Assembly: GCA_964019425.1 (NCBI GenBank) | Contig: OZ025794.1 | Coordinates: 1,054,001-1,118,000 of the forward strand | From: Flectonema sp. DT1601 | Lineage: Eukaryota | Length of the DNA stretch: 64,000 bases | Direction: 5' to 3' | Part shown: one piece after another, positions 1 to 64,000 of the stretch | Layout of the letters: every line of letters starts with the position of its first letter | Numbering within the stretch: position 1 is the stretch's first letter | The notes under the pieces: generated by a model | Databases searched by the model: none | What the model was told of the DNA's origin: nothing | Seen by the model: the letters and a program-made list of their open reading frames with translations, nothing else | Translations under genes and position numbers: made by a program

Positions 1-1031
1 CGTATCAGAGTTAACTAAAACAAATGTTAAACTGACGAAAGGTAATGTTAGTATGTTAGTATGTTAGTATAGGCAAACACTCTGCAGACGACGTTGAGGA
101 CCTTTACACATCTCTTTTTCCGTGTTGTCATTCAGTGCAGTACGGAATCGAGTTATTCAATAATTCCCCTTGTGATGATTAAATATAGTTAGTATATAAA
201 GCACTAGAGGAGGTTAATTAACACTTTGATGTCCTACGGCTTAAGCGGGGAATGTATCACCAAAATAGAAGCGACTATTTTAATATTTTTTATAAGATTT
301 CTATCTGTTGAAGGACTTCCCTGAGAATGAATTATGGATTAGACTCAAACACACTTAGAATAGTGTGACAAAAAAAAAAAAAAATAATAATAACAATTAA
401 AAAAAAAAAAAAAAAAAAAAAAAATAGATTCGCAAAAGTAAAACAGTTGAATAATGAAAACTGATGACATTATTAATTTTTTTTTTTTTTTTTTGGCTGA
501 ACATTGGCATTAGTTGTGGTAATAGCCTTGTACAGTAGAAGAAAAAGGCGAAAAAAAGGGAGACGATACAAAACAGTCACGCTCGGCAAGCAACAAAACG
601 TGATTGCAATTTTTTTTTTTTCCTCTGTTCTTTTTTTTTTTTTTTTTTCATTTTTTTGGTTGCCGGTTAACAATAACTGCTAGTAGAACAATTTCTCTGT
701 TTTTTTTGTTTTGTTTTTTTTCCCAATTGTGTTCTTATTACTTTGGATCATTTAGTAGATTTAGTTACGCAACCAGACCGTCTTTGTTTTGTCCAATTGT
801 TGCCAACTAGACAACAGCCGCTCAAAATAACGGATTTTTTTGTTACTGCACACAAAATAGGGGGAGAAACCTGTGGCAGCAGAGTCGGAAGCTACCCTCC
901 AGCCCACCTTTTTCAAGTTCGAAAGTAAAATTGGGAGGTTTCCGAATCGTCAAAAGCCCCCGAGATTTTCTTTTTTTTTTCAATTCTGCTTTTCCATGAT
1001 TGAGAAAAGAACTCTAAGCTTAACACAAAAA

Positions 1032-1967
1032 CTATAACTTCGACTCGTTGAAATTCGCACTGGTTCTTGTTTCATCCTTCGAGAGGGTGCGGACATCACC
1101 TCTCTTTAGAGAAACCTTAATTTGAGTTTTAGGAGCGAGTGCTCTGATAGGTTCAACATTAGGATCAAAACGGTAGACTGCTAAATCTTTTTTAGTAAAC
1201 CCAAATTCTTCAATAAGCAGCTCATCATCGATGTTTTGAGTACCGTTGAGTGTTGACCCAACAATTGCTAAAACACAGTCTGCAAGAATTGTTGCTTTTC
1301 TCCAATTCTTAGTCGATCCTAATTTGAAGTTCTTTGAAGCCTGACTCTCAACAACAGTTGCTGGCCACAATGAGTTACCAGTTATGTTATTCTTAGCACC
1401 CTCAGCTGCAGCACCCATAGCCACCATTGTCATTCCAAACTTGCTGATATTATAAGCGGTGAATCCCTGGTACCTTTCGTAATCTGTTTGAATAGGAGGC
1501 GACATCGTAATTACTCTTCCGAATTTGTTTTTTCTCATGTATGGAAGAGCTAATTTAGTGAGAATGAAACTACCTCTCGTATTAATCCCTGTTATCAAGT
1601 CGTACTTGTTAATAGGTGTGTCCTCTATGTCGTGCCACCAAAGTGCTGAGGCATTATTAATAACTATGTCAATTCTACCAAAGTGAGCTACGGTATCTTC
1701 AACACATTTTTCGATAGTTTTGGCATCTCTCATGTCTACTTTGCAAGGGAGAGCATCAACTCCAAGTTGCTTCATCTCTTCAGCGACACTGAAGATCGTT
1801 CCTGGTAGATTCTTTGTCGGTTCTGTAGTCTTTGCAGCAATCACAATATTACATCCGCACTTAGCCAAAGCAATTGCGCATTCCCTTCCGATTCCTCGGG
1901 TGCTTCCGGAAATAATCGCAACCTTTCCCTTTAAATCTGGGTTGTTGAGTTTCGGAGAAGACGCCAT
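1032..1967 (-). CDS. HSDL2: HSDL2-like short-chain dehydrogenase/reductase (SDR domain only), probably peroxisomal/glycosomal
   Basis: Rossmann motif SGSTRGIG, HSDL2-family signature IAAKTTEPTKNLPGTI, NNAS motif, catalytic YNISK (YxxxK), C-terminal SKL (PTS1). First ATG (MASSPK) is at 1967; the ORF-track start at 2012 is a GTG. Intronless. Confidence 0.88.
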   Translation of the reverse strand: MASSPKLNNPDLKGKVAIISGSTRGIGRECAIALAKCGCNIVIAAKTTEPTKNLPGTIFSVAEEMKQLGVDALPCKVDMRDAKTIEKCVEDTVAHFGRIDIVINNASALWWHDIEDTPINKYDLITGINTRGSFILTKLALPYMRKNKFGRVITMSPPIQTDYERYQGFTAYNISKFGMTMVAMGAAAEGAKNNITGNSLWPATVVESQASKNFKLGSTKNWRKATILADCVLAIVGSTLNGTQNIDDELLIEEFGFTKKDLAVYRFDPNVEPIRALAPKTQIKVSLKRGDVRTLSKDETRTSANFNESKL

Positions 1968-2191
1968 TTTAGTAGAAGACAGAAGACCTGAATAAATTAA
2001 TAAAACTAACACAGGATGACTGTTAATTATCCTATTCTCAATAGTATGGTACTTATGGAGGGTAACTTAAATACCGGAATTGAATATAAAATAACTTCAA
2101 ACTGTTTGCTAACCAAAACTTTAAAAAGATTAATAGTTGGTATCGACAAAACCCCTGCTGCTGGACTACCTACACTACTGTACCCCATTAC

Positions 2192-2400
2192 AGTTAAAGT
2201 TGCCTCCAGACACATAAGTGTGGTATACGCTATGTTTTTTTTATAAATACAGTAAATAGATAAAGAAGTCTATTACTTTGCATATTGCTCATCACCGATA
2301 CAGCAAACTACTGAGCATCGAGTTAACTCTGTAAAAGTACGAGGCAACACCAATATCGCACATCTTATGGTCATACGCTGTGAAAGTAGAAAAAAAGAAA
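2192..2400. repeat. ~205-bp dispersed repeat, copy 1
   Basis: Near-identical direct copy at 4018-4227; internal 8-bp inverted repeat GTTGCCTC...GAGGCAAC. Confidence 0.9.
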
Positions 2401-3425
2401 CTTTGACAATGTAAAAACAGTAACAATCTTAGGGTATTAAAAACAAAATTAATATCAAGTACTTGACTTAAAAATATTTGTAGTTATTAATCTGATGGTC
2501 GGGGGGAAGCAATTAGATGTTACTAATCAATGAAAATAACAACAAGTAATTCTCACAGCACATAGAAAAAGGATAGGAAAAGAGAGAGGGGAAAAAAGAG
2601 AAGGAAAAAAAAAAAAGAAAAGATGAAATAATCTATTGTAAGCTGTTTTTTTTGTAGTGAGAGAGACTCAACTCAACTAACAATGTTGACAATTACACCA
2701 GAAGTATAATTCGTTTGTGTCACGAAACCGTTTAAACTGATAAAGCTAGTGTGCTGCCAACATTCTTTTTCGCTCTTACAATACTTGTTAAATGCAAAAA
2801 AAAAAAACAAGGAACCAGCTGGTACCGATCAAGATTGGGTAAATGTAAATAAGATTTATTTATTTTTTTTTTGTTCTGTATGACTACTACAAGGTTTCAG
2901 GATCACAATGAGTTGTCCCACTGGGGCTGCTAGCGCCGCTGTCAATAGTTTGTTCCTCTGAGTCGGTCTCAGCTACGACAGCAAACAAATCACTTAAAGC
3001 ATGGTATCTGTTTCCACCTGTGTATTAATCGTGTTCTACTTGGAGAAGAACTATAACAGTTTCTAATCAACATTCCACATTCACCAAAAGTTGACAAATA
3101 ATTTTTTAAAAAAAAAAAAAAAAAAAAGAGAGAGAGAGAGAAAGAAACCAATTTCAGTACATACGTCTACCGTTTTTGTTCTTGATTATGTCCATCACGG
3201 TTTCCAGCTCCTTCAGTGAATCGTGCATGGTGATAAAGAAAAGTAATAACCTGAAGAGATATGAAGCTATACATCAGTTGACGGGGTCATCACAAATAAA
3301 CAAATTAATCAAATGAGATAATCTCAGATTAGATTAATAGTATAAATTTTAATTTTAGTATAGAAAAGTGAGAATAAAAAATATTCATTTCTGCAGTTTC
3401 CTAACATCAAAGGGTAATAGAATAT

Positions 3426-3485
3426 GTAGTTTCAGGAGCCTTAATCTTATACTACTTGTCCCTTTTTTAGGCCTTCATCAGTAAG
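3426..3485 (-). ncRNA. Putative hammerhead ribozyme, non-circularly permuted (copy B)
   Basis: Minus strand reads CUUA-CUGAUGA-AGGCCU-AAAAAAGGGACAA-GUAG-UA-UAAG-AUUA-AGGCUCCU-GAAA-CUAC. Stem I CUUA/UAAG; stem II AGG(CCU)/(AGG)CU-CCU; stem III CUAC/GUAG; GUA cleavage triplet, predicted cut between 3450 and 3449. Confidence 0.72.
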
Positions 3486-4017
3486 TTCTAAGGGACTTCA
3501 TTCTATGTTGAAGTTGCTATCGTTCTCAGACAAGATAGATAAATAAATCAATAAATCGTAAAGACATCAATTAAATAATGGGTTTGGTTTCAGTTACCAA
3601 GTAGATATAATGTATTTATAAATAACATGGAGCATAAGAGTCTGACAAGTGTTTTTTTTTTTTTTTTTTTTTTTTCCGCCGAAGCGAAGATGCCAGGAAG
3701 AAACCACATGCTAGGACAGTTCTTTTACTTTTCTTTGTCTGCTGGAATTCTATCTGAGAAAACCGGTATTTTTTTTTGTAGCTGGTGGGACATGTGTACA
3801 AGAACCTCACAGTCCCCATAAGAAGGATGACACCGTCCTGGAAAAAGGACGTATAACGCCTAAGACCTAAGCGACGAGCGCAGAGTTCTACAGGTTGCTA
3901 TTTGTGTACTTTGAGTTGTTTGGATTGATCTATCAGAATCGAAACGATTACTCATTGCAGAATTGCATTCACTTGTGCATACCAACCAAGTGAGGTGGAC
4001 GAGAACTATGTTCTGAA

Positions 4018-4227
4018 AGTTAAAGTTGCCTCCAGACACATAAGTGTGGTATACGCTATGTTTTTTTTATAAATACAGTAAATAGATAAAGAAGTCTATT
4101 ACTTTGCATATTGCTCATCACCGATACAGCAAACTACTGAGCATCGGGTTAACTCTGTAAAACTACGAGGCAACACCAATATCGCACCTCTTATGGTCAT
4201 ACGCTGTGAAAGTAGAAAAAAGGAAAT
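4018..4227. repeat. ~205-bp dispersed repeat, copy 2
   Basis: Direct repeat of 2192-2400 with a few substitutions. Confidence 0.9.
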
Positions 4228-5708
4228 TACAATAACGTTAGCAATACGCTACAACAAGATTCCTAAAAACAGATTTTTCTTTTCAATTTCTTTTTTTTTT
4301 TTTTCTTCTTCTTCTTTTCTTTTCACGTTTCTTTCTTTTTTTCCTTTCATTCTACATTATTTCTGCAAAGAGAGGAAATGCCGGGATGGTTGCTGCAGAA
4401 TACTTTAAAGGTAGCCGAAAAGCGAGTTCAGAAAGGAAAGTGCCATTGTTGCATCAATTTTCAACACCTCAGCAGCCGAGCAACCGGTTATAAGGAAAAT
4501 GTGTGCAAACATAGTGCAGAAACACGACCTTGTGTGAGAAAATGAAACGAAGGTCCCGATGTCGCAAAAAAAAGAAATCGACAATCACTATAATATGCAC
4601 ATAATTAGAATGGGGATAAGGAATTGGAATGAGATTGCGAACGAGCTTTTTTTTTTCTTTTCTTCTTTTTTTTTTCTTTTCGTAAGCCTTTATTTCCCCT
4701 CCCCCACATTTCGAATTTTCGAGAAAAGGAATCACGGCAAGAGCAACAATTCGAAAGCATGGGCAAAAAAAGAAGAGGGAAACTAAATCAAGACAGTTTG
4801 CAGACAGCTCCGACCGATCGTCTCCCTTCCGGGACAAGATAATTGAACTGAAGCTGTTTCGAATATGATATAAAAGTGCTCGCAGATTGCGTTTGGTAAC
4901 TACACGGTGCTAAGTCTTTCCATAAAACTCGCATTTGCGTAGCTTTACAGAAAATCACCATGAGATTTCCACGCACGGGTTATCAGGGGAGAGAGAGGGG
5001 GGAGGTAAAAAAACAACTAAACGCCAACCCATTATTGGTGTTGCATATGATTTGCAGTGCTAAGAAGTGTTAAGCAATGACAGCAGTCGAATGGTAAAAA
5101 AAAAGAGCTGAAGCTCCTTAACCACGAGACGCACAAGAATAAATATCTTACATGCTTAATCAAGAACTCAAAGTGTTGCGTGAATGGTATTGTCTGGGGA
5201 ACACTTCCTTTCCAGGAAAAGTGCAAGAAAAAGTCAATCACGTGAAGAACCATGAGTCTCTTCAAATAGACTACAGAATAATTTCTAAGTATGTGGCCCA
5301 AAACCATAAACAGTTTTGAGTTTCGCGAACACCATCACACATAATAAAACAGGCTCGGGTGAGAGGACGGAAAGACTGCGAAGAACCTTCCTCCACCATC
5401 CTGATTTCATGTTAGCCGAATTCCACAAACAAAAAAAGACGTCAAAAAGATAGAAAAAACGAAATTTTCGTCTTTTTCCCACATACAGAGAGCATTCTTT
5501 TTTTCTTTCACTCCTTCCAGGAACAAAGCTGCAGACTAACCCAAGTGGCTGGGGTTGGGACCTTCGTTCATTTCAAGAAGAAGGACATCAAAAAAGGGTC
5601 ATGATGGGGGATAAATACTCTTCTGACATAAATAAAGTGCAGACCCCACATCCTTCGTTGAGGCAACGTCTTTAATCAAAAAAAAACTCCTACGGTTTTC
5701 TTACATTA

Positions 5709-5747
<39 letters not shown>

Positions 5748-5748
5748 C

Positions 5749-5751
5749 CGT

Positions 5752-5785
<34 letters not shown>

Positions 5786-5963
5786 CTTTTTTTTTTTTTT
5801 TTCCTTCTTCTCCTTCCTGTTCCATGAATCGCACAGGGAAAAAAAACAGTATAGAGAAATAGAAAATCTTTTTAGCAAGTTGATAGCATCACCCAAATGC
5901 AGGCGACACAATAATTCCACAACACAAAACAACACAACACAACACAACACAACGCAACACAAC
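5749..5963. repeat. Microsatellites (TTG)n and (CACAA)n downstream of the giant gene
   Basis: Visible TTG run at about 5749-5784 and CACAA run at about 5920-5963, among long poly-T tracts. Confidence 0.85.
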
Positions 5964-6325
5964 ATAAGCTGTTTACGGCGGTTCCCCCTGGGAGGTGCAG
6001 GTACAGAGCTTTTCAAATGGAAAACACGAAAACAAAATTAAAAAAACGTAAACAAAGCAGTGGCAAAAACCCTCTCTTCCATTCTAGAAGGTGAAGGGGT
6101 GGGGGGGGGATGCCAAGGAGATGGATGGGATCAATGATTGGTTTCCTTTTCTGTTTCATTCAATTATTCCCTGCCATGATTCCATGGCGATTACATTAGG
6201 GAATCATATAATAGGTTTCACCTTTTCTTTTTTTTTTTTTCTTCCTTTTGTTTTTAAATTTTCCTTCTTTTCTGAAGTATGGTTCGGTCGGAATCGTTCA
6301 CCCGCGTGAACGATACGGAAAGGCA

Positions 6326-6360
<35 letters not shown>

Positions 6361-6420
6361 GGGTGGTTTTTGGAGGTGAGAATGGGAGGGGAGGATCAAA
6401 AAATGACACTGAGAATGAGT

Positions 6421-9400
6421 CTAGTTCAATTCCGTGTCTGGGTTGTCGGTACCCGACTGCGATGGGTAGGTGCATGATTCAACAATGAAGTAAGTGAGAG
6501 TGAATCTGTGGTTTCCTCTGTTGGCGTTGTCAGCGATATCTGGGGACCAGATCTCAAATTCAACACTGAGAGTTGAAGAATCCCATGATGTGGTGATGTC
6601 CATTTGATCAGAAGTGTCTCCCTTTCCTGAACCGATAACGTTCACACCAGTGACATATGGGGCTCTCTTCAAGTAGATAACTCTCTCTCCATCTTCTTGT
6701 CTCTCAGTTTCAGTTCTGTCTCTACCTGGAGCTGAAGTTCTACGTCTTGCAACACGAGAGATAACACCAGAGTCCTCAGATCTTGGCATGTCCATAATGA
6801 AGAATCCAGATTGGATACGAACGTGAGAATGGTCACCCAAAGTGATTTGTGGTGACACAAACTTAGTACCAAAATGACGAGGTCTCATAACTCTCGATGA
6901 TCTAAAAGTGTAGTCCTGGATCATCCAACGAATCTCAAGAGTGTCTCCTTCGAAGTCCTGAAGGTCTTCGAACATGGCGACGGCGCAGAAGTTGATCGCT
7001 GGAACGCTGCGGACGACGCTGACTTCACAGTCCTCACCGGCCCATCCGAACTTGCAGTTACCACAGTCGGCACCATCCCAGTTACCCTTACACTCACATC
7101 CCTTTGCTCTGCAAACACCGTTACCGTTGCACATGACGTCGATGGTTCTTCCATTACCAGTTGGAACGGAAGTTGCTCCCGGGCATTCACCAGTTCTGTT
7201 TAGACTTGAGACAGAGAATCCGAGAATGGCAACCGAGTCAATCTGTGAAACTCTGTTGCTGTTTGGCTGAATAACCAACTTGATCACCTTCGTCTTCCAC
7301 TGCACGTTAACAGCAGAGTCTGGGTCTCCTGCACGCAACAACACCGGAGTGCTTGGGTGTGCAAACGGGTTGGCGTTTGAAGCAGGTGTGTAGATACGAG
7401 AGATGGATTCGGTGTAGAATTCCTGTTTTTTTTTGTTCTCTTTTGGTTTCCGAATATTTTTTTCATCCAAAAGAAATATCCTAAATTAGAACTAAAATAT
7501 CAACGACGATATTGATTTCGTTAAATCCCTGAAACAACTACAACAACTAACTAAAAACACATACAGGGTTCTCTCTGCTCCAAATGAGTTCGAAGTTCTG
7601 CGGATTGGTGTTAACGGAAGACGCTTGGACGGTGGTGGCGGTGGCAGCAGCGCTTGCGGTTTCCGGAGTGACGTTCTCAAGTACCTGAGCGTTGACGTTT
7701 GTTGGTCTTCTGACTGCGGCCGCGGCTCCGACAACACCAGTGGCACCCACGACATCGTTTCCTGGAGCACCTCCACCTGGGGAAGCATCAGCACCCTTCT
7801 GCGCTGGCTGAGCCCAGATGGACACGACGGAACCTGGCTCAGCGTTCTCGAATACATAAACCTGTTGTTTAGTTGTTTGCTACTTTTCTGCCTTCTTTTT
7901 TTTTTTCCTCTCACGTTCCTCCACACATTCTAATATAATAATAAAAGACATCAGTTCACTAAAGTAAATAACAACATACCTGAGACAAGTAGACTGGCTC
8001 CTCGTACTCCAACACTACGTACTGAAGCGCATTCTGCCAGTCAACCTTTCTGGTTGGCTGTCTGCATGGTCCCTTGTAAGTTCTTCTACGGTCGCAGTAG
8101 TACTGTTTTTGTTGTGGTGCGATTGTTTTTTTTTTTTTTTTTTTTTTTTCCATTTCTGACAAAGTAGAAAACTCCCCGACCGCGGTGTTCACTCACTCTT
8201 TCCACAAAACGATGATATAACAAATAAACATACCTGAACTGGTTCCCAAGCAGCGCTTCTGTGTGGTTCATCCTGCACGTAGTAGTCTTCAGCAGCATCT
8301 GGTTCACCGACAAGGTTGTGAATGTTTCCTGGAATGATTTGAGTAGAGAAGTCGAGAACTCTAATTGGGAATTGAATAGCTCTTCTTTCAACAGTGAGGG
8401 GGGCGTTCACCGTCTGTGGAGGAGCTCCTCTGGTTGCTGGTGCCGGTGGCGCCAAGCGAGCATCAATCCTTGTGCACAGCGGACCAGAGTATCCCCTGAA
8501 GCAGCGGTCACACTTTTCTCCTGCCCAGAATCCGGTTTCGAGGTTGGCGTCACAGCGGCACGCACCATTTCCGTTGCAAACTCCGTTGTTTCCGCAGTCG
8601 AACTTTCTGTCAATTCCATCGTTCACCAGTCCGCAGGTACGGAGCGATCCGTCGTTCTCAGCAGCGATGGCCTCAACGCAAGTCATACACGAACCACAGT
8701 CATTTCTATCATCAGTTCCAACATCAACCCATCCACAAACACCGAGGTTGTTGCATGTCTGACATGGACTGTCACACGCAGTGTTACAACAGATTCCATC
8801 AACGCAGTGTCCCGAAGCACACTGACGGTCAATCGAACATGGAGCAGCAGGTGCTCTCAACTGGATACAGAACTTGTTGAAACAAGCGAATCCTTCAGAG
8901 CAGTCATCGAAGATCTCACAAGTAATCTGACAGGTGTCCTGAGCCAATTCGTAGTCAGGAACTCCTCTAATTGAACCACATCTGTATGGATGGCAGTCAG
9001 AGTGCCTGTTGCAAACAATACTGCTCTTAATGACCGGTGCCGGTGGACTGCGAGGAGGAACAAAGGCATATCTGGCTGCTGGGTCGCCGTTCAAAGCGAG
9101 TGGAACTCTCAAGCACCTCCATGGGTTACCAAAGAACTCCTGTCCCTCGGTGTAGCAGGTTGGTGAGATTGCAGGAGGAGCCTGATGAGCGTGGTTAATC
9201 ACGTCAGTCGAAACACACTTACCCATGCTACACGTGTAGAAGTACAAACAGTGACCGTCTTCAGTACAGTCAGTTCTGCAAACGGCGGTTGAAAGTGGCG
9301 AGAGAGTAATGTGTTTTCCACATGCGTATGGAGTACAGTAGTCGTAATCCTTCGTGCTGCATGATTGTGGAGATCCAGCAGACCCCGTAACACAGCTTCC

Positions 9401-12400
9401 TGTAGATCTCTGACAGTGAGCCAAACTGCTACAGTGAGCATCGTTTGAACACGATGTTCTGCATGCGGCGTTAGCGAAGTAGATCTGAGTGTTGTTCTTA
9501 CCACATGCGTACAAACCACATCCGTTAGTCGCACCATTCTGGGAGAAGCAGGCGTTAGAATCCCTGGTAGTCCAAACACATCTACCCGGTTCGGTTTGAA
9601 CTCCTCCTCCAGTTGCGGTACCCGAAGAACCACACAAGTTAGCTGGCTGTGTTCTCTGCGTGGCGACGTCGTCAGTTGCTCCGATCTGCTGGAAGGCACT
9701 CAACGGAGACAATCCCGAGAGGGTAGCAAAACTACATCTGTAACCCGATTCATTTCTAGCGAGAGTTGCACCTCCCAAACAATGCCTGTCGGTGAAGCAC
9801 TCAGTAATGCATCCTCCAGTTACGGCGTCGCAAGCGAATGGCTCGCAGATGCTTGGGTCGGCCTTGCATCCACCCAGTGGCGGGGCGACAGTTCCAACCG
9901 GAGTACACTCGTTCTCAATGCAGATAAATCCTTCGACACAGTGCCCGTCAAGTGAACAGGTGGTTCTGCATCTGTCTCCAGGAATTGGAGTTACACTTCG
10001 AGACTTACCACAGACGTAGGCACCGCACTTGGTGGCATTGCCGAAGCAAGTTTCCTCCGTGACACATCTTGGGATCGTTGCCGGTGGACACCAACAAGCC
10101 TCAGTGACAATTGCCGGAAGGTATCCTCCCTGGCAATCGATGTCAACGTACGTCGGTGTTGGACACGGAACGCCGTAAGCGATTCCACCAGGCGCCTTGT
10201 CGGAACCTGGCTCCTGGGCACACGGGAACGGCTTTGGACACTGAGTTCCTTCAACGCACTGTCTGCTGTGCGAGGTTGAACCGCACAGGTTGCATGCTCT
10301 GGTGAAGGTGTGTCTTGGAACCCCAGGTACCCAAATCTGTTCGTTCAACAGCGATCTACCCAAGCAATCAACTGGAGCAGGTGGCGGTGCCAAGTTACAA
10401 AAGATTCTTGGACCAGTGCCCGGGGCGCAAACTGGTTCCCTTGGCCAGTCACATCCACAGACGTGTTCGACAACCTGGTTGACCTTCGGTGGAAGGGCTC
10501 CACGGCAGTCAACCTGTGGTGCTGGACCCCAAGTTGGGCAACTGTTGTCGGTACAGAAACCTTCAGTAGTTTGTCCGTCGTCGTCAACCTTGCAACGGAA
10601 CCTTGGCAAATCACATTCACAAGGATCGGTTCCGTCGTGACTGCATGGAAGCTGTGTCCACTCTGGTGCTGGCCAGTTACCACAGTCGACGATGATCTCC
10701 TGAGTTGCCACGTCAACCTCAACACCTCCATCGCTGTATAACTGAACCCAGTCAGGGCACGTTGCCTGGCAAGTCACATCACCGTTAGCGAAGTCCCATT
10801 CGATAGTAGTACTCAAATCGCAGACCGGAACTCTTGGAGATCCACATCCACAGAAGTCTTCTTTAAACTTCTGTTGTGGAACATGGTCCCGAAGGACAGT
10901 CGCACATGGAATGGTTTGGAATTCCAATTTAACTTCCGCACACCTTCCACAGCTTCCTCCCTCCTGCTGGAAGGCAGGCGATGCGCAGAGCCCTGGACAG
11001 TCTCCAACAAACCTCAACCATCTCCTGAGATTCCAACCACGTGTCCTTGCTTCCACAAAAGTTGCAGCAACAGTTACATCAGTAGAACTGCATCCCTCCG
11101 CACGTTCAGTGTAACAGTAACCTGGGTACTGACGAGCTCCCGCAGTGTCAGCAGCACAAACAGGCGCGTTTACAGAGGCCCTTCCACATTCCTCGGTAGG
11201 ACACGAGACGTACAGCTGAGCGTAACCTCTGCAGTCGTATGCAAGTGGTTCGGCTGGTTGGTAAAGTGCCGGAGCTGCTGGTGTTTCACGGCAGACCGGA
11301 ACTGGGGTCATTGGGCAACCACACTCATCGAGCGGCGCCTGTGGTGGGAGACAAAGTGGTTGCAATTGGGCGAAACATTCGACTACTACAGTTGGTTCGC
11401 CAGTAAAGTATTCACCCTCAACGGTCTTTCCTCCTCTAGCACACTGTGGCTCACCGGTGGCTGGGTCTGTTGGTGGGCAATTACCTGCGGTGCAGACTAT
11501 TCCAACAACTCTTCCCTGTGCGTCAAGTCGTGGAGCACCAACAACTGGTGGTGGTAGACAGCGTTCACACTCCTCGCCATCATAATTTTCAGAACACACA
11601 CACTGCCTCCATGTGAAGGTCACTAGTCCAACAGTTCCAGTGCGTTCGACACAGGTACCAGCATTGTTACAGTCCGCTGCAGTTTCACAACTCATCTTGT
11701 TACATGAGGAACCATACCATCCATCCTTGCAGATGTTACACATCTCACCAGCCCATACTCCCAGACTGGTTGGTACGACACGAGCAATTACACCGTCAAA
11801 GCTGGTACCAGCTGGTGGCACTACGGCTCTTGAAGTTGCATCGTAGACTATTCCCGGAGCAGCAAAGAGGGAGAAGTCAGCCAGAGTTGAAGCGGTGGCT
11901 GGAGAGATGATCGCAAGTGGCATGTTCAACTTCTCGACGACCACGTCGTTTGCCACCACGATGATCTCTCTCATCCATCCGCTGAATCTCAAACCAGAAG
12001 TACCGAAAGTAGTATCCTGAGCAATCTGATTGCTGAATCCTCTCATCGTAGGGCGGCCACGAGAGATGGCATTGGAGTTCATCTGAGTGAATGCCTTGCG
12101 TCCGTTCTCCAACTTCGACTTACCGAGGAAGACGCCCACCTCTCCGTCTTCCAGGTTGACTTCAACTCTCAAACGGACCCAACGGTTACCGTACATTGTA
12201 AAGAGACCTTCAGTAGTGAATTCAAGACTGGTTCCTAATGAATCAATTACTCTGACCCGAACACTAGCTGGAGTTGGTCTGCCCGCAGAATCGGTGTTGA
12301 GGTCAATGGCGATGAACCCACCGCCTTCCTGCGAGCGGTCGCTCGTGAAGATGTTCATTGGGCTGTCCTGGTTGCCATGAGACATCCTCAACATCATCTC

Positions 12401-15400
12401 AACAGAGAAGTCCTCAAGTGGTGGTACCCTGTAGTACTTAATCTGCATAGTGCTGCCGTGGTAGGTAACTTCACTTCCCAATTCACCAGTTGAAGTAAAT
12501 TCGAGAACCGTTTGTGCTCCTGGTAGATCGTCAACTTGAATTCCAACACTACTTGGAACAGTAACTATCACAGGTACGTAATTTCCGTCGCTCACAACTG
12601 GGAAAGTGATGTCACTCTGAAGAACGTATTTTCTACCCTCCGCGGTGAAGAGGGAGAGTTGTCCTCTCACATTCGCAGGAGCCCTCGCGTAAAGTACGAA
12701 CCCAACACTCGACAACTCAACAAGAGTAGATGGAAGTCCTCTGAACGAAGCACCTCTCTCGAAAGAGTTGACAACGCGACCAACACCGTGAGTGAGCTTC
12801 ATGGTGGTGGTTCCCGAGAAGGTTGACCACCTGAAGTTCTTCCTACCTCCGATGACTCCCTTAATAGATGTCGAGAAGCTGGCTGGTGCCCTCTGGGCAG
12901 TCTGAGTTGGGATGGACGCGGTTCCGGAGATCTCCCACCTCAATTGGTCAGCAGTGAATCTTACTCCCTCTCCAGAGTTTGATAACAGAACCCTCATAGA
13001 CTTTGCCAACACGCTCTGAGTTCTACCTGTGGCTCCCTCCCCGTACCACATTGGCCACGCGGTGTGACGCTGGCGTCTCACAACGGAGTCACTCTGTGGC
13101 TTGCAGTCTGAGAAGATACCAACCAATATAAGGTTACCATTTTCATCCCTACCTCCAGAGTACACACAAACAGTGGCCAATGGAGTCATGGTGTTGCTGT
13201 TCTTCAGAGCGATAATTTCGTACGTCTCCGTAGCCGAAGCGGTGACAGTCTTGAGAGCAGCGAACAGAACATCGCTGTCGATTTGAATCCACTCCGGGGC
13301 GTTTTGTGGGTTGCGTGGGTTGGTAGCGAAGATGACCGAGTTCCAGGCCTGGGTACCGCTAGTTCTAGTGAAAGCACCTCCAGCAACACCGCCGCCATCC
13401 TGAAGCGAAGTGAGCTGCCAGAGACGGCCAACAGTCGTGGCAAATAAGGAGGCTCCCCTTACAGCAGGTGCACCAAAGTCAGCAAGTGGCATGTATCCGG
13501 TGGCCTCGCCGGTACGATCCAAGTTGAACATGTTGCTGGCCAGGGTACCCGATCCGAGCTTGTACGCTCCTCCAACAACAGCTCCACCAACGTAGTTTCC
13601 AAGACGGGTGCGGAGGAATCTACAGAAGTAGTCGCTGCTGGTGGTGTCTGAACTACCGAGAGCGAATATTCCTTCGTCAGGAAGACCCAAAGCAGCGCCA
13701 GTAACACCAGCAAGGGATCCGGTTGCGTACGCGCTCAAGATTGTGTCACAAGACTCGTAGACGATGTTGTCACGTGTGTTCAATGCTGGAATAGTCAAGT
13801 CTTCGGTAAATCTCAGATAATCGTTGTTAATTCTCAAAGCCTGAACAGCGGCAGTGTTCTCGATCTGTCTGTCTCCAAAACAGGTGCACTCGCCGTTGCT
13901 CTGGCACAGACCGTGTCCAGAGCACTCTTTTCCGTTCTGCTCGTTGATTGGACAGATGCGGAACTGACATCTCTCTCCGTAGTATCCCTCAGCGCACTTC
14001 TCACAGTTGTCACCGTCCCAGTATCCCAACAAGTCGTTTCTGTGACAGTTTCTACATGGAGGCGGAAGCGGGTACTGGCCTCCGTTTCCAGAGCAGAACC
14101 GGTTTCCACACTTGGAACGGAATTCAGAATCAGCGGTGTCGCGCATGAGTCCACCACAGCAGAATGACAGAGCTCTTCTGCAACAGAAAGGTGAGAACAA
14201 GCCCTCCAATTCAGCTGGACACGACCAAGCTGGGTCGTTTCCACCACAGTATCCGTTGTTGTTGCAGGTGGCAGGAGTGCAAGTCGCAATCTTTGGTGTT
14301 GGAGGAAGAGTACGAGTTCTGACAATAGTTGGTCCACACTCAGCTACGAGTACCAACTTGCGGTCAGCCGCAGCGTCATTCTGGCGGGGAACAGTTGTAG
14401 TGTACAGGAGACTGACCTCCTCTTCTTCAACAAGCAGTGCGAGATTAAATTCATCAAAGTCAATACCGCAAGTAGTTGAAGCAAGATCCTCAGTTCTATC
14501 GCAAACCAATCTAATCGAGACGTAGTTCGAACGAGCTGGAGCGGTGTGAGCCAACGCGTTGGTGACCCAGCCAGCGCCAGTTGAAGTGGCTGGAATCTCA
14601 ACAACGAAGGTGTTCAACAACGCAGATTGCTCAGTTCCTCTGATATCTCTCCAGTACGATACCTCGACGCGACCAGTGTGTCTGTTTGCGGATGCCGACA
14701 CTCTGTGCTTAAACTGAACGGAGTATGATCTGAGTGGGATGATTCTACCAGGTTGGTGGAGACGGCAACAGTCATTGGTCTCCGGTGCCTGTTCGGCATT
14801 GCAAATATTCTGGGAAGATGTATCGCATGCGTTTCCGGTAATCAACTTTCTACCGTTCGTGACGTACCTCATGTGAAGTATCGGTTCCGCGGCAGTTGTG
14901 CTGGCAGTGAAGTAGTTTCCGATGCTTCCAGCAACAGGTGCAGCAACGACCCAGTCACCGACAAAGTTAACTCTTTCATCGACTGTCGAGACGAAGTTAT
15001 CCCATCCTCCAGTGTTTTCATTTCCAGCCACAGATGTATCAATTCCGAAGCTCTGTAGAGCTTGTCCAACAGTTAGTGAACCAGCTCCTCCGTTGGTGAG
15101 CGGGTCCATTGGAGGCTGGGCATAGTGAACAGAGAACCCAGCAACACCAACGTTGTTGAACGAAGTGGTCGTCATACTCGCTGGTGTGAGAAGCTGCTGG
15201 CCTGGTTCCTTGTTGAGGACCGAGACAGTGGCCGTGTGCATCGTGCAGTCATACTCCTTCGATGGGAAGACGGATGCTCTGGTTTCGTCAAAGGACTCAA
15301 AGCAATCAATGGAGTTGCCCATAAAATCAACTAATCCAACAGATGAGTGCCAAGCTTCCCTTGTGTATACCATCTCTTGGACATCCAAACACTTCAGAGC

Positions 15401-18400
15401 ATGTGGTGGACCTGGTCTGGCGTGAATGATGTCAGTACGGCAAGAGACAAAAAAACGGGAGCGGAGGTCATAGACACCAACAACAATTCTGAAGTCTTCA
15501 TGAGCGACAGGATACCACAAGTCTTCGACTCTTCTTGTGAATTGTAATCCTTCGTGAATGCAGTTTGCAGGTTCGGTGACGCCACCAGCAGCAGCAACAC
15601 AGCGACGGTTGGCTGAGAACGACACATCCAGCGGGAAGCCATCGAAGAACGGAATTGTTGTGAACATCGTCTCACTTACAGTGAATGGAACTCCGAGAGC
15701 CCAGACGAGGAATCCAACATTTGATGTGCTGTCCTGAACATATGGTTCACCAATTGCCTTCAGGTAACGGGTCCAGTGTACGTTACCATCGACAGTAGCA
15801 GTTGTGTACACATCAGCACCGAATGCAATGACATGATTATCTCCATATACCAATGTCTTGAATTGAGATACAATTGGCAACGCGACGTCGTCGGCAGAAG
15901 TTCTCACCAGAGTTACTCTGTATTGCCAGCTGAGAGTAATAGAAACATCGGTAACTCTTCTGTTTTCATCTCTCTTTAGGACAATCTTCATCTCATCAGC
16001 AGAGTGAGTGTACCATTCCAGTCCGCTGAATGTGCTCTCCCCTGACATTTGGATAGCTCCCGTGAACACCACTTCACCAACAGTCATAGCCAGTAAGTAG
16101 TTACCATTAGCAAGAAGGGTAGACTTCAGTGTCAAGAAAGCGTAATCGTCTCCCATAGTAGGTTCGTACAGCTCAACAATGTTGAACTGGGTACCAACCT
16201 CAGCTCCAACAATGCGATGTACGAGGGAAATGGTCACCTCATCACCCGCAGTTGCCTGAAGTGGAACAGAAACTACGTCTCCGGTGAAACTAATTGGCTC
16301 GCGCAATGCAACGCTTCTTAGCGATCCCCTGCGGTACTGAATCTCATCAAAGAAGTTGAAGTCGAAGAGCAGTTCACTAATTCTGTTGGCGGAATTACCA
16401 GCCGCAACTGAATAGATTAATGACTCCGTTGCATATGGAACCTCGTGAACACGCACTCCCCATCTGTCAACGAGGTCGTACTCAACTGGGAACGAGAATC
16501 TTGGTCCGGCAACGACACCATCGTAGTCAGGGGATGCAAGGATGTTGCAGGATTGCGGAATATCCGGAGTGACCAGAATTGGAGGGAGTCTCTCAAACAG
16601 ACAACCAAACAGTCCCTCGGTCTCTCCCATTCCGAGGCAGTAGGTGGACAATGAACAGGAGTTCGCTCCATCGCAGGTGCCCTCTTGTCCGTGAGTTGCG
16701 TAGGCAACCAACCAGATGTATCCCTGGGATGTTGTTGGCAAGGTCCTCAGGAAGTCAGCAGATACGTACAGCCCACCGAAGACCGCTTCGCCGCCAACAG
16801 TCAGCTGATCGACGAATTGGTGACCTCCGTCCTGTTGGGCAGAAGACTGGAACTGGGAAACCTCAACAGCCTCTAATTCAGCTGCGGTAGTAAATCTCAA
16901 CGTGCCGTCCCCATTGAATGGGTTCTCGATAAAAGCACGCACCCTGATGTTGAAGTTACCACCAACGTTGGTGAACCTATCCTCAAGGTGAACAGCTACA
17001 GTGAAACCACGGTGGATGACGACCTCCGAAGGTAAAGAAGAGTCAACGACAATGTTTCTTGGACAGCCGTGGATGAATTGAACAGCTTCAGTTGCGAAAG
17101 CTGGAGTGTATCCCTCACCTCCAGTTGCGTAGTCGTGTCTGAAGCTAGCCAAGATGCGTCCCCTTCTGGTCCAGGCAGCGCTTCTGTCAACCTGTCCGTT
17201 GATGGCTCCTACCGGAGTGGCATCAACGGTGTTCAAAGTGCAAGTGATGGTGTGCGGTCTGGTGGAGATGGCAGCATCGCAAGCGAATGGACCGTTCGAC
17301 ACAAGACCGTCCACGGTTCTCAAATCAACCATGACCCTTGCCCCGGCAGGAGTGGAGACAAGTTCCTCGTGAGTAGAACGCAACAATTCAACCTGGTACG
17401 CAAACTGGTCACCAGCTCTTCTGCAGGCATCCGCATTCTTCGGAGTTGGCTCGGTGATAATGACGATGGCATTCTGAATGGTTTCAATCCAACCGGTCTC
17501 CTTCCAGTAGGTGAACGGAGCCATTGGATCATCAGTTCTTACCTTCAATTCATCAAGACGCTGGCAGCTGAGTACTAACTTGAATTCACCCAATGACCTT
17601 CTGGTGAAGGTGTCCTTAAACCAGACGTAACTACTGTAGAATGGAACAGATCCCGTTGGTGAGCCGAGGTCAGATGTTGTTCCCATCAATAAGGTCGGAA
17701 TGTAGAACTCCTTAGGAGGAAATGCTCCAGTAAGTGGGTCAGGGTTAATCAGTGAGTTTGTGAGTCCACGCTCAAGTGGGAACTGAGCCAAGTGGTCATC
17801 GATGGCAGCCATCAGCTTTCTCGCCGACCTACCGCTCTGAATGGTGGCAGCTTCCTGTGGTGAACTGTCGAGAGGGGTTAAGTCTGGTTCTCCCTCAGTA
17901 ACTCTCGGTCTGTAAATGACGACTAAGAACCATCTCGCAGAGATAACGACGTTCAGTCTACCTCTGCAGTTATTGTATGAATTATCAACAGAGCGTCTGT
18001 CAGCACACGTTGTTAGAATGGTAACAATTTGAACCGCAATGAGGTACGCTCTTGGGGTGGTGATAACAAACTTCAGGACGAGGTAAGTCGTGCCTTGTTG
18101 CGACAGATGACGGTCGGCACCCGAAGTTGCGCTGGGGGTGACTTCGTTGATTGACTCGAGAACGACCTCTCCCTCTTCCAAGCCGGAGATATCCAAGAAC
18201 TCGGCGGTGGCAGTTGCCACACTGAAACCCTCCTGCTCAACAGTAATCTCAATAGCTGCCCTGTTGTCAGATGTTGGGGCCTCAGCGCGGAACGTTTCTC
18301 CTTCAACGGCATCAAACCTGGCCTCCGAGACTTCCAGTCGGCACTCAATCGGTCCGTAACGGTGCCACTCAAATCCTTGGTTTCCAAACCTATCGAAGTG

Positions 18401-21400
18401 ACTGGCACTGACACCGTAGTCAAACGGCTCATCGAATCTGACTGAAGTGTCGTATCTCAATTCCCTCAACTCATAAGGTTCGTTGTGACGCATGTTTCCA
18501 ATTACTTCCTGATCGAATGTAATTCCCACAGGTGTGCAAGTAGCGAAAATCGTCGACGCCGTAACCCGCATGAATTCTTCCAGGCGAGTCTGAAGTTCAA
18601 AGATTTGCTTGGATTGGGTAGTCACAATAAATCCATTTCTGTCGACGTTGGTTTCCTTCTCTACGTAGACAACACCAGTATGGGTGATGACGTAGGCGTA
18701 GCGACCTGGATCGGTGGTGTACTTGGCAGTGTTTAGTACTTCAGTGGCGGTGAAGGATGTTGCCGAGCTCGGTTGGTATCCGTTTCCGTATGAGAAAGAA
18801 AACCCGGCTATAACTCTCGCGACAACACCCCCGTGGTCAATAGTAAGGACGTTACCGTACTGATCGTGTATTTCGAATTCGACGTCGAATGGCTTACCAG
18901 CAACTGGCAGTGATTCGTACTTCGTAATTCTGATTCCACGAGGGTTGCATGCTTCGAAGCGAAGACTGGTAGTTGGTGGTGCCGGCTTAGAACCTAAACC
19001 GTTAGTAATCCAGTTGGGTGTGTCGACCTGGAAGGTAGCAGTTCCAGGTCTGGTGTATCTGAGACCACTGAAAGTAGCCACTCCATTCACCAACAGTAAT
19101 CCATTTGTAACCGCCGTGTGGAGTGCTGGAGAAGCGTTGTCGGAATCGGAGCTCGTGACGATGAATCCGTCTCCCCTGGTAACTGAAACGGTCAACCTTC
19201 CAATGAGTGAAGTCCACTTGTCTGCCTCCTGACATGTTCTTGAGGCAAGGTTACCATACTCATCCCATGCCCTTACGGTGATTGAGAATTCATCAATCGG
19301 ACTGCAGGAAATACAAACAACTCCCGGACTAACAGGGTTGGTCGCCGTAATCGTCGAGGTAAGAGTCCTTGGCTTGCTAGGAGCGATGTCAACGGTCATC
19401 TCAGCGTCTTCACAGGTGATGGCGGATCCATCAGCCCTGTAAATGGTAGCCATTACCTTGATTTCCTCGGACTTCGTGTATCTTAGCGAGAAGTCGAATC
19501 TTCCGGATTCGGAGAAGGCTGAAGTCTCACCGATCAAAGATGAGGTACCCTGGGTAAGTGCCAACGTTGCCGACGCCTGTTGAACAACAGTGGCTCCCAA
19601 ACCTGAGCAGCTGGTCACGGATTCCTCAACGCAAAGCACTTCCGGTGAAGCTGCGCACTGCACCAACTTCATCGAGTACTTGACAGCACCGTTGTCAGAC
19701 TCCGGGGTAATCACCTGTTCTCTTCTAATGGCAATGCATTCTCCACCAGTTGCAACAGCCTCAACAATCTGAGCGTACGATCTGCTGTCTTCAAATGGAT
19801 GCTGACCAGCTGGAAGCCTCACGCCGGCGTCGTCGACCCAGAATCCGAGAGAATTTAAGTACAGGTGGCTGTCTCTGGTGATCAACTCACGAACATTGTT
19901 TACGTATCTGGTGGAAACACCAACAACAATTTCCTGAGAAAACAACGACGAATCGAATAGAGGACCGACCATTGTTTTCCACTCACGGTGCTGAGGGAAA
20001 AACGGAAGACTTCCCGCAGGACAGGAGCCCATGCGAGTTGACACACAGCGAGCAGAGTCCTGGACAACAGCGCTGCCGTAGGTATCACGTGCGGTGTAGG
20101 TGAAGTCGAAGCTTGTACCGGCTCTGGCGCACTGCTTTGGTCCTCTGCGGGAACATTTATCAACCCTTCCTGGCAACACGGTCACCGCAATCTCACACTC
20201 CTCAGCGAAGTCAGATTGGATCGTAATCTTTCTTCTCACAAGGTTGGGCTGATCGTCATCACTGAAGACTCCAGGAATTCTTGAATTGAACTTCATGCGA
20301 GGGAACCAAACCTTTCCTGCTTCAGATAGGACTCTAGTTGGGTCAACAGTCAAAGTGTAAGTAGTAACACCATTAGACTTCCTCTCACTGCTCCATGCTG
20401 AAACAGTCATGGTATCGAAGTAAGAAGGGAATGCCGTTTCCGCCTTGAACAAAGTGTCGTCAGACACAACCATCTCACCACTTTCATCAAAGACACTGAT
20501 GGAGATGGTAGCAGCCTGCATACCCCCTGCAATGTTGCTTCTAATGTAAGCAGACAGATCGAATTCCTCTCCAGCTCTGACGGTAAGTTGCTGGAATGGA
20601 CAAATAACTTCGTCGTTTTTGACTACAACATCACAGCTATCACCATCAAGCGCACCATATCCATCGTAAACCACGAGTGTTGTCTGACCATCGCACCTTT
20701 CGTTAGCTGAGGCATCAGCCAAACACGCACTTCTGACATCAGCATCTGGAATCCAAATAGCATCATCAAAGAGAGCGTATCCAACATCAACGTCGTTAGT
20801 GAGGGAACCACTGAGAACTCCTCCCCTTCCGGCGAAGGCATTTGGAGCGGTTCCGCCAACCCTCGGGTCCACGTTAGCAAAGTCAGCTGCCCGTGTCGAT
20901 ACGGCGTATCGAACCTCTGAGTATGAAGTTCTCAACTCGTAGACCGCAAAAGTCCCAGGATTGGTGCACTCCAATTCACCACCTGGACATCCGACCCGAC
21001 ACTGAAATGCGTCTGCATCAGGGTAGGTTGGAACATCTGACCTGAAACAGTAACAACCGGTGTCCCTAACGATTGCAAAGTCCTTCGCTCCCTCATCGGC
21101 GCATGCAAGCATACACTTGTTGAGGTTCAACGCTCCCGAGATCGTAGCGTAGTTTCCACCGGACAACGATCCCGTCTTACAGCTAAAGTCGCTTACCGAC
21201 ATTGGGTTCTCAGTCGTGCAAACGTTTCCATCGGCATCCAACACAGCGACGTTCAAATCGAATATCGTTTGCCTCGTTCCGACAACTGGAATTGATCGGG
21301 TTTCGTCGTTGCACGCCTTTGGAGAAATGATCTGGAGCCTTCTTGGGATACAATGGTTGACCTTGATGGCCTGTGGCATGGCAGGCCTGATAGCAGGAAC

Positions 21401-24400
21401 TCCGTCAAGGGAAATAGTGAATGCGATGCCAGAGTCGACAAGGGAGTGAGCTCCCTTGATGACGGCATGACCTTGGACTAAGATCAAGTTAGACATCTGA
21501 GTGTACTTCGTTTCTGGGTCGTTGTTCACATACTTCTCTGGCTGCAACGTTCTCATCGACAACGCCAGTGCGGCGTTGGCGTGAGTGTTAAACCTGCCCG
21601 ATCGAGCGTCGGTGATTCTGTTACCACACTTGTCACGGAGCTCAACTTCGTACTGGAACGGTTCGCAGTCACCGTTTCCGTATGATCTGATTTCCGTTGG
21701 CGGCTGAGTAAGGGTTTTCAGCCTGAGAGCAGGACCCGTCAGCATCTTAATTTCTGGGAGAGAGTTGCAACAGACTCGCGGAGTCGGATGCAAGCACGAG
21801 TTGCCAGAGCAGGGCCTGGAGCACTGCGAAAGTCCCCCCTGAGATAGTTGGGACGCATCCGCAACCCCAGATGATGTGGGGAACCCTTCCACCAGATCCG
21901 TGTTGACGACGTAGATTCTAATGTCTTCAGCCTTGTCGTAAGTGAATCGGAAGGTAACAAGACCATTCACAGCGAGCACAGCATTTCCTCCAAGTTCACC
22001 AGTTCCCTGTCTCAATTGAGCAACAACTCTGTGAGAAACTGGAACCACGTTGTTCCAGAAATCAACAATCTCAAGCCTGACCTCTATCGGACCATCAGCA
22101 GTCCCGCACTCTGATACGTGCCACTCAGTTGGAACAGAAAGAATGTTCATGTGATGAGGATCGTTTGGAATAACAATAATGTCCTGACTGTAGGAAGGTC
22201 CACATCTCGACATCGTAGAAGGAATGGAGTGAGTGAACTCGAATCTAATAGTCTCAGCTCTGTTGTGCCAGAGACCTCCGAAGTTAACTCTGTGGCTGAC
22301 GATAGCCTCACGGAATGGTTCAATGATGTCCCTAACGATGACGTTCAATCCGTTCCCGACCGTAGTTTGGCAAAGTCCCTGAGCAGGTGGGTACTCCCCA
22401 TCAAAGATACATCCACACTGGTTGTCGAATATAGCAACAGAAGTAGCACCCTGGTCACGGCAGCACCTGTTGCAACTAGGTCCAGTTGTGTGAATCATGC
22501 TCGTCAGTCTGAACTCGAGAGGGACCTTCACGCATCTTCTCGCTCCCAAGAAATTTCCGGCATCAAACAAAGTTCCCTCCGGAGTTCCCAACGTAGGCGT
22601 AAACACGTCAAGTGTTAGGAAGGCATCCTGACAAGGAATACCACCAATTTGACCAGTAATACCATATGCAACCTGTGCCCATCCATTGTCTGGGATGTAT
22701 GACAGTCCTCTGAATAGCTGACAGGTGTTTGCTGGAACCTGTTGGGTCACATCTTCGGCATCAGCAAAAGAGACCCCACGGGTGTTAAAGTTCCAAGCCG
22801 TGCAGCGGGCATCGCCCTTGCATACAGACTGACAAGCGTTCCAGTTGAGGGCGTCGACACTCCTGATGAGTCTGCCCTTAGTCTTTACTGGTAATCTCCA
22901 CTGGTTCCTCTGGACATCACAGTACGCAACGTTTCCAAATCCCCCACTTGGGTTTGAAACACCGTCGTGAAGGGCAACAGTAACAGAGAACACAGTTCCC
23001 GCTCTCACAGTAGCTGGCTGCCTTTTAATCGCAAACTTGCATGCGGTACCTGGGACAACGTTAATCGGCCATGGCTCACTGGATTGGCAAACACCATCCC
23101 TGTGGACGGCTGTCACCCAGAACACGGCAGGGGAACTGTATACGGTCCAGTCAAGGCCACTAAATGAAGCCCCGAAGTATCCCGAGTACTGCCCGTCAAG
23201 TGCTGCTGCGGCAATTGGGGTGGCATCCGCAAGAACGTCTCTTGGACTGTTAATGTTGTTGACAAATCTCGATTGCTTCAAATAGATTTCAGTTCCAGTG
23301 CTTACCTCGTCACCGTTAGCAAGCTGCTCACCACCCGGTCCGGTGACAAGAACAGTAATGGCGTTAATGTTGTGCATCGTGTATGGGGATGCGTTCATCT
23401 GCTTTCCAGCGATCATCGTTCTGCTGCCCGATCTCGGTGAGCTGGATGCCGGGATGGTCAACTTACAACGAGAGCACTTCATAGCGTTGCTCAGTACCAA
23501 TGGCTTAGTCCTGCATACCTTAGTTGGTGGGGTGGTCTGGCAAGTAACAGTAACAGACATCTGAGCCAGCATCTCAGTTGGGGTAACCTTGTTGACCCAG
23601 GTACAGCTCCCAGTGCAATCAGCCTGGACTCTGCCAGCGCAAGCAGTAGCGTCATCCCTTGAAACACAGTAACCATCAATCAGCGGATTGCCAATTGCAA
23701 TGTTTCTGAGTGACGAGACCGTAAATCCGCTGAATTCAACGTTTGCCGTAGTCATTGGAACCTGAAGTGGACCAGTTAATCTAATGCAGTCGGTGTCTTC
23801 AGGCCTGCATTTAACGGACTCGTCAGAAGTGGCAACAACTCCTCTGGCCCAGGTACATCCAGCAGCGACGCACTGGGTTCTTCTCCAGTGTCTGGTACAT
23901 TCAGCGGATCCACTGCACGCAGTCTCGTGAGGGCGAAGATCCCAAGCAAGCTTGTTCAAACTCCTCTCTGGGTACTCGAGATACCAAACATCGGCATCAC
24001 CAGCACACGTGATTGCTGGACTGGCATCCCTGAACCTGTACCGGCACTCAATTGAAGACTCAGAGTATCCTCCAAAGAAGAACAATGCTTTGTTCTGGCT
24101 AGGTGCGTGGTTGAAGAAGTGAGCCCTGCGACCGCCATATCTTTGTGGCATCTTAACTTCAGGCTTCCACTCACATGGAACAATGCAAGCCCTGACGTCC
24201 GTGTCCCAAGCGCACCTGTAGGCACTTTCGGCTTCGCAATCTTCCTGAGTGGCCAACATGCCGCAAGCGGCAGCGTCTGCATTGCATGCTGCCTCACTAC
24301 CACGTTCAGAGCAACGGTCAACGCCAGGTGATTTCGTTGTTGAAGAGATAAGTCCGAACCTTTCAACACATCCCTCAGTTCCAACTGGTGCCATAAAGTC

Positions 24401-27400
24401 TTCTCCCAAAGTCAACCACCCATCAACGAGTGAGTACATCTTGACTGCCTGCCTCCTTGATGTGCCGGAAATGACGTCTTCGCGGTTGTCGTACCCTCCG
24501 TAGAACGAAAACGCCAATCGGTCCTCATCGTATGCAACAGTTGAGCCGCTGACAGTTGGACCCTCATCAGTCTCCAGTCTCCATCCGGCAAATACGTTTT
24601 CAAGATCAATCGACCAGATAGTCGATTCAACAACAGCACCAAACGGTGGAACAATTCGAACACCACCCACAACGTACATACGAGTTCCAATCAAGAAGCC
24701 TTCTGCCTCGACACGTGCGTTGGGAGCAGCTCCCGAAATCGATACCGTCTCCCACTGTAGCTCAGGAACTGAAGAAGGGTCAAGAGCGGCAGTTAGGTCG
24801 ATGCTGTACAGTTGGGTGTTGGCTGGCATCCCGCCGTTGCGGTTCACTCCACCGATACCCGAGAAGTACCAAAGCTTGTTCTTGTAAACAACCGACGAAC
24901 CTCCGGCGAGCTGCGGCTTGAGGTTAGCTGCCAACCCAATTTGGTTCCACCTGTTTTGAGCTGTTTCGTATCTCCACATGTCACCGTTGCAGCATTCCAA
25001 ACCCTTGGAAGTACCTCCGAACACAAACATAACTTCCCCACCATTTGTTGCCCTCAACGAGTGGGCAGCGTGACCGAGTCTCCCAGCTGGACCAGCAGCG
25101 TCACAAGAGCTCATCGGAGCCCTTGTCGTCCCGTCGAGTTCGTAACATTCACCTCCAGCATCATTGCCCCTCAGGGAACCTGGCCTGGCCTTCAGACCAG
25201 TCATAACTTGAGCTTCAGCAACTTCCCATTCCTTGGTGTCAACGTCATAGCTCAACACTCTGGATCTCGGAATTTCAGGAACCTTCTGCTGGTACAGGTC
25301 GAGTGGTGAAGCAGTCGCACCACCGTAAACTGTGAACTTCGTAGCAGCCGCACCGAAGCGCTTGGTGGTAGTGTGTCCCCACAAGAACCTCAACTCACGG
25401 CTAACATCAGAAATGGAACGGGTCCAGGTGCCCGCAGCTGCAAGAGCAGGGGCGTTGACCTTGTACAAGTTTGTGGCCGAATCAAATGTCCATCCAGTGA
25501 TGCGGTCCGAGTTAGCGACCTGCAGCTGGACACTGCAGTCCCTAACTTGGTGGCTTCTGAGAACGTTTCCAGCGCGATCCCTGGCAACGATATCAACAGT
25601 GTCTTCGTTAGGTACGTCAAAGGTGCAGGTGTCCGGAGCGGAGATCTCGTGAAGTTGGCAGAGGTCACCCGGGCAGACGTTAATCGTTCTGTCAGACTTC
25701 AATTCGTAAGTGAGGGACTTCTTTGCGATGACGGCCAACTTCTCAAGAACTTCAATGCGAAGAGTGATCTTCTCCGCAATGGAATAGGACAAGTCGTCGA
25801 ATGTGGCGTATCCGTTCACAGTCTTCTTCGTCAACGTACCCCTGAGGGTAGTCGATGGGTTGGTTGACGAAGCAAGCATAATGGTAACCGTCAACGGAGT
25901 CAGATTCTTGATGTTTCCGAATCTGTCGCGAACAACAATTCTAACTCTTGGAATCATTCTTTCGGACGCAACGTGCGCAGACTGGGTACATGGCACATCA
26001 TCGGTTGGCTGTTCAATGAAAGCAGCCACCGAAAGGTCAGCTGGGCAGATGGCCAAAAACTTACCTCCCGGACAGGTTCTCTTGCCTTCACAGCAGAACT
26101 CAGTATCCTGCGGGCAGGTAATCTTCCATGGCGGACACTGATCATTCTCCTTGTTGATCACGGTGACCGGGCAAAGGAACGTTCCGGAACGGATGCTTGG
26201 CACATTTACCGCGCTCACAAAGACCGCAACATCCTCGGCCTTTGTGAACGAGACAGACATCCTTGCTTCACCATCTGCGATACGTCCGCTGACAACAGCT
26301 GGGATCGAAGGAGCGGTCTTCAGAGGGAAGGATGCCACGACACTACCAGTCTGAAGGTCGTGAACTCTGTTTCCGAACCTATCCCTAACGGTAGCAATGA
26401 TGCTAGTTACCTCCCCAGCGAATACATCAGGTGACCTCTGAACGCACTTCAATTGTTTTGGTGCAGCTGGAATGACTTCAATCTGACAGGTTTTACGAAG
26501 GTTCTCATCAGACCTCAATGGAGCAGTACATGGGCATTGAATATTACCCTCGCAGTAACAGAGACCATTGCCGGACAACCGGTTAACAAGAGGGAAATCA
26601 CAAGTGAAGGAAGTGGCTGACTCAGTTGTTTCAATTGAACTCGAGAATGTAGTAACGACGGCATAGCAGTAACGGTTAGTCGACTCCCATGACGCACCGT
26701 TGGCGTTCACAGAACCACCAAACCCAGAAGCGTGTTCCTTGACAGCCGCAACACACATTTCGAAGGTGTCGGTTTCCGCAACGAAAAGTGTGTTTCTGGA
26801 GTTAACGGCTCCCTTTCTTTCGGAACATCCCGACGGCGTCTCGATGTAGAAAGTAGCAGGCTGAGAAAATGGCTTCCCGGATGCAGAGTTGAACAACCAG
26901 GATGATTCCGCCTCCGCGTTGCCAGCTGGAGAGCAGAATCCTGGGAACCCAACGTCACTTCCAATTTGAGCATTGGTGAGGTCGTAACACGTGTCAAGTG
27001 GCCAAGCGTTCTGTCTCGCAACAGCATCAGCGTATGTCGAGTAGATCTCAATGTTTCCTCTCGTCAACCTGAACTCGTCCTTCAAGGCATCCAGCAAGTT
27101 AGTTTCAACTGTAAGAACTCTGATGAATGAGTCCTGACCTTCTGAGCTGCGTCTGATGACCTTGTTGGTGGCAGCGTTAAGCAGAACGTTGAACTGCGCG
27201 CTACCAACGTCGAATTCAGTACCACCCAATTTCAAAACTGGGGTCCACGCCACGTTACCTGGCGACGACACTGTTGGGAATCCGGTCTTGTAGCCATCGG
27301 TGCTCCATACATCAGCCCAGCAGGTGAGATCGTACATACCAGCAACGTGAAGAGTTGATTCAGAGGTGATAACCTGACCGTAGGTGTTCAAATTGGTTGC

Positions 27401-30400
27401 GGCGTTCAAAATCGCCCGAGCTCCGTTTCTGGAGACAGACTTCGGATAGAGCCTTGCAAGCTCATCTGGGTTTCTCGTCGGGTTAGCGCTGGTAACCTTG
27501 CACGAGACAACAGTCTTGGAGGTAGCTGGAGCACCGACGGTGTTTCCGTAAATGTCGTGAATGTGCATTCCCATCTCAAGCGACTCTCCAGCAACGACCT
27601 TTCTCTTTGGACAGGTACCGCAACTGAGGTCCTGGCTGTGTGCGCGAGTGCACTTCTTGCAGTTGGCTCCTCCCATGCACATCTCATAAGGAACACTTGG
27701 AGCAACAACAACCGCTGGACAATTTCCTGGTGAGTTGCTGCACGCTGGTGCGTTAATCCATGCACGTGGTGATATCGGACTGTTTGATCGAGGGGTGATC
27801 TCAGTCCTGATGGTGCCAGCAACGTGGTACCTCAAGTTACTGAAGGTAACGACACCCTGAGCTGCAGTAACTCCCGGCTGGTCCCAAGGAATAGAAGCAC
27901 GGCACGTTTGCGCAGGCATGTCAAATGGGTGCCTTCTGATGGCAAGGACGGTGCAAGTGTTTTCTGGACAGGCATCATTTGTACTGAGCGCACATGGGTC
28001 TGCGTCATTTGCGATCGGACCCGCCGCTGCGACCTGGACTCCGAATCGGTTGTTTTCGGTTGCAACACCACCGCTGGCAACCTTGGCAAATGACCTGCTG
28101 TCACAGTGCTCGTTTGGTGTTGGGCCGTCGCATACAATGCTTCGGAAGACTCCATTCTGTACGAATGCGTAAGCACCTCTGATACTGAAGTCAGTTCCAG
28201 CGATAACCTGGTTAGGTGAATCAGTACACAAGATTCTGAGACCCAAAACAGACATCAAATTACATGAACCCCTGATGGAGGCATCATCGTTGACGACTTC
28301 CAAACGGAGCGGGTCGGTGGCTGCTGGTCTCTCGCGAGTGTAAACCAGATCATCAAATGTCGCTACTCCCTCAGCGGCGTTCTTCGTCAGTTCGTCGCCT
28401 TCCAACTCCCCGGCTGGGAGGTTTGGGTTTGTGACCCTTCCACAACAGGTGTACGCCGTCGAATCAGGCAGCTCCCTGATAGTAACGGAACAGTCACCGT
28501 CACGCTCACAGTCAGTAGCGGTGTTTCCAAAGCTGTCGTACAACAATGCGTGTACGGCTCCGAATGGTCTGCCTTGAGGGAAGGCCACGGCTGCGGTTCT
28601 GCATTCCAATCGTGTCCCTTGAGCATGGGAGATACAAACCTTTGGCGATACATCTGGAGTCAGGTCTTCTGAACTTGCCTCGATGTAAATACATTCGGCT
28701 CTCTTGTAAGTGACTCCACAGATTGGGAATCTTCCTTTATCGGAGTCCATAAATTTAATTCCGCCAAGTCTGTCATCTGTCTTCTTACATGCACCAGCGC
28801 ACTTCTTACGACGAAGGGATACGCGGCGGTTTGGATGCTCTGGTCTGTCAATTGCTTCGGACGTTTCATCAATGTCGGGAACCGCAGATCCGCTAGGAGG
28901 ATCAGAGCTGGTTGTGGCACAAGTATCTGGTAATTCAGTTGAACTGAGTGTGTTCAGTTCAAACCCGCCTAGGGGTAAAGGTAAGAAAAAGTCAGATGCT
29001 GGGAAAGGAGGTGTCAACTGAAATGGATCCAATGGGGTCGATTCTTCATCAACACAACCAGAGTTACCAATATCGAAAAGAGATCCACCCTCGATTTCAG
29101 ATCCGTACAGTGCGCGGATAGCTGCCACGCTCTCATCAACAACGTTGCCGTAGTCGTCTCTAATCTCAACAAAGACGCAGAACTCCTCATTGGCACGGAG
29201 TGGTGATTCCCTTTCATTATCCATTGGTCCAGTGATAGGGTCGAGTGGGAGCTTTGTAACACCCCCAACTCTCTCCTTCACTTCAGTAATAACCAACCTC
29301 TTTGGGTCAGAAGGAACAATGCTTCCACCATTAGTGAAACATGGTGGTACACCCGGAGTCGTTGCAGAGATGACGAGATCCTCAGGGGCGATCTGGTAGT
29401 TGACAGAGAACGAAGTAACTGGTCCCATGATTTCTTCCGACAAATCTCCGTTGAGCTGACCCCTGGCCTGGTGTGCAGCAACGACGACAGTTCCTCCATT
29501 TAACTGCTCGAAGATGACGTTGTTGTACTCATCAACGAATTCAACAGCAACCCTGAATTGTTCACCAGCCTTGGTGTATGTTGGTGGGGTGCTGAATGAA
29601 TCTCCCCTGTAGACGTTGCAGCTTGCTGGTGGAGCAGGGATGATCTGAACATCACAGTGAGCTGGAGTAAGAGTGCCAGAAGTTGCAGTGATCACCCACC
29701 TCACAGCTGTGTTAATAGTGAGGCCAGTGAACACAGCGCTGTCAGAACCCTGAAGGTTGGAGGTTCTTCCAACCCAGCCGTATGCCCCGCCAACTCCAGA
29801 AGCTCCAATTCTTCTGTATGGCTGAAGTTCAATATCAATAGTGTAGGCGGTGACAACGTTATCAGACTGATCGAGTACCTCGATAGTCTTATCAAAGTTG
29901 GCCCCGGCAACAATCCTTTGTCCAAAAATGCAGTCCTTGTATCTCAACTTCTTTGCATCACCTGGGAGAATGACAACCTGAAAGTCAACAGGAGTAGCAA
30001 ACGGAACTCCCTGAATACCTCCCTGTCCCCAGAACTTGAAATCGTACACACCCGCAACCCTGCGACTCATACGGGAGAACCTAACAAGACGGCCATCGGT
30101 GCCTTGGGCTGGTCCAATATCCCGGCCGCACATTGGACATTCGCTCAGTGGGATTGGTCCCGCAACGTACTCCATGCGGGTAGCGAAGCCAACGATGTTG
30201 CAGGAGCTGTCTTCCCAACACCTTCTCTCTCTGTTGGTGCCATCATCTCCAAGAAGAACAGACAGAACAACATCGTACAACTGCAACGCTTTCACAACAA
30301 TTCGGTTGGTGTTTGGTGGGTTGATAATAACGAGAGCAGGTCCAACAATGTCGATTCTCGAAGTAAGTTCATCAATTGTGGTGTACTCATCATTTTCCAA

Positions 30401-33400
30401 CATCAGGTTTTCAATGAGCGTGTCGGAAGTAATTCCAGCAGGGCACGAGAAAACAGCGTTAGTAGTTCTCCTAAGCTGAAGCATCAGTCTAAAGCACGGG
30501 GTGTCGAGCCCAGTCTCAAGAGAGTGGTAGGCAAATCCTCCAAAGGTACCTTCTCCATCACTAAGTTGAACTAATGGTCTGTAAGGAGTTAACTCACCAG
30601 TGCCATCAGCGTGAGTTCCTCCAACCCTGTATAGGGCGTTCACAACTCTCGTTTGACGGGTGTTGTCGGCAGGGTTCAAGTACTTGCACATATCAGGTCC
30701 AGAAGCCACGGCACCGTCATCAGTTGGAATGATGTTTAGCTTAGATTTGCTCCACATGACAGCGTTCTCAAACTTATCGTAAACGTTAACATTCATTTCC
30801 GGGAATGGCACGAGAGCTGGGTGCACGTCCGGGTAGTTCGAAATTGCAATTCTGGAGATTGGACCGGCGTGGAAGCAGATTTCTCTGGAAACGCGAGTCT
30901 CTTCAACGCTTCCAGTAGTTTGGATGTTCACAGTCAAGCACTCAGCGATGTTGGACGTGAGTGTGAACTCGAGCACAGGGCCGTCACGGTTAATGATTTG
31001 CGGTGGTGAGACGGTAACCCTGTCTCCCTCGTCCCTGAAATCACGAACGTTGAGGAATGCGTTTTCTTCTGGGTAACCATCAATGCAAACACTCGTTGAA
31101 GGAATCACATCTCCACCGTCGGAAATCGACGACTCGACAATGTTCTGACAGTCGACTACGTTAGACGAGTGTTGGTGGGATTTGAAGAGCCCGGCAACAT
31201 CTGCCAAGTTACCACCAGCATCAAGGACATGAACAGTGTATGACAATTCCTGTCCAACCGCTGCCTCTGGACATGTGACTCTGCTCGACGTCTGCTGACA
31301 TCTCTGACTGTAGTCACCAACAAGGATTCCGTTGTCGTTTTCATAACAAGGTTCGTTGATGAGGACGAGTCTCCTTGGCCTATTAGGGTGAACAGTAATG
31401 GCTCTGCAGGTAGCAGCGACCAACACTCTCGGGAATGCTGTTTCTCTCCTGTACACGGCTAGGTAGCGAACGTCACTACTTATACCAGTCTGGCTAGTCT
31501 GACAATTTTCAGACGATCCATACTCAGTGAGTGACTGAGGGGGTTGCATAGTACAGATACACAACTCAACACCAGCCTCAGGTTTAGTAATTATGAATGT
31601 TGGGTAGATCCCACATTCAGCCGCACATTCAGATGGTGAGAACGTAGCCTTGCTGGTTGTCTTCATACACACTTGTTGATCGACCAACGAGAACCTTGAG
31701 AAGTCAGTGTAGCAGCCAACGTGTGAGTATGCATTAGTCGGGGTGATGTCGGTGGCAGGGGCAACGGAAACCGAAAGAGTCAAGGACTCGGCGACCTTGT
31801 CGGTCATGACTCTCAACGAAGTGGTACCGTCAATAATTTCCTCGCGAGTTGATCCCAAAAGCATTCCCGGGGAGTCCTCGGTCAAGGAAATCACCATATT
31901 GTCAGCTCTGTCAGCGTTCAAGTTTCCGTAAATGTCTCTAACTGATGCCTGAACATCAATAAAGTCCATCGCGAGCACATCTGATCTGTCGGTAGCGCAA
32001 CTCAACTGGAAAGGAGCAGCCGGGTAGACATTAACATATCCTTGGAATCTCTGAAGTCTGACCTTGTTACCGTCTGGTCTTAAGCAGGTTGGACAACTGC
32101 ACTCAACAACAATCTTTAACTGACCAGCAACACTGAATCCTGACGAGAACGAAACTTCTCCTTCTGCGTTAGTAGTTCCAGAAAGGGTATTAAAACTGCT
32201 TGAGAATCTGGTTGGAACGTAGTCAGAGACCGAATTGTCGAAGATCGAGGCACTTGCAACACACTGCATTCCCCTGTTTCTAGCAATCATTCCATTCTTG
32301 GTTCTTAATCCAATCTTCCATCTGAGCTGCTCACACGAAGAAACAATGGCGGTGTCACATGCTTCAATGCATCTAGGAATGTCTTCCTTGACGTACACTT
32401 CGTATGGGTGTCCCGGAAGAACAGCAATAACTGCTACCGCCTTCCTAATAGAGTGTGTGGTCGATGTAACGGTCACCCTCAAAGAGCTGCACCGGCCAGT
32501 GTAACCCTCTGGGAACCAAGTCCCTGGCTCCATCGTTAGACCTTCCGACATGTAGTTGATGGCTCTCGTAAGAAGAGTTGTAGAAGTTGAAGACCAGGAC
32601 TTCACAACAACGTTGTTGCAGTCTGTGATGTCAAGTTTCCAACCGACTTGGTTGTCCGAGTTCCTGAATGCAGCTTCAACTATTTCGAACCTGAAAGTGC
32701 CTGGTTCCCTGATAGGAACACCCGATCTGATTGTTGGAGGAGACCTGGTGATAGCGAATGAAGCACATCCCATCCTTATCTGACAAATTCCATCAGACAC
32801 ACTCGCAGCAGCAGTAGTGGCCCGAACTGTGAGCGTCGTCTCCTCACAAGTACCATCAGCAGGAAGCACAGAATTCGTAAATTTCGCTCCCTTGCAGCCT
32901 GATGGACAGTTGTATCCAGCAGTGCACTCTGGCTCAGGAATATCCAAGCTGGCGTCATTGCATCCGAGATTTGCATTGACCACGTTTGCAACCTGCATCT
33001 GACGAACAGTATATCTGATACCCTCGGGCCAGTTCTCTCTCTTCTCAATCGCATTGATCTTAACGATGTAGTATTCACCCTGCTCCACTCTATCTTTAAG
33101 TGCGTTGACAACAGTCTGTGGTGACGCAGCTGGCTCGCATTGCCAGTTCGCTGCATTCTCGATGCTCAGAATGTGATCCCGATCTCTTGGAGGACCAACC
33201 AAGTCAATAACGCTTGCCGCAGGTCCGAGAATTTGAACAGAGAATAGAGGCATTGGCAATGCGCTTGTGACCGACTTAGTGTAGCATTCCTTGGTGGAAA
33301 TTGAACCTTCGGCCATCGAAAGGACGTTGACATAGCTGTTGTCGTTGCCTCTCGCACCTCTGACGTAGTTTCTGAACGGATCGTTTTCTAAGATGACATC

Positions 33401-36400
33401 CAAGACATCTCTCCCACTCATGAACAGTTCACACTTTCTGACGTTCTGTGGTAAATGTGGAACACATGAAGTAGATACAAACATGGAGTTTGAACGTTCG
33501 TAGACTGCGAGTGCATTTCCACCAATAACGAAGGTACCCTTCGAGGTAGAACCACCACAGTAATCGTTTGTTGCGTAGCATTGCGACTGATCGAGAGCTG
33601 TTGCCGGTTCGGCGGCAAAGCACTTGCACGTGAAACTTCCATCAGTCTCTGGGCAAGTCATGGACCAGAATGCGCTACCATCACAGAAGGCTCTACACTC
33701 AGACACCACTGTGAACCTGCTTACCTTGTCTCCAGTTTGGTCTTGGTAGCAACCCCTGAATACGCTTCCTAACGGTGAAGGTGTGAAACCAGTTACACTA
33801 ACCACAACAGATGTTTCAGATGTGCATCCCAAATCGCGAACAACTACTCCCCCCAGAGTAACTGACAACGACCTACCAGAACTGCATCCGCTAGTTGTGA
33901 CGAAATTCACGCCGAAGTTCGAAACATCAGATGTTCCCTGAACATTAAACCCTTCACTGAATGCTTCTGACTGAACAAGAACCGCATACACTCCCGCTGT
34001 GCCAGTTTCCCTGAGGCAAGGCATTGCGGCTCCATCGCTGCATGTACCAGCGGCACTGTCAAAACCAGCGTTAGAACAACAGCCGCCGGTGTAACTGTGC
34101 GGGTGAGATAAAGGACAATGTTGTGGCACAGCACAATTGCAGGTTCCAGTGCAGCAATCCCCCCCCAAGTTACTCCTGCACATAGCGCTGAATAGTTCAG
34201 TCATTGCTTCCACCGACATGGAAAGAGATCCGCTGTATGTTTTTGTGCATCCGACAGCCTCGAATAAGGTCTGGGCGTAGATTTGCGTCACCGTTGTACT
34301 CTCTTCGTCAGAGTATGAGTATCCCAGGCAACCGCTTTCCCGCGTGCAGTGACTTTCGCACAGTGGACGATCCAACTGAAGGCAGTCGGCAGCGTTGTAC
34401 GAATCCTTTGTAGTGTCACAAACGTTCGTACTGTCCAACACGTAGGAATCGAAAAGGTTCACCTCACCGTTAGCAGTTGGCACACAAGTGCTGCCAATGA
34501 CGTCGTAACTCCCGGCGAACTCAACCTCGCGTCGATCTCCAGTAACTTCAAGCTGCAACCTTCCGCCCTCAATAACCTTGATGTAGAAGTTGTCTTCAAA
34601 TTCTGATTCTTCGAGCTTGTCGTTTGATGAGTAGTCGCAGTTGGCAGCTCTACCGGTATTCTTAGCACCTCCCTGGTAGAGAACACCGTGTGAGTTTGGG
34701 AAACACATTCTCTCAGGAAAGTAAATGCGACTGCCTCCAACAAACGGTTCCAACTCAGGACCGTTTCTTGAAAAGCAGCACGTGCCATGCGGGCAGATCG
34801 TATCACTCATCGTAGCTCTGTCACCCCACAAGCAACCAACTTGCTGACACCGACCCACTTCAGTTAACGAAGCACAGCAGTCAGTTGCCGACAAGTGAGG
34901 ACAGATCATCTTGAGGGTACTGGTGAGTGCCTTCCTACCATTTCCGGTGATGCTGACATCTTGCGAATCACAAACCGGATTACCGTAGCAATCCAGAACT
35001 GGGAACTGCATTGGTCCGATTTCAACGTTGTACAAGGCTGTTTCTGGACAGGTACCCTCACCAATTCTGCAGGCATCACCCGCAATCACCTGGAGATCAA
35101 TCTTTAAAGGTCTTCTCTCGAGCGTACCAGAGCGAGCCCTGACGATAAGGGTCCTGGCCTTTGTGACAATGTCACGGTTATCCTCCTTAGTCAATATTAC
35201 ACGGCATCCTCCTTCGGTCCTTGCATAACAGACACCAGCAGTCCAGAGCGGAACCTCCGAATCTTCGTTCTCATAGATTGCAAGGTAAATGCCATCAGTC
35301 AAAGGGGCAAACGCATTCATGTCAGTAACACCCTCAGCGAAGATGTGAATATCAGCACCAGCCTTGCTCTCGAGGAAGTTGCTCTTCATTCCGTCAACTG
35401 TGAAGTAAGCACGAAGACCAGTAACAGGTGATGGTTTCCACTTCAACAGAACGCCGCTGGCAAACAGGAATCCCGTGCTGGCGCTGGCCTGAACCATAAC
35501 AGTTGGGTAGTCTTCTCCGAATCGTGAGCGGGTAAGGACAACACCGTTGAACTCTAGAACAGGGTCTCCCTTGTAGATACCCTTCTGGGACTGAATTGTT
35601 CCGTCAACTCCAACAACTGCTAAATTAATTTCGAGTTTTGGAGCGAACTCGCAGAAGAATGGAAGGGTATTCTCACACTCGATTGCTGCATATGGGTAGT
35701 AAACGGTGTTGTGGTCGTATGAGATGCAGCCATCCATACTTGGCTTGGCCGTGTAGTCAGCTGTTTCGAGGTAGCCGGCGCTGTTTGGTTCCCAAAGACC
35801 GGCGCAGCAACCCTTTCTGAATTCGAAAGAGTAATCCGGGTTAGCCGGGTTTCCGTACGTGCTGCTCCACCAGGTAGAGTCAGAACCAGAGTCCCAGATC
35901 ACGCTAAGCGGAGTTGAAGCGCCCGCCACTTCGAGACCAGTCCAGTATGGCTGTGGAGACTTCATAGCGAAAGTCGACTCAACAGCAGCATTAGGAATGG
36001 TAGCCAAGTATCCGTAAGTGTTCGAATTCCGTCCCATCATGCGGCAGTACTCTTTCGCTGCGGCCTTGGTTGCTGCCTGAGGGACGTATGTGAAACAGCG
36101 TTTGTCCTTTACAAAGTTTCCATCATTGTTGTCGCTGTCGTCCTTAATCATTGCACCCCATGGGCAGGTTGAATAATCGGAAGGTGCGCTGGTTGGATTG
36201 CCTAGCAGGTCAACGATGTCTACCCTGATGTCAAATCCGATTCCACTTTCAACCTCGGTACCGTTGGAAGGGCTTTGGATACGAACGCGGTCCGGAGTAC
36301 CTGGTCTGATGATGAGAGAAGTTCTGACGTGGCTAACACCCAAGTTTCCTCCAACTGCGTAAAATAAGACCTTCGCATGAAGGGATCTAAAGATGGTTCT

Positions 36401-39139
36401 AAAGGTAACTTCTCCGGTGGCAGGGTCAAGTCTGGAAAGGTACTGTCCCTTGCAGGACTCTCCTGCCTGAAGTGCTCCTGCTGGAGGCGTGGCAACGATG
36501 TCAGTTGCGGCAGATTCGACCTCCCCCTCAATCAAGCACATTACAATCTGGTTTTGCGCACCAATTGCTACGACTGTGCGTCCGGCTTGAGTGCGGGTGG
36601 TTGCTTGAATTATAAATTCACGACGTTCTCCAGCGACAGTGGTCTTTCCAGCTTCGTCTTTGAATTGAATATCAATCCTCTCCAGTTCCTGACGAGTTGA
36701 GCAGTATCTCGTTGCAGAATAAGGACACGACACAAATCCCCTGATCGATGAAGATCCAAAGCCACCAACATACACCAATTCTTTAAAACCTCCCTGATCG
36801 GTACAGGTAACAGTTGAGTTCCCAACTTCCATAATGAGGTCAAATTTGTCTCCCCGAGAAACGCAGGAATATGGTAAACACTTACCAGAAAAAGGCTGCG
36901 GGTTGGTCACACGATCGGCGTATTCCATGTTTGACGTGAAACACCCAGAGGCCGATCCAGCAATGCTGTAAGGTCGGCAGAGAGAACCAGTGCAGTCTTG
37001 CCCTGCCCCATTTAAAATAGCAGGCGCCAGACAACTCGATTCAGCACCCACCGGCTCGTAAATAGGACAGTGGTCCATCATTTCGTCACAACCACCATTT
37101 TGACGAGCCAATCTCTCTGCAATATCAGCGGGTATAGACCTCAGAAGTCCGACCTTCCACATGGCTGGGGAAGTGTACTCCAATGGAACCGTAGGAGGAC
37201 TGTTACTTGAGAAGAACATCCTTCTACTGTTGCAAGTTCCAATGCGACCTCCGTCGACAGTACACTGCTTAGCAGTTAAACGTGATCCGGCGCCAGGTTG
37301 GAGGATACTTTCAAAGAAACACTGGTAGTTGTTTAAGCTTGGTTGGTGGTACCAATGGTAGCAAGTCTCTCGTGCCATCACGCAACCGGCATCGAAACCC
37401 CACGAGAGGTATTCTGCAGAATTGAAATCAGCTCTGTAAAAACCGGTGTCATCAAGCATAGCAAGAGTAAGACCGGAAAGCACCGCACCAACATCAACTT
37501 GCATGTTCATAACTTCTCCCCTCGTAATACGACGCTCCCACAGGGCTGTGAAGCGCGAAGGGAAGTCAGTAAAACCGGTACCGTATCCCATCGCCGTGTG
37601 CGTGTAATCCTCAACTTCCAATCCTGTCATCGACTGGCAATTGAAGTGAAGTCTTGCCTGCTGGATAACCTTCTTAGAGCTCACAAGAGTAACCTCGGTA
37701 GGCACACCGATAGGAACTGAATTCCGCCATCCATCAAATCCCGTCCTGTACAATGCATCGGTGGAAAGCCCGTTGTCGTGTTGGTTGCGGTTTCCAGCTG
37801 TGTCGAAAACACGTTTACTGTGACGAGTCTGAGTCTGGAACATCAAGTCAGCTTCCACGGGGGTAGGTGCCTGAGTGTAGTCGTCACTCCAGTCAGCGTA
37901 TTTTTCAGCCAGTTCAGGTGTCCATCCGAGTGCCTGGACCAACTCGTGAAGTACAACAGATGCCATGTAATCAGTGTCTCCGAAGATTTGATCAGGCTGG
38001 ATCGTTAGCATACCAACAATTGGTCTAAAACTCTGCTTTGCAAAGTGACAAGGCCATGCAGCAGCGTTACTCTGAATTCTAGTACCATCTCTGTTGTAGA
38101 TCAAGACCGGGTTAGCAGCGACGAAAAGGTAAAAGTCTGCAGTGGTAGCAGTCAAAGGAAGGTTGCTAAACACATCGGTAAGCCCGTCCTTGGCGTTACA
38201 GTTGGCCTGGTTGTTAGTAACCTGAATAACGGATTCCCCCTCGGATCTCTTCAAGGCCATAATACCAGTGCGAATGCGTTTGATGGCTTCAGAAACGATG
38301 GTTCTAATTCTAGTCAACTTCGTGTTATCAATAACCCACGTACTCTCACAGTTGTAGGTCTGACCGTCAGTAGTAGTATACGCGTCCTTGGCCTCACTCG
38401 CACCGCCAGTGGCACCGTGGGCAAGTTGAATAGTTTCTCCGTTTGATCCCTGACAGGCAAACCTTTGGGAATCAAGAAGAGAATAATCAACATGGATGTT
38501 CAATGGCTCTTGTGTTTGAACGCTCGGCACGGTGAAAGTTTCGCAGTTATCACAAACGACAGCATCCTGTCTTGCCTGAACATCACTGTTTGGTTGGTGT
38601 TGTTTTTGTTTGTTGTTAATTTAAACAAATCGTTTCCCTTTGTAAGGACGTCAACGCAAAGAAAAACATCTTTCCTTTGTCCCTTGCTCATATGAACGAT
38701 TGCGAAACAGGAATAAAAACAGATATTGAGACGGCGAAAAATAAAATTCATGCGACTTAAAAAATGAATCGTCGCCTCACTATAATGAATAACTTACAAC
38801 ACCAGCTTTGGTTTCGCTTGTGCGCACCTGGAAAACAAATCTGTAAAGGAAAGTAAAACGCTATTGCTGCTGCTGCTCCCGCGATTCTCTTTCGCTCGGG
38901 AAACTAACATTAAAGAAGAAGGGGGGCAAAAAAAAAAAAAAAGGGTATCTCTCGTTTCAATAAAATAAAGTAACATACGCAGCAGTCTTTTGGAAAATTG
39001 ATCCTTGGAGATGCTTTACATCTTGATGAAGCTCTCCAAACTGACGCAGTCCTTTCGGACTGCATGTTGTGACAGGTGCAGCATCAGCCTGCCCGAAAAG
39101 GCAAAGAATTGCCCCAACCGAGATAATAGCAGATTTCAT
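6421..39139 (-). CDS. Giant secreted multidomain protein (about 10,654 aa) with N-terminal leishmanolysin/GP63-like M8 domain; proposed exons 39139-38979, 38827-38798, 38585-8234, 8102-7980, 7861-7565, 7422-6421
   Basis: The 10,113-aa open frame joins flanking ORFs through GT...CAG introns that keep the frame (donors GTATGT x4, GTAAGT x1; phases 2,2,0,0,0). Joined CDS = 31,965 nt = 10,655 codons. Exon 1 encodes a signal peptide (MKSAIISVGAILCLFGQADA). The three 3' introns interrupt one continuous domain (VVLEYEEPVYLSQ|VYVFENAEPGSVVSIW...IDSVAILG). Confidence 0.88.
7030..14300 (-). other. C-terminal region of the giant protein: EGF-like domains, LamG/concanavalin-like domain, Cys/Pro-rich repeats, discoidin-like beta-sandwich
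   Basis: EGF motifs CSGHGLCQSNGECTC, YWDGDNCEKCAEGYYGERC, CNGNGACRC...WAGEKC, CNGNGVC...WDGADC. LamG-like DFSVEMML...RWVRLRV...FSGWMREI at about 11.9-12.4 kb. Five CxxY/FxC...CxxxCxxDxxC repeats at about 8.8-10.0 kb. Confidence 0.7.
23980..25420 (-). other. Kelch-type beta-propeller within the giant protein
   Basis: Repeated Kelch blades: GRLGHAAH...FVFGG, LAGGSSVVYKNKLWYFSG, ARVEAEGFLIGTRMYVVGG, FSFYGG, LFFFGG. Confidence 0.78.
35645..36170 (-). other. C-type lectin-like domain within the giant protein
   Basis: CPWG...RCFTYV...AKEYC...YLATIPN...PYWTGLE...C...ECENTLPFFCE cysteine and WxGL pattern. Confidence 0.8.
36700..38500 (-). other. Leishmanolysin/GP63 (peptidase M8)-like domain with degenerate zinc site
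   Basis: Family motifs ADFYLFVAA, AAAWPC...RPIVG, VVLHELVQALGW, ARLHFNC...GLEVED, LWERRITRGEVM, LTLAMLDDTGFYRADF, LSWGFDAGC, DEMMDHCP. Confidence 0.9.
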
Positions 39140-39170
39140 ACTGCTAGTACACAAAGAGGAAAAAGGATAT
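39140..39170 (-). promoter_or_regulatory. Pyrimidine tract plus AG immediately before the start codon (candidate trans- or cis-splice acceptor)
   Basis: Minus strand TCCTTTTTCCTCTTTGTGTACTAGCAG-T-ATG. A comparable TTTATTCAG lies about 20 nt upstream of the SDR ATG. Confidence 0.45.
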
Positions 39171-39655
39171 TTAAAGGTTTCCTTTTCTCTTGCTCTCTTG
39201 GTTTATATTAATTATAGTTTGTTTGTTTTTTTTAATAATTTATGTATCTGATGTGAAGTAAGGGTGATAGTTTGACAATGTAGAAAACAATAAGAAATTT
39301 TATAATACTGAAATAAGTAATAAAATTAAACTGAAAAAACGACAGAAGCTTAAGCTTTCATTTTAGAATATGTATCTGATGCGAAGGGGGTAACTTGAGA
39401 CTAATATTAAAGGATGGAAAGCAACTTGAAACTGGCTAAAACTAAAGTGGCGTCCGACCAATTCCGGTTGCCATGTAAAAAAGACCAACAGTCAGTATCG
39501 ACAACACATATGTGCTGTCTGGGGGGTTAACTGTTTGATTTTGTACGTAAAATACAAATGTTTTGTATCATAAAAAACATAACGATAATTTAACATTAGT
39601 TCTGAGATACAGTGACTAGGTGTGATGCTTAACTTAGCCTTTTAAAGTAACTATT

Positions 39656-39711
39656 AGGTTTCGAGAGTAATCCATATACCTCTTACCTCTATTCTCTCAT
39701 CATCAGTATGG
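39656..39711 (-). ncRNA. Putative hammerhead ribozyme, non-circularly permuted (copy A, in the Penelope-like element 3' region)
   Basis: Minus strand reads CCAUA-CUGAUGA-U-GAGAG-AAUAGAGGUAAG-AGG-UA-UAUGG-AUUA-CUCUC-GAAA-CCU. Stem I CCAUA/UAUGG; stem II GAGAG/CUCUC; stem III CCU/AGG; GUA triplet, predicted cut between 39677 and 39676. About 170 nt downstream of the ORF2 stop on the same strand. Confidence 0.75.
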
Positions 39712-39883
39712 TGTAGAAGTAAGTCAATCATCTGTTGTGACTGAAGCATCTTAGTTAGCAAGACTAGGATGTAGTTACTTTGTTATAATGTTTATAAAAA
39801 AAACATTCTTCTTGTTATTACTAGTTCGTAGCGCACTACTAGTGGAGCACTCTTCTACAATAAATGTAGAAAGTATAAGATGA

Positions 39884-41764
39884 TTAATTATCAAGATCTG
39901 ATGCATAATCTGATACATCTTCAAAATCATGTAAAACAGGAGTCGAAGGAGTATCTAAGATGTTCGTAACGTTCTCTTTATCTTCACTTTTAGGTGTGTT
40001 GATATCTTCTTGTTTGGCTCGTTTCTTTCGTACATCTTTTCTTAGTAGCGGCTGCATAGGACTTTCAGAATTTAATCTCTTTGTATATTTCGACTTCTCC
40101 TTCTTTTTTGCTGAAGCGACTAGCATCTTATTAACCTCAACTTTGATCTTGCGTTTACTTTTAGATCCGTTCTTATTCTCTAACTTTTTTCTCTTGTCCT
40201 TGTCCATGTATCCATTAAATTCGATTATTGGAATCGGACTTTCAGAATTTAATCTTTTGCGGGTATCTCTTTTTGGTGTAGTTAGTGTACTATCCTCTTT
40301 CTCAAGAATTTGTGTTACTAGCTTTGCACCTCTTTTGATAGACCGCACGTTTAGTTTCTTCTTCTCCTTGATGACCATTGTGATCTTGTTGGAGCCATCA
40401 CTGTTGTTAACTTCATACGTTGTATTATCATGATCCATGTAATATGGAAAGTCCTTTGAGGCTCTGAATATTGCGCATATGTGGACATGATCAATAATTG
40501 ATTTTTTAGTCTTGAAGCAATATTTACATTTCCTCTTGATATGCGTTGTATCTTTGTAGGATGGTTCTGACGAGGATGTTGTAGTTGGCACGTCAGTCAT
40601 TGAGTTCTCAACTATTTCTGTTGCCTTTTCTAGTTCAACATGCGACGTTGTCTCATCTTTCTTACTTCCGGTTTCATCTTTAAGTTGGGGAAGTATCTTA
40701 CTAGATTCTTCATTGATAGGTTCCGATGTTTTATCCTTAATCTGCGTATGTGATTGCGTAATGACTTTAGTTTTAGGGATAATTGACTCGTGAGATCCAT
40801 TATTGAAAGCTTTCTTTTTGGATTGCTTCATAGCATGTTTATGAGACAGTATATTGGACTTTTTGTTACGTTTTGAACAAGGTTCAAGGGTATCACTTAA
40901 ACTTTCCGGCATTGAAGTTACGGGGTTCATACTATCTTCTGTGTCTATGACAACAGTGTTATTTCGTGCTGCTGTTTTCGGAGTTGTAACTTTTAACGAT
41001 GGTGCAGTGTATGTTGTAACAATCTTGTTAGGTTGCCTATTCATTGCTAAATCATAAATAAGCTCCCGATTGTGTCCATTCCAACAAGTTAGTGGTTCTT
41101 GTGGGACAATCTTGTTGGTTGTCGGAGTTTTGATTTTGCCTCCCGACTTTTGTTTTACCGGTGTTTCAAACACATGTCGATGTTCAGGTGTTTCTAAACA
41201 CGGTGGTGATATAGCCTCAGTCGCAATGAGACTATTGTTTCTGACCTCCATATGAACATTAGTTTGTGGTGGTGAAGCAAGTTCGTTTGCGTTGATACTG
41301 TTGTTGTCGATAACTATAGGCATATGAATACCAGTCTGCGGTGGTGAAATATACTCGAATGTCTCGAGACTGTTGTTGTTAATTACCGTATGAACATCCG
41401 TATGTGGTGGTGCAATAGGCTCAATTACGTTGAGATCATTGTTATTGATCAACATATGTACATCCGTTTGTGGTGGTGATATCTCGTTGTAGCTATTGGT
41501 ATCGACATCGGTAAGGCAAGTTTTATGAATTGAGTCGTTACTCTTTTTCTTGGCACTTATAAGAGTATCCACATGTGGTGGTGGGATGATGTCAATATCA
41601 TATAGACTTCTGTTATTGACGGCAATCACCGTGTCAATATCAATATCCATCCGAGTTGGTGAAGTAACATCTGTTGGACTCTTAGTATCGGAGGATAGTT
41701 GGCGGTGAGATGGCAACAATGCTGTCCCCGTTGTGATAGACTTGTGGGGGTGAGATGGCAGCAA
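39884..41764 (-). CDS. PLE ORF2 / frameshifted continuation of ORF1: ISPPQT-type repeats, C2HC zinc-finger-like motif, Lys-rich tail
   Basis: 626-aa open frame overlapping the ORF1 end in the +1 frame. The ISPP repeats begun in ORF1 continue here; CKYC-x9-H-x3-C at 40475-40528; duplicated KRLNSESP. Confidence 0.62.
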   Translation of the reverse strand: MLPSHPHKSITTGTALLPSHRQLSSDTKSPTDVTSPTRMDIDIDTVIAVNNRSLYDIDIIPPPHVDTLISAKKKSNDSIHKTCLTDVDTNSYNEISPPQTDVHMLINNNDLNVIEPIAPPHTDVHTVINNNSLETFEYISPPQTGIHMPIVIDNNSINANELASPPQTNVHMEVRNNSLIATEAISPPCLETPEHRHVFETPVKQKSGGKIKTPTTNKIVPQEPLTCWNGHNRELIYDLAMNRQPNKIVTTYTAPSLKVTTPKTAARNNTVVIDTEDSMNPVTSMPESLSDTLEPCSKRNKKSNILSHKHAMKQSKKKAFNNGSHESIIPKTKVITQSHTQIKDKTSEPINEESSKILPQLKDETGSKKDETTSHVELEKATEIVENSMTDVPTTTSSSEPSYKDTTHIKRKCKYCFKTKKSIIDHVHICAIFRASKDFPYYMDHDNTTYEVNNSDGSNKITMVIKEKKKLNVRSIKRGAKLVTQILEKEDSTLTTPKRDTRKRLNSESPIPIIEFNGYMDKDKRKKLENKNGSKSKRKIKVEVNKMLVASAKKKEKSKYTKRLNSESPMQPLLRKDVRKKRAKQEDINTPKSEDKENVTNILDTPSTPVLHDFEDVSDYASDLDN

Positions 41765-44700
41765 TTGTATTTACTTTGTATATTCTCGGAGGTGATACCG
41801 CCATGATTTGACACCCAGATGAGCTGTGATATAGGTTACGAAAGTTTGGGATGGTTGGTATAATCTGCGGTGTTGCAATTATAAGTGTTGTATTTTCGTA
41901 ATTAAATTGTGTATCCGTATTATAAAGTGGACCAGTTAGAATAGTGGTCATTGGTGATTCCATATGTACATCGGTATTTGGTGTAGCATATTCCATATGA
42001 CATAAGTTAGTATTCTGATTGGTGTTCAAGATATGATTGGGAACCTTAGTGAGCTTTGTGGTTCCACTTACAAAATCATTTGACTTTTGATCTTCAGAAG
42101 TTATGTAATCAGTGATGTCGAAGTGAGTATTGGGTTTAGAAGCCTTGTTAGCAACACCTATTGCTTCCTTATCGTCCAAATCCACATCTTGCTGACCTAT
42201 TTTTGGATCTAGGTGTGTATCTATCTCTGGATTTTGAATGACTTCCTTTGGATCTTGAATGACTTCCTTTGGATCTTGAATGACTTTCTTTGGATCTTGA
42301 ATGACTTTCTTTGGATCTTGAATGACTTCCTTTGGATCTTGAATGACTTCCTTTGGATCTTGAATGACTTCCTTTGGATCTTGAATGACTTCCTTTGGAT
42401 CTTGAATGACTTTCTTTGGATCTTGAATGACTTCCTTTGGATCTTGAATGACTTCCTTTGGATCTTGAATGACTTCCTTTGGATCTTGAATGACTTCCTT
42501 TGGATCTTGAATGACTTCCTTTGGATCTTGAATGACTTCCTTTGGATCTTGAATGACTTTCTTTGGATCTTGAATGACTTCCTTTGGATCTTGAATGACT
42601 TCCTTTGGATCTTGAATGACTTTCTTTGGATCTTGAATGACTTCCTTTGGATCTTGAATGACTTTCTTTGGATCTTGAATGACTTCCTTTGGTTCTTGAA
42701 TGACTTCCTTCGGTTCTTGAATGACTTTCTTTGGTTCTTGAAGGACTTCCTTATGAGTAGTATTTTCATTCGAAGATCTCAAATCCAATGGATCTGCGGC
42801 TTTAGCTGTTGTAGAGATATCATCCTCTTCAAATTTCTGTAACATCTCGTATAACAGTGCTGTGTCATCGTTATCATTCGTCTTTTGACTAAGAGTATCT
42901 TTCTCTTGTTTGTTTTCCATGTGGGGCTCCATTGTTGGATAGTCGAGGTTCGGAAATTGGAGTTTCTCCATAGGATTGTTTTTTGTAGGGCAGAATGCGA
43001 AGTGATAGTCAAATGTTTCCAAAGGATATATCCTGGCAATGTCGTTCCACGTTTCATAACTTGGAGTGTGTTGAATGATATCATATCCTGCATACTCTGT
43101 ATCTTTTCCGATAAATAAGATATAGTGAGTGTATGCTAATCTACGTGTAATTATAACGAATGGAAAGCGTTTTAGGTTTTGTTCTTTGAGTATATTGTTG
43201 ACTTTATCTAAATCTTCTGCGCTGGTACAATGGTGTATTTCTAAGGACAGATGAATCTTAATTGTCTCATATATGACTAATTGGTGAAACCATCCATCAG
43301 GATTGAATTGGAACATTTCAACCAATCCTAACCACTTCATTTCTTGTGTTGCCAACTCATCTTGAATCTTAAAGACTTTAGATATCTGAATTCTCTCGAT
43401 GTTCAGATAATCAGCCATAAAATTAATGGTGGCCCAACCACACTCACCGCTGTTAAGGCCTTCAGCTGGTTTAGTGTGCATAGAAATAGGAAACCTTTTA
43501 TCGATCGAGATATCCCATTCAGGACCTCTATCATTCTTCATAACTGGTTTTTCAGTTTGAGATTTTTCCGTTTCATCTTCTTGCGTTTCTGTAGTATTAT
43601 CTGTCATAACTACATCAGTATCTGGTGTGTTAGGAGTTGACTTCCCTTCTGTTGTAACTTCCGCCGATTTTCCAGGCGTGTCAACCTTGAGGAAGATTTT
43701 TTGAATATCACTTTCCGTATATTTACTTGTAATTGGAAAGTAATAACCTCCATTAGTACGACCAACAACCATGTGACATTCGTGATTCACATGTTTGTTA
43801 ATTATTTCACGGGTTGTCTTACCCTGGTCGTATGATAGAATACTGATGGGAACAGGTAGTATTTTGTCGAAGTCTTTGCAAAATTTGGTTACTTTAAATA
43901 TCCCATTGCGATATTTAATATCCAAAGCATCAATCTGTGTCTCAGTGTTCTTGTTTATTGCGGTGGAACATATTAGACATTGATCTGGATTGTTAGTGAT
44001 TGAGTGACTTGCAATCCGGAATGCAGTAACCATGGTGTTATTACATTTTTTGAGTTTTGCATACCCAACGTTCTTATCGAGTAACATGTTATAAATGTCA
44101 TCTCGTCCATTCAGTTTGTAGTACTGTTGGATTGTTTTCTTCTCAGAGGTGACGGGTAGTTCCTTGTCATATCTCCAATTTGTCTTGAAAAAGAATTGCT
44201 GGAGGTTATCTCTCTGTTTCGGAAAATCCCAGTATGTACTAAGAATGAAATCTTTGTATTGTGGGAAGAGGCTCTTCTTCGAGTACCCTCGGCTGCGTAG
44301 CCTGTAAATCACCTTTTCGATTTCCAAGTATAAGTCGAAGTCATTGTTGATATTGGTTGCTGCTCTGTACAAGGCTCCTTTCAATATGCCCGGACCAAGG
44401 CTTCTTGGTGCGTTTGATGTCGAGCTTGTGTATTTGATGGGTTGAAAATTGAACAGATTTTCTTTGTCCCATATTGACAGACGAATGAATGGATGTCCTC
44501 TTGGTCTTTCTTCAAATCTTACTCTCATTCCTAGGAAAACTATGTCATTGCGTCCAAGTGACGTATCTGTGTATGACATTTGATATTCAGCTTGCGGAGG
44601 TGGAGTAGGTTCATTCTTACTAAAGATTAGAAAGTCATCAATATATCTGAAGATTATCCTGTCATTAGCAATACTTAAACCATTGCTATGGATGATGTTG

Positions 44701-45263
44701 TCAATCCAGTTCTTTTCGATACCAAAGCAGTACAGATTAGCAATGTGAGGAGAGCATTGAGAACCCATTGGAATACCATGACATTGCCTTAACATATGGT
44801 CACCATTTTTAATATAAGAATTAGATAGTATTACATTCAGTAGTTCCTTGATCTCCTCTATGTTGTAAGCAACTTGCACATCTTCGTTAAATTCGTTTGC
44901 CAAGTAGAAATCTTTACCAATTCGACTTCGTTTATCTCTAACTATCAAATTGTCTCCAATGTATTCTTCGACTAATGTATTAATAACAGCTTTAATTTTT
45001 GTATGTGGTAAGTTGGTGTACATATCTGAGAAGTCAAAAGTGCTAACTCTCATTTCTTGAAGAGAGGAGTAGTTACTTTTAATGTACTGAGCAACTTCAT
45101 CAACATTATCCACAATGAAGTATTTTCTGATTCCTGTTGTATCAGATTTCTCTGTTTCGACTTTTTTAACTATAGACATAAATGTTTTCATGATTGAGGC
45201 GATCGGCAGGTGGAGGTGTTCACGATTTTTCACTTTGCTACACGAAAATTCACGATTTTTCAC
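41682..45263 (-). CDS. PLE ORF1 (N-terminally truncated): reverse transcriptase + thumb + Josephin-like protease + KEVIQDP repeat
   Basis: RT motifs STFDFSDMYTNLPH (~45030), QCHGIPMGSQCSPHIANLY (~44770), FRYIDD (YIDD 44634-44645), VFLGMRV, PLE-type thumb GALYRAATNIN...LRSRGY. The first ~20 codons come from unrelated flanking DNA. Confidence 0.82.
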   Translation of the reverse strand: MKNREFSCSKVKNREHLHLPIASIMKTFMSIVKKVETEKSDTTGIRKYFIVDNVDEVAQYIKSNYSSLQEMRVSTFDFSDMYTNLPHTKIKAVINTLVEEYIGDNLIVRDKRSRIGKDFYLANEFNEDVQVAYNIEEIKELLNVILSNSYIKNGDHMLRQCHGIPMGSQCSPHIANLYCFGIEKNWIDNIIHSNGLSIANDRIIFRYIDDFLIFSKNEPTPPPQAEYQMSYTDTSLGRNDIVFLGMRVRFEERPRGHPFIRLSIWDKENLFNFQPIKYTSSTSNAPRSLGPGILKGALYRAATNINNDFDLYLEIEKVIYRLRSRGYSKKSLFPQYKDFILSTYWDFPKQRDNLQQFFFKTNWRYDKELPVTSEKKTIQQYYKLNGRDDIYNMLLDKNVGYAKLKKCNNTMVTAFRIASHSITNNPDQCLICSTAINKNTETQIDALDIKYRNGIFKVTKFCKDFDKILPVPISILSYDQGKTTREIINKHVNHECHMVVGRTNGGYYFPITSKYTESDIQKIFLKVDTPGKSAEVTTEGKSTPNTPDTDVVMTDNTTETQEDETEKSQTEKPVMKNDRGPEWDISIDKRFPISMHTKPAEGLNSGECGWATINFMADYLNIERIQISKVFKIQDELATQEMKWLGLVEMFQFNPDGWFHQLVIYETIKIHLSLEIHHCTSAEDLDKVNNILKEQNLKRFPFVIITRRLAYTHYILFIGKDTEYAGYDIIQHTPSYETWNDIARIYPLETFDYHFAFCPTKNNPMEKLQFPNLDYPTMEPHMENKQEKDTLSQKTNDNDDTALLYEMLQKFEEDDISTTAKAADPLDLRSSNENTTHKEVLQEPKKVIQEPKEVIQEPKEVIQDPKKVIQDPKEVIQDPKKVIQDPKEVIQDPKEVIQDPKKVIQDPKEVIQDPKEVIQDPKEVIQDPKEVIQDPKEVIQDPKEVIQDPKKVIQDPKEVIQDPKEVIQDPKEVIQDPKEVIQDPKKVIQDPKKVIQDPKEVIQDPKEVIQNPEIDTHLDPKIGQQDVDLDDKEAIGVANKASKPNTHFDITDYITSEDQKSNDFVSGTTKLTKVPNHILNTNQNTNLCHMEYATPNTDVHMESPMTTILTGPLYNTDTQFNYENTTLIIATPQIIPTIPNFRNLYHSSSGCQIMAVSPPRIYKVNTIAAISPPQVYHNGDSIVAISPPTILRY
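42228..42752 (-). repeat. In-frame 21-bp minisatellite, 25 copies, encoding K(E/K)VIQ(D/E)P
   Basis: Unit GGATCTTGAATGACTT(C/T)CTTT; 525 bp = 25 x 21. Confidence 0.97.
43000..43480 (-). other. Josephin (ataxin-3-like) cysteine protease domain
   Basis: ECGWATIN (Cys 43440-43442), DGWFHQLVIYETI, THYILFIGKDTEYAGYD (His 43125-43127, Asp 15 residues later) match the order and spacing of ataxin-3 LCAQHCLN / SGFFSIQVISNAL / HWF...FNLN. Confidence 0.68.
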
Positions 45264-45362
45264 GATTTTTCACTTAATTTTTTGCTGCTTTCTGGTAGTG
45301 AAATCCCGTGAAAATGTGTGAAAATGTGTGAAAATGTGTGAATTCTAGTGAAAAAAGTGAGT
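45219..45362. repeat. Small fold-back-like element with opposed TTTTCAC / GTGAAAA sub-repeats
   Basis: Several TTCAC(GATTTT) copies on the left and GTGAAAAT(GT) copies on the right, directly at the PLE truncation point. Confidence 0.6.
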
Positions 45363-46081
45363 GATATCCAGATGGTACCGTTGGTGCTGGTGTGCTGTGC
45401 GATGTCAAACCTGTTCAGTTTGCCATACGTCATGTCACTTTGACAACTAAATGGGCATCGCTTGTGCCCAGTGACCCATCACCCTTCCTGACCATCGCTT
45501 GTGGTGAGGTTCCGGACTTTGGACCGGCGCATCGCGTGTGCGGTGGGTTTAATCACTGAGGGGCTCATTCTCGTTCATTGCCTCCTCTTTTCGCTGAGCA
45601 GTTTTTTCTTGTGCAACTTTCCTGGCAGCAGCATTTTCTGCTGCTTTCGCTGCTTTCGCTTGGGTCAGTGTGGCGGACTGCTGGGGCACCGGGAGGGAGA
45701 GGGGGTCACGCAACTTTTGCTTTGTGGGGAGCTCCAGCGCAAAGCATTCAACAACAGAGAAAATGAATGCCCCGCGCTGGGACTTGGTTGGGGGGTTAGG
45801 TAGGGATGGTGCGTCCACCGGGATGATGCTGCCATCAGGCTTGGTGAGCATGGGGTCATCGGGGACATCGCTCTTCAGCTTAGAGACCTGAATGTGGTTC
45901 ACATGGGAGAGGGCGTGGTTGACCTGCCTATTGACTTCCAGCAGGCGGGCGTGGTGAGGGGAGACTGTGTCACCGCAATAGCAGCAACGAAAAATGCCCT
46001 TTCCCCCCAAGGGTTCCAGCATGTAGAACCATCTACCTGGAAGCTCGGTATCGAGCAATGCAAAAATCTTTTCCCAATAAT

Positions 46082-47361
46082 AGACCACCAATGTTGTGCG
46101 TTGATAGGCAAGGTGACCAACCTTGACATTCTTTCTTTTCTCTCCTGTTGTGACAAACACAAAATACACACACAGCTTACAGTGTGTTCTTTGTGTATGT
46201 TTTCTTCAGGTGTGAGTAGTTTTTTTGTTCTTGCTCTTCAGGGAGGGCCTTAGCCAAAAGCTAACAGTCCAAATCTCACCTGGTAAACTCAACTCAGTCT
46301 TTGTCAGTTTTGGCATCAAACCTGTAATGGTTACATTAACTACCATTTCAACAGGTTATTTACTGAAATATTTGTTCTAAAAGTTGCTAAGTATTTCTCA
46401 CTTAGAAATTTTTTATTTTTTTATTTTCAGCTTAATCAGCTACAAATTGTTTCTACTAAGTGTTTCTCACTTAGATTTTTTTTTTGCTTTTCAGCTCCTT
46501 AAAAGCTGCTAAGTGTTTCTGCTAAGTGTTTCTCACTTAGAATTTTATTGTTATGTTCGTTTTCTATCCCCTCTTCTATCCCTTTTGTTCAAAAAAAGCG
46601 ATGAGAAATTTCTCTCATTCATGCTAAGATGCACTCTGAACTTTGATTTTTTGATCTGAGTGTGAGGGAATGACCTGTTAGTGCATTGGGCATAAGCTGG
46701 GCTGCAGTTTAGATGTCTTAGGTGTTAATAGGGGGTTCCTCTTAGCATTTTTCTTTGTTCCCACCTTATGATTTTCTTGAAGAAAAAAAATAGAAGTCAT
46801 AATGGTGCTTCCCTCTGGAAGGGTTGTAAGCCATGGTGTCCAACTAAATTAAAGGACAAGTCTGGGATAATCCCTGCCAGAGGGGCGAGTATTCTACCAT
46901 GGTTGAAATACTCTGGCAACTGATCTTCAATTTTATGTTGTTTGTTAGCTGCTGGTGTATCTTGATTATGTGTTGATACTTGCATTTTTTTATTTGTAAT
47001 CTTCTATTACAATTCTCTTTCTGTTCTGGTCTGTTACTTCATTTGTCTTGTTTAACTTCAGTTATATCCATTTTACTTTTTATTGTTTCCCATCTACTTT
47101 TTATTTTCTATTAGTTCTGGTCAGAAACTCCTGGGCAGCAAGAAGGAAAGCAGTTTAGTACTTCTGGGTGTTTGGCATCACCCCCCATAGTGAGCAAGTA
47201 CAACAGGTAGCATTGGTAGTCTGTTGATCCTGAGTGATCCCAGCTACAGTTTTGTTTTTCTTTCTTTTTTTTAGAAGAAGATCAGGACATCCAAGCACTG
47301 CTGGATAGTTGCTGAATGCAGGGCCTGCCTGTGGCATTATAATAACAGGCTAAGTCATTTG
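46082..47361 (-). repeat. Inverted, circularly permuted copy of the 1.3-kb repeat unit
   Basis: Reverse complement of the 49.6-55.2 kb unit (same 60-aa and 62-aa ORFs on the minus strand); spans the unit-unit junction at about 46295. Confidence 0.92.
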
Positions 47362-48172
47362 ACAATGTTATCATTGTTTTTTTTATCGATCGACTTTGTC
47401 GACTAATTTCTATTTTCCGTCCTGGTCAAGACGCTAAACTGATTATTTTTTTCTTTAAAAAATAAATAAAAAGAATAAAAAAAAAAAAAAAAAATGAATA
47501 AACAATGTTATCATTGTTTCTTATCGATCGACTTTGTCGACTAATTTCTATTTTCCGTCCTGGTCAAGACGCTAAACTGATTGTTTTTTCTTTTAAAAAA
47601 TAAATAAAAGATATAAAAAAAAAAAAAAAAAAAGAAATAAACAATGTTATCATTGTTTTTTTTTATCGATCGACTTTGTCGATTACTGTCTACTTTCCGT
47701 CCTGGTCAAGACGCTAAACTGATTGTTTTTTTTTAAAAATAAATAAAAAGAATATTAAAAAAAAAAAAAAAAAAAAATGAATAAACAATGTTATCATTGT
47801 TTCTTATCGATCGACTTTGTCGACTAATTTCTATTTTCCGTCCTGGTCAGGACGCTAAACTGATTGTTTTTTCTTTAAAAAATAAATAAAAAGATAAAAA
47901 AAAAAAAAAAAAAAGGAATAAACAATGTTATCATTGTTTTTTTTATCGATCGACTATGTCGATTACTTTCTATTTTCCGTCCTGGTCAGGACGCTAAACT
48001 GATTGTTTTTTCTTTAAAAAATAAATAAAAAGTTAAAAAAAAAAAAAAAAAAGGAATAAACAATGTTATCATTGTTTTTTTTTTATCGATCGACTATGTC
48101 GATTACTTTCTATTTTCTGTCCTGGTCAAGACGCTAAACTGATTGTTTTTTCTTTAAAATAATTAAAAGGAA

Positions 48173-48203
<31 letters not shown>

Positions 48204-48478
48204 GAATAAACAATGTTATCATTGTTTTTTTTTCTATCGATCGACTATGTCGATTAATTTCTATTTTCCGTCCTGATCGAGACGCTAAACTGATTGTTTC
48301 CTTTTTTTTTAAATAATAAATAAAAAATAAAAAAATAAAAAAATAAAAAAAAAGAGCATCTCCCTGCTATCCCTCATATCCCCACAATAATATTATACCT
48401 TTTCATTTTCTCTTTCCTTTTCTGGTCTTTTTTTTTTTTTTTTTTCCTTTTTCATACAACGTTTTTTTATTTATATAT
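47362..48478. repeat. ~140-bp hairpin-rich satellite (7 units) plus conserved ~125-bp tail ending in (TA)n
   Basis: Units start at about 47362, 47502, 47641, 47785, 47922, 48060 and 48210. The tail GAGCATCTCCCTGCTATCCC... recurs at about 61796 and 62854. Confidence 0.93.
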
Positions 48479-48488
48479 CATACTTGTA

Positions 48489-48642
48489 CCCCTTTAAAGG
48501 GGGCAAAATAAAGGGGAAATTAAAGGGCTTTTAATGCCCTTTAATTTCCGTAATTCCAAAATAAAGGGGAAATAAAGGGGAAATAAGCAGAATAAAGGGG
48601 GGTGGGAAAGCCCCTTTATTTCCGCTTTATTTATTAAATCCC
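48489..48642. repeat. Palindrome-rich segment built from ATAAAGGG(G) sub-repeats
   Basis: Perfect palindrome CCCCTTTAAAGGGG (48489-48502); 14-bp inverted repeat GGAAATTAAAGGGC/GCCCTTTAATTTCC (48515-48549); further AAATAAAGGGG / CCCCTTTATTT copies. Confidence 0.75.
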
Positions 48643-48669
48643 AAGGCACCCACCACGCTGCGTCATCCT

Positions 48670-49627
48670 AAGCCGGAAAGGAAAATTACTCGAAAGTCGG
48701 GGCAGTTCGAACGTCAGCATTCACATCAGCAAGCAACCAGTCCTGAGTACTTAAAGAACCCAACCATTACGTGTATCAGTCACAGTCACACTTAGTATAG
48801 CGTTAGTACAGAGGACACGGATCTGCTATGCAGGGAAGTGACTTGAACTCGTTCAACTAATTAATGTGTGTAGATATAAGCGCCGCGAATTGACGGGTCT
48901 GAAGTTATGCTTTCCGAAGAGAGCAACCACCCACGCGAGTGTTATTTTGACGCTATAACCTGTGACTTTCAACACGTAACAACCAGGGATAATTCTCAGT
49001 AAGGCCGCCGTCACCGTGAAGCTGCTACGAATATAACCCAACAAACTAGCAATTCCTCCAACTTTTTTCGTCAGTCGGGATTGTTACATGCCGGAAAAGG
49101 AAACTACTCGAAAGTCGGGGCAGTTCGAACGTCAGCATTCACATTAGCAAGCAACCAGTCTTGAGAACCCAACCATTACGTGCATCAGCCACAGTTAACC
49201 TGCAACTTTCAACATGTAACAACCAGGGATAATTCTCAATAAGGCCGCCGTCACCGTGAAGCTGCTACGAATAACAGTTCGAACGTCAACATTCACATTA
49301 GCAAGCAACCAGTCTTGAGAACCCAATGATTACGTGAATCAGTCACAGTTAACCTGCAACTTTCAACATGTAACAACCAGGGATAATTCTCAATAAGGCC
49401 GCCGTCACCGTGAAGCTGCTACGAATAACAGTTCGAACGTCAGCCTTCACATTAGCAAGCAACCAGTCTTGAGAACCCAATGATTACGTGAATCAGTCAC
49501 AGTTAACCTGCAACTTTCAACATGTAACAACCAGGGATAATTCTCAATAAGGCCGCCGTCACCGTGAAGCTGCTACGAATAACAGTTCGAACGTCAGCAT
49601 TCACATTAGCAAGCAACCAGTCTTGAG
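48670..49627. repeat. 154-bp tandem repeat array (left part)
   Basis: CAGTTCGAACGTC recurs at 49121, 49275, 49429 and 49583 (period 154); a longer variant lies at about 48670-49050. Confidence 0.93.
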
Positions 49628-52600
49628 GTTGAGTTTACCAGGTGAGATTTGGACTGTTAGCTTTTGGCTAAGGCCCTCCCTGAAGAGCAAGAACAAAAAA
49701 ACTACTCACACCTGAAGAAAACATACACAAAGAACACACTGTAAGCTGTGTGTGTATTTTGTGTTTGTCACAACAGGAGAGAAAAGAAAGAATGTCAAGG
49801 TTGGTCACCTTGCCTATCAACGCACAACATTGGTGGTCTCTACTAGACCCTGAGTGATCCCACTGGATCTCTCATCGTTCATAGTACCTATGTGAAGTTA
49901 TAAAATCAAAGGTAAACTATGAACTACAAATGACTTAGCCTGTTATTATAATGCCACAGGCAGGCCCTGCATTCAGCAACTATCCAGCAGTGCTTGGATG
50001 TCCTGATCTTCTTCTAAAAAAAAGAAAGGAAAACAAAACTGTAGCTGGGATCACTCAGGATCAACAGACTACCAATGCTACCTGTTGTACTTGCTCACTA
50101 TGGGGGGTGATGCCAAACACCCAGAAGTACTAAACTGCTTTCCTTCTTGCTGCCCAGGAGTTTCTTACCAGAACTAATAGAAAATAAAAAGTAGATGGGA
50201 AACAATAAAAAGTAAAATGGATATAACTGAAGTTAAACAAGACAAATGAAGTAACAGACCAGAACAGAAAGAGAATTGTAATAGAAGATTACAAATAAAA
50301 AAATGCAAGTATCAACACATTATCAAGATACACCAGCAGCTAACAAACAACATAAAATTGAAGATCAGTTGCCAGAGTATTTCAACCATGGTAGAATACT
50401 CGCCCCTCTGGCAGGGATTATCCCAGACTTGTCCTTTAATTTAGTTGGACACCATGGCTTACAACCCTTCCAGAGGGAAGCACCATTATGACTTCTATTT
50501 TTTTTCTTCAAGAAAATCATAAGGTGGTAACAAAGAAAAATGCTAAGAGGAACCCCTTATTAACACCTAAGACATCTAAACTGCAGCCCAGCTTATGCCC
50601 AATGCACTAACAGGTCATTCCCTCACACTCAGATCAAAAAATCAAAGTTCAGAGTGCATCTTAGCATGAATGAGAGAATTTCCTCCCGCTTTTTTTGAAC
50701 AAAAGGGATAGGAGAAGGGATAGAAAACGAACATAACAATAAGATTCTAAGTGAGAAACACTTAGTAGAAACACTTTGTAGCTAATTGAGCTGAAAATAA
50801 AAAAATAAAAAAAAATTCTAAGTGAGAGATACTTAGCAACTTTTAGAACAAATATTTCAGTAAATAACCTGTTGAAATGGTAGTTAATGTAACCATTACA
50901 GGTTTGATGCCAATACTGACAAAGACTGAGTTGAGTTTACCAGGTGAGATTTGGACTGTTAGCTTTTGGCTAAGGCCCTCCCTGAAGAGCAAGAACAAAA
51001 AAACTACTCACACCTGAAGAAAACATACACAAAGAACACACTGTAAGCTGTGTGTGTATTTTGTGTTTGTCACAACAGGAGAGAAAAGAAAGAATGTCAA
51101 GGTTGGTCACCTTGCCTATCAACGCACAACATTGGTGGTCTCTACTAGACCCTGAGTGATCCCACTGGATCTCTCATCGTTCATAGTACCTATGTGAAGT
51201 TATAAAATCAAAGGTAAACTATGAACTACAAATGACTTAGCCTGTTATTATAATGCCACAGGCAGGCCCTGCATTCAGCAACTATCCAGCAGTGCTTGGA
51301 TGTCCTGATCTTCTTCTAAAAAAAAGAAAGAAAAACAAAACTGTAGCTGGGATCACTCAGGATCAACAGACTACCAATGCTACCTGTTGTACTTGCTCAC
51401 TATGGGGGGTGATGCCAAACACCCAGAAGTACTAAACTGCTTTCCTTCTTGCTGCCCAGGAGTTTCTTACCAGAACTAATAGAAAATAAAAAGTAGATGG
51501 GAAACAATAAAAAGTAAAATGGATATAACTGAAGTTAAACAAGACAAATGAAGTAACAGACCAGAACAGAAAGAGAATTGTAATAGAAGATTACAAATAA
51601 AAAAATGCAAGTATCAACACATTATCAAGATACACCAGCAGCTAACAAACAACATAAAATTGAAGATCAGTTGCCAGAGTATTTCAACCATGGTAGAATA
51701 CTCGCCCCTCTGGCAGGGATTATCCCAGACTTGTCCTTTAATTTAGTTGGACACCATGGCTTACAACCCTTCCAGAGGGAAGCACCATTATGACTTCTAT
51801 TTTTTTTCTTCAAGAAAATCATAAGGTGGTAACAAAGAAAAATGCTAAGAGGAACCCCTTATTAACACCTAAGACATCTAAACTGCAGCCCAGCTTATGC
51901 CCAATGCACTAACAGGTCATTCCCTCACACTCAGATCAAAAAATCAAAGTTCAGAGTGCATCTTAGCATGAATGAGAGAATTTCCTCCCGCTTTTTTTGA
52001 ACAAAAGGGATAGGAGAAGGGATAGAAAACGAACATAACAATAAGATTCTAAGTGAGAAACACTTAGTAGAAACACTTTGTAGCTAATTGAGCTGAAAAT
52101 AAAAAAATAAAAAAAAATTCTAAGTGAGAGATACTTAGCAACTTTTAGAACAAATATTTCAGTAAATAACCTGTTGAAATGGTAGTTAATGTAACCATTA
52201 CAGGTTTGATGCCAATACTGACAAAGACTGAGTTGAGTTTACCAGGTGAGATTTGGACTGTTAGCTTTTGGCTAAGGCCCTCCCTGAAGAGCAAGAACAA
52301 AAAAACTACTCACACCTGAAGAAAACATACACAAAGAACACACTGTAAGCTGTGTGTGTATTTTGTGTTTGTCACAACAGGAGAGAAAAGAAAGAATGTC
52401 AAGGTTGGTCACCTTGCCTATCAACGCACAACATTGGTGGTCTCTACTAGACCCTGAGTGATCCCACTGGATCTCTCATCGTTCATAGTACCTATGTGAA
52501 GTTATAAAATCAAAGGTAAACTATGAACTACAAATGACTTAGCCTGTTATTATAATGCCACAGGCAGGCCCTGCATTCAGCAACTATCCAGCAGTGCTTG

Positions 52601-55229
52601 GATGTCCTGATCTTCTTCTAAAAAAAAGAAAGAAAAACAAAACTGTAGCTGGGATCACTCAGGATCAACAGACTACCAATGCTACCTGTTGTACTTGCTC
52701 ACTATGGGGGGTGATGCCAAACACCCAGAAGTACTAAACTGCTTTCCTTCTTGCTGCCCAGGAGTTTCTTACCAGAACTAATAGAAAATAAAAAGTAGAT
52801 GGGAAACAATAAAAAGTAAAATGGATATAACTGAAGTTAAACAAGACAAATGAAGTAACAGACCAGAACAGAAAGAGAATTGTAATAGAAGATTACAAAT
52901 AAAAAAATGCAAGTATCAACACATTATCAAGATACACCAGCAGCTAACAAACAACATAAAATTGAAGATCAGTTGCCAGAGTATTTCAACCATGGTAGAA
53001 TACTCGCCCTTCTGGCAGGGATTATCCCAGACTTGTCCTTTAATTTAGTTGGACACCATGGCTTACAACCCTTCCAGAGGGAAGCACCATTATGACTTCT
53101 ATTTTTTTTCTTCAAGAAAATCATAAGGTGGTAACAAAGAAAAATGCTAAGAGGAACCCCTTATTAACACCTAAGACATCTAAACTGCAGCCCAGCTTAT
53201 GCCCAATGCACTAACAGGTCATTCCCTCACACTCAGATCAAAAAATCAAAGTTCAGAGTGCATCTTAGCATGAATGAGAGAATTTCCTCCCGCTTTTTTT
53301 GAACAAAAGGGATAGGAGAAGGGATAGAAAACGAACATAACAATAAGATTCTAAGTGAGAAACACTTAGTAGAAACACTTTGTAGCTAATTGAGCTGAAA
53401 ATAAAAAAATAAAAAAAAATTCTAAGTGAGAGATACTTAGCAACTTTTAGAACAAATATTTCAGTAAATAACCTGTTGAAATGGTAGTTAATGTAACCAT
53501 TACAGGTTTGATGCCAATACTGACAAAGACTGAGTTGAGTTTACCAGGTGAGATTTGGACTGTTAGCTTTTGGCTAAGGCCCTCCCTGAAGAGCAAGAAC
53601 AAAAAAACTACTCACACCTGAAGAAAACATACACAAAGAACACACTGTAAGCTGTGTGTGTATTTTGTGTTTGTCACAACAGGAGAGAAAAGAAAGAATG
53701 TCAAGGTTGGTCACCTTGCCTATCAACGCACAACATTGGTGGTCTCTACTAGACCCTGAGTGATCCCACTGGATCTCTCATCGTTCATAGTACCTATGTG
53801 AAGTTATAAAATCAAAGGTAAACTATGAACTACAAATGACTTAGCCTGTTATTATAATGCCACAGGCAGGCCCTGCATTCAGCAACTATCCAGCAGTGCT
53901 TGGATGTCCTGATCTTCTTCTAAAAAAAAGAAAGAAAAACAAAACTGTAGCTGGGATCACTCAGGATCAACAGACTACCAATGCTACCTGTTGTACTTGC
54001 TCACTATGGGGGGTGATGCCAAACACCCAGAAGTACTAAACTGCTTTCCTTCTTGCTGCCCAGGAGTTTCTTACCAGAACTAATAGAAAATAAAAAGTAG
54101 ATGGGAAACAATAAAAAGTAAAATGGATATAACTGAAGTTAAACAAGACAAATGAAGTAACAGACCAGAACAGAAAGAGAATTGTAATAGAAGATTACAA
54201 ATAAAAAAATGCAAGTATCAACACATTATCAAGATACACCAGCAGCTAACAAACAACATAAAATTGAAGATCAGTTGCCAGAGTATTTCAACCATGGTAG
54301 AATACTCGCCCCTCTGGCAGGGATTATCCCAGACTTGTCCTTTAATTTAGTTGGACACCATGGCTTACAACCCTTCCAGAGGGAAGCACCATTATGACTT
54401 CTATTTTTTTTCTTCAAGAAAATCATAAGGTGGTAACAAAGAAAAATGCTAAGAGGAACCCCTTATTAACACCTAAGACATCTAAACTGCAGCCCAGCTT
54501 ATGCCCAATGCACTAACAGGTCATTCCCTCACACTCAGATCAAAAAATCAAAGTTCAGAGTGCATCTTAGCATGAATGAGAGAATTTCCTCCCGCTTTTT
54601 TTGAACAAAAGGGATAGGAGAAGGGATAGAAAACGAACATAACAATAAGATTCTAAGTGAGAAACACTTAGTAGAAACACTTTGTAGCTAATTGAGCTGA
54701 AAATAAAAAAATAAAAAAAAATTCTAAGTGAGAGATACTTAGCAACTTTTAGAACAAATATTTCAGTAAATAACCTGTTGAAATGGTAGTTAATGTAACC
54801 ATTACAGGTTTGATGCCAATACTGACAAAGACTGAGTTGAGTTTACCAGGTGAGATTTGGACTGTTAGCTTTTGGCTAAGGCCCTCCCTGAAGAGCAAGA
54901 ACAAAAAAACTACTCACACCTGAAGAAAACATACACAAAGAACACACTGTAAGCTGTGTGTGTATTTTGTGTTTGTCACAACAGGAGAGAAAAGAAAGAA
55001 TGTCAAGGTTGGTCACCTTGCCTATCAACGCACAACATTGGTGGTCTCTACTAGACCCTGAGTGATCCCACTGGATCTCTCATCGTTCATAGTACCTATG
55101 TGAAGTTATAAAATCAAAGGTAAACTATGAACTACAAATGACTTAGCCTGTTATTATAATGCCACAGGCAGGCCCTGCATTCAGCAACTATCCAGCAGTG
55201 CTTGGATGTCCTGATCTTCTTCTAAAAAA
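49628..55229. repeat. 1302-bp tandem repeat, 4.3 near-identical copies
   Basis: Units start GTTGAGTTTACCAGG at 49628, 50930, 52232, 53534 and 54836; short ORFs recur with an exact 1302-bp period. Confidence 0.97.
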
Positions 55230-55230
55230 G

Positions 55231-55420
55231 TAAGGCCGCCGTCACCGTGAAGCTGCTACGAATAACAGTTCGAACGTCAGCATTCACATTAGCAAGCAAC
55301 CAGGCTTGAGAACCCAATCATTACGTAACATGTAACAACCAGGGATAATTCTCAATAAGGCCGCCGTCACCGTGAAGCTGCTACGAACATAACCCAACAA
55401 ACTAGCAATTCCACTCACTT
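55231..55420. repeat. 154-bp repeat family (right part, resumes after the 1302-bp array)
   Basis: TAAGGCCGCCGTCACCGTGAAGCTGCTACGAA resumes at 55231 and about 55337 and ends with ATAACCCAACAAACTAGCAATTCC, as at about 49030. Confidence 0.9.
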
Positions 55421-56593
55421 CGAACGCACTCAGCCAGAGAGCTTGCCAACAGAACAGAACGCAAGGTTACTTTCGGGTCCAATCTTCGCCGTGAGCCTGG
55501 TGTCTTGTGCTGGGCTGGGTTTCCAGAGGGCCTCACCATGCACACAAACTCCTGGATGGGACGATCGAGGGAATCAACCAAGCCGAGAACTGAACCGGAA
55601 GGATAGGCTTACAAGACTAACCTGAAGTAAACTTCAGAGCTTCGCTTTCCAGCATGCCGAAACAGAGCCATGGAAGGGGATTACACAACAACCTCATTAA
55701 ACCCACTGGCCACCCCGTGCATAGTCGCCGCCAATGGTTATTACTATCCAAAGCGCTAACACGAGGCACCACACATTCGTAAGAAGGGAGTCCTACCGGA
55801 ACGGACCACGCATCTGATTCTACTGGTTAAAGCAACTCCGAAAGAATGTATTCTCCATGATTTCAGACATGTAACTTTTGGATATCATGCTCCTGTCTAA
55901 TTGTTCCCACATAAGCTTTTGTCTTGAGAGATTGAAAATAAAGTTTGTAGTAATAGCCGAAGAGAGGAGAAAGTTTTTATTTAAAATTGTGAGAAAAAAT
56001 GATGTCAAGTCAAATTGACCAGGTATTTCTCTGACAATCTTGACTGTCAGCGGCAGCGTAGTAAATGACTGCAGATAAATAAATACCACGTGAACATAGT
56101 TGAGCACCACTTGCTTATGTAACCGCAACAGTTTTTTATAAAACCCATGAGTATTTAATTAATAATTATATTGTCTTGAAAACTTGAAGGGGGTTAACTG
56201 TTGGATTTTATACGTAAAATACAAGACGAACGCCTGCTTTGGACACGCTGGTTTGTTCACAGTAACTTCGGTGGTCTACCCACCAATTGATACTCACTGA
56301 CAGATTTAATTATCATCCATTGCAATCTTCAGAATGCAAAAGCACTTGAAGTTACGATTCCTCTCAGCTGCATACACATCTCTTTTTTCCGTGTTGTCAT
56401 TCAGTGCAGTACGGAATCGAGTTATTCAACTGTGAATTAATCACCAAGACGAAAAAAAAAATAAAAATAGAATAAACAATGTTATCATTGTTTTTTTTTT
56501 TTTATCGTTCGACTTTGTCGACTAATTTCTATTTTCCATTTTTTTCTTTAAAAAATAAATAAAAAGAATTTAAAATAAAAAAAAGAATAAACG

Positions 56594-59500
56594 GAGTTGA
56601 GTTTACCAGGTGAGATTTGGACTGTTAGCTTTTGGCTAAGGCCCTCCCTGAAGAGCAAGAACAAAAAAACTACTCACACCTGAAGAAAACATACACAAAG
56701 AACACACTGTAAGCTGTGTGTGTATTTTGTGTTTGTCACAACAGGAGAGAAAAGAAAGAATGTCAAGGTTGATCACCTTGCCTATCAACGCACAACATTG
56801 GTGGTCTCTACTAGACCCTGAGTGATCCCACTGGATCTCTCATCGTTCATAGTACCCTATGTGAAGTTATAAAATCAAAGGTAAACTATGAACTACAAAT
56901 GACTTAGCCTGTTATTATAATGCCACAGGCAGGCCCTGCATTCAGCAACTATCCAGCAGTGCTTGGATGTCCTGATCTTCTTCTAAAAAAAAGAAAGAAA
57001 AACAAAACTGTAGCTGGGATCACTCAGGATCAACAGACTACCAATGCTACCTGTTGTACTTGCTCACTATGGGGGGTGATGCCAAACACCCAGAAGTACT
57101 AAACTGCTTTCCTTCTTGCTGCCCAGGAGTTTCTGACCAGAACTAATAGAAAATAAAAAGTAGATGGGAAACAATAAAAAGTAAAATGGATATAACTGAA
57201 GTTAAACAAGACAAATGAAGTAACAGACCAGAACAGAAAGAGAATTGTAATAGAAGATTACAAATAAAAAAATGCAAGTATCAACACATGATCAAGATAC
57301 ACCAGCAGCTAACAAACAACATAAAATTGAAGATCAGTTGCCAGAGTATTTCAACCATGGTAGAATACTCGCCCCTCTGGCAGGGATTATCCCAGACTTG
57401 TCCTTTAATCTAGTTGGACACCATGGCTTACAACCCTTCCAGAGGGAAGCACCATTATGACCTCTATTTTTTTTCTTCAAGAAAATCATAAGGTGGGAAG
57501 AAAGAAAAATGCTAAGAGGAACCCCTTATTAACACCTAAGACATCTAAACTGCAGCCCAGCTTATGCCCAATGCACTAACAGGTCATTCCCTCACACTCA
57601 GATCAAAAAATCAAAGTTCAGAGTGCATCTTAGCGTGAATGAGAGAATTTCCTCCCGCTTTTTTTGAACAAAAGGGATAGGAGAAGGGATAGAAAACGAA
57701 CATAACAATAAGATTCTAAGTGAGAAACACTTAGCAGAAATACTTAGCAGCTTTTAAGGAGCTGAAAAGCAAAAAAAAATCTAAGTGAGAAACACTTAGT
57801 AGAAACACTTTGTAGCTAATTGAGCTGAAAATAAAAAAATAAAAAAAATTCTAAGTGAGAGATACTTAGCAACTTTTAGAACAAATATTTCAGTAAATAA
57901 CCTGTTGAAATGGTAGTTAATGTAACCATTACAGGTTTGATGCCAATACTGACAAAGACTGAGTTGAGTTTACCAGGTGAGATTTGGACTGTTAGCTTTT
58001 GGCTAAGGCCCTCCCTGAAGTTGAATTTCCAGGTGAGATTTGGACTGTTAGCTTTTGGCTAAGGCCCTCCCTGAAGAGCAAGAACAAAAAAACTACTCAC
58101 ACCTGAAGAAAACATACACAAAGAACACACTGTAAGCTGTGTGTGTATTTTGTGTTTGTCACAACAGGAGAGAAAAGAAAGAATGTCAAGGTTGATCACC
58201 TTGCCTATCAACGCACAACATTGGTGGTCTCTACTAGACCCTGAGTGATCCCACTGGATCTCTCATCGTTCATAGTACCCTATGTGAAGTTATAAAATCA
58301 AAGGTAAACTATGAACTACAAATGACTTAGCCTGTTATTATAATGCCACAGGCAGGCCCTGCATTCAGCAACTATCCAGCAGTGCTTGGATGTCCTGATC
58401 TTCTTCTAAAAAAAAGAAAGAAAAACAAAACTGTAGCTGGGATCACTCAGGATCAACAGACTACCAATGCTACCTGTTGTACTTGCTCACTATGGGGGGT
58501 GATGCCAAACACCCAGAAGTACTAAACTGCTTTCCTTCTTGCTGCCCAGGGGTTTCTGACCAGAACTAATAGAAAATAAAAACAGATGGGAAACAATAAA
58601 AAGTAAAATGAATATAACTGAAGTTAAACAAGAATGTTGGTCCTAGACAAGACCTTAAACTGACTAACCGGTCTTAATTTTAACTAAGTGTTAACCTAGT
58701 TTCTTAGTTTCTAATATGAAATCTTTTTTCTTTTTTTTCTTTTTGAACAAAATGTAATTATTAATGTAAAAAAATGAAGAAACAGACCAGAACAGATAGA
58801 GAATAAAAAAGAAAAGATAATTGCAAGAGTTATTGTAGTAAAAGATTACAAATAAAAAAAAATGCAAGTATCAACACATAATCAAGATACACCAGCAGCT
58901 AACAAACAACATAAAATTGAAGATCAGTTGCCAGAGTATTTCAACCATGGTAGAATACTCGCCCCTCTGGCAGGGATTATCCCAGACTTGTCCTTTAATT
59001 TAGTTGGACACCATGGCTTACAACCCTTCCAGAGGGAAGCACCATTATGACTTCTATTTTTTTTCTTCAAGAAAATCATAAGGTGGTAACAAAGAAAAAT
59101 GCTAAGAGGAACCCCTTATTAACGCCTAAGACATCTAAACTGCAGCCCAGCTTATGCCCAATGCACTAACAGGTCATTCCCTCACACTCAGATCAAAAAA
59201 ATCAAAGTTCAGAGTGCATCTTAGCATGAATGAGAGAATTTCCTCCCGCTTTTTTTGAACAAAAGGGATAGGAGAAGGGATAGAAAACGAACATAACAAT
59301 AAGATTCTAAGTGAGAAACACTTAGCAAAAATACTTAGCAGCTTTTAAGGAGCTGAAAAGCAAAAAAAAAATCTAAGTGAGAAACACTTAGTAGAAACAC
59401 TTTGTAGCTAATTGAGCTGAAAATAAAAAAATAAAAAAATTTCTAAGTGAGAGATACTTAGCAACTTTTAGAACAAATATTTCAGTAAATAACCTGTTGA

Positions 59501-59644
59501 AATGCTAGTTAATGTAACCATTACAGGTTTGATGCCAATACTGACAAAGACTGAGTTGAGTTTACCAGGTGAGATTTGGACTGTTAGCTTTTGGCTAAGG
59601 CCCTCCCTGAAGAGCAAGAACAAAAAAACTACTCACACCTGAAG
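56594..59644. repeat. Second cluster of 1.3-kb-family units (longer variants and truncated copies)
   Basis: Units start at about 56594, 57963 (58-bp stub), 58019 (about 167 extra bp at 58633-58840) and 59555 (90-bp stub). These carry three CTAAGTGAGA sub-repeats rather than two. Confidence 0.93.
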
Positions 59645-62600
59645 TTATCATTGTTTTTTTATCGATCGACTATGTCGATCACTTTCTATTTTCCGTCCTG
59701 GTCAAGACGCTAAACTGATTGTTTTTTTTTTTTTCAAAATTAATAAAAAAAGAATAAAAAAAATACAAAAAAAAAGAATAAACAATGTTATCATTGTTTT
59801 TTTTTTTTATCGTTCGACTTTGTCGACTAATTTCTATTTTCCGTTTTTTTTCTTTAAAAAATAAATAAAAAGAATTTAAAATAAAAAAAAAAGAATAAAC
59901 AATGTTATCATTGTTTTTTTATCGATCGACTATGTCAATTACTTTCTATTTTCCGTCCTGGTCAAGACGCTAAACTGATTGTTTTTTTTTCAAAATTAAT
60001 AAAAAAGAATATAAAAAAAATACAAAAAAAAGAATAAACAATGTTATCATTGTTTTTTTTTATCGTTCGACTTTGTCGACTAATTTCTATTTTCCGTTTT
60101 TTTTCTTTAAAAAATAAATAAAAAGAATTTAAAATAAAAAAAAAAGAATAAACAATGTTATCATTGTTTTTTTATCGATCGACTATGTCGACTACTTTCT
60201 ATTTTCCGTCCTGGTCAAGACGCTAAACTGATTGTTTTTTTTTCAAAATTAATAAAAAAGAATATAAAAAAAATACAAAAAAAAGAATAAACAATGTTAT
60301 CATTGTTTTTTTTTATCGTTCGACTTTGTCGACTAATTTCTATTTTCCGTTTTTTTTCTTTAAAAAATAAATAAAAAGAATTTAAAATAAAAAAAAAAGA
60401 ATAAACAATGTTATCATTGTTTTTTTATCGATCGACTATGTCGATCACTTTCTATTTTCCGTCCTGGTCAAGACGCTAAACTGATTGTTTCTTTTTTTTT
60501 CAAAATTAATAAAAAAAGAATAAAAAAAATACAAAAAAAAAGAATAAACAATGTTATCATTGTTTTTTTTTTATCGTTCGACTTTGTCGACCAATTTCTA
60601 TTTTCCGTTTTTTTTCTTTAAAAAATAAATAAAAAGAATTTAAAATAAAAAAAAAAGAATAAACAATGTTATCATTGTTTTTTTATCGATCGACTATGTC
60701 GATCACTTTCTATTTTCCGTCCTGGTCAAGACGCTAAACTGATTGTTTTTTTTTTTTTTCAAAATTAATAAAAAAAGAATAAAAAAAATACAAAAAAAAA
60801 GAATAAACAATGTTATCATTGTTTTTTTTTTATCGTTCGACTTTGTCGACTAATTTCTATTTTCCATTTTTTTTTCTTTAAAAATAAATAAAAAGAATTT
60901 AAAATAAAAAAAAAGAATAAACAATATTATCATTGTTTTTTTTTTCAAAATTAATAAAAAAGAATATAAAAAAAAATACAAAAAAAAAGAATAAACAATG
61001 TTATCATTGTTTTTTTTTATCGTTCGACTTTGTCGACTAATTTCTATTTTCCGTTTTTTTCTTTAAAAAATAAATAAAAAGAATTTAAAATTAAAAAAAA
61101 AGAATAAACAATGTTATCATTGTTTTTTTATCGATCGACTATGTCGATCACTTTCTATTTTCCGTCCTGGTCAAGACGCTAAACTGATTGTTTTTTTTTC
61201 AAAATTAATAAAAAAGAATATAAAAAAAATAAAAAAAAAAAAGAATAAACAATGTTATCATTGTTTTTTTTTATCGTTCGACTTTGTTGACTAATTTCTA
61301 TTTTCCATTTTTTTTTCTTTTTAAAAATAAATAAAAAGAATTAAAAAAAAAAAAAAAAAAAAGAATAAACAATGTTATCATTGTTTTTTTTATCGATCGA
61401 CTATGTCGATTACTTTCTATTTTCCGTCCTGGTTAGGACGCTAAACTGATTGTTTTTTCTTTAAAAATAAATAAAAAGAATAAAAAAAAAAAAAAAAGGA
61501 ATAAACAATGTTATCATTGTTTTTTTTTTATCGATCGACTATGTCGATTACTTACTATTTTCCGTCCTGGTCAAGACGCTAAACTGATTGTTTTTTCTTT
61601 AAAATAATTAAAAGGATTTAAAAAAAAAAAAAAAAAAAAAAAAAGAATAAACAATGTTATCATTGTTTTTTTTTCTATCGATCAACTATGTCGATTAATT
61701 TCTATTTTCCGTCCTGATCGAGACGCTAAACTGATTGTTTCCTTTTTTTTTAAATAATAAATAAAAAATAAAAAAATAAAAAAATAAAAAAAAAGAGCAT
61801 CTCCCTGCTATCCCTCATATCCCCACAATAATATTATACCTTTTCATTTTCTCTTTCCTTTTCTGGTCTTTTTTTTTCTTTTTTTTCCTTTTTCATACAA
61901 CGTTTTTTATTTATATATATATATATTTTTTTTTTTTTTTTCATGTTTGATTATTTCCTCTTCATTTTTTTTTTTCTATTCTTTTCTTTCTTTTTATTTT
62001 TTTTTTTTCTCTGCCTCTCTCTTAATTCTGTTCGTTTCTTTGAAACGAAAATTCATTTGAATATTATTCCTTGGTCAGCAACCATCATTGTCGCCCTTTG
62101 GGCCTGTTAAAAAAAATAAAAATAAAAAGAAAGTTTACATCGGGAATAGGGCAGGAGCCAAAAGCTCCCAGTCCGTTACTTCCCACTTTATCGAAATTTC
62201 CGTTTTTTTTCTTTAAAAAATAAATAAAAAGAATTTAAAATAAAAAATAAAGAATAAACAATGTTATCATTGTTTTTTTTATCGATCGACTATGTCGATT
62301 ACTTTCTATTTTCCGTCCTGGTCAAGACGCTAAACTGATTGTTTTTTTTTATCGTTCGACTTTGTTGACTAATTTCTATTTTCCATTTTTTTTCTTTTTA
62401 AAAATATATAAAAAGAATAAAAAAAAAAAAAAAAAAAAAAGAATAAACAATGTTATCATTGTTTTTTTTTATCGATCGACTATGTCGATTACTTTCTATT
62501 TTCCGTCCTGGTCAGGACGCTAAACTGATTGTTTTTTCTTTAAAAATAAATAAAAAGAATAAAAAAAAAAAAAAAAAGGAATAAACAATGTTATCATTGT

Positions 62601-62977
62601 TTTTTTTTTATCGATCGACTATGTCGATTACTTACTATTTTCCGTCCTGGTCAAGACGCTAAACTGATTGTTTTTTCTTTAAAATAATTAAAAGGATTTA
62701 AAAAAAAAAAAAAAAAGAATAAACAATGTTATCATTGTTTTTTTTCTATCGATCAACTATGTCGATTAATTTCTATTTTCCGTCCTGATCGAGACGCTAA
62801 ACTGATTGTTTCCTTTTTTAAATAATAAATAAGAAAAAAAAAAAAAAAAAAAAGAGCATCTCCCTGCTATCCCTCATATCCCCACAATAATATTATACCT
62901 TTTCATTTTCTCTTTCCTTTTCTGGTCTTTTTTTTTCTTTTTTTTCCTTTTTCATACAACGTTTTTTATTTATATAT
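59644..62977. repeat. ~140/115-bp hairpin satellite array with dimeric higher-order structure and two tail copies
   Basis: Long units (with CGTCCTGGTCAAGACG) alternate with short units (without it) from 59.6 to 61.3 kb; tails at about 61796-61925 and 62854-62977. Confidence 0.92.
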
Positions 62978-63205
62978 GAGGGTCTTTTTAAACCCCCCCC
63001 CCAAAATGGGCCAGGCTATCCTGTGGGCACCTAACACCCAATCCGAGCCCACCACTCCAGCAAAATACTATCCAAAAAACTCAAATCCGGTACTGGGGCA
63101 TCCTTTTACTGCCCACCAGTTTGAAAATTTCACTTTTTTTAACTGTATTTGGTACTTTTGCCTTGTAACTCTATTAGGAACCCTGAAAACACCCAAATTG
63201 AGCTT

Positions 63206-64000
63206 GAGTTGAATTTACCAGGTGAGATTTGGACTGTTAGCTTTTGGCTAAGGCCCTCCCTGAAAAGCAAGAACAAAAAAACTACTCACACCTGAAGAAA
63301 ACATACACAAAGAACACACTGTAAGCTGTGTGTGTATTTTGTGTTTGTCACAACAGGAGAGAAAAGAAAGAATGTCAAGGTTGGTCACCTTGCCTATCAA
63401 CGCACAACATTGGTGGTCTCTACTAGACCCTGAGTGATCCCACTGGATCTCTCATCGTTCATAGTACCCTGTGTGAAGTTATAAAATCAAAGGTAAACTA
63501 TGAACTACAAATGACTTAGCCTGTTATTATAATGCCACAGGCAGGCCCTGCATTCAGCAACTATCCAGCAGTGCTTGGATGTCCTGATCTTCTTCTAAAA
63601 AAAAAAGAAAGAAAAACAAAACTGTAGCTGGGATCACTCAGGATCAACAGAGTTGAATTTCCAGGTGAGATTTGGACTGTTAGCTTTTGGCTAAGGCCCT
63701 CCCTGAAGAGCAAGAACAAAAAAACTACTCACACCTGAAGAAAACATACACAAAGAACACACTGTAAGCTGTGTGTGTATTTTGTGTTTGTCACAACAGG
63801 AGAGAAAAGAAAGAATGTCAAGGTTGGTCACCTTGCCTATCAACGCACAACATTGGTGGTCTCTACTAGACCCTGAGTGATCCCATTGGATCTCTCATTG
63901 TTCATAGTACCTATGTGAAGTTATAAAATCAAAGGTAAACTATGAACTACAAATGACTTAGCCTGTTATTATAATGCCACAGGCAGGCCCTGCATTCAGC
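63206..64000. repeat. Third cluster of 1.3-kb-family units (truncated copy plus a copy running off the window)
   Basis: Starts GAGTTGAATTTACCAGG at about 63206 and AGTTGAATTTCCAGG at 63651. Confidence 0.92.

What the first reader, a model, noticed from the sequence alone, without database searches (positions are those of the whole stretch)
3426..3485. Second, sequence-divergent copy of the same rearranged hammerhead provides covariation support
Seen: 36 kb away on the same strand is CUUA-CUGAUGA-AGGCCU-(13 nt)-GUAG-UA-UAAG-AUUA-AGGCUCCU-GAAA-CUAC. It has the same A-C-B order, the same GUA triplet, the same AUUA linker after stem I and a similar purine-rich 12-13-nt linker. All three stems differ from copy A yet still pair (I CUUA/UAAG vs CCAUA/UAUGG; III CUAC/GUAG vs CCU/AGG). 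Inference: compensatory change in every helix makes chance unlikely and implies a family of such ribozymes in this genome; this copy may be the relic 3' end of another PLE-type element.
Basis: partly seen in the sequence, partly recalled or inferred. Interest (0 to 1): 0.88.

Follow-up and report, generated by a model that had tools for sequence, protein, structure and literature searches.

The report
Scrambled hammerhead ribozyme in diplonemid retroelements
This stretch carries every part of a hammerhead self-cutting RNA in a rare scrambled order that is in print from only two near-identical soil-DNA sequences; here it sits in the genome of a single-celled eukaryote, where it likely came from, and likely cuts the RNA of, Penelope-type jumping genes, though cutting is untested.

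Summary
The motif is real. Minus strand 3496-3426 reads core - cut site - GAAA, the 'type-CSG' non-circular hammerhead of Eckert et al. 2023 (two similar soil-metagenome sequences, both cleaving in vitro). The order is therefore known, not new. With four helices, 0 of 1000 shuffled windows reach score 17 (B 18.0, A 22.5). Against copy A, 5 of 10 comparable pairs change on both sides and none break. What is new is the setting: the host is a diplonemid; copy A ends a Naiad/Chlamys-like Penelope-type element; a probable RNA run holds a third, B-like copy; a metagenome scan gave two more (one behind a protease tail like that of related elements, one in a ~975-bp repeat unit). B itself has no reverse-transcriptase remnant; it lies between 209-bp direct repeats, so 'relic 3' end' is inferred. 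B has the weakest stem I of the four and cutting is untested. This scan has already noted a type-CSG and other rearranged hammerheads in retroelements of other genomes.

The parts
3426..3496 (-). Copy B: type-CSG hammerhead, four helices
3490..3496 (-).
   Evidence: pair probabilities 0.8-1.0 for 3496-3491
3475..3485 (-). Block C: stem I strand (3485-3482) and core CUGAUGA (3481-3475)
3469..3474 (-). 5' strand of stem II (closing pair A-U instead of the usual G-C)
3458..3464 (-).
3446..3455 (-). Block S: stem III strand (3455-3452), U-A at 3451-3450, predicted cut 3450|3449, stem I strand (3449-3446)
   Evidence: the cut site is predicted by analogy
3442..3445 (-). AUUA linker tying stem I to stem II; the same four letters follow stem I in copy A and overlap the linker of both published CSG sequences
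3426..3441 (-). Block G: stem II strand (3441-3434, 2-nt bulge), GAAA (3433-3430), stem III strand (3429-3426)
2401..4017 (-). 1,617-bp stretch without recognisable coding remnant that holds copy B; patches of it (2397-2492, 3444-3490, 3718-3757, 3808-3881) match diverged contigs of run X1
2192..2400 (.). 209-bp direct repeat, copy 1 (4 differences from copy 2)
4018..4226 (.). 209-bp direct repeat, copy 2 (spacing 1,826 bp)
2402..2412 (-). 11-nt motif that ends the stretch 1 nt before the repeat; also at 39271 behind copy A and at 47358; candidate shared 3' end
   Evidence: role inferred
39656..39723 (-). Copy A: type-CSG hammerhead with a 10-bp stem I-II helix, core 178 nt behind the stop of the element's second frame; predicted cut 39677|39676
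41682..45263 (-). Penelope-type reverse transcriptase frame, lacking its N-terminal part (matches to relatives begin near 45215), with a probable cysteine-protease domain behind it
   Evidence: the protease is by eye and weak
39884..41764 (-). Second frame (626 aa, no Pfam match) that overlaps the end of the first; probably one frame broken by a frameshift
   Evidence: the frameshift is inferred

Best explanation
Copy B has the sequence and four helices of a type-CSG (non-circularly permuted) hammerhead, likely cuts its own transcript between 3450 and 3449, and likely reached this site as part of a non-coding piece of, or a passenger on, a Penelope-like retroelement family of a diplonemid. How it would work: the helix 3496-3490/3464-3458 and stem III fold first as ordinary hairpin stems (predicted); stems I and II then close as two pseudoknots; the stem I-II helix on one side and the 4-nt AUUA linker on the other hold stems I and II side by side, doing the job of the loop I-loop II contact of ordinary hammerheads (by analogy with PMC10085705); the standard core then cleaves after GUA, leaving a 2',3'-cyclic phosphate and a 5'-OH (established hammerhead chemistry, recalled). 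In the autonomous element (copy A) the cut would fall about 200 nt behind the stop codon and trim element RNA out of read-through or tandem transcripts, the role proposed for ordinary Penelope hammerheads (PMC4209133). Shown: sequence, helices, rarity, copy A's place behind a reverse transcriptase, host lineage, the 209-bp repeats. Inferred: cleavage, B's descent from such an element, the repeats as a target duplication, the role of the cut.
For: All core letters present and four helices; 0 of 1000 shuffled windows reach score 17. Same block order, same extra helix and similar short linkers as the two published CSG RNAs, which cleave at the predicted site. B against A: 5 of 10 comparable pairs changed on both sides, 5 unchanged, 0 broken. 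The fourth helix was not part of the search pattern, yet both metagenome hits with three good stems have it (2 of 79 loci; 34 and 39 of 2000 shuffles as good). Copy A lies behind a reverse transcriptase whose relatives include Diplonema papillatum proteins (4 of 10 clusters looked up); of 28 relatives scanned, 5 carry GIY-YIG ahead of the RT, 8 a USP protease and 3 Josephin. L178's ribozyme lies about 200 nt behind a USP tail that matches those RT-USP proteins to the last residues (33% over 55 aa). A third, B-like copy with a different upstream flank lies in run X1 and keeps the fourth helix despite indels in its 5' strand and in the A-run that leads into its 3' strand. The last 150 nt before the shared 11-nt motif align between A and B (3-4 of 200 shuffles as good), and in B the motif abuts the direct repeat.
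Against: No element protein remnant near B. B has the weakest stem I of the four (-0.8 kcal/mol against -3.0 to -5.9), an A-U closing pair and a bulge in stem II, and the nested fold pairs its stem I strand with the end of the core at probability 0.9 or more (the program cannot see pseudoknots). Published CSG RNAs are slow (0.004 and 0.026 per min). For an ordinary Penelope element the hammerhead was not needed for insertion in vitro and no reads ended at its cut (PMC11167929). The A/B 3' likeness is AT-rich, modest, and both places lie ahead of host genes with a pyrimidine tract and AG, so it may be a host splice-acceptor feature. L178 may be a chimeric contig (first 300 nt 58-69% GC) and holds no RT. 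The search pattern fixed some pairs (second pair of stem I, first of stem III), which therefore say nothing.
Confidence: 0.6

Rival explanations
1. The whole 2192-4226 stretch is 1.11 copies of a 1,826-nt non-autonomous, retrozyme-like unit copied from a circular or tandem RNA; the 209-bp repeat is terminal redundancy of the unit, not host target DNA.
For: Direct repeat with 4 differences in 209 bp and the ribozyme in mid-unit. L220 has the same layout: one CSG between repeats 974-980 bp apart at 93-97% identity. More-than-unit copying of circular RNA was proposed for Penelope elements (PMC4209133), and retrozymes as their non-autonomous derivatives (bioRxiv 10.64898/2026.07.22.740005, abstract).
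Against: X1 contigs that match 2397-2492 part from the window at 2397, so the repeat is not shared by those relatives; the repeat opens with a pyrimidine tract and CAG like a host splice acceptor; relatives in X1 match only in patches.
Confidence: 0.17
2. B is a genuine descendant of a CSG hammerhead that has decayed and no longer cleaves at a useful rate.
For: Weak stem I, A-U closing pair, bulged stem II and a competing nested fold; no coding remnant nearby.
Against: Core intact, no broken pair among the 10 compared; the third copy keeps the same stems and the fourth helix in a different flank, which is hard to get without selection.
Confidence: 0.14
3. The ribozyme now serves the host: it cuts read-through RNA between the giant leishmanolysin-like gene and the dehydrogenase gene, both on the same strand, whatever its origin.
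For: B lies on the sense strand between two host genes; a B-like copy is in a run that holds a spliced host transcript.
Against: The direct repeats are 98% identical, which points to a recent arrival; copy A and L178 are element-linked.
Confidence: 0.07
4. A chance match to a loose descriptor in AT-rich DNA.
For: On three helices alone, 16 of 300 shuffled windows give a CSG hit; Rfam finds no hammerhead here, though its models cannot hold this order.
Against: 0 of 1000 with four helices; shared linker and extra helix with copy A and the published CSG; a related copy in X1.
Confidence: 0.02

Closest known systems
Type-CSG hammerhead ribozymes CSG-1 and CSG-2 (Eckert, Friedrich, Weinberg, Weinberg 2023, PMC10085705; main text parts 1-6 of 8 and supplement passages read)
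   Same: [quoted passage not shown]
   Different: Published pair: two soil-metagenome DNA contigs differing at 8 positions, no host or gene context, GUC triplet, 6-bp stem I. B: diplonemid genome, GUA triplet, 4-bp stem I, A-U closing pair and 2-nt bulge in stem II, 4 unpaired letters between the extra helix and stem I; sister copy behind a retroelement reverse transcriptase.
Type-SGC hammerheads (HRIMA-1 and variants; same paper)
   Same: Non-circular order, short stem I-II linker plus a stem I-II helix.
   Different: Different block order; 583 sequences, almost all from metatranscriptomes of circular-RNA agents.
Hammerheads of Penelope-like elements (Cervera and de la Pena 2014, PMC4209133, passages; Frangieh et al. 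2024, PMC11167929, passages)
   Same: Carried by Penelope-like elements; proposed to process tandem or read-through RNA.
   Different: Those have the ordinary circular orders, often minimal and dimer-dependent, and lie in the terminal repeats; B and A are self-contained four-helix monomers in a non-circular order, and B is not inside its flanking repeat.
Naiad/Chlamys Penelope-like elements (Craig et al. 2021, PMC8557442; passages, section 9 and supplement rows read)
   Same: The window's RT has relatives with GIY-YIG ahead of the RT and C-terminal cysteine proteases, as in Chlamys-1_cBra; the paper flags eight Naiad families with the two core halves 35-50 nt apart, the spacing seen here (37-41 nt).
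   Different: The paper found no canonical hammerhead in most of these elements and, in what I read, names no diplonemid family; the window's copy lacks the endonuclease and the front of the RT; the eight flagged families were not examined here.

Membership tests
Type-CSG hammerhead ribozyme | Blocks in the 5'-3' order C (CUGAnGA), S (cleavage site), G (GAAA), each uninterrupted | tested here: met
   no other order fits
Type-CSG hammerhead ribozyme | All conserved core nucleotides (CUGAnGA, GAAA, U-H, A15.1-U16.1, C15.2-G16.2) | tested here: met
   the stem II closing pair is A-U rather than G-C
Type-CSG hammerhead ribozyme | Stems I, II and III can form | tested here: met
   4, 3(+3) and 4 bp; stem I is weak
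Type-CSG hammerhead ribozyme | [quoted passage not shown] | tested here: met
   7 bp, 0 of 2000 shuffles as good; same place as in the published structure line
Type-CSG hammerhead ribozyme | Compensatory change in the helices | tested here: met
   pair table over four sequences set in register from the core; not a statistical covariation test, and MAFFT did not put the stems in register
Type-CSG hammerhead ribozyme | Site-specific self-cleavage lost in a core mutant | not testable with these tools
   needs an in vitro assay; only contigs, no raw reads, were available
Hammerhead types I, II, III (circular orders) | Three-way junction in a circular block order | tested here: not met
   no Rfam hammerhead match
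Naiad/Chlamys Penelope-like element (element of copy A) | RT most similar to Penelope-type RTs with GIY-YIG ahead of the RT | tested here: met
   5 of 28 relatives scanned carry GIY-YIG ahead of the RT match; P0003 likewise; no tree with named reference elements
Naiad/Chlamys Penelope-like element (element of copy A) | N-terminal GIY-YIG and CxC motif in the element itself | tested here: inconclusive
   the copy is cut short at its 5' end; relatives match only from about 45215
Penelope-like element remnant (region of copy B) | RT or other element-coded remnant beside the ribozyme | tested here: not met
Retrozyme-like non-autonomous unit (region of copy B) | Multi-copy non-coding unit in tandem or partial tandem, one hammerhead per unit | tested here: inconclusive
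   partial tandem present; relatives match only in patches; no genome to count in

The most novel reading that the evidence does not exclude
Type-CSG hammerheads are the native ribozymes of a diplonemid branch of Naiad/Chlamys-like retroelements and of their non-autonomous, retrozyme-like passengers: the doubly pseudoknotted fold cuts element RNA into units that are copied, possibly as circles, to give 1.1-unit insertions such as this one. That would give the orphan CSG permutation its biological home and supply the ribozyme reported missing from this clade.
Probability: 0.35. Interest if true: 0.8.

Novelty: new member of a known kind. Interest (0 to 1): 0.6.

Why it matters
Type CSG was accepted with reserve because it rested on two sequences differing at 8 positions, with no host and no role. 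B, A, L178 and L220 add four diverged members in which all four helices hold, and neither new contig name appears in that paper's supplement. They place the fold in a eukaryotic genome of known lineage and at the tail of Penelope-like elements of a clade reported to lack canonical hammerheads. That makes two questions directly testable with short transcripts: whether non-circular hammerheads work in cells, and whether the 'half-core' motifs of Naiad/Chlamys elements are such ribozymes. I found no paper on CSG beyond the 2023 one and none on diplonemid hammerheads; the library lacks most subscription papers.

Tried and rejected
Whole-genome copy count: no genome held. Rfam: no hammerhead match in the window, in 2150-4300 or in L178, L220, L264; expected for this order, so no evidence either way. 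Prokaryote genomes: 0 of 62. Metagenomes: 77 of 79 loci failed; L264/L225/L188 (score 16.5, one stem III pair) were rejected. The patterns were narrow, so these are not counts of CSG in those collections; the published CSG contigs were not returned. RT-based locus searches in viral contigs found nothing. Sequencing runs: one holder, no RNA holder listed; I read X1 as RNA from one spliced joint at 7859-7978. Its B-like contig stops at 3444, six letters past the predicted cut, and nothing was laid on 3426-3443; one study, contigs only, so this says nothing for or against cutting. A relaxed-core search found no third copy in the window. MAFFT did not align the stems, so the pair-counting tool was not used. 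Plain folding z-scores are unremarkable (-1.5 for B), as expected for pseudoknots. A Josephin assignment of the element's protease is unproven (no Pfam match; weak match). The protein atlas gave no answer. A dimer-type or type I/II/III reading was rejected because only the CSG order fits.

Full report
Observation. A descriptor that places the three hammerhead blocks in any of six orders gives two hits in the window, both strands counted: core at 3481 (copy B) and core at 39706 (copy A), both in the order core, cleavage site, GAAA. In 300 dinucleotide shuffles done in 1-kb blocks, a CSG hit appears in 16 windows and two hits in 2. Three helices alone would therefore leave B suggestive only.

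The missed helix. For B this duplex is -12.1 kcal/mol; 0 of 2000 shuffles of the 5' strand and 3 of 1515 neighbouring 16-mers do as well; for A, 3 of 2000 and 0 of 508. With four helices scored together, B has 18.0 and A 22.5; 1 of 1000 shuffled windows reaches 16 and none reaches 17. The score is my own and the cut-offs were read afterwards, but the helix is the one drawn for the published family, so it was not invented for this case.

What it is. Eckert et al. 2023 (PMC10085705; parts 1-6 of 8 and supplement passages read) name the six orders and report type CSG from two similar soil-metagenome DNA sequences that differ at 8 positions; both cleave at the predicted site, at 0.004 and 0.026 per minute; none came from a known organism, and the authors call the evidence weaker than for type SGC. 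[quoted passage not shown] B is thus a new member of a known, very rare kind. Set in register from the core, B and A share 10 comparable pairs: 5 are unchanged, 5 are changed on both sides (1 in stem I, 2 in II, 2 in III), none is broken; the fourth helix has a different sequence altogether. Because little else aligns between the copies, this is agreement with one fold and not a phylogenetic covariation test.

More members. One pattern scan of the metagenome collection gave 79 loci; 2 pass the four-helix filter at score 17 or more, L178 and L220. The pattern asked for no fourth helix, yet both have one (34 and 39 of 2000 shuffles as good). Neither contig name occurs in the 2023 supplement. In run X1 a 665-nt contig of depth 20 matches 3444-3490 with one other letter and a 2-letter gap; its loose end goes on as the window's 3492-3503 and then parts. 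I read this as a third, B-like copy at another locus of the same or a very close organism, with one U less in the 5' strand of the fourth helix and two A less in the linker, so that a 6-bp helix remains. X1 is probably RNA: it holds a joint that removes the GT-AG intron at 7860-7977, although the tool lists its kind as unknown.

Host and element. The neighbouring dehydrogenase's four best homologues are from Flectonema neradi (87%), Diplonema japonicum, D. ambulator and Lacrimia lanifica, so the host is a diplonemid. Copy A's core lies 178 nt behind the stop of a two-frame unit whose first frame is a reverse transcriptase. Its relatives (best 150 of 1828 listed) include D. papillatum proteins in 4 of 10 clusters looked up and an F. 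neradi protein. Of 28 relatives scanned, 5 have GIY-YIG ahead of the RT, 8 a USP protease, 3 Josephin. That layout is the Naiad/Chlamys branch of Penelope-like elements described in PMC8557442, which reports no canonical hammerheads in most of them but eight families with the core halves 35-50 nt apart; here the spacing is 37-41 nt. The window's element lacks the endonuclease and the front of the RT. L178's ribozyme lies about 200 nt behind a frame ending in a USP tail (Pfam E 2.8e-6) that matches the Diplonema RT-USP proteins up to the last residues (33% over 55 aa); solved host USPs match only weakly (best E 0.007, a different kind of search). L178 holds no RT and may be chimeric at its start. 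L220's ribozyme sits between repeats 974-980 bp apart, 93-97% alike.

B's own surroundings. B lies in a 1,617-bp stretch (2401-4017) between two 209-bp direct repeats with 4 differences. No element protein matches window 1-8200 and the three frames upstream are closed or meaningless. The stretch ends, one letter before the repeat, in an 11-nt motif that also stands 385 nt behind copy A and at 47358; the 150 nt before it align between A and B better than all but 3-4 of 200 shuffles, and at least four X1 contigs match 2397-2492. This fits a shared element end with a long target duplication, but the likeness is modest and could be a host splice-acceptor feature. The other reading is a 1,826-nt unit copied 1.11 times, as in L220.

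Mechanism. Predicted: the fourth helix and stem III form as nested stems (probabilities near 1), stems I and II close as pseudoknots, and the helix plus the AUUA tether replace the loop-loop contact of ordinary hammerheads; the core cuts after GUA at 3450|3449. In an autonomous element such a cut would trim element RNA from longer transcripts, as proposed for ordinary Penelope hammerheads (PMC4209133, passages). Against: B's stem I is the weakest of the four (-0.8 against -3.0 to -5.9 kcal/mol), stem II closes with A-U and has a bulge, and a nested alternative ties up the stem I strand; and for one Penelope element cleavage was not needed for insertion in vitro (PMC11167929, passages). My odds: real CSG-type motif 0.97; retroelement origin about 0.8; cleaves at a measurable rate about 0.75.

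Novelty. The order is in print; a search for 'type-CSG' returns only that paper, and searches on permuted hammerheads in retrotransposons and on diplonemid ribozymes returned no such report in their listings. New are four diverged members, a eukaryotic host of known lineage, and the tie to Penelope-like elements. The scan's own notes already hold a type-CSG in another genome and differently rearranged hammerheads in Naiad and Hero elements of animals; these are unchecked and were used as leads only. Verdict: real, new member of a known rare kind in a new setting; interest 0.6.

Noticed in passing
window 45472-45555 (-): Twister-P1-like RNA (Rfam RF03160, 31.1 bits, E 0.01, below the gathering score 67.2). 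By eye both pseudoknots differ from the consensus yet pair, and the cut would fall in the TAA stop of the frame 45549-46169. It lies about 260 nt ahead of the truncated RT, so a twister cut and copy A's cut would bracket a 5.9-kb RNA with ends that could be ligated into a circle (inference).
   Followed up: partly
window 45549-46169 (-): 206-aa frame with a CxxC...H...H pattern and no Pfam match or stored relative; its first 29 codons belong to the repeat of the next item.
   Followed up: partly
window 46082-64000: Arrays of a 1,302-bp unit (over four copies, 99.9% alike), an inverted copy at 46082-47361, about 140-bp tandem repeats with A-runs, and a 154-bp repeat; possibly a subtelomeric or element-junk region.
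   Followed up: no
window 8189-38530 (-): A 10,113-codon uninterrupted frame; the 4,843 codons scanned hold leishmanolysin (M8) and Kelch matches. It has small introns before it and spliced exons after it down to about 6421.
   Followed up: no
window 39522-39557 and 56189-56224: A 36-bp piece from behind copy A recurs (94%) inside the repeat region, without a ribozyme beside it.
   Followed up: partly
window 2402, 39271, 47358: The same 11-nt motif at three junction-like places; at 47358 it is formed across the border of two different repeats. Unexplained.
   Followed up: partly
window 3780-3890 (-): Hairpin-rich stretch ending in an A-run; an X1 contig matches 3808-3881 with 7 other letters. 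Folding z-score only -0.64, no Rfam match.
   Followed up: partly
proteins P0008, P0009, P0017 and their clusters: Diplonema papillatum proteins named kinesin-like, ubiquitin hydrolase or V-ATPase subunit by their source contain or cluster with Penelope-type RT, GIY-YIG or USP parts: probably an undescribed retroelement family inside host gene models.
   Followed up: partly
L220:749-822 (-): Strong type-CSG hammerhead (score 23) in a GC-rich unit of about 975 bp that repeats at both contig ends; retrozyme-like, host unknown.
   Followed up: partly
window 105-160 and 56373-56429: A 57-bp piece shared at 98% between the window's start and the repeat region.
   Followed up: no

What the first reader, a model, noticed from the sequence alone, without database searches (positions are those of the whole stretch)
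6421..39139. ~10,650-aa secreted mosaic protein headed by a GP63/leishmanolysin domain
Seen: signal peptide, M8 domain, C-type lectin, PAN- and WSC-like modules, about 20 Ig-like repeats, Kelch propeller, CBM-like and fibrinogen-like segments, LamG-like domain, EGFs, Cys-rich repeats and a discoidin-like sandwich. There is no hydrophobic C-terminal TM/GPI segment (ends ...GTDNPDTELN). Established: typical GP63/invadolysin proteins are some 600-700 aa and often GPI-anchored. Inference: a >1-MDa extracellular glycan-binding scaffold (adhesion, prey capture, coat or extrusome material). The repeats are highly diverged, so it looks like an old maintained gene rather than a recent expansion.
Basis: partly seen in the sequence, partly recalled or inferred. 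Interest (0 to 1): 0.75.

Follow-up and report, generated by a model that had tools for sequence, protein, structure and literature searches.

The report
Giant secreted rod, dead GP63 head
A marine flagellate, likely a diplonemid, carries a conserved six-exon gene for a 10,654-amino-acid protein that is predicted to be secreted and starts with a Leishmania-type surface-protease domain missing two of its three zinc-binding histidines, so it likely works as a long adhesive or structural rod outside the cell rather than as an enzyme.

Summary
The gene is real: six exons with GT-AG introns give 10,654 aa (1.15 MDa), with a signal peptide and no membrane anchor. Collinear orthologues exist (43-50% identity, ~96% of aligned cysteines kept, one shared intron position), and a transcript-derived protein from the kinetoplastid Apiculatamorpha runs across the three 3' exon joins and ends at the same place. 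A sister group of equally giant, collinear proteins keeps the intact site. The stalk holds at least 22 repeats; one folds like an invasin-type Ig domain, and CTL-like, PAN, WSC and Kelch modules sit just behind the repeats' conserved hairpin. N-glycosylation sequons are purged (10 seen, 74.5 expected), which fits passage through the ER. CBM-, fibrinogen-, LamG- and discoidin-like labels and glycan binding were not confirmed. Best reading: an unanchored adhesive or structural rod of the cell coat; extrusome lattice is the bolder rival. No expression data and no paper on the family were found.

The parts
38979..39139 (-). Exon 1: start codon, signal peptide (about aa 1-20), start of pro-region
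   Evidence: followed by GTATGT donor; signal peptide judged by eye and hydropathy
38798..38827 (-). Exon 2, 30-nt micro-exon (least certain boundary)
   Evidence: TTCCAG acceptor, GTAAGT donor, keeps the frame; no transcript support
8234..38585 (-). Exon 3, 30,352 nt, one open frame
   Evidence: orthologue piece P0005 reads into an intron at the same 3' position
7980..8102 (-). Exon 4
   Evidence: aligns in order to transcript-derived P0100
7565..7861 (-). Exon 5
   Evidence: aligns in order to P0100
6421..7422 (-). Exon 6: end of sandwich-like domain, EGF, C-terminal domain, stop
36677..38551 (-). GP63/leishmanolysin (M8) domain, predicted inactive
   Evidence: Pfam PF01457 E 2e-32; 1LML E 7e-9
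37934..37948 (-). HELVQ in place of HExxH (second zinc His is Gln)
   Evidence: HELIQ in P0003, HELVQ in P0006
37541..37543 (-). Leu412 in the column of the third zinc His
   Evidence: His in 143 of 149 hits; Leu in window, P0003, P0006
15074..36649 (-). Stalk with at least 22 diverged Ig-like repeats (DxxGN hairpin), other modules placed within it
   Evidence: reversed-sequence control max -2 bits; the profile finds 21-23 repeats in unrelated-by-construction P0007-P0009
26147..26470 (-). One repeat, folded: 7-strand Ig-like sandwich of invasin/filamin/S-layer type
   Evidence: AF2 pLDDT 78; Foldseek SbsC E 6e-5; VIA invasin 1CWV Z 10.3, rmsd 2.3, 92 aligned; Pfam Big_1 E 0.007, below cut-off
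35627..36175 (-). C-type-lectin-like domain, starting 12 aa after a repeat's hairpin
   Evidence: echicetin E 0.007; same place in P0003, P0006-P0009, P0014
23927..25504 (-). Kelch propeller (approximate bounds)
   Evidence: Pfam PF24681 E 3e-17; KLHDC2 E 4e-5
22667..22924 (-). PAN/apple module, 9 aa after a hairpin
   Evidence: PAN_1 above cut-off, PAN_4 E 2e-5
34220..34600 (-). Second, weak PAN-like module
   Evidence: E 0.03, below cut-off
20912..21199 (-). WSC module, 15 aa after a hairpin
   Evidence: PF01822 E 2e-5, below cut-off
31427..31729 (-). Second WSC-like module
   Evidence: E 0.013
11897..14989 (-).
   Evidence: 42-57% identical to P0005; no relevant match
8440..11674 (-). EGF-like and cysteine-rich tail (about 10% Cys), the best conserved region
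   Evidence: 49-67% identical to P0005; matches P0100 at E 7e-51
6424..7020 (-). C-terminal ~200-aa domain of no named family, no TM/GPI signal
   Evidence: shared with P0100 to the last residues; Atlas nearest clusters unnamed, scores 0.87-0.89, lead only

Best explanation
This is one 10,654-aa protein whose GP63 head lacks two of three zinc histidines; it is likely secreted through the ER without an anchor and likely serves as a non-proteolytic, rod-shaped adhesive or structural subunit of the cell's outer coat (mucilage, hair coat or glycocalyx). Shown: gene model, lost ligands in three orthologues, repeat array, Ig-like fold of one repeat (predicted model), collinear orthologues and paralogues, sequon depletion. 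Inferred: 22-26 tandem Ig-like domains would form a stalk of roughly 100 nm (domain length from general knowledge); CTL-like, PAN, WSC and Kelch modules would project from it as binding sites; the dead head, which is among the best conserved parts, would bind peptide or protein partners without cutting them; the disulfide-rich tail and C-terminal domain, kept since the diplonemid-kinetoplastid split, would cross-link subunits or dock them on the cell.
For: Zinc site: HELVQ/Leu in the window, HELIQ/Leu in P0003, HELVQ/Leu in P0006, against HExxH in 131 of 140 hits that cover the motif and a third His in 143 of 149; H268 mutation abolishes L. major GP63 activity (PMC11957388, section 17). The head stays 50-56% identical to P0003 versus 27-48% for the stalk. 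In the M8 tree 8 of 13 members of this clade lack at least one catalytic residue, by six different substitution patterns, against 2 of the other 32. P0100 (Apiculatamorpha, transcript-derived) joins a degenerate head directly to the same tail without the stalk. Ig-like fold as in invasin, intimin, filamin and S-layer proteins. N-x-S/T 10 seen vs 74.5 expected, control motifs at chance (N-x-x-S/T 75 vs 78.9; N-P-S/T 4 vs 4.4); same in P0003, P0005, P0006, P0009; 139 other M8 hits pooled 743 vs 715. [quoted passage not shown]
Against: No localisation, expression or binding data exist for this gene. No sugar-binding motif was confirmed; several domain labels found no match. Only one of 22 repeats was folded. 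Three equally giant collinear paralogues keep the full catalytic site, so the architecture can serve an enzyme. Sequon depletion is weak or absent in P0008 (28 vs 33.9), P0007 (16 vs 25.7) and P0014 (5 vs 9.9). The data cannot tell coat from extrusome.
Confidence: 0.5

Rival explanations
1. The protein is a building block of the euglenozoan tubular extrusome, whose envelope opens into a fibrillar lattice on discharge.
For: Unanchored, disulfide-rich, sequon-poor, with Ig folds like lattice-forming S-layer proteins. Apiculatamorpha, which has a relative, has trichocysts with a fibrillar mesh, and Diplonema species have tubular extrusomes in starved stages (passages of PMC7859406 and PMC5845003).
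Against: Only two named taxa bear on the distribution; no presence/absence test could be run. Both taxa also have coats, scales or hairs. The 20-21 nm mesh reported for Papus is much shorter than a ~100-nm stalk.
Confidence: 0.2
2. The dead copy is the non-catalytic partner of the active giant paralogue (P0007-P0009 type); together they form a long-reach protease assembly for attacking or digesting prey.
For: A sister group of 7,200-8,000-aa reading frames is collinear with the window protein at 22-31% identity, has 21-23 repeats and an intact HExxH, third His and Met-turn.
Against: Not shown that both types occur in one genome (no genome is held for the window); no interaction tested; the Apiculatamorpha relative is degenerate too.
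Confidence: 0.17
3. The head is still an active peptidase that uses other metal ligands.
For: First His, the catalytic Glu and the Met-turn are kept in all three orthologues.
Against: Gln and Leu replace two of three histidines; relatives lose other catalytic residues in other ways. No model of the head was built.
Confidence: 0.07
4. A polyprotein precursor cut into many separate secreted modules, or several genes misread as one.
For: Extreme length; modular make-up.
Against: One uninterrupted 10,117-codon exon; modules sit inside repeats; neither of 2 R-x-K/R-R sites is kept in the orthologue, and none of the 3 tribasic runs that could be compared is kept whole; P0100 joins head and tail in one transcript-derived protein.
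Confidence: 0.06

Closest known systems
Leishmanolysin/GP63 (MEROPS M8, PF01457; PDB 1LML)
   Same: Signal peptide, pro-region and a full M8 domain with Met-turn and cysteine pattern.
   Different: Two zinc histidines lost; no GPI signal; 10,000 further residues.
Inactive T. cruzi GP63 groups G9/G10 (PMC11957388)
   Same: Expressed GP63 pseudo-enzymes proposed to keep non-catalytic roles.
   Different: They lose the Glu, keep normal size and mostly a GPI site; this one loses two His and heads a megadalton mosaic.
Bacterial invasin/intimin and S-layer Ig-like arrays
   Same: A repeat folds like invasin D1 (Z 10.3) and SbsC domains; a CTL-like domain accompanies the Ig array.
   Different: Eukaryotic, signal-peptide secreted, no beta-barrel anchor, modules placed inside the array; shared fold does not show shared origin or function.
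Apiculatamorpha spiralis EP00759 P012537 (P0100)
   Same: Degenerate M8 head, EGFs, Cys-rich tail, same C-terminal domains, no anchor.
   Different: 2,811 aa, no Ig stalk, other substitutions in the zinc site; uncharacterised.
Diplonemid multi-pass 'leishmanolysin-like' proteins (D. papillatum KAJ9460312.1, Lacrimia lanifica P0001)
   Same: Nearest named M8 relatives.
   Different: 2,400-3,200 aa, 7-9 hydrophobic segments, C2 domain in two of four, no Ig repeats, sequons enriched.

Membership tests
M8 peptidase (active leishmanolysin) | Homology to the M8 domain | tested here: met
   Pfam 113 bits vs cut-off 21; 1LML E 7e-9
M8 peptidase (active leishmanolysin) | HExxH motif | tested here: not met
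   HELVQ
M8 peptidase (active leishmanolysin) | Third zinc histidine | tested here: not met
   Leu412; His in 143 of 149 hits
M8 peptidase (active leishmanolysin) | Met-turn | tested here: met
   GEVMN
M8 peptidase (active leishmanolysin) | C-terminal GPI signal (typical, not universal) | tested here: not met
   No hydrophobic C-terminus; same end in P0100
M8 peptidase (active leishmanolysin) | Proteolytic activity | not testable with these tools
   needs an assay
Invasin/Big-type Ig-like repeat arrays | 7-strand Ig-like sandwich | tested here: met
   one repeat:
Invasin/Big-type Ig-like repeat arrays | Pfam Big_1 above cut-off | tested here: inconclusive
   17 bits vs 34.9 for 1 of 9 repeats scanned alone; Atlas leads 0.81-0.87
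Calcium-dependent C-type lectin | CTL fold by sequence | tested here: inconclusive
   echicetin E 0.007; no Pfam hit
Calcium-dependent C-type lectin | EPN/QPD and WND sugar-calcium motifs (recalled) | tested here: not met
   read by eye in 7 family members: no WND; an EPN in the window copy is not kept in P0003 or P0006
Fibrinogen-like, LamG, CBM, discoidin modules | Profile or structure match | tested here: inconclusive
   no relevant hit; not folded

The most novel reading that the evidence does not exclude
A family of giant GP63-headed rods, some active and some repeatedly turned into pseudo-enzymes, is the structural material of the euglenozoan tubular extrusome or hair coat; this gene would be a first molecular component of that organelle and would show the free-living, structural past of the GP63 virulence family.
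Probability: 0.2. Interest if true: 0.82.

Novelty: new variant of a known kind. Interest (0 to 1): 0.6.

Why it matters
Diplonemids are among the most abundant marine predators or grazers, yet the molecules of their coat, glue and extrusomes were not found described in my searches. This gives a concrete, conserved, megadalton candidate with a built-in contrast (dead versus active giant paralogues) that can be tagged or knocked down. It also widens GP63 biology beyond small GPI-anchored proteases: in free-living relatives of Leishmania the domain heads giant secreted mosaics and multi-pass membrane proteins and has lost catalytic residues several times.

Tried and rejected
No RNA holder or other run was listed for window 30000-39300; no evidence either way. 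No whole genome is held, so co-occurrence of dead and active paralogues is open. A scan of metagenome contigs with the Cys-rich tail matched 73 stretches, none a relative. A search for bacterial loci with the repeat alignment could not run, so origin of the repeats by gene transfer is untested. NCBIfam gave only Kelch-related and chance hits. The first repeat model had boundaries shifted by one strand and gave no clear match (best Z 5.3); the corrected one did. Self-BLAST printed nothing; phmmer self-comparison linked only 2 Ig repeats and some EGF/Cys repeats, so the repeats are very diverged. Rfam: nothing in the window. Earlier scan findings: none. Nine paper searches listed no paper on this family; subscription papers and supplements were not seen and the D. 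papillatum supplements may bear on it. In D. papillatum only the membrane class turned up, but clustering and length limits make that no evidence of absence. No complex prediction and no model of the M8 head were run.

Full report
Observation. The minus strand holds a stop-free frame of 10,143 codons. Reading the ends gives six exons whose join is one frame of 10,654 aa, 1.152 MDa, pI 5.1, 4.2% Cys. All five introns are GT..AG, 118-212 nt and AT-rich; four start GTATG and four end in an A-rich ...ACAG. (G)/GTATG is the commonest donor in three Diplonemidae species and an A-rich 3' tract was reported in one Diplonema (PMC12621601, passages). The nearest named M8 relatives come from Lacrimia lanifica and Diplonema papillatum. 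The source is therefore likely a diplonemid (inference). No tandem DNA repeat lies in the gene.

One gene, old and maintained. Searches with the stalk and the C-terminal third each returned one protein, P0003 (6,864 aa) and P0005 (3,134 aa), both listed with a longest contig of 501,902 nt. They align in order: 2,755 of 6,371 columns identical with 241 of 254 cysteines kept, and 1,500 of 2,984 with 161 of 166 (about 20 columns past the intron are noise). P0005 reads into an intron at the same codon as the window's exon 3. P0006 is a third orthologue piece (40-51%). P0100, a transcriptome protein of the prokinetoplastid Apiculatamorpha spiralis, aligns in order across the exon 3/4, 4/5 and 5/6 joins and ends within a few residues of the same point, so the spliced tail and the lack of a TM/GPI end are native. 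Exon 2 has no outside support.

The head is a likely pseudo-peptidase. Pfam M8 scores 113 bits. Against 1LML the motif HEMAH aligns with HELVQ and the third-histidine region with ...FTALWERR. Among the 149 new hits of a full-library HMMER search (1,316 hits at E<=0.001, best 150 listed, P0001 counted apart), 131 of the 140 that cover the motif have HExxH and 143 of 149 have the third His. The window, P0003 and P0006 share Gln and Leu at these two places and form one clade (FastTree 1.0; same topology in IQ-TREE; 45 of 124 sufficiently long sequences used). Mutating H264, E265 or H268 abolishes L. major GP63 activity, and inactive GP63 groups are known in T. cruzi (PMC11957388, passages and section 17). 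Yet the head is 50-56% identical to P0003, above the 27-48% of the stalk, so it is kept for something. Against this reading, the first His, the Glu and the Met-turn remain, and no assay or model of the head was made.

A family. P0007-P0009 (7,231-7,962 aa, cut by introns or gene calls) are collinear with the window protein at 22-31% identity, carry 21-23 repeats by a profile built without them, and keep HExxH, third His and Met-turn. P0014 has a degenerate head followed by repeats with the CTL-like insert at the same place. P0100 has a degenerate head and the tail but no stalk. P0001, P0010, P0011 and P0013 are a multi-pass membrane class. In this clade 8 of 13 heads lack a catalytic residue, in six different patterns; 2 of the 32 other tree members do. 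I infer a head-plus-tail ancestor older than the diplonemid-kinetoplastid split, with a stalk of variable length and repeated loss of catalysis; rooting was by midpoint only and the P0100 node is weak (69).

The stalk. An iterated profile seeded on DxxGN hairpins grew from 10 to 22 repeats in the window; reversed sequences scored at most -2 bits; four more candidates fell below threshold (scores of included copies are inflated by construction). A first model with shifted boundaries matched nothing clearly. With corrected boundaries one repeat gave a seven-strand sandwich (pLDDT 78) matching S-layer SbsC (E 6e-5), filamin, macroglobulin and titin domains and invasin D1 best (Z 10.3, rmsd 2.3, 92 residues; ranks 2-12 are within 1 Z). 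The CTL-like, PAN and WSC modules begin 9-15 residues, and the Kelch region about 40 residues, after a hairpin, which suggests insertion into a common loop (inference). The orthologue has two extra PAN-like inserts by eye. The CTL-like module matches echicetin and lacks the WND-type motif that I recall for calcium-dependent lectins. The CBM-, fibrinogen-, LamG- and discoidin-like labels got no support; the C-terminal domain is nearest to unnamed clusters (lead only).

Secretion. N-x-S/T occurs 10 times against 74.5 expected (minimum 51 in 200 block shuffles), while five control motifs are at or above chance and N-S/T is 67 vs 77.6. The shortfall holds in each of 11 blocks along the protein and in P0003 (5 vs 45.8), P0005 (4 vs 19.3), P0006 (3 vs 26.6) and P0009 (17 vs 59.3); it is weak in P0007, P0100 and P0014, absent in P0008, reversed in the membrane class and absent in 139 other M8 hits (743 vs 715). 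Selection against exactly the glycosylation consensus is most simply explained if the whole chain passes the ER lumen and must stay largely unglycosylated (inference).

Function. Diplonema species have a mucilaginous attachment coat, a glycocalyx, a hair coat and stage-specific tubular extrusomes (PMC5845003, passages); Apiculatamorpha has scales, a flagellar fibre layer and trichocysts with a fibrillar mesh (PMC7859406 and PMC8061765, passages). An unanchored, disulfide-rich, non-catalytic rod fits coat or glue (0.5), extrusome lattice (0.2) or partner of the active paralogue (0.17). Nothing here separates them directly. Keyword passages of the D. papillatum genome paper (PMC10161547) and a feeding-apparatus paper (PMC13615690) held no mention of peptidase or leishmanolysin in the main text. 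Nine searches listed no description of the family; supplements were not read.

Verdict. Real, conserved and apparently undescribed; built of known folds, with a known kind of pseudo-enzyme head, in a new architecture. New variant of a known kind; interest 0.6.

Noticed in passing
window 41682-45191 (-) and 39884-41650 (-): A 1,169-aa ORF with a reverse transcriptase domain (Pfam RVT_1 E 1e-8) and 25 copies of a 21-nt repeat, followed by a 588-aa ORF; the RT motifs look Penelope-like to me (recalled, untested). It sits 750 nt upstream of the giant gene.
   Followed up: partly
window 46400-64000: AT-rich satellite arrays (138-139-nt, 154-nt, 66-nt units) and a ~1,302-nt unit repeated at least four times at 50661-54842; no Rfam match.
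   Followed up: partly
window 1032-1967 (-): Short-chain dehydrogenase (adh_short E 3e-34), same strand, downstream neighbour.
   Followed up: no
P0001, P0010, P0011, P0013: A diplonemid class of 2,400-3,200-aa proteins with an M8 ectodomain, 7-9 hydrophobic segments and, in two, a C2 domain; two have degenerate zinc sites. The layout recalls polycystin-like receptors (recalled, untested).
   Followed up: partly
P0007, P0008, P0009: Giant paralogues with intact GP63 active site: candidate >0.8-MDa tethered metalloproteases, worth their own study.
   Followed up: partly
P0014 (JGI, 26.6-kb contig), P0027: Further degenerate M8 heads branching near this family; P0014 has the same Ig-plus-CTL-like start, from an unnamed organism.
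   Followed up: partly
P0104: A 1,253-aa hit with two M8-like stretches in one chain.
   Followed up: no

What the first reader, a model, noticed from the sequence alone, without database searches (positions are those of the whole stretch)
39656..39711. Hammerhead ribozyme with non-circularly permuted (pseudoknotted) strand order in the 3' region of a Penelope-like element
Seen: on the minus strand the whole hammerhead core is present (CUGAUGA, GAAA, GUA cleavage triplet, plus one extra U before stem II) and all three stems pair (I CCAUA/UAUGG, II GAGAG/CUCUC, III CCU/AGG). However, the cleavage strand (stem III-UA-stem I) lies INSIDE the loop of stem II. Calling the strands A (stem I-CUGAUGA-stem II), B (stem II-GAAA-stem III) and C (stem III-UH-stem I), the order is A-C-B. 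Established: types I/II/III are the circular orders ABC, BCA and CAB; PLEs commonly carry hammerheads; the distal ends of stems I and II lie close together in the active fold, which would suit the 4-nt AUUA linker. Inference: a rearranged self-cleaving RNA that standard type I-III searches would miss and that may process the element RNA. From memory, non-circularly permuted hammerheads have been reported elsewhere, so novelty of the topology itself must be checked.
Basis: partly seen in the sequence, partly recalled or inferred. Interest (0 to 1): 0.92.

Follow-up and report, generated by a model that had tools for sequence, protein, structure and literature searches.

The report
Scrambled hammerhead ribozyme ending Penelope-like retroelement
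This stretch has every part of a hammerhead self-cutting RNA in a rare scrambled order (type CSG, published from only two orphan sequences) and sits just after the reading frame of a Penelope-like jumping gene, so it likely is the self-cutting RNA that this group of jumping genes was reported to lack.

Summary
Observation confirmed. The A-C-B order is the published type-CSG permutation (Eckert 2023: two unique soil-DNA sequences, no known context). [quoted passage not shown] A second, sequence-unrelated CSG lies at 3496-3426. Chance: 5 CSG hits in 1000 shuffled windows, none with that helix at 7 bp or more. The element is a 5'-truncated Naiad/Chlamys-clade retroelement, a clade reported to lack canonical hammerheads. 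The same architecture, with different stem sequences, lies downstream of the RT in 2 of 80 Naiad-like metagenome loci (one family) and, read by eye, in 5 published Naiad consensus records; 6 of 80 loci hold a core-split form; 0 of 80 hold types I-III. Cleavage is untested and stem III is short. The topology is known; I found no paper linking it to these retroelements. This scan noted rearranged hammerheads in Naiads on other DNA before (four unchecked notes, seen after my own reading).

The parts
39656..39723 (-). [quoted passage not shown]
39714..39723 (-). Fourth ('I') helix, 5' strand; pairs with 39691-39682
   Evidence: present in MFE and centroid
39694..39711 (-). Block C: stem I 5' strand, CUGAUGA, extra U, stem II 5' strand
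39682..39691 (-). Fourth ('I') helix, 3' strand, directly abutting stem III (0-nt linker)
39672..39681 (-). Block S: stem III 5' strand, GUA triplet (predicted cut 3' of A39677), stem I 3' strand
   Evidence: cut position by analogy with PMC10085705
39668..39671 (-). 4-nt linker from stem I to stem II
   Evidence: published CSG has a short linker here
39656..39667 (-). Block G: stem II 3' strand, GAAA, stem III 3' strand
39644..39781 (-). Outer domain: perfect 10-bp helix 39781-39772 with 39653-39644 enclosing two small hairpins and the ribozyme
   Evidence: z -2.94; 1 of 200 shuffles as stable; role not tested
41682..45269 (-). 5'-truncated open frame: Naiad/Chlamys-type RT with insertion in fingers and thumb, papain-like protease-like domain (about 43511-42951), 7-residue repeats
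39884..41770 (-). Overlapping second frame (PP-rich repeats, C/H motif, KR-rich tail), likely the same long ORF broken by a frameshift; stop about 160 bases before the ribozyme
   Evidence: no Pfam match
3426..3496 (-). Second type-CSG candidate, unrelated in stem sequence: 7-bp fourth helix, stem I 4, stem III 4, GUA triplet (predicted cut 3' of 3450), bulged stem II, outer helix 3506-3499 with 3424-3417; no RT nearby

Best explanation
The stretch has the full anatomy of a type-CSG (non-circularly permuted) hammerhead ribozyme in the 3' untranslated end of a 5'-truncated Penelope-like retroelement that likely belongs to the Naiad/Chlamys clade, and it is predicted to cut the element's own transcript after the GUA at 39677. 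Shown: the core, four helices, position and strand, and the RT relatives. Inferred: the fourth helix closes first and holds stem I-5', CUGAUGA and stem II-5' in its loop; stem III then closes a second hairpin whose loop holds the cut site, stem I-3', the linker, stem II-3' and GAAA; the two loops kiss through stems I and II and build the ordinary hammerhead core, with the fourth helix and the short linker taking the place of the usual loop I-loop II contact. Cleavage would leave a 2',3'-cyclic phosphate on the coding RNA and a 5'-OH on the downstream RNA (established hammerhead chemistry, recalled), and would cut tandem or read-through transcripts at the element's pseudo-LTR, the role proposed for type I hammerheads of other Penelope-like elements.
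For: All core nucleotides and stems I-III present. Fourth helix in the same place as in the two published CSG RNAs, which cleave at 0.004 and 0.026 per min. Nested folding gives the fourth helix plus stem III in all three in-session examples. Chance 5 in 1000 windows, 0 with the fourth helix. Same architecture with different stem sequences: second window locus (no nucleotide similarity above shuffles) and L071/L072, sense strand, 879 bases after the RT match. Read by eye in the Craig 2021 supplement: 5 of 75 listed CUGAYGA places are CSG with a 9-13-bp fourth helix; the four whose context was read lie after the ORF near Naiad record ends. RT: PF00078; motif A-to-B spacing 88 residues against 83-90 in 42 Naiad-like loci; no GIY-YIG pattern after the RT; nearest relatives carry N-terminal GIY-YIG, CxC and DK motifs and C-terminal cysteine proteases, two of three looked up are from Diplonema papillatum. 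Craig 2021 reports no canonical hammerhead in Naiads and most Chlamys and 'half cores' with GAAA 35-50 nt away; that distance is 37, 41 and 47 nt in the three in-session CSGs.
Against: No cleavage data. Stem III has only 3 WC pairs plus the core A-U pair, below the 4 of the published pattern; none of the three in-session examples passes the published limits. This insertion is truncated and frameshifted, so it may be decayed. No second copy of this family could be compared (no genome held; none in the window), so there is no within-family covariation. 72 of 80 Naiad-like loci showed neither form; 45 of 80 had 500 or more bases downstream and 23 of 80 had 900 or more, so short contigs explain only part of that. 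The second window copy has no RT near it. The N-terminus is missing, so the endonuclease was not seen; the tree has no named reference elements and no canonical-PLE outgroup. For an Anolis PLE, hammerhead mutants did not affect insertion in vitro and no RNA-seq ends mapped to the cut (PMC11167929), so the biological role is weaker than the chemistry.
Confidence: 0.77

Rival explanations
1. A once-active CSG hammerhead that has decayed in this dead insertion: real by descent, but no longer cleaving or cleaving only slowly, or only as a dimer or with the element's protein.
For: Short, AU-rich stem III and 0-nt linker; truncated, frameshifted ORF; published CSG RNAs are slow; an Anolis PLE hammerhead cleaved only with protein present.
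Against: No mismatch in stems I-III, one G-U in the fourth helix and a perfect outer helix; 0-nt linkers at this junction are described for SGC and short ones for CSG.
Confidence: 0.14
2. The ribozyme is real but belongs to a small non-autonomous passenger or to the neighbouring host gene, not to the RT element beside it.
For: The second window copy has no RT near it; the element's 3' end was not mapped; the giant host ORF starts about 1 kb further on, on the same strand.
Against: Same strand and about 160 bases after the element's last stop; the same sense-strand, downstream position in L071/L072 and in four Naiad consensus records.
Confidence: 0.07
3. Chance arrangement of short AU-rich complements around a CUGAUGA and a GAAA.
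For: The 70-nt core has no unusual nested folding energy (z -0.97); the descriptor was tuned after the fact.
Confidence: 0.02

Closest known systems
Type-CSG hammerhead ribozymes CSG-1 and CSG-2 (Eckert et al. 2023, PMC10085705; read: abstract, methods, part of results section 13-14, sections 15-16, first part of discussion, supplement passages incl. Fig. S10, Table S2 row, RNAmotif files)
   Same: Block order C-S-G, all core nucleotides, helix between the 5' flank and the strand after stem II, short stem I-to-II linker; the published pattern also has a version with the extra U.
   Different: Published ones: 2 unique sequences (5 in all) from soil DNA with no element assigned, GUC site, 4-bp stem III, 8-bp fourth helix, 2-nt linker to stem III, cleavage shown. 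Here: eukaryotic genome, end of an RT element, GUA site, 3-bp stem III, 10-bp helix, 0-nt linker, extra outer helix, cleavage untested.
Type-SGC hammerheads (HRIMA-1 and variants; same paper)
   Same: [quoted passage not shown]
   Different: Blocks start at S, not C; found beside hairpin ribozymes; many more examples with statistical covariation.
Type I hammerheads in pseudo-LTRs of canonical Penelope-like elements (Cervera and de la Pena 2014, Lunse 2017: seen only as citations; PMC11167929 passages; Craig File S2 rows)
   Same: Hammerhead core in the terminal untranslated region of a PLE, sense strand.
   Different: Those are circular type I (C-G-S) three-way junctions; this is a double-pseudoknot order with no multi-stem junction.
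Naiad/Chlamys N-terminal-endonuclease Penelope-like elements (Craig et al. 2021, PMC8557442; read: abstract, sections 6 and 9, passages of 15 and 20, supplement search hits)
   Same: RT with insertion in fingers, no GIY-YIG after the RT, 5' truncation; long C-terminal extension with a cysteine-protease-like domain and a C/H motif recalls Chlamys-1_cBra.
   Different: Described as lacking canonical hammerheads; the endonuclease, CxC and DK motifs are cut off in this copy; the RT falls among protist-type relatives, apart from the animal Naiad-like loci.

Membership tests
Hammerhead ribozyme | Core CUGANGA, GAAA and UH with stems I, II, III adjacent to them | tested here: met
Hammerhead ribozyme | Site-specific self-cleavage 3' of H17, lost in core mutants | not testable with these tools
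   needs in vitro transcription; no sequencing runs listed
Type I, II or III hammerhead | Circular block order CGS, GSC or SCG | tested here: not met
   six-order descriptor gives only CSG; no Rfam hammerhead hit
Type-CSG hammerhead | Block order C-S-G | tested here: met
Type-CSG hammerhead | [quoted passage not shown] | tested here: met
   10 bp; published layout
Type-CSG hammerhead | Length limits of the published search pattern (stem III 4 or more, linker 10 or less); a search setting, not a definition | tested here: not met
   0 hits at published limits; 39706 and L071 appear when relaxed to stem III 3 and linker 20
Type-CSG hammerhead | Covariation across homologues | tested here: inconclusive
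   all four helices kept with different sequences in three in-session examples and five by-eye records, but no alignment of true homologues and no statistical test
Penelope-like element, Naiad/Chlamys clade | PLE-type RT with insertion in fingers between motifs A and B | tested here: met
   spacing 88 against 83-90 in Naiad-like loci; alignment; canonical PLE spacing not measured here
Penelope-like element, Naiad/Chlamys clade | GIY-YIG endonuclease, CxC and DK motifs N-terminal to the RT | tested here: inconclusive
   missing from this truncated copy; present in nearest relatives (GIY-YIG in 3 of 13 by Pfam, 4 of 13 by pattern; DK in 11 of 13)
Penelope-like element, Naiad/Chlamys clade | No GIY-YIG after the RT | tested here: met
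Penelope-like element | Pseudo-LTR from partial tandem or inverted copies | tested here: not met
   no second copy of 38.5-46.0 kb in the window; a lone 5'-truncated copy need not show one

The most novel reading that the evidence does not exclude
Non-circularly permuted hammerheads (intact CSG and a core-split form with the same helices) are the native ribozymes of the Naiad/Chlamys clade from protists to nematodes, cnidarians and molluscs. That would explain the clade's 'missing' hammerheads, raise CSG from two orphan sequences to a widespread class, and suggest that the orphan soil CSG RNAs are retroelement ends.
Probability: 0.55. Interest if true: 0.85.

Novelty: new variant of a known kind. 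Interest (0 to 1): 0.74.

Why it matters
Eckert et al. called the evidence for natural type-CSG ribozymes weak because it rested on two similar sequences without context. Craig et al. reported that Naiad/Chlamys elements lack canonical hammerheads, noted unexplained 'half cores', and took the absence as a hint that hammerheads may only parasitise these elements. Finding complete CSG folds at the 3' ends of these elements joins the two puzzles, supplies diverse natural sequences for covariation and structure work, and makes both questions testable with short in vitro transcripts.

Tried and rejected
No genome is held, so no copy survey was possible. No sequencing run was listed for 38700-41500; this is no evidence on expression. 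Rfam: no hammerhead in the window and no gathering-level hit in 20 of the 80 loci. Viral contigs: no RT relative and no match to one CSG-like pattern. A canonical fold using another cleavage strand up- or downstream was not found. The 36-bp segment shared by 39522-39557 and 56189-56224 has no hammerhead of any order beside the second copy. The first tree script failed after dropping 38 of 80 loci; the second kept 72 of 80 loci and 45 of the best 49 non-self proteins. No covariance model was built: three sequences and two pseudoknots would not support one. Literature searches for a CSG-retroelement link; only the two source papers bear on it, and neither makes the link in the passages read. Subscription journals are not covered, and bioRxiv supplements were closed.

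Full report
Observation. Counted by coordinate: stem I 39711-39707 with 39676-39672, five Watson-Crick pairs; CUGAUGA 39706-39700; an extra U; stem II 39698-39694 with 39667-39663, five pairs; stem III 39681-39679 with 39658-39656, three pairs plus the core pair U39678-A39659; triplet GUA ending at 39677; a 4-nt linker; GAAA 39662-39659. The cleavage block lies between the CUGAUGA block and the GAAA block.

The 5' flank 39723-39714 pairs with 39691-39682 over 10 bp (one G-U), and 39781-39772 pairs perfectly with 39653-39644. A pseudoknot-free fold returns the fourth helix and stem III as two adjacent hairpins. Stems I and II are then two loop-loop helices between them. That last step is inference, since the program cannot model it.

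Chance. A descriptor for all six block orders finds two loci in the window, both CSG: 39706 and 3481 (first seen). In 1000 windows shuffled in 2-kb blocks there were 5 CSG loci, 43 over all six orders, and none with a fourth helix of 7 bp or more; the real loci have 10 and 7. The thresholds were set after seeing the first motif. The second locus and L071 were found blind. The two window loci share no nucleotide similarity above shuffles, so they are separate families that keep the same helices, the GUA site and an AUUA after stem I. The second has a bulged or ambiguous stem II and no RT nearby. The 70-nt core alone is not unusually stable (z -0.97); with the outer helix z is -2.94. Rfam sees no hammerhead.

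Topology is known. Eckert et al. 2023 (PMC10085705) name this order type CSG. They had two unique sequences (five in all, soil DNA, no other ribozyme on the contigs), which cleaved at the predicted site at 0.004 and 0.026 per min, and they judged the evidence for biological relevance weaker than for SGC. Their alignment has the same fourth helix and short linkers. Their search pattern allowed at most 10 nt between stem II and stem III and needed a 4-bp stem III; none of my three in-session examples passes those limits, and two pass when the limits are relaxed. 'Penelope' occurs in that paper's main text only in a reference title.

The element. The frame 45269-41682 holds an RT (PF00078, E 1e-8) that starts shortly before motif A, so the copy is 5'-truncated. 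A second frame 41770-39884 overlaps it and probably continues it across a frameshift; its stop lies about 160 bases before the ribozyme, on the same strand. No other copy lies in the window and no genome is held. The first search returned two close pieces and six RTs of Naiad appearance at 25-29% identity ('Naiad' is my reading from the DKA motif and RT spacing described). The motif A-to-B spacing is 88 residues, against 83-90 in 42 Naiad-like loci, and no GIY-YIG pattern follows the RT. The deeper search gave 1954 relatives at E 0.001. Of 13 near ones scanned, 3 have an N-terminal GIY-YIG by Pfam and 7 have a C-terminal ubiquitin-hydrolase-type protease hit; CxC and DK motifs precede the RT in most; two of three looked up come from Diplonema papillatum. 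In a midpoint-rooted FastTree without named references, the window RT falls with these proteins (support 0.98), apart from the 72 metagenome loci kept. The domain after the window RT resembles papain-like C39 peptidases (a lead only). This fits the long Chlamys-type layout with a protease extension. The endonuclease itself is cut off and was not seen.

Why the clade matters. Craig et al. 2021 (PMC8557442) found no canonical hammerheads in Naiads and most Chlamys, and flagged cores and eight 'half cores' with GAAA 35-50 nt away. In my three CSGs that distance is 37, 41 and 47 nt.

Test on independent DNA. I fetched 80 loci with a Naiad-like RT from metagenome contigs (best 80 of 398). Types I-III: 0 of 80. 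CSG: 2 of 80 (L071 and L072, one family), sense strand, 879 bases after the RT match, with stems of 7, 4 and 8 bp and a 13-bp fourth helix (fold z -4.17). A core-split form, with the same four helices but the stem II 5' strand moved to the front and CUGANGA last, occurs in 6 of 80, all sense strand, five downstream and one upstream of the RT; 100 shuffles of all 80 loci gave 3 such hits. So 72 of 80 showed neither. Only 45 had 500 or more bases downstream and 23 had 900 or more, but absence in the longer ones counts against a universal rule.

Published consensus sequences, read by eye. I listed all 75 places of eight CUGAYGA-N terms in the Craig supplement; other cores and matches broken by line ends were not covered. 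Five are complete CSG folds with fourth helices of about 9-13 bp and wholly different stems. Four lie after the ORF near the ends of the records that precede Naiad-1_Nbra, Naiad-3_Nbra, Naiad_Hcon and Naiad_Hpol. By the metadata order these are probably Naiad_Parc, Naiad-2_Nbra, Naiad-3_Nbra and Naiad_Hcon, all nematode elements, three of them flagged core or half core. The fifth (part 16) has the extra U seen here. Core-split forms are visible in parts 10-12 and 24. I saw no CSG among the Chlamys-part hits. These readings were not run through a program.

Mechanism. Shown: anatomy, position, recurrence. Inferred: co-transcriptional folding into two hairpins whose loops kiss through stems I and II; cleavage 3' of A39677 by ordinary hammerhead chemistry (recalled); cutting of tandem or read-through transcripts at the pseudo-LTR, as proposed for other PLE hammerheads. 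The biological step is the weakest: in an Anolis PLE, hammerhead mutants inserted normally in vitro, cleavage needed the protein, and no RNA-seq ends mapped to the cut (PMC11167929 passages).

Novelty. The permutation is published. A link between it and Penelope-like elements was not found in searches. A 2026 preprint on animal retrozymes discusses type I only in the passages read, and a 2026 paper cites other permutations without this link in the passages read. Subscription journals are not searched. Four unchecked notes of this scan report rearranged hammerheads in Naiads of other genomes; I saw them after my own reading. Their summaries describe split-core or otherwise undescribed orders, and their mention of an opened core guided the descriptor. 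What this window adds is the intact, published CSG form, twice, beside a protist-type member of the clade. Verdict: real feature, new variant of a known kind, interest 0.74.

Noticed in passing
window 45555-45472, minus strand: Twister-P1-like RNA (31 bits, E 0.01, below the gathering score of 67) with a 22-nt insertion. By eye both pseudoknots can pair, one through a compensatory change. It lies right after the stop of a 218-codon frame and about 200 bases before the truncated RT; probably the end of another element.
   Followed up: partly
window 38620-8189, minus strand: Single uninterrupted frame of 10,143 codons with a leishmanolysin (M8) domain near the start and Kelch repeats near residue 4500; the second half has no Pfam match.
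   Followed up: no
window 39522-39557 and 56189-56224: 36-bp palindromic segment shared at 94%, 100 bases past the ribozyme; could be an element tail or the end of another mobile element.
   Followed up: partly
window 46082-64000: Array of a 1.3-kb repeat in both orientations, mixed with a roughly 140-bp AT-rich tandem repeat (47.36-48.3 kb, 59.6-62.8 kb) and a roughly 190-bp repeat (49.1-49.6 kb).
   Followed up: no
window about 4218-4015 and 2390-2190: Two near-identical copies of a roughly 200-bp sequence on either side of the second CSG (by eye).
   Followed up: no
window 43511-42951, minus strand; P0013, P0015, P0016, P0018, P0022, P0032: The window RT is followed by a C39-like papain-fold domain, whereas its nearest relatives carry USP-type ubiquitin hydrolase domains in that place: this PLE subclade may have captured cysteine proteases more than once.
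   Followed up: partly
L044:2613, L053:351, L067:3173, L068:2168, L074:3022, L079:4479: Core-split hammerhead-like folds near Naiad-like RTs; the L053 one lies upstream of the ORF, where a pseudo-LTR would be.
   Followed up: partly

What the first reader, a model, noticed from the sequence alone, without database searches (positions are those of the whole stretch)
43000..45200. Penelope-like RT fused to a Josephin-like cysteine protease where the endonuclease normally sits
Seen: after the RT and thumb there is no GIY-YIG or HNH motif. Instead there is a domain with Cys (ECGWATIN), a DGWFHQLVI motif, and His...Asp spaced 15 residues apart (THYILFIGKDTEYAGYD). Established: ataxin-3 has C14...N20, SGFFSIQVI and H119/N134 with these spacings; Josephin-related proteases are known in Dualen/RandI non-LTR elements; endonuclease-less PLEs (Athena, Coprina) exist. 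Inference: a PLE lineage with an apparently intact deubiquitinase/self-processing protease, an architecture I do not know from PLEs. An N-terminal endonuclease cannot be excluded because this copy is 5'-truncated.
Basis: partly seen in the sequence, partly recalled or inferred. Interest (0 to 1): 0.82.

Follow-up and report, generated by a model that had tools for sequence, protein, structure and literature searches.

The report
Chlamys-type Penelope element with Josephin-fold protease
This is a broken, 5'-truncated copy of a Penelope-like jumping gene whose protein carries, behind its reverse transcriptase, a domain predicted to fold like the Josephin ubiquitin-removing proteases and likely to act as one; the same layout was already reported from a stonewort alga in 2021, so it is a new member of a known kind.

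Summary
The minus-strand ORF 41682-45269 encodes an RT and thumb. Behind them lies a domain with Cys610 (GECGW), a DGWF motif, His715 and Asp730. No GIY-YIG or HNH follows the RT.

With an 11-sequence alignment, AlphaFold2 gives a confident model (pLDDT 83, pTM 0.80). Its best structural matches are Josephin domains: ATXN3L Z 12.1, JOSD2 10.9, ataxin-3 10.7. The next fold, C39 peptidases, scores about 8. Cys-to-His (105) and His-to-Asp (15) spacings equal those of ataxin-3. Pfam's Josephin model does not match.

The RT is a Chlamys-type (permuted) Penelope-like element. Full-length paralogues carry the CxC and DK motifs, and a sister family carries an N-terminal GIY-YIG. "Where the endonuclease sits" therefore likely misreads the clade. 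Whether this family itself has an endonuclease stays open.

The window copy is dead: 5'-truncated at about 45203 and frameshifted near 41690.

Craig et al. 2021 already list three Chara braunii Chlamys families with a C-terminal Josephin domain. New here are the fold-level support and related RTs that carry USP or OTU-like domains at the same position. A deubiquitinase role is inferred, not shown.

The parts
39887..45203 (-). Single 5'-truncated, frameshifted copy of the retroelement. It corresponds to aa 254-1943 of full-length paralogue P0013.
   Evidence: tblastn of P0013 and P0020 against the window; alignment A1.
44184..45194 (-). RT from just before motif 3(A) through the thumb. Motif A FDFSDMY is at 45018-45038, B GIPMG at 44763-44777 and C YIDDF at 44631-44645. 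Homology to relatives ends at about 44184.
   Evidence: Pfam RVT_1 E 1.1e-08; BLASTP P0013 vs P0021, 34% over 608 aa, ending at the thumb; coordinates.
43500..44183 (-). Linker of about 228 aa between thumb and protease domain; no fold or family assigned.
   Evidence: No Pfam hit; Atlas features gave no usable hit. MAFFT's pairing with the OTU Cys box of P0021 has no other support.
42987..43475 (-). Josephin-fold cysteine-protease-like domain (aa 599-761 of the ORF; 42963-43520 was modelled). Cys610 is at 43440-43442, DGWF at 43287-43298, His715 at 43125-43127 and Asp730 at 43080-43082.
   Evidence: AF2 pLDDT 83.1, pTM 0.80; Foldseek and VIA-align top matches are Josephin domains; homologues; coordinates.
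42228..42752 (-). In-frame 21-nt tandem array (25 copies, 96% matches) encoding (EVIQDPK)n. Copy number differs between paralogues.
   Evidence: TRF; the repeat finder family D1; paralogue sequences.
41690..41694 (-). Frameshift that splits what is one ORF in intact paralogues into ORFs 41682..45269 and 39884..41770.
   Evidence: tblastn HSPs end at 41694 and resume at 41689; sequence; P0013, P0014 and P0010 read through.
39887..41689 (-). C-terminal tail of the polyprotein (about 600 aa). It has SPPQT.VHM-type internal repeats, a Cys/His motif CKYCF...HVHIC at 40475-40528 and a KR-rich end.
   Evidence: tblastn; no Pfam hit; coordinates.
45219..45354 (.). Short 10-nt tandem repeats that abut the 5' junction of the truncated copy; possible repeat-type target.
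   Evidence: TRF; sequence. No matching repeat was found at the 3' side.

Best explanation
The window holds one dead (5'-truncated, frameshifted) copy of a multi-copy Chlamys-type Penelope-like retrotransposon whose single long protein carries, behind RT and thumb, a domain predicted to adopt the Josephin fold with an intact Cys-His-Asp triad, and which likely works as a deubiquitinase that would strip ubiquitin from the element's own protein or RNP, or from a host restriction target. Shown: the RT, the truncation, the frameshift and the conserved domain family. Also shown are the predicted fold with its best structural matches, and related RTs that carry USP or OTU-like domains at the same place. 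Inferred: catalytic activity, ubiquitin as the substrate and any benefit to transposition. Open: whether this family's full-length protein begins with a GIY-YIG endonuclease, as its sister family's does.
For: PLE and Chlamys type. RT motifs in the window copy and CxC, DK and PYLYGxxKxHK motifs in its full-length paralogues P0013 and P0020 look by eye like the rows printed for Chlamys-1_cBra in the supplement of Craig et al. (RT3(A), RT4, DK, CxC). Sister family P0021 shares 34% identity from the CxC motif to the thumb (E 2e-83). It has an N-terminal GIY-YIG (Pfam E 0.0023, 18.6 bits vs cut-off 22.6) followed by a KR-rich block. Motif A-to-B spacing is 74-99 aa in 4 of 4 relatives measured, which fits an IFD.

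Fold. AF2 with 11 sequences gave pLDDT 83.1 and pTM 0.80. In Foldseek, ranks 1-9 are Josephin entries at E 7e-5 to 7e-4. In the VIA second look, the five best are eukaryotic Josephins at Z 12.1 (rmsd 2.9, 146 aligned), 10.9, 10.7, 10.7 and 9.7, and the next fold scores 8.7. In the Foldseek-independent search of 48,161 chains, only 3 reach Z >= 8 and all three are Josephins.

Triad. Cys sits at the N-terminus of helix 26-38, His just before strand 133-138 and Asp at the end of strand 143-147. Spacings of 105 and 15 equal ataxin-3's Cys14/His119/residue 134 (passage in PMC4276913). For the conservation counts see the observation check.

DUB function. Related RTs carry other ubiquitin-protease classes behind the thumb. 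P0004 and P0005 have Pfam UCH (USP) at E 2.5e-21 and 1.3e-07. P0021 has Pfam OTU at E 0.0019, full profile length but below the cut-off. What the three classes share is cleavage after ubiquitin's C-terminus.

Activity of the family. Listed paralogues are mostly 91-99% identical over long ORFs, and the 15 listed members carry seven distinct longest-contig lengths.
Against: No sequence method ties the domain to Josephin. Pfam PF02099 matched 0 of 11 family members at E <= 10. PDB sequence searches with the single domain and with a profile found no protease. The alignment behind the model has only 11 partly fragmentary rows, and two of the five AF2 models were poor (pLDDT 56.5 and 55.8). Foldseek TM-scores are moderate (0.52-0.58) and C39 peptidases are not far behind. 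The Atlas's nearest named clusters were C39-like, not Josephin. No ubiquitin substrate, activity or expression was tested. For the window's own family no endonuclease was seen. The RT was placed by motifs and by eye, not by a phylogeny.
Confidence: 0.68

Rival explanations
1. The domain is chiefly a cis-acting processing protease that would cut the polyprotein of more than 2,000 aa (RT / protease / repeat tail), as papain-like proteases of RNA viruses do. Any deubiquitinase activity would be secondary or absent.
For: The protein is very long and modular. Viral OTU and papain-like enzymes combine both roles (abstract of PMC5695851 in the listing). Second-tier fold matches are double-glycine C39 leader peptidases.
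Against: There is no recurrent Gly-Gly site between RT and protease. Of the RT-bearing relatives checked (P0013, P0021, P0004, P0005, P0041), only P0013 has a GG between thumb and protease. The total GG count is at chance level, 2 found against 1.4 expected in P0013. Exchange among Josephin, USP and OTU classes is easier to explain by a shared ubiquitin substrate than by a shared cleavage site in unrelated flanking sequence.
Confidence: 0.17
2. The domain is a generic compact papain-fold peptidase (C39-like or a family of its own) that only resembles Josephin by convergence. It is not a homologue and need not act on ubiquitin.
For: Pfam Josephin gave 0 of 11 hits. There were no PDB sequence hits. 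Atlas features point to Peptidase_C39 and C39_2 clusters at 0.94-0.95 with few shared features. C39 chains score Z 7-8.7.
Against: Eukaryotic Josephins stand 2-4 Z units above every other fold and cover 131-150 aligned residues at rmsd 2.9-3.7. The Cys-His and His-Asp spacings are identical to ataxin-3's. Craig et al. independently reported a Josephin match in the same position of Chara Chlamys elements.
Confidence: 0.1
3. The domain is a decayed or non-catalytic relic (for example a ubiquitin-binding module) with no enzymatic role.
For: The window copy itself is dead. One relative, P0042 of Diplonema papillatum, has Ser for Cys and Gln for His.
Against: The triad is kept in the sequences that cover it, across families only 26-51% identical: Cys in 6 of 7, His in 7 of 8, Asp in 7 of 7. 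Long, nearly identical intact ORFs exist in the same cluster.
Confidence: 0.05

Closest known systems
Chlamys-1_cBra, Chlamys-4_cBra and Chlamys-6_cBra of Chara braunii (Craig, Yushenova, Rodriguez, Arkhipova 2021, PMC8557442)
   Same: A permuted-type PLE RT with CxC and DK motifs. A very long ORF (about 1,800 aa there, at least about 2,060 aa here). A C-terminal extension with a Josephin(-like) domain followed by a region with a Cys/His motif, and tandem repeats that lengthen the element.
   Different: The amino-acid make-up is very different (K/N/I-rich here, by eye), so this is another host and family. No GIY-YIG has been seen yet for this family. Only one short Cys/His motif was found. The Josephin parts could not be compared because the supplement's protein sequences are cut on display.
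Eukaryotic Josephin deubiquitinases (ataxin-3, ATXN3L, JOSD2; PDB 1yzb, 2dos, 3o65, 6pgv)
   Same: The predicted fold (Z 9.7-12.1). The Cys at a helix N-terminus, with His and Asp on neighbouring strands. The same Cys-His (105) and His-Asp/Asn (15) spacings.
   Different: Only 13-15% identity. No Pfam or PDB sequence match. The domain is embedded in a retroelement polyprotein. Activity is untested.
Dualen non-LTR retrotransposons with a Josephin-like cysteine protease (Kojima and Fujiwara 2005, as cited by Craig et al.; the original paper was not read)
   Same: A Josephin-like protease carried as an accessory domain of a retrotransposon, proposed to interfere with protein degradation.
   Different: No sequence comparison was made here.
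Other ubiquitin-protease domains in mobile elements and viruses: OTU-like protease of Helentrons (PMC6431247 passage); TYMV PRO/DUB (abstract only)
   Same: A ubiquitin-type cysteine protease fused to the replication or transposition protein.
   Different: Different protease class and different mobile-element class.

Membership tests
Penelope-like elements, Naiad/Chlamys (N-terminal EN+) clade | PLE-type RT core (motifs 3(A), 4(B), 5(C), thumb) | tested here: met
   FDFSDMYTNLPH, GIPMG and YIDDF are in the window copy. By eye they are like the printed Chlamys-1_cBra rows. Pfam RVT_1 E 1.1e-08. No phylogeny was run.
Penelope-like elements, Naiad/Chlamys (N-terminal EN+) clade | N-terminal GIY-YIG endonuclease | tested here: inconclusive
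   The window copy is truncated. None of the 15 listed members (of 35) of its cluster reaches that far. Sister family P0021 has GIY-YIG at aa 101-196, Pfam E 0.0023, 18.6 bits, below the cut-off of 22.6.
Penelope-like elements, Naiad/Chlamys (N-terminal EN+) clade | CxC motif and GxKF/Y motif between EN and RT | tested here: met
   CKC in P0013 and P0020, CPC in P0021 and P0004. G..[FY]R follows in P0021 and P0004 by pattern and GARYR in P0013 by eye. These lie in paralogues, not in the truncated window copy.
Penelope-like elements, Naiad/Chlamys (N-terminal EN+) clade | DK(G/A) motif; in Chlamys DK with a variable third residue | tested here: met
   IDKTTHD (P0013, P0020), VDKARHD (P0021), VDKASHD (P0004).
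Penelope-like elements, Naiad/Chlamys (N-terminal EN+) clade | IFD: a lengthened region between RT3(A) and RT4(B) | tested here: inconclusive
   Spacing from A to B is 87, 92, 99 and 74 aa in P0013, P0021, P0004 and P0041. No canonical PLE was measured beside them.
Penelope-like elements, Naiad/Chlamys (N-terminal EN+) clade | No canonical hammerhead ribozyme | tested here: met
   The Rfam scan of 38000-51000 at E <= 1 listed 5 matches, none a hammerhead. This covers only this truncated copy and its flanks.
Penelope-like elements, Naiad/Chlamys (N-terminal EN+) clade | 5' truncation, pseudo-LTR or tandem arrangement, microsatellite targets | tested here: inconclusive
   5' truncation is present. 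There is no second or tandem copy in the window. 10-nt tandem repeats abut the 5' junction, but the 3' end is undefined and has no matching repeat.
Josephin / MJD deubiquitinases (Pfam PF02099) | Sequence match to the family model | tested here: not met
   0 of 11 members of A3 match at E <= 10. P0006 gave none. PDB sequence searches gave none.
Josephin / MJD deubiquitinases (Pfam PF02099) | Josephin fold | tested here: met
   Predicted model only. VIA Z 12.1, 10.9, 10.7, 10.7 and 9.7 to ATXN3L, JOSD2 and ataxin-3. The only 3 of 48,161 chains with Z >= 8 are Josephins. Foldseek ranks 1-9 are Josephin entries.
Josephin / MJD deubiquitinases (Pfam PF02099) | Cys-His-Asn/Asp triad in order and register | tested here: met
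   Cys610, His715 and Asp730 with spacings 105 and 15, against Cys14, His119 and residue 134 of ataxin-3. Positions on helix and strands.
Josephin / MJD deubiquitinases (Pfam PF02099) | Ubiquitin (iso)peptidase activity | not testable with these tools
   Needs an enzyme assay.
Peptidase C39 (double-glycine leader peptidases) | Fold or sequence match better than other papain-like families | tested here: inconclusive
   ComA, HlyB-CLD and PCAT1 score Z 7.2-8.7, below Josephins. There is no Pfam C39 hit. Atlas features nearest to C39 clusters score 0.94-0.95.

The most novel reading that the evidence does not exclude
A ubiquitin-stripping module is a near-obligatory but exchangeable accessory of a widespread protist lineage of Chlamys-like Penelope elements. 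Josephin-fold, USP and OTU-like proteases have each been plugged in behind the same RT thumb, without tracking RT similarity. Some of these families (this one and the Rhynchopus transcript) may truly begin downstream of the endonuclease and so lack it. That would make deubiquitination a retrotransposon counter-defence comparable to the DUBs of viruses.
Probability: 0.3. Interest if true: 0.65.

Novelty: new member of a known kind. Interest (0 to 1): 0.4.

Why it matters
Penelope-like elements are the least understood class of eukaryotic retrotransposons, and what their accessory domains do is unknown.

This work turns a published remark ("weak homology to Josephin" in Chara elements) into a concrete object. 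It gives a domain family with a confident Josephin-fold model, named catalytic residues and clear boundaries. It also shows that related RTs carry USP or OTU-like domains in the same slot.

Together these give a testable hypothesis: this lineage needs to remove ubiquitin. They also give defined constructs for testing it.

For genome annotation, the result shows that the fragmentary "hypothetical proteins" with this domain, one of them named from a diplonemid, are related to a retroelement domain.

Tried and rejected
- Single-sequence AF2 of the 226-aa domain failed (pLDDT 31.8).
- Pfam on the domain found only chance-level hits (PH_trem, Propeptide_C25, Longin).
- PDB sequence searches found no protease or RT: single domain, domain profile A2, whole P0021 (it matched only a zinc-finger region, E 0.0008), and profile of A1.
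- The word-based search for longer fused relatives of the domain returned only the element's own cluster (1 protein among 203 candidates).
- Idea of a decayed OTU domain in the linker (aa about 440-560). MAFFT paired NNPDQCLICS with the OTU Cys box of P0021, but BLASTP shows no similarity past the thumb and Atlas features gave no usable hit. Dropped.
- Idea of ubiquitin-like Gly-Gly self-cleavage sites. There is no recurrent site. Dropped as evidence.
- Locus searches found nothing: metagenome scans with the Cys-box alignment A4 (15 pattern matches, none confirmed) and with P0045 (42, none confirmed), and a viral-contig scan with A4 (13, none confirmed).
- Sequencing runs: none was listed and no RNA holder was listed.
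- No whole genome is held for the window, so copy number, termini and the N-terminus could not be read from DNA.
- The 3' flank has no copy of the 10-nt repeat seen at the 5' junction.
- Earlier-scan look-ups by place and by sequence gave nothing.
- Literature. Searches found only Craig et al. 2021 linking a PLE with Josephin, and no paper linking a PLE with a USP or OTU domain. Search 69 and the passages of PMC12278014 gave nothing on PLEs in diplonemids. PMC3846280 has no mention of Josephin, OTU, protease or ubiquitin in its text.
Full report
**What is in the window.** On the minus strand a stop-to-stop frame runs 41682..45269 (1195 aa, P0001). A second frame, 39884..41770, overlaps its end. 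Pfam finds RVT_1 at aa 44-220 (E 1.1e-08). At E <= 1 it finds nothing else in either frame or in the upstream ORF 45549..46205, so there is no GIY-YIG or HNH behind the RT.
- GECGW at aa 608-612 (43434-43448)
- DGWF at aa 658-661 (43287-43298)
- THYILF...AGYD at aa 714-730 (43080-43130)

Cys610 to His715 is 105 residues and His715 to Asp730 is 15.

**It is one dead copy of a multi-copy element.** The protein's 90%-identity cluster has 35 members, of which 15 were listed. Across those 15 the longest-contig column shows seven distinct lengths. Longer members (P0013 1943 aa, P0014 1921 aa, P0010 1689 aa) read straight through the point where the window's two frames meet. tblastn of P0013 gives 254-1338 at 45200..41694 and 1340-1943 at 41689..39887. 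The window copy therefore has a frameshift near 41690-41694. It lacks everything before aa 254 of P0013, which is aa 371 of the longest model, P0020. There is no second copy in the window. Listed paralogues are mostly 91-99% identical, so the family was active recently. A 21-nt in-frame array (25 copies, 42228-42752) varies in copy number among paralogues.

**The RT is a Chlamys-type Penelope-like element.** The first search found three further clusters (4 proteins at E <= 0.001 among 3278 candidates). P0003, whose full-length form is P0021, shares 34% identity with P0013 over 608 aa, from a CxC motif to the end of the thumb (E 2e-83). No similarity follows the thumb.

Full-length sequences carry the features that Craig et al. 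2021 (PMC8557442; sections 5, 6 and 9 read) use to recognise the permuted Naiad/Chlamys clade:
- CxC (CKC or CPC), followed by G..[FY]R
- DK with a variable third residue
- PYLYGxxKxHK (alignment A1)

P0021 begins with a GIY-YIG (Pfam E 0.0023, 18.6 bits, below the cut-off of 22.6). By eye, a KR-rich block follows it, and its core has one Cys rather than the CCHH pair, which is the Chlamys condition.

The rows printed for Chlamys-1_cBra in that paper's supplement (RT3(A), RT4, DK, CxC, GIY-YIG) look by eye very like ours. Motif A-to-B spacing is 74-99 aa in 4 of 4 sequences measured. That fits an IFD, but I measured no canonical PLE beside them. No hammerhead was found in 38000-51000. I ran no RT phylogeny, because no reference PLE sequences could be handed to the tools. 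A PDB profile search found no RT.

**The endonuclease question.** For the window's own family the matter is open. The longest listed model (P0020) starts at a Met that aligns about 280 aa into P0021, downstream of GIY-YIG and the KR block. The transcript-derived P0004 (EukProt label Rhum_; Rhynchopus humris is my reading of that label, and the taxon exists) starts at the homologous place. Either both lost the EN, or both models start after a break in the frameshift-prone KR block that Craig et al. describe.

**The domain is a real, conserved family.** Pfam, PDB sequences and a word-based search for longer proteins gave nothing beyond the element's own cluster. The exhaustive phmmer search found 9 proteins at E <= 0.001, of which 4 were <= 1e-10. 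A profile search added two more (6 proteins at E <= 0.01). Notable members:
- P0041: a PLE RT and thumb followed directly by the domain.
- P0043: an RT fragment plus the domain.
- P0042: "hypothetical protein DIPPA_24124 [Diplonema papillatum]".

In alignment A3, read by eye, Cys is kept in 6 of 7 covering sequences, [DE]GW[FI] in 7 of 8 and His in 7 of 8. Asp at His+15 is kept in all 7 that have the His. Only the Diplonema protein departs, and it has lost both Cys and His.

**The fold.** Single-sequence AF2 failed (pLDDT 31.8). With the 11-row alignment A3 the 186-aa query (42963-43520) gave pLDDT 83.1 and pTM 0.80. The five models scored 83.1, 78.4, 76.7, 56.5 and 55.8. Cys (model residue 27) opens helix 26-38, His (132) precedes strand 133-138 and Asp (147) ends strand 143-147.

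| Search | Result |
|---|---|
| Foldseek vs PDB | Ranks 1-9 are Josephin entries (ATXN3L 3o65, bacterial PcJOS and BpJOS, ataxin-3 2dos and 1yzb), E 7e-5 to 7e-4, TM 0.51-0.58. The C39 peptidase ComA follows at rank 10, E 7e-4. |
| VIA-align second look | 3o65_A Z 12.1 (rmsd 2.9, 146 aligned), JOSD2 10.9, ataxin-3 10.7, 10.7 and 9.7. Then HlyB C39-like 8.7 and ComA 8.4. |
| VIA-align wide, 48,161 chains, Foldseek-independent | Only 3 chains reach Z >= 8, all Josephins (12.1, 10.9, 8.2). ComA scores 8.0. |

A review passage gives ataxin-3's triad as Cys14, His119 and residue 134 (PMC4276913). Those spacings, 105 and 15, equal ours. Against homology, Pfam's Josephin model matches 0 of 11 members at E <= 10. 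The Atlas's nearest named clusters were C39-like.

**What it likely does.** Related RTs carry other ubiquitin proteases in the same slot. P0004 and P0005 have Pfam UCH (USP) at E 2.5e-21 and 1.3e-07. P0021 has Pfam OTU at E 0.0019 over the whole profile, below the cut-off, and otubain C65 at E 0.007.

RT cores are 30-39% identical in all full-length pairs, and protease class does not follow RT similarity. The window's family is closest to the OTU bearer (38.8%). The two USP bearers are the least alike (29.7%).

The property these classes share is cleavage at ubiquitin's C-terminus. I therefore infer a deubiquitinase that would protect the element's protein or RNP, or disarm a host ubiquitin-dependent restriction. 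Craig et al. cite the same idea for Dualen. Self-processing is the main rival, but I found no recurrent Gly-Gly site between RT and protease. Nothing about activity or expression was tested, and no sequencing run was listed.

**Novelty.** Craig et al. [quoted passage not shown] Their metadata list three such Chara braunii families of 6.5-7.4 kb. Our element has the same order: RT, Josephin-fold domain, repeats, then a tail with a CKYCF...HVHIC motif (40475-40528). The architecture is therefore in print, and this is a new member from another host. Its K/N/I-rich protein differs from the printed Chara sequence (by eye).

I could not compare the Josephin parts, because the supplement's protein sequences are cut on display. 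My searches found no paper that reports USP or OTU domains in PLEs.

**Host.** Unknown. It is a eukaryote with GT..AG introns. No genome is held for the window.

Noticed in passing
window 8189-38620 (-), with upstream exons to about 39140: A single open frame of 10,143 aa. Pfam finds Leishmanolysin (M8, E 1.3e-32) near its start, then Kelch/beta-propeller and a weak PAN domain. By eye, a signal-peptide-like first exon and two short GT..AG introns lie at about 38620-39140. The retroelement copy sits just upstream of this giant gene.
   Followed up: partly
window 45472-45555 (-): A weak full-length match to the twister-P1 ribozyme model: 31.1 bits against a gathering score of 67.2; E 0.002 over 13 kb and 6.3e-05 over 401 nt. 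It has a 22-nt insertion, and several consensus positions are changed. It lies about 270 nt upstream of the truncated element on the same strand. It could be chance.
   Followed up: partly
window 46082-47361 and 49927-51141: A large inverted repeat (arms of 781, 346 and 107 nt at 91-98%) encloses two satellite arrays, of 138-139 nt (47362-48353) and 154 nt (49121-49627). It is a separate structure that abuts the element's 5' flank. Its nature is unknown.
   Followed up: no
window 45549-46205 (-): A GC-richer 218-aa open frame with no Pfam match. It partly overlaps one arm of the inverted repeat.
   Followed up: no
P0020 and P0004 (relatives, not in the window): The longest model of the window's family and the transcript-derived USP-bearing relative both begin with Met at homologous positions (M..SDK.N...W), downstream of where GIY-YIG lies in P0021. 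This hints that these families may lack the endonuclease.
   Followed up: partly
P0042 (Diplonema papillatum hypothetical protein DIPPA_24124): A 193-aa annotated protein that belongs to the same domain family but has Ser for the Cys and Gln for the His. It is probably a decayed element fragment annotated as a gene.
   Followed up: partly
P0021 aa about 1351-1413 (relative): The OTU-bearing relative ends in a Cys-rich zinc-finger-like region that matches PDB 6tly ('Protein kinase, putative') at E 0.0008. This parallels the Cys/His tail motif of the window's family.
   Followed up: no
window 60001-62000: G+C falls to 0.20, against 0.34-0.53 elsewhere in the window.
   Followed up: no
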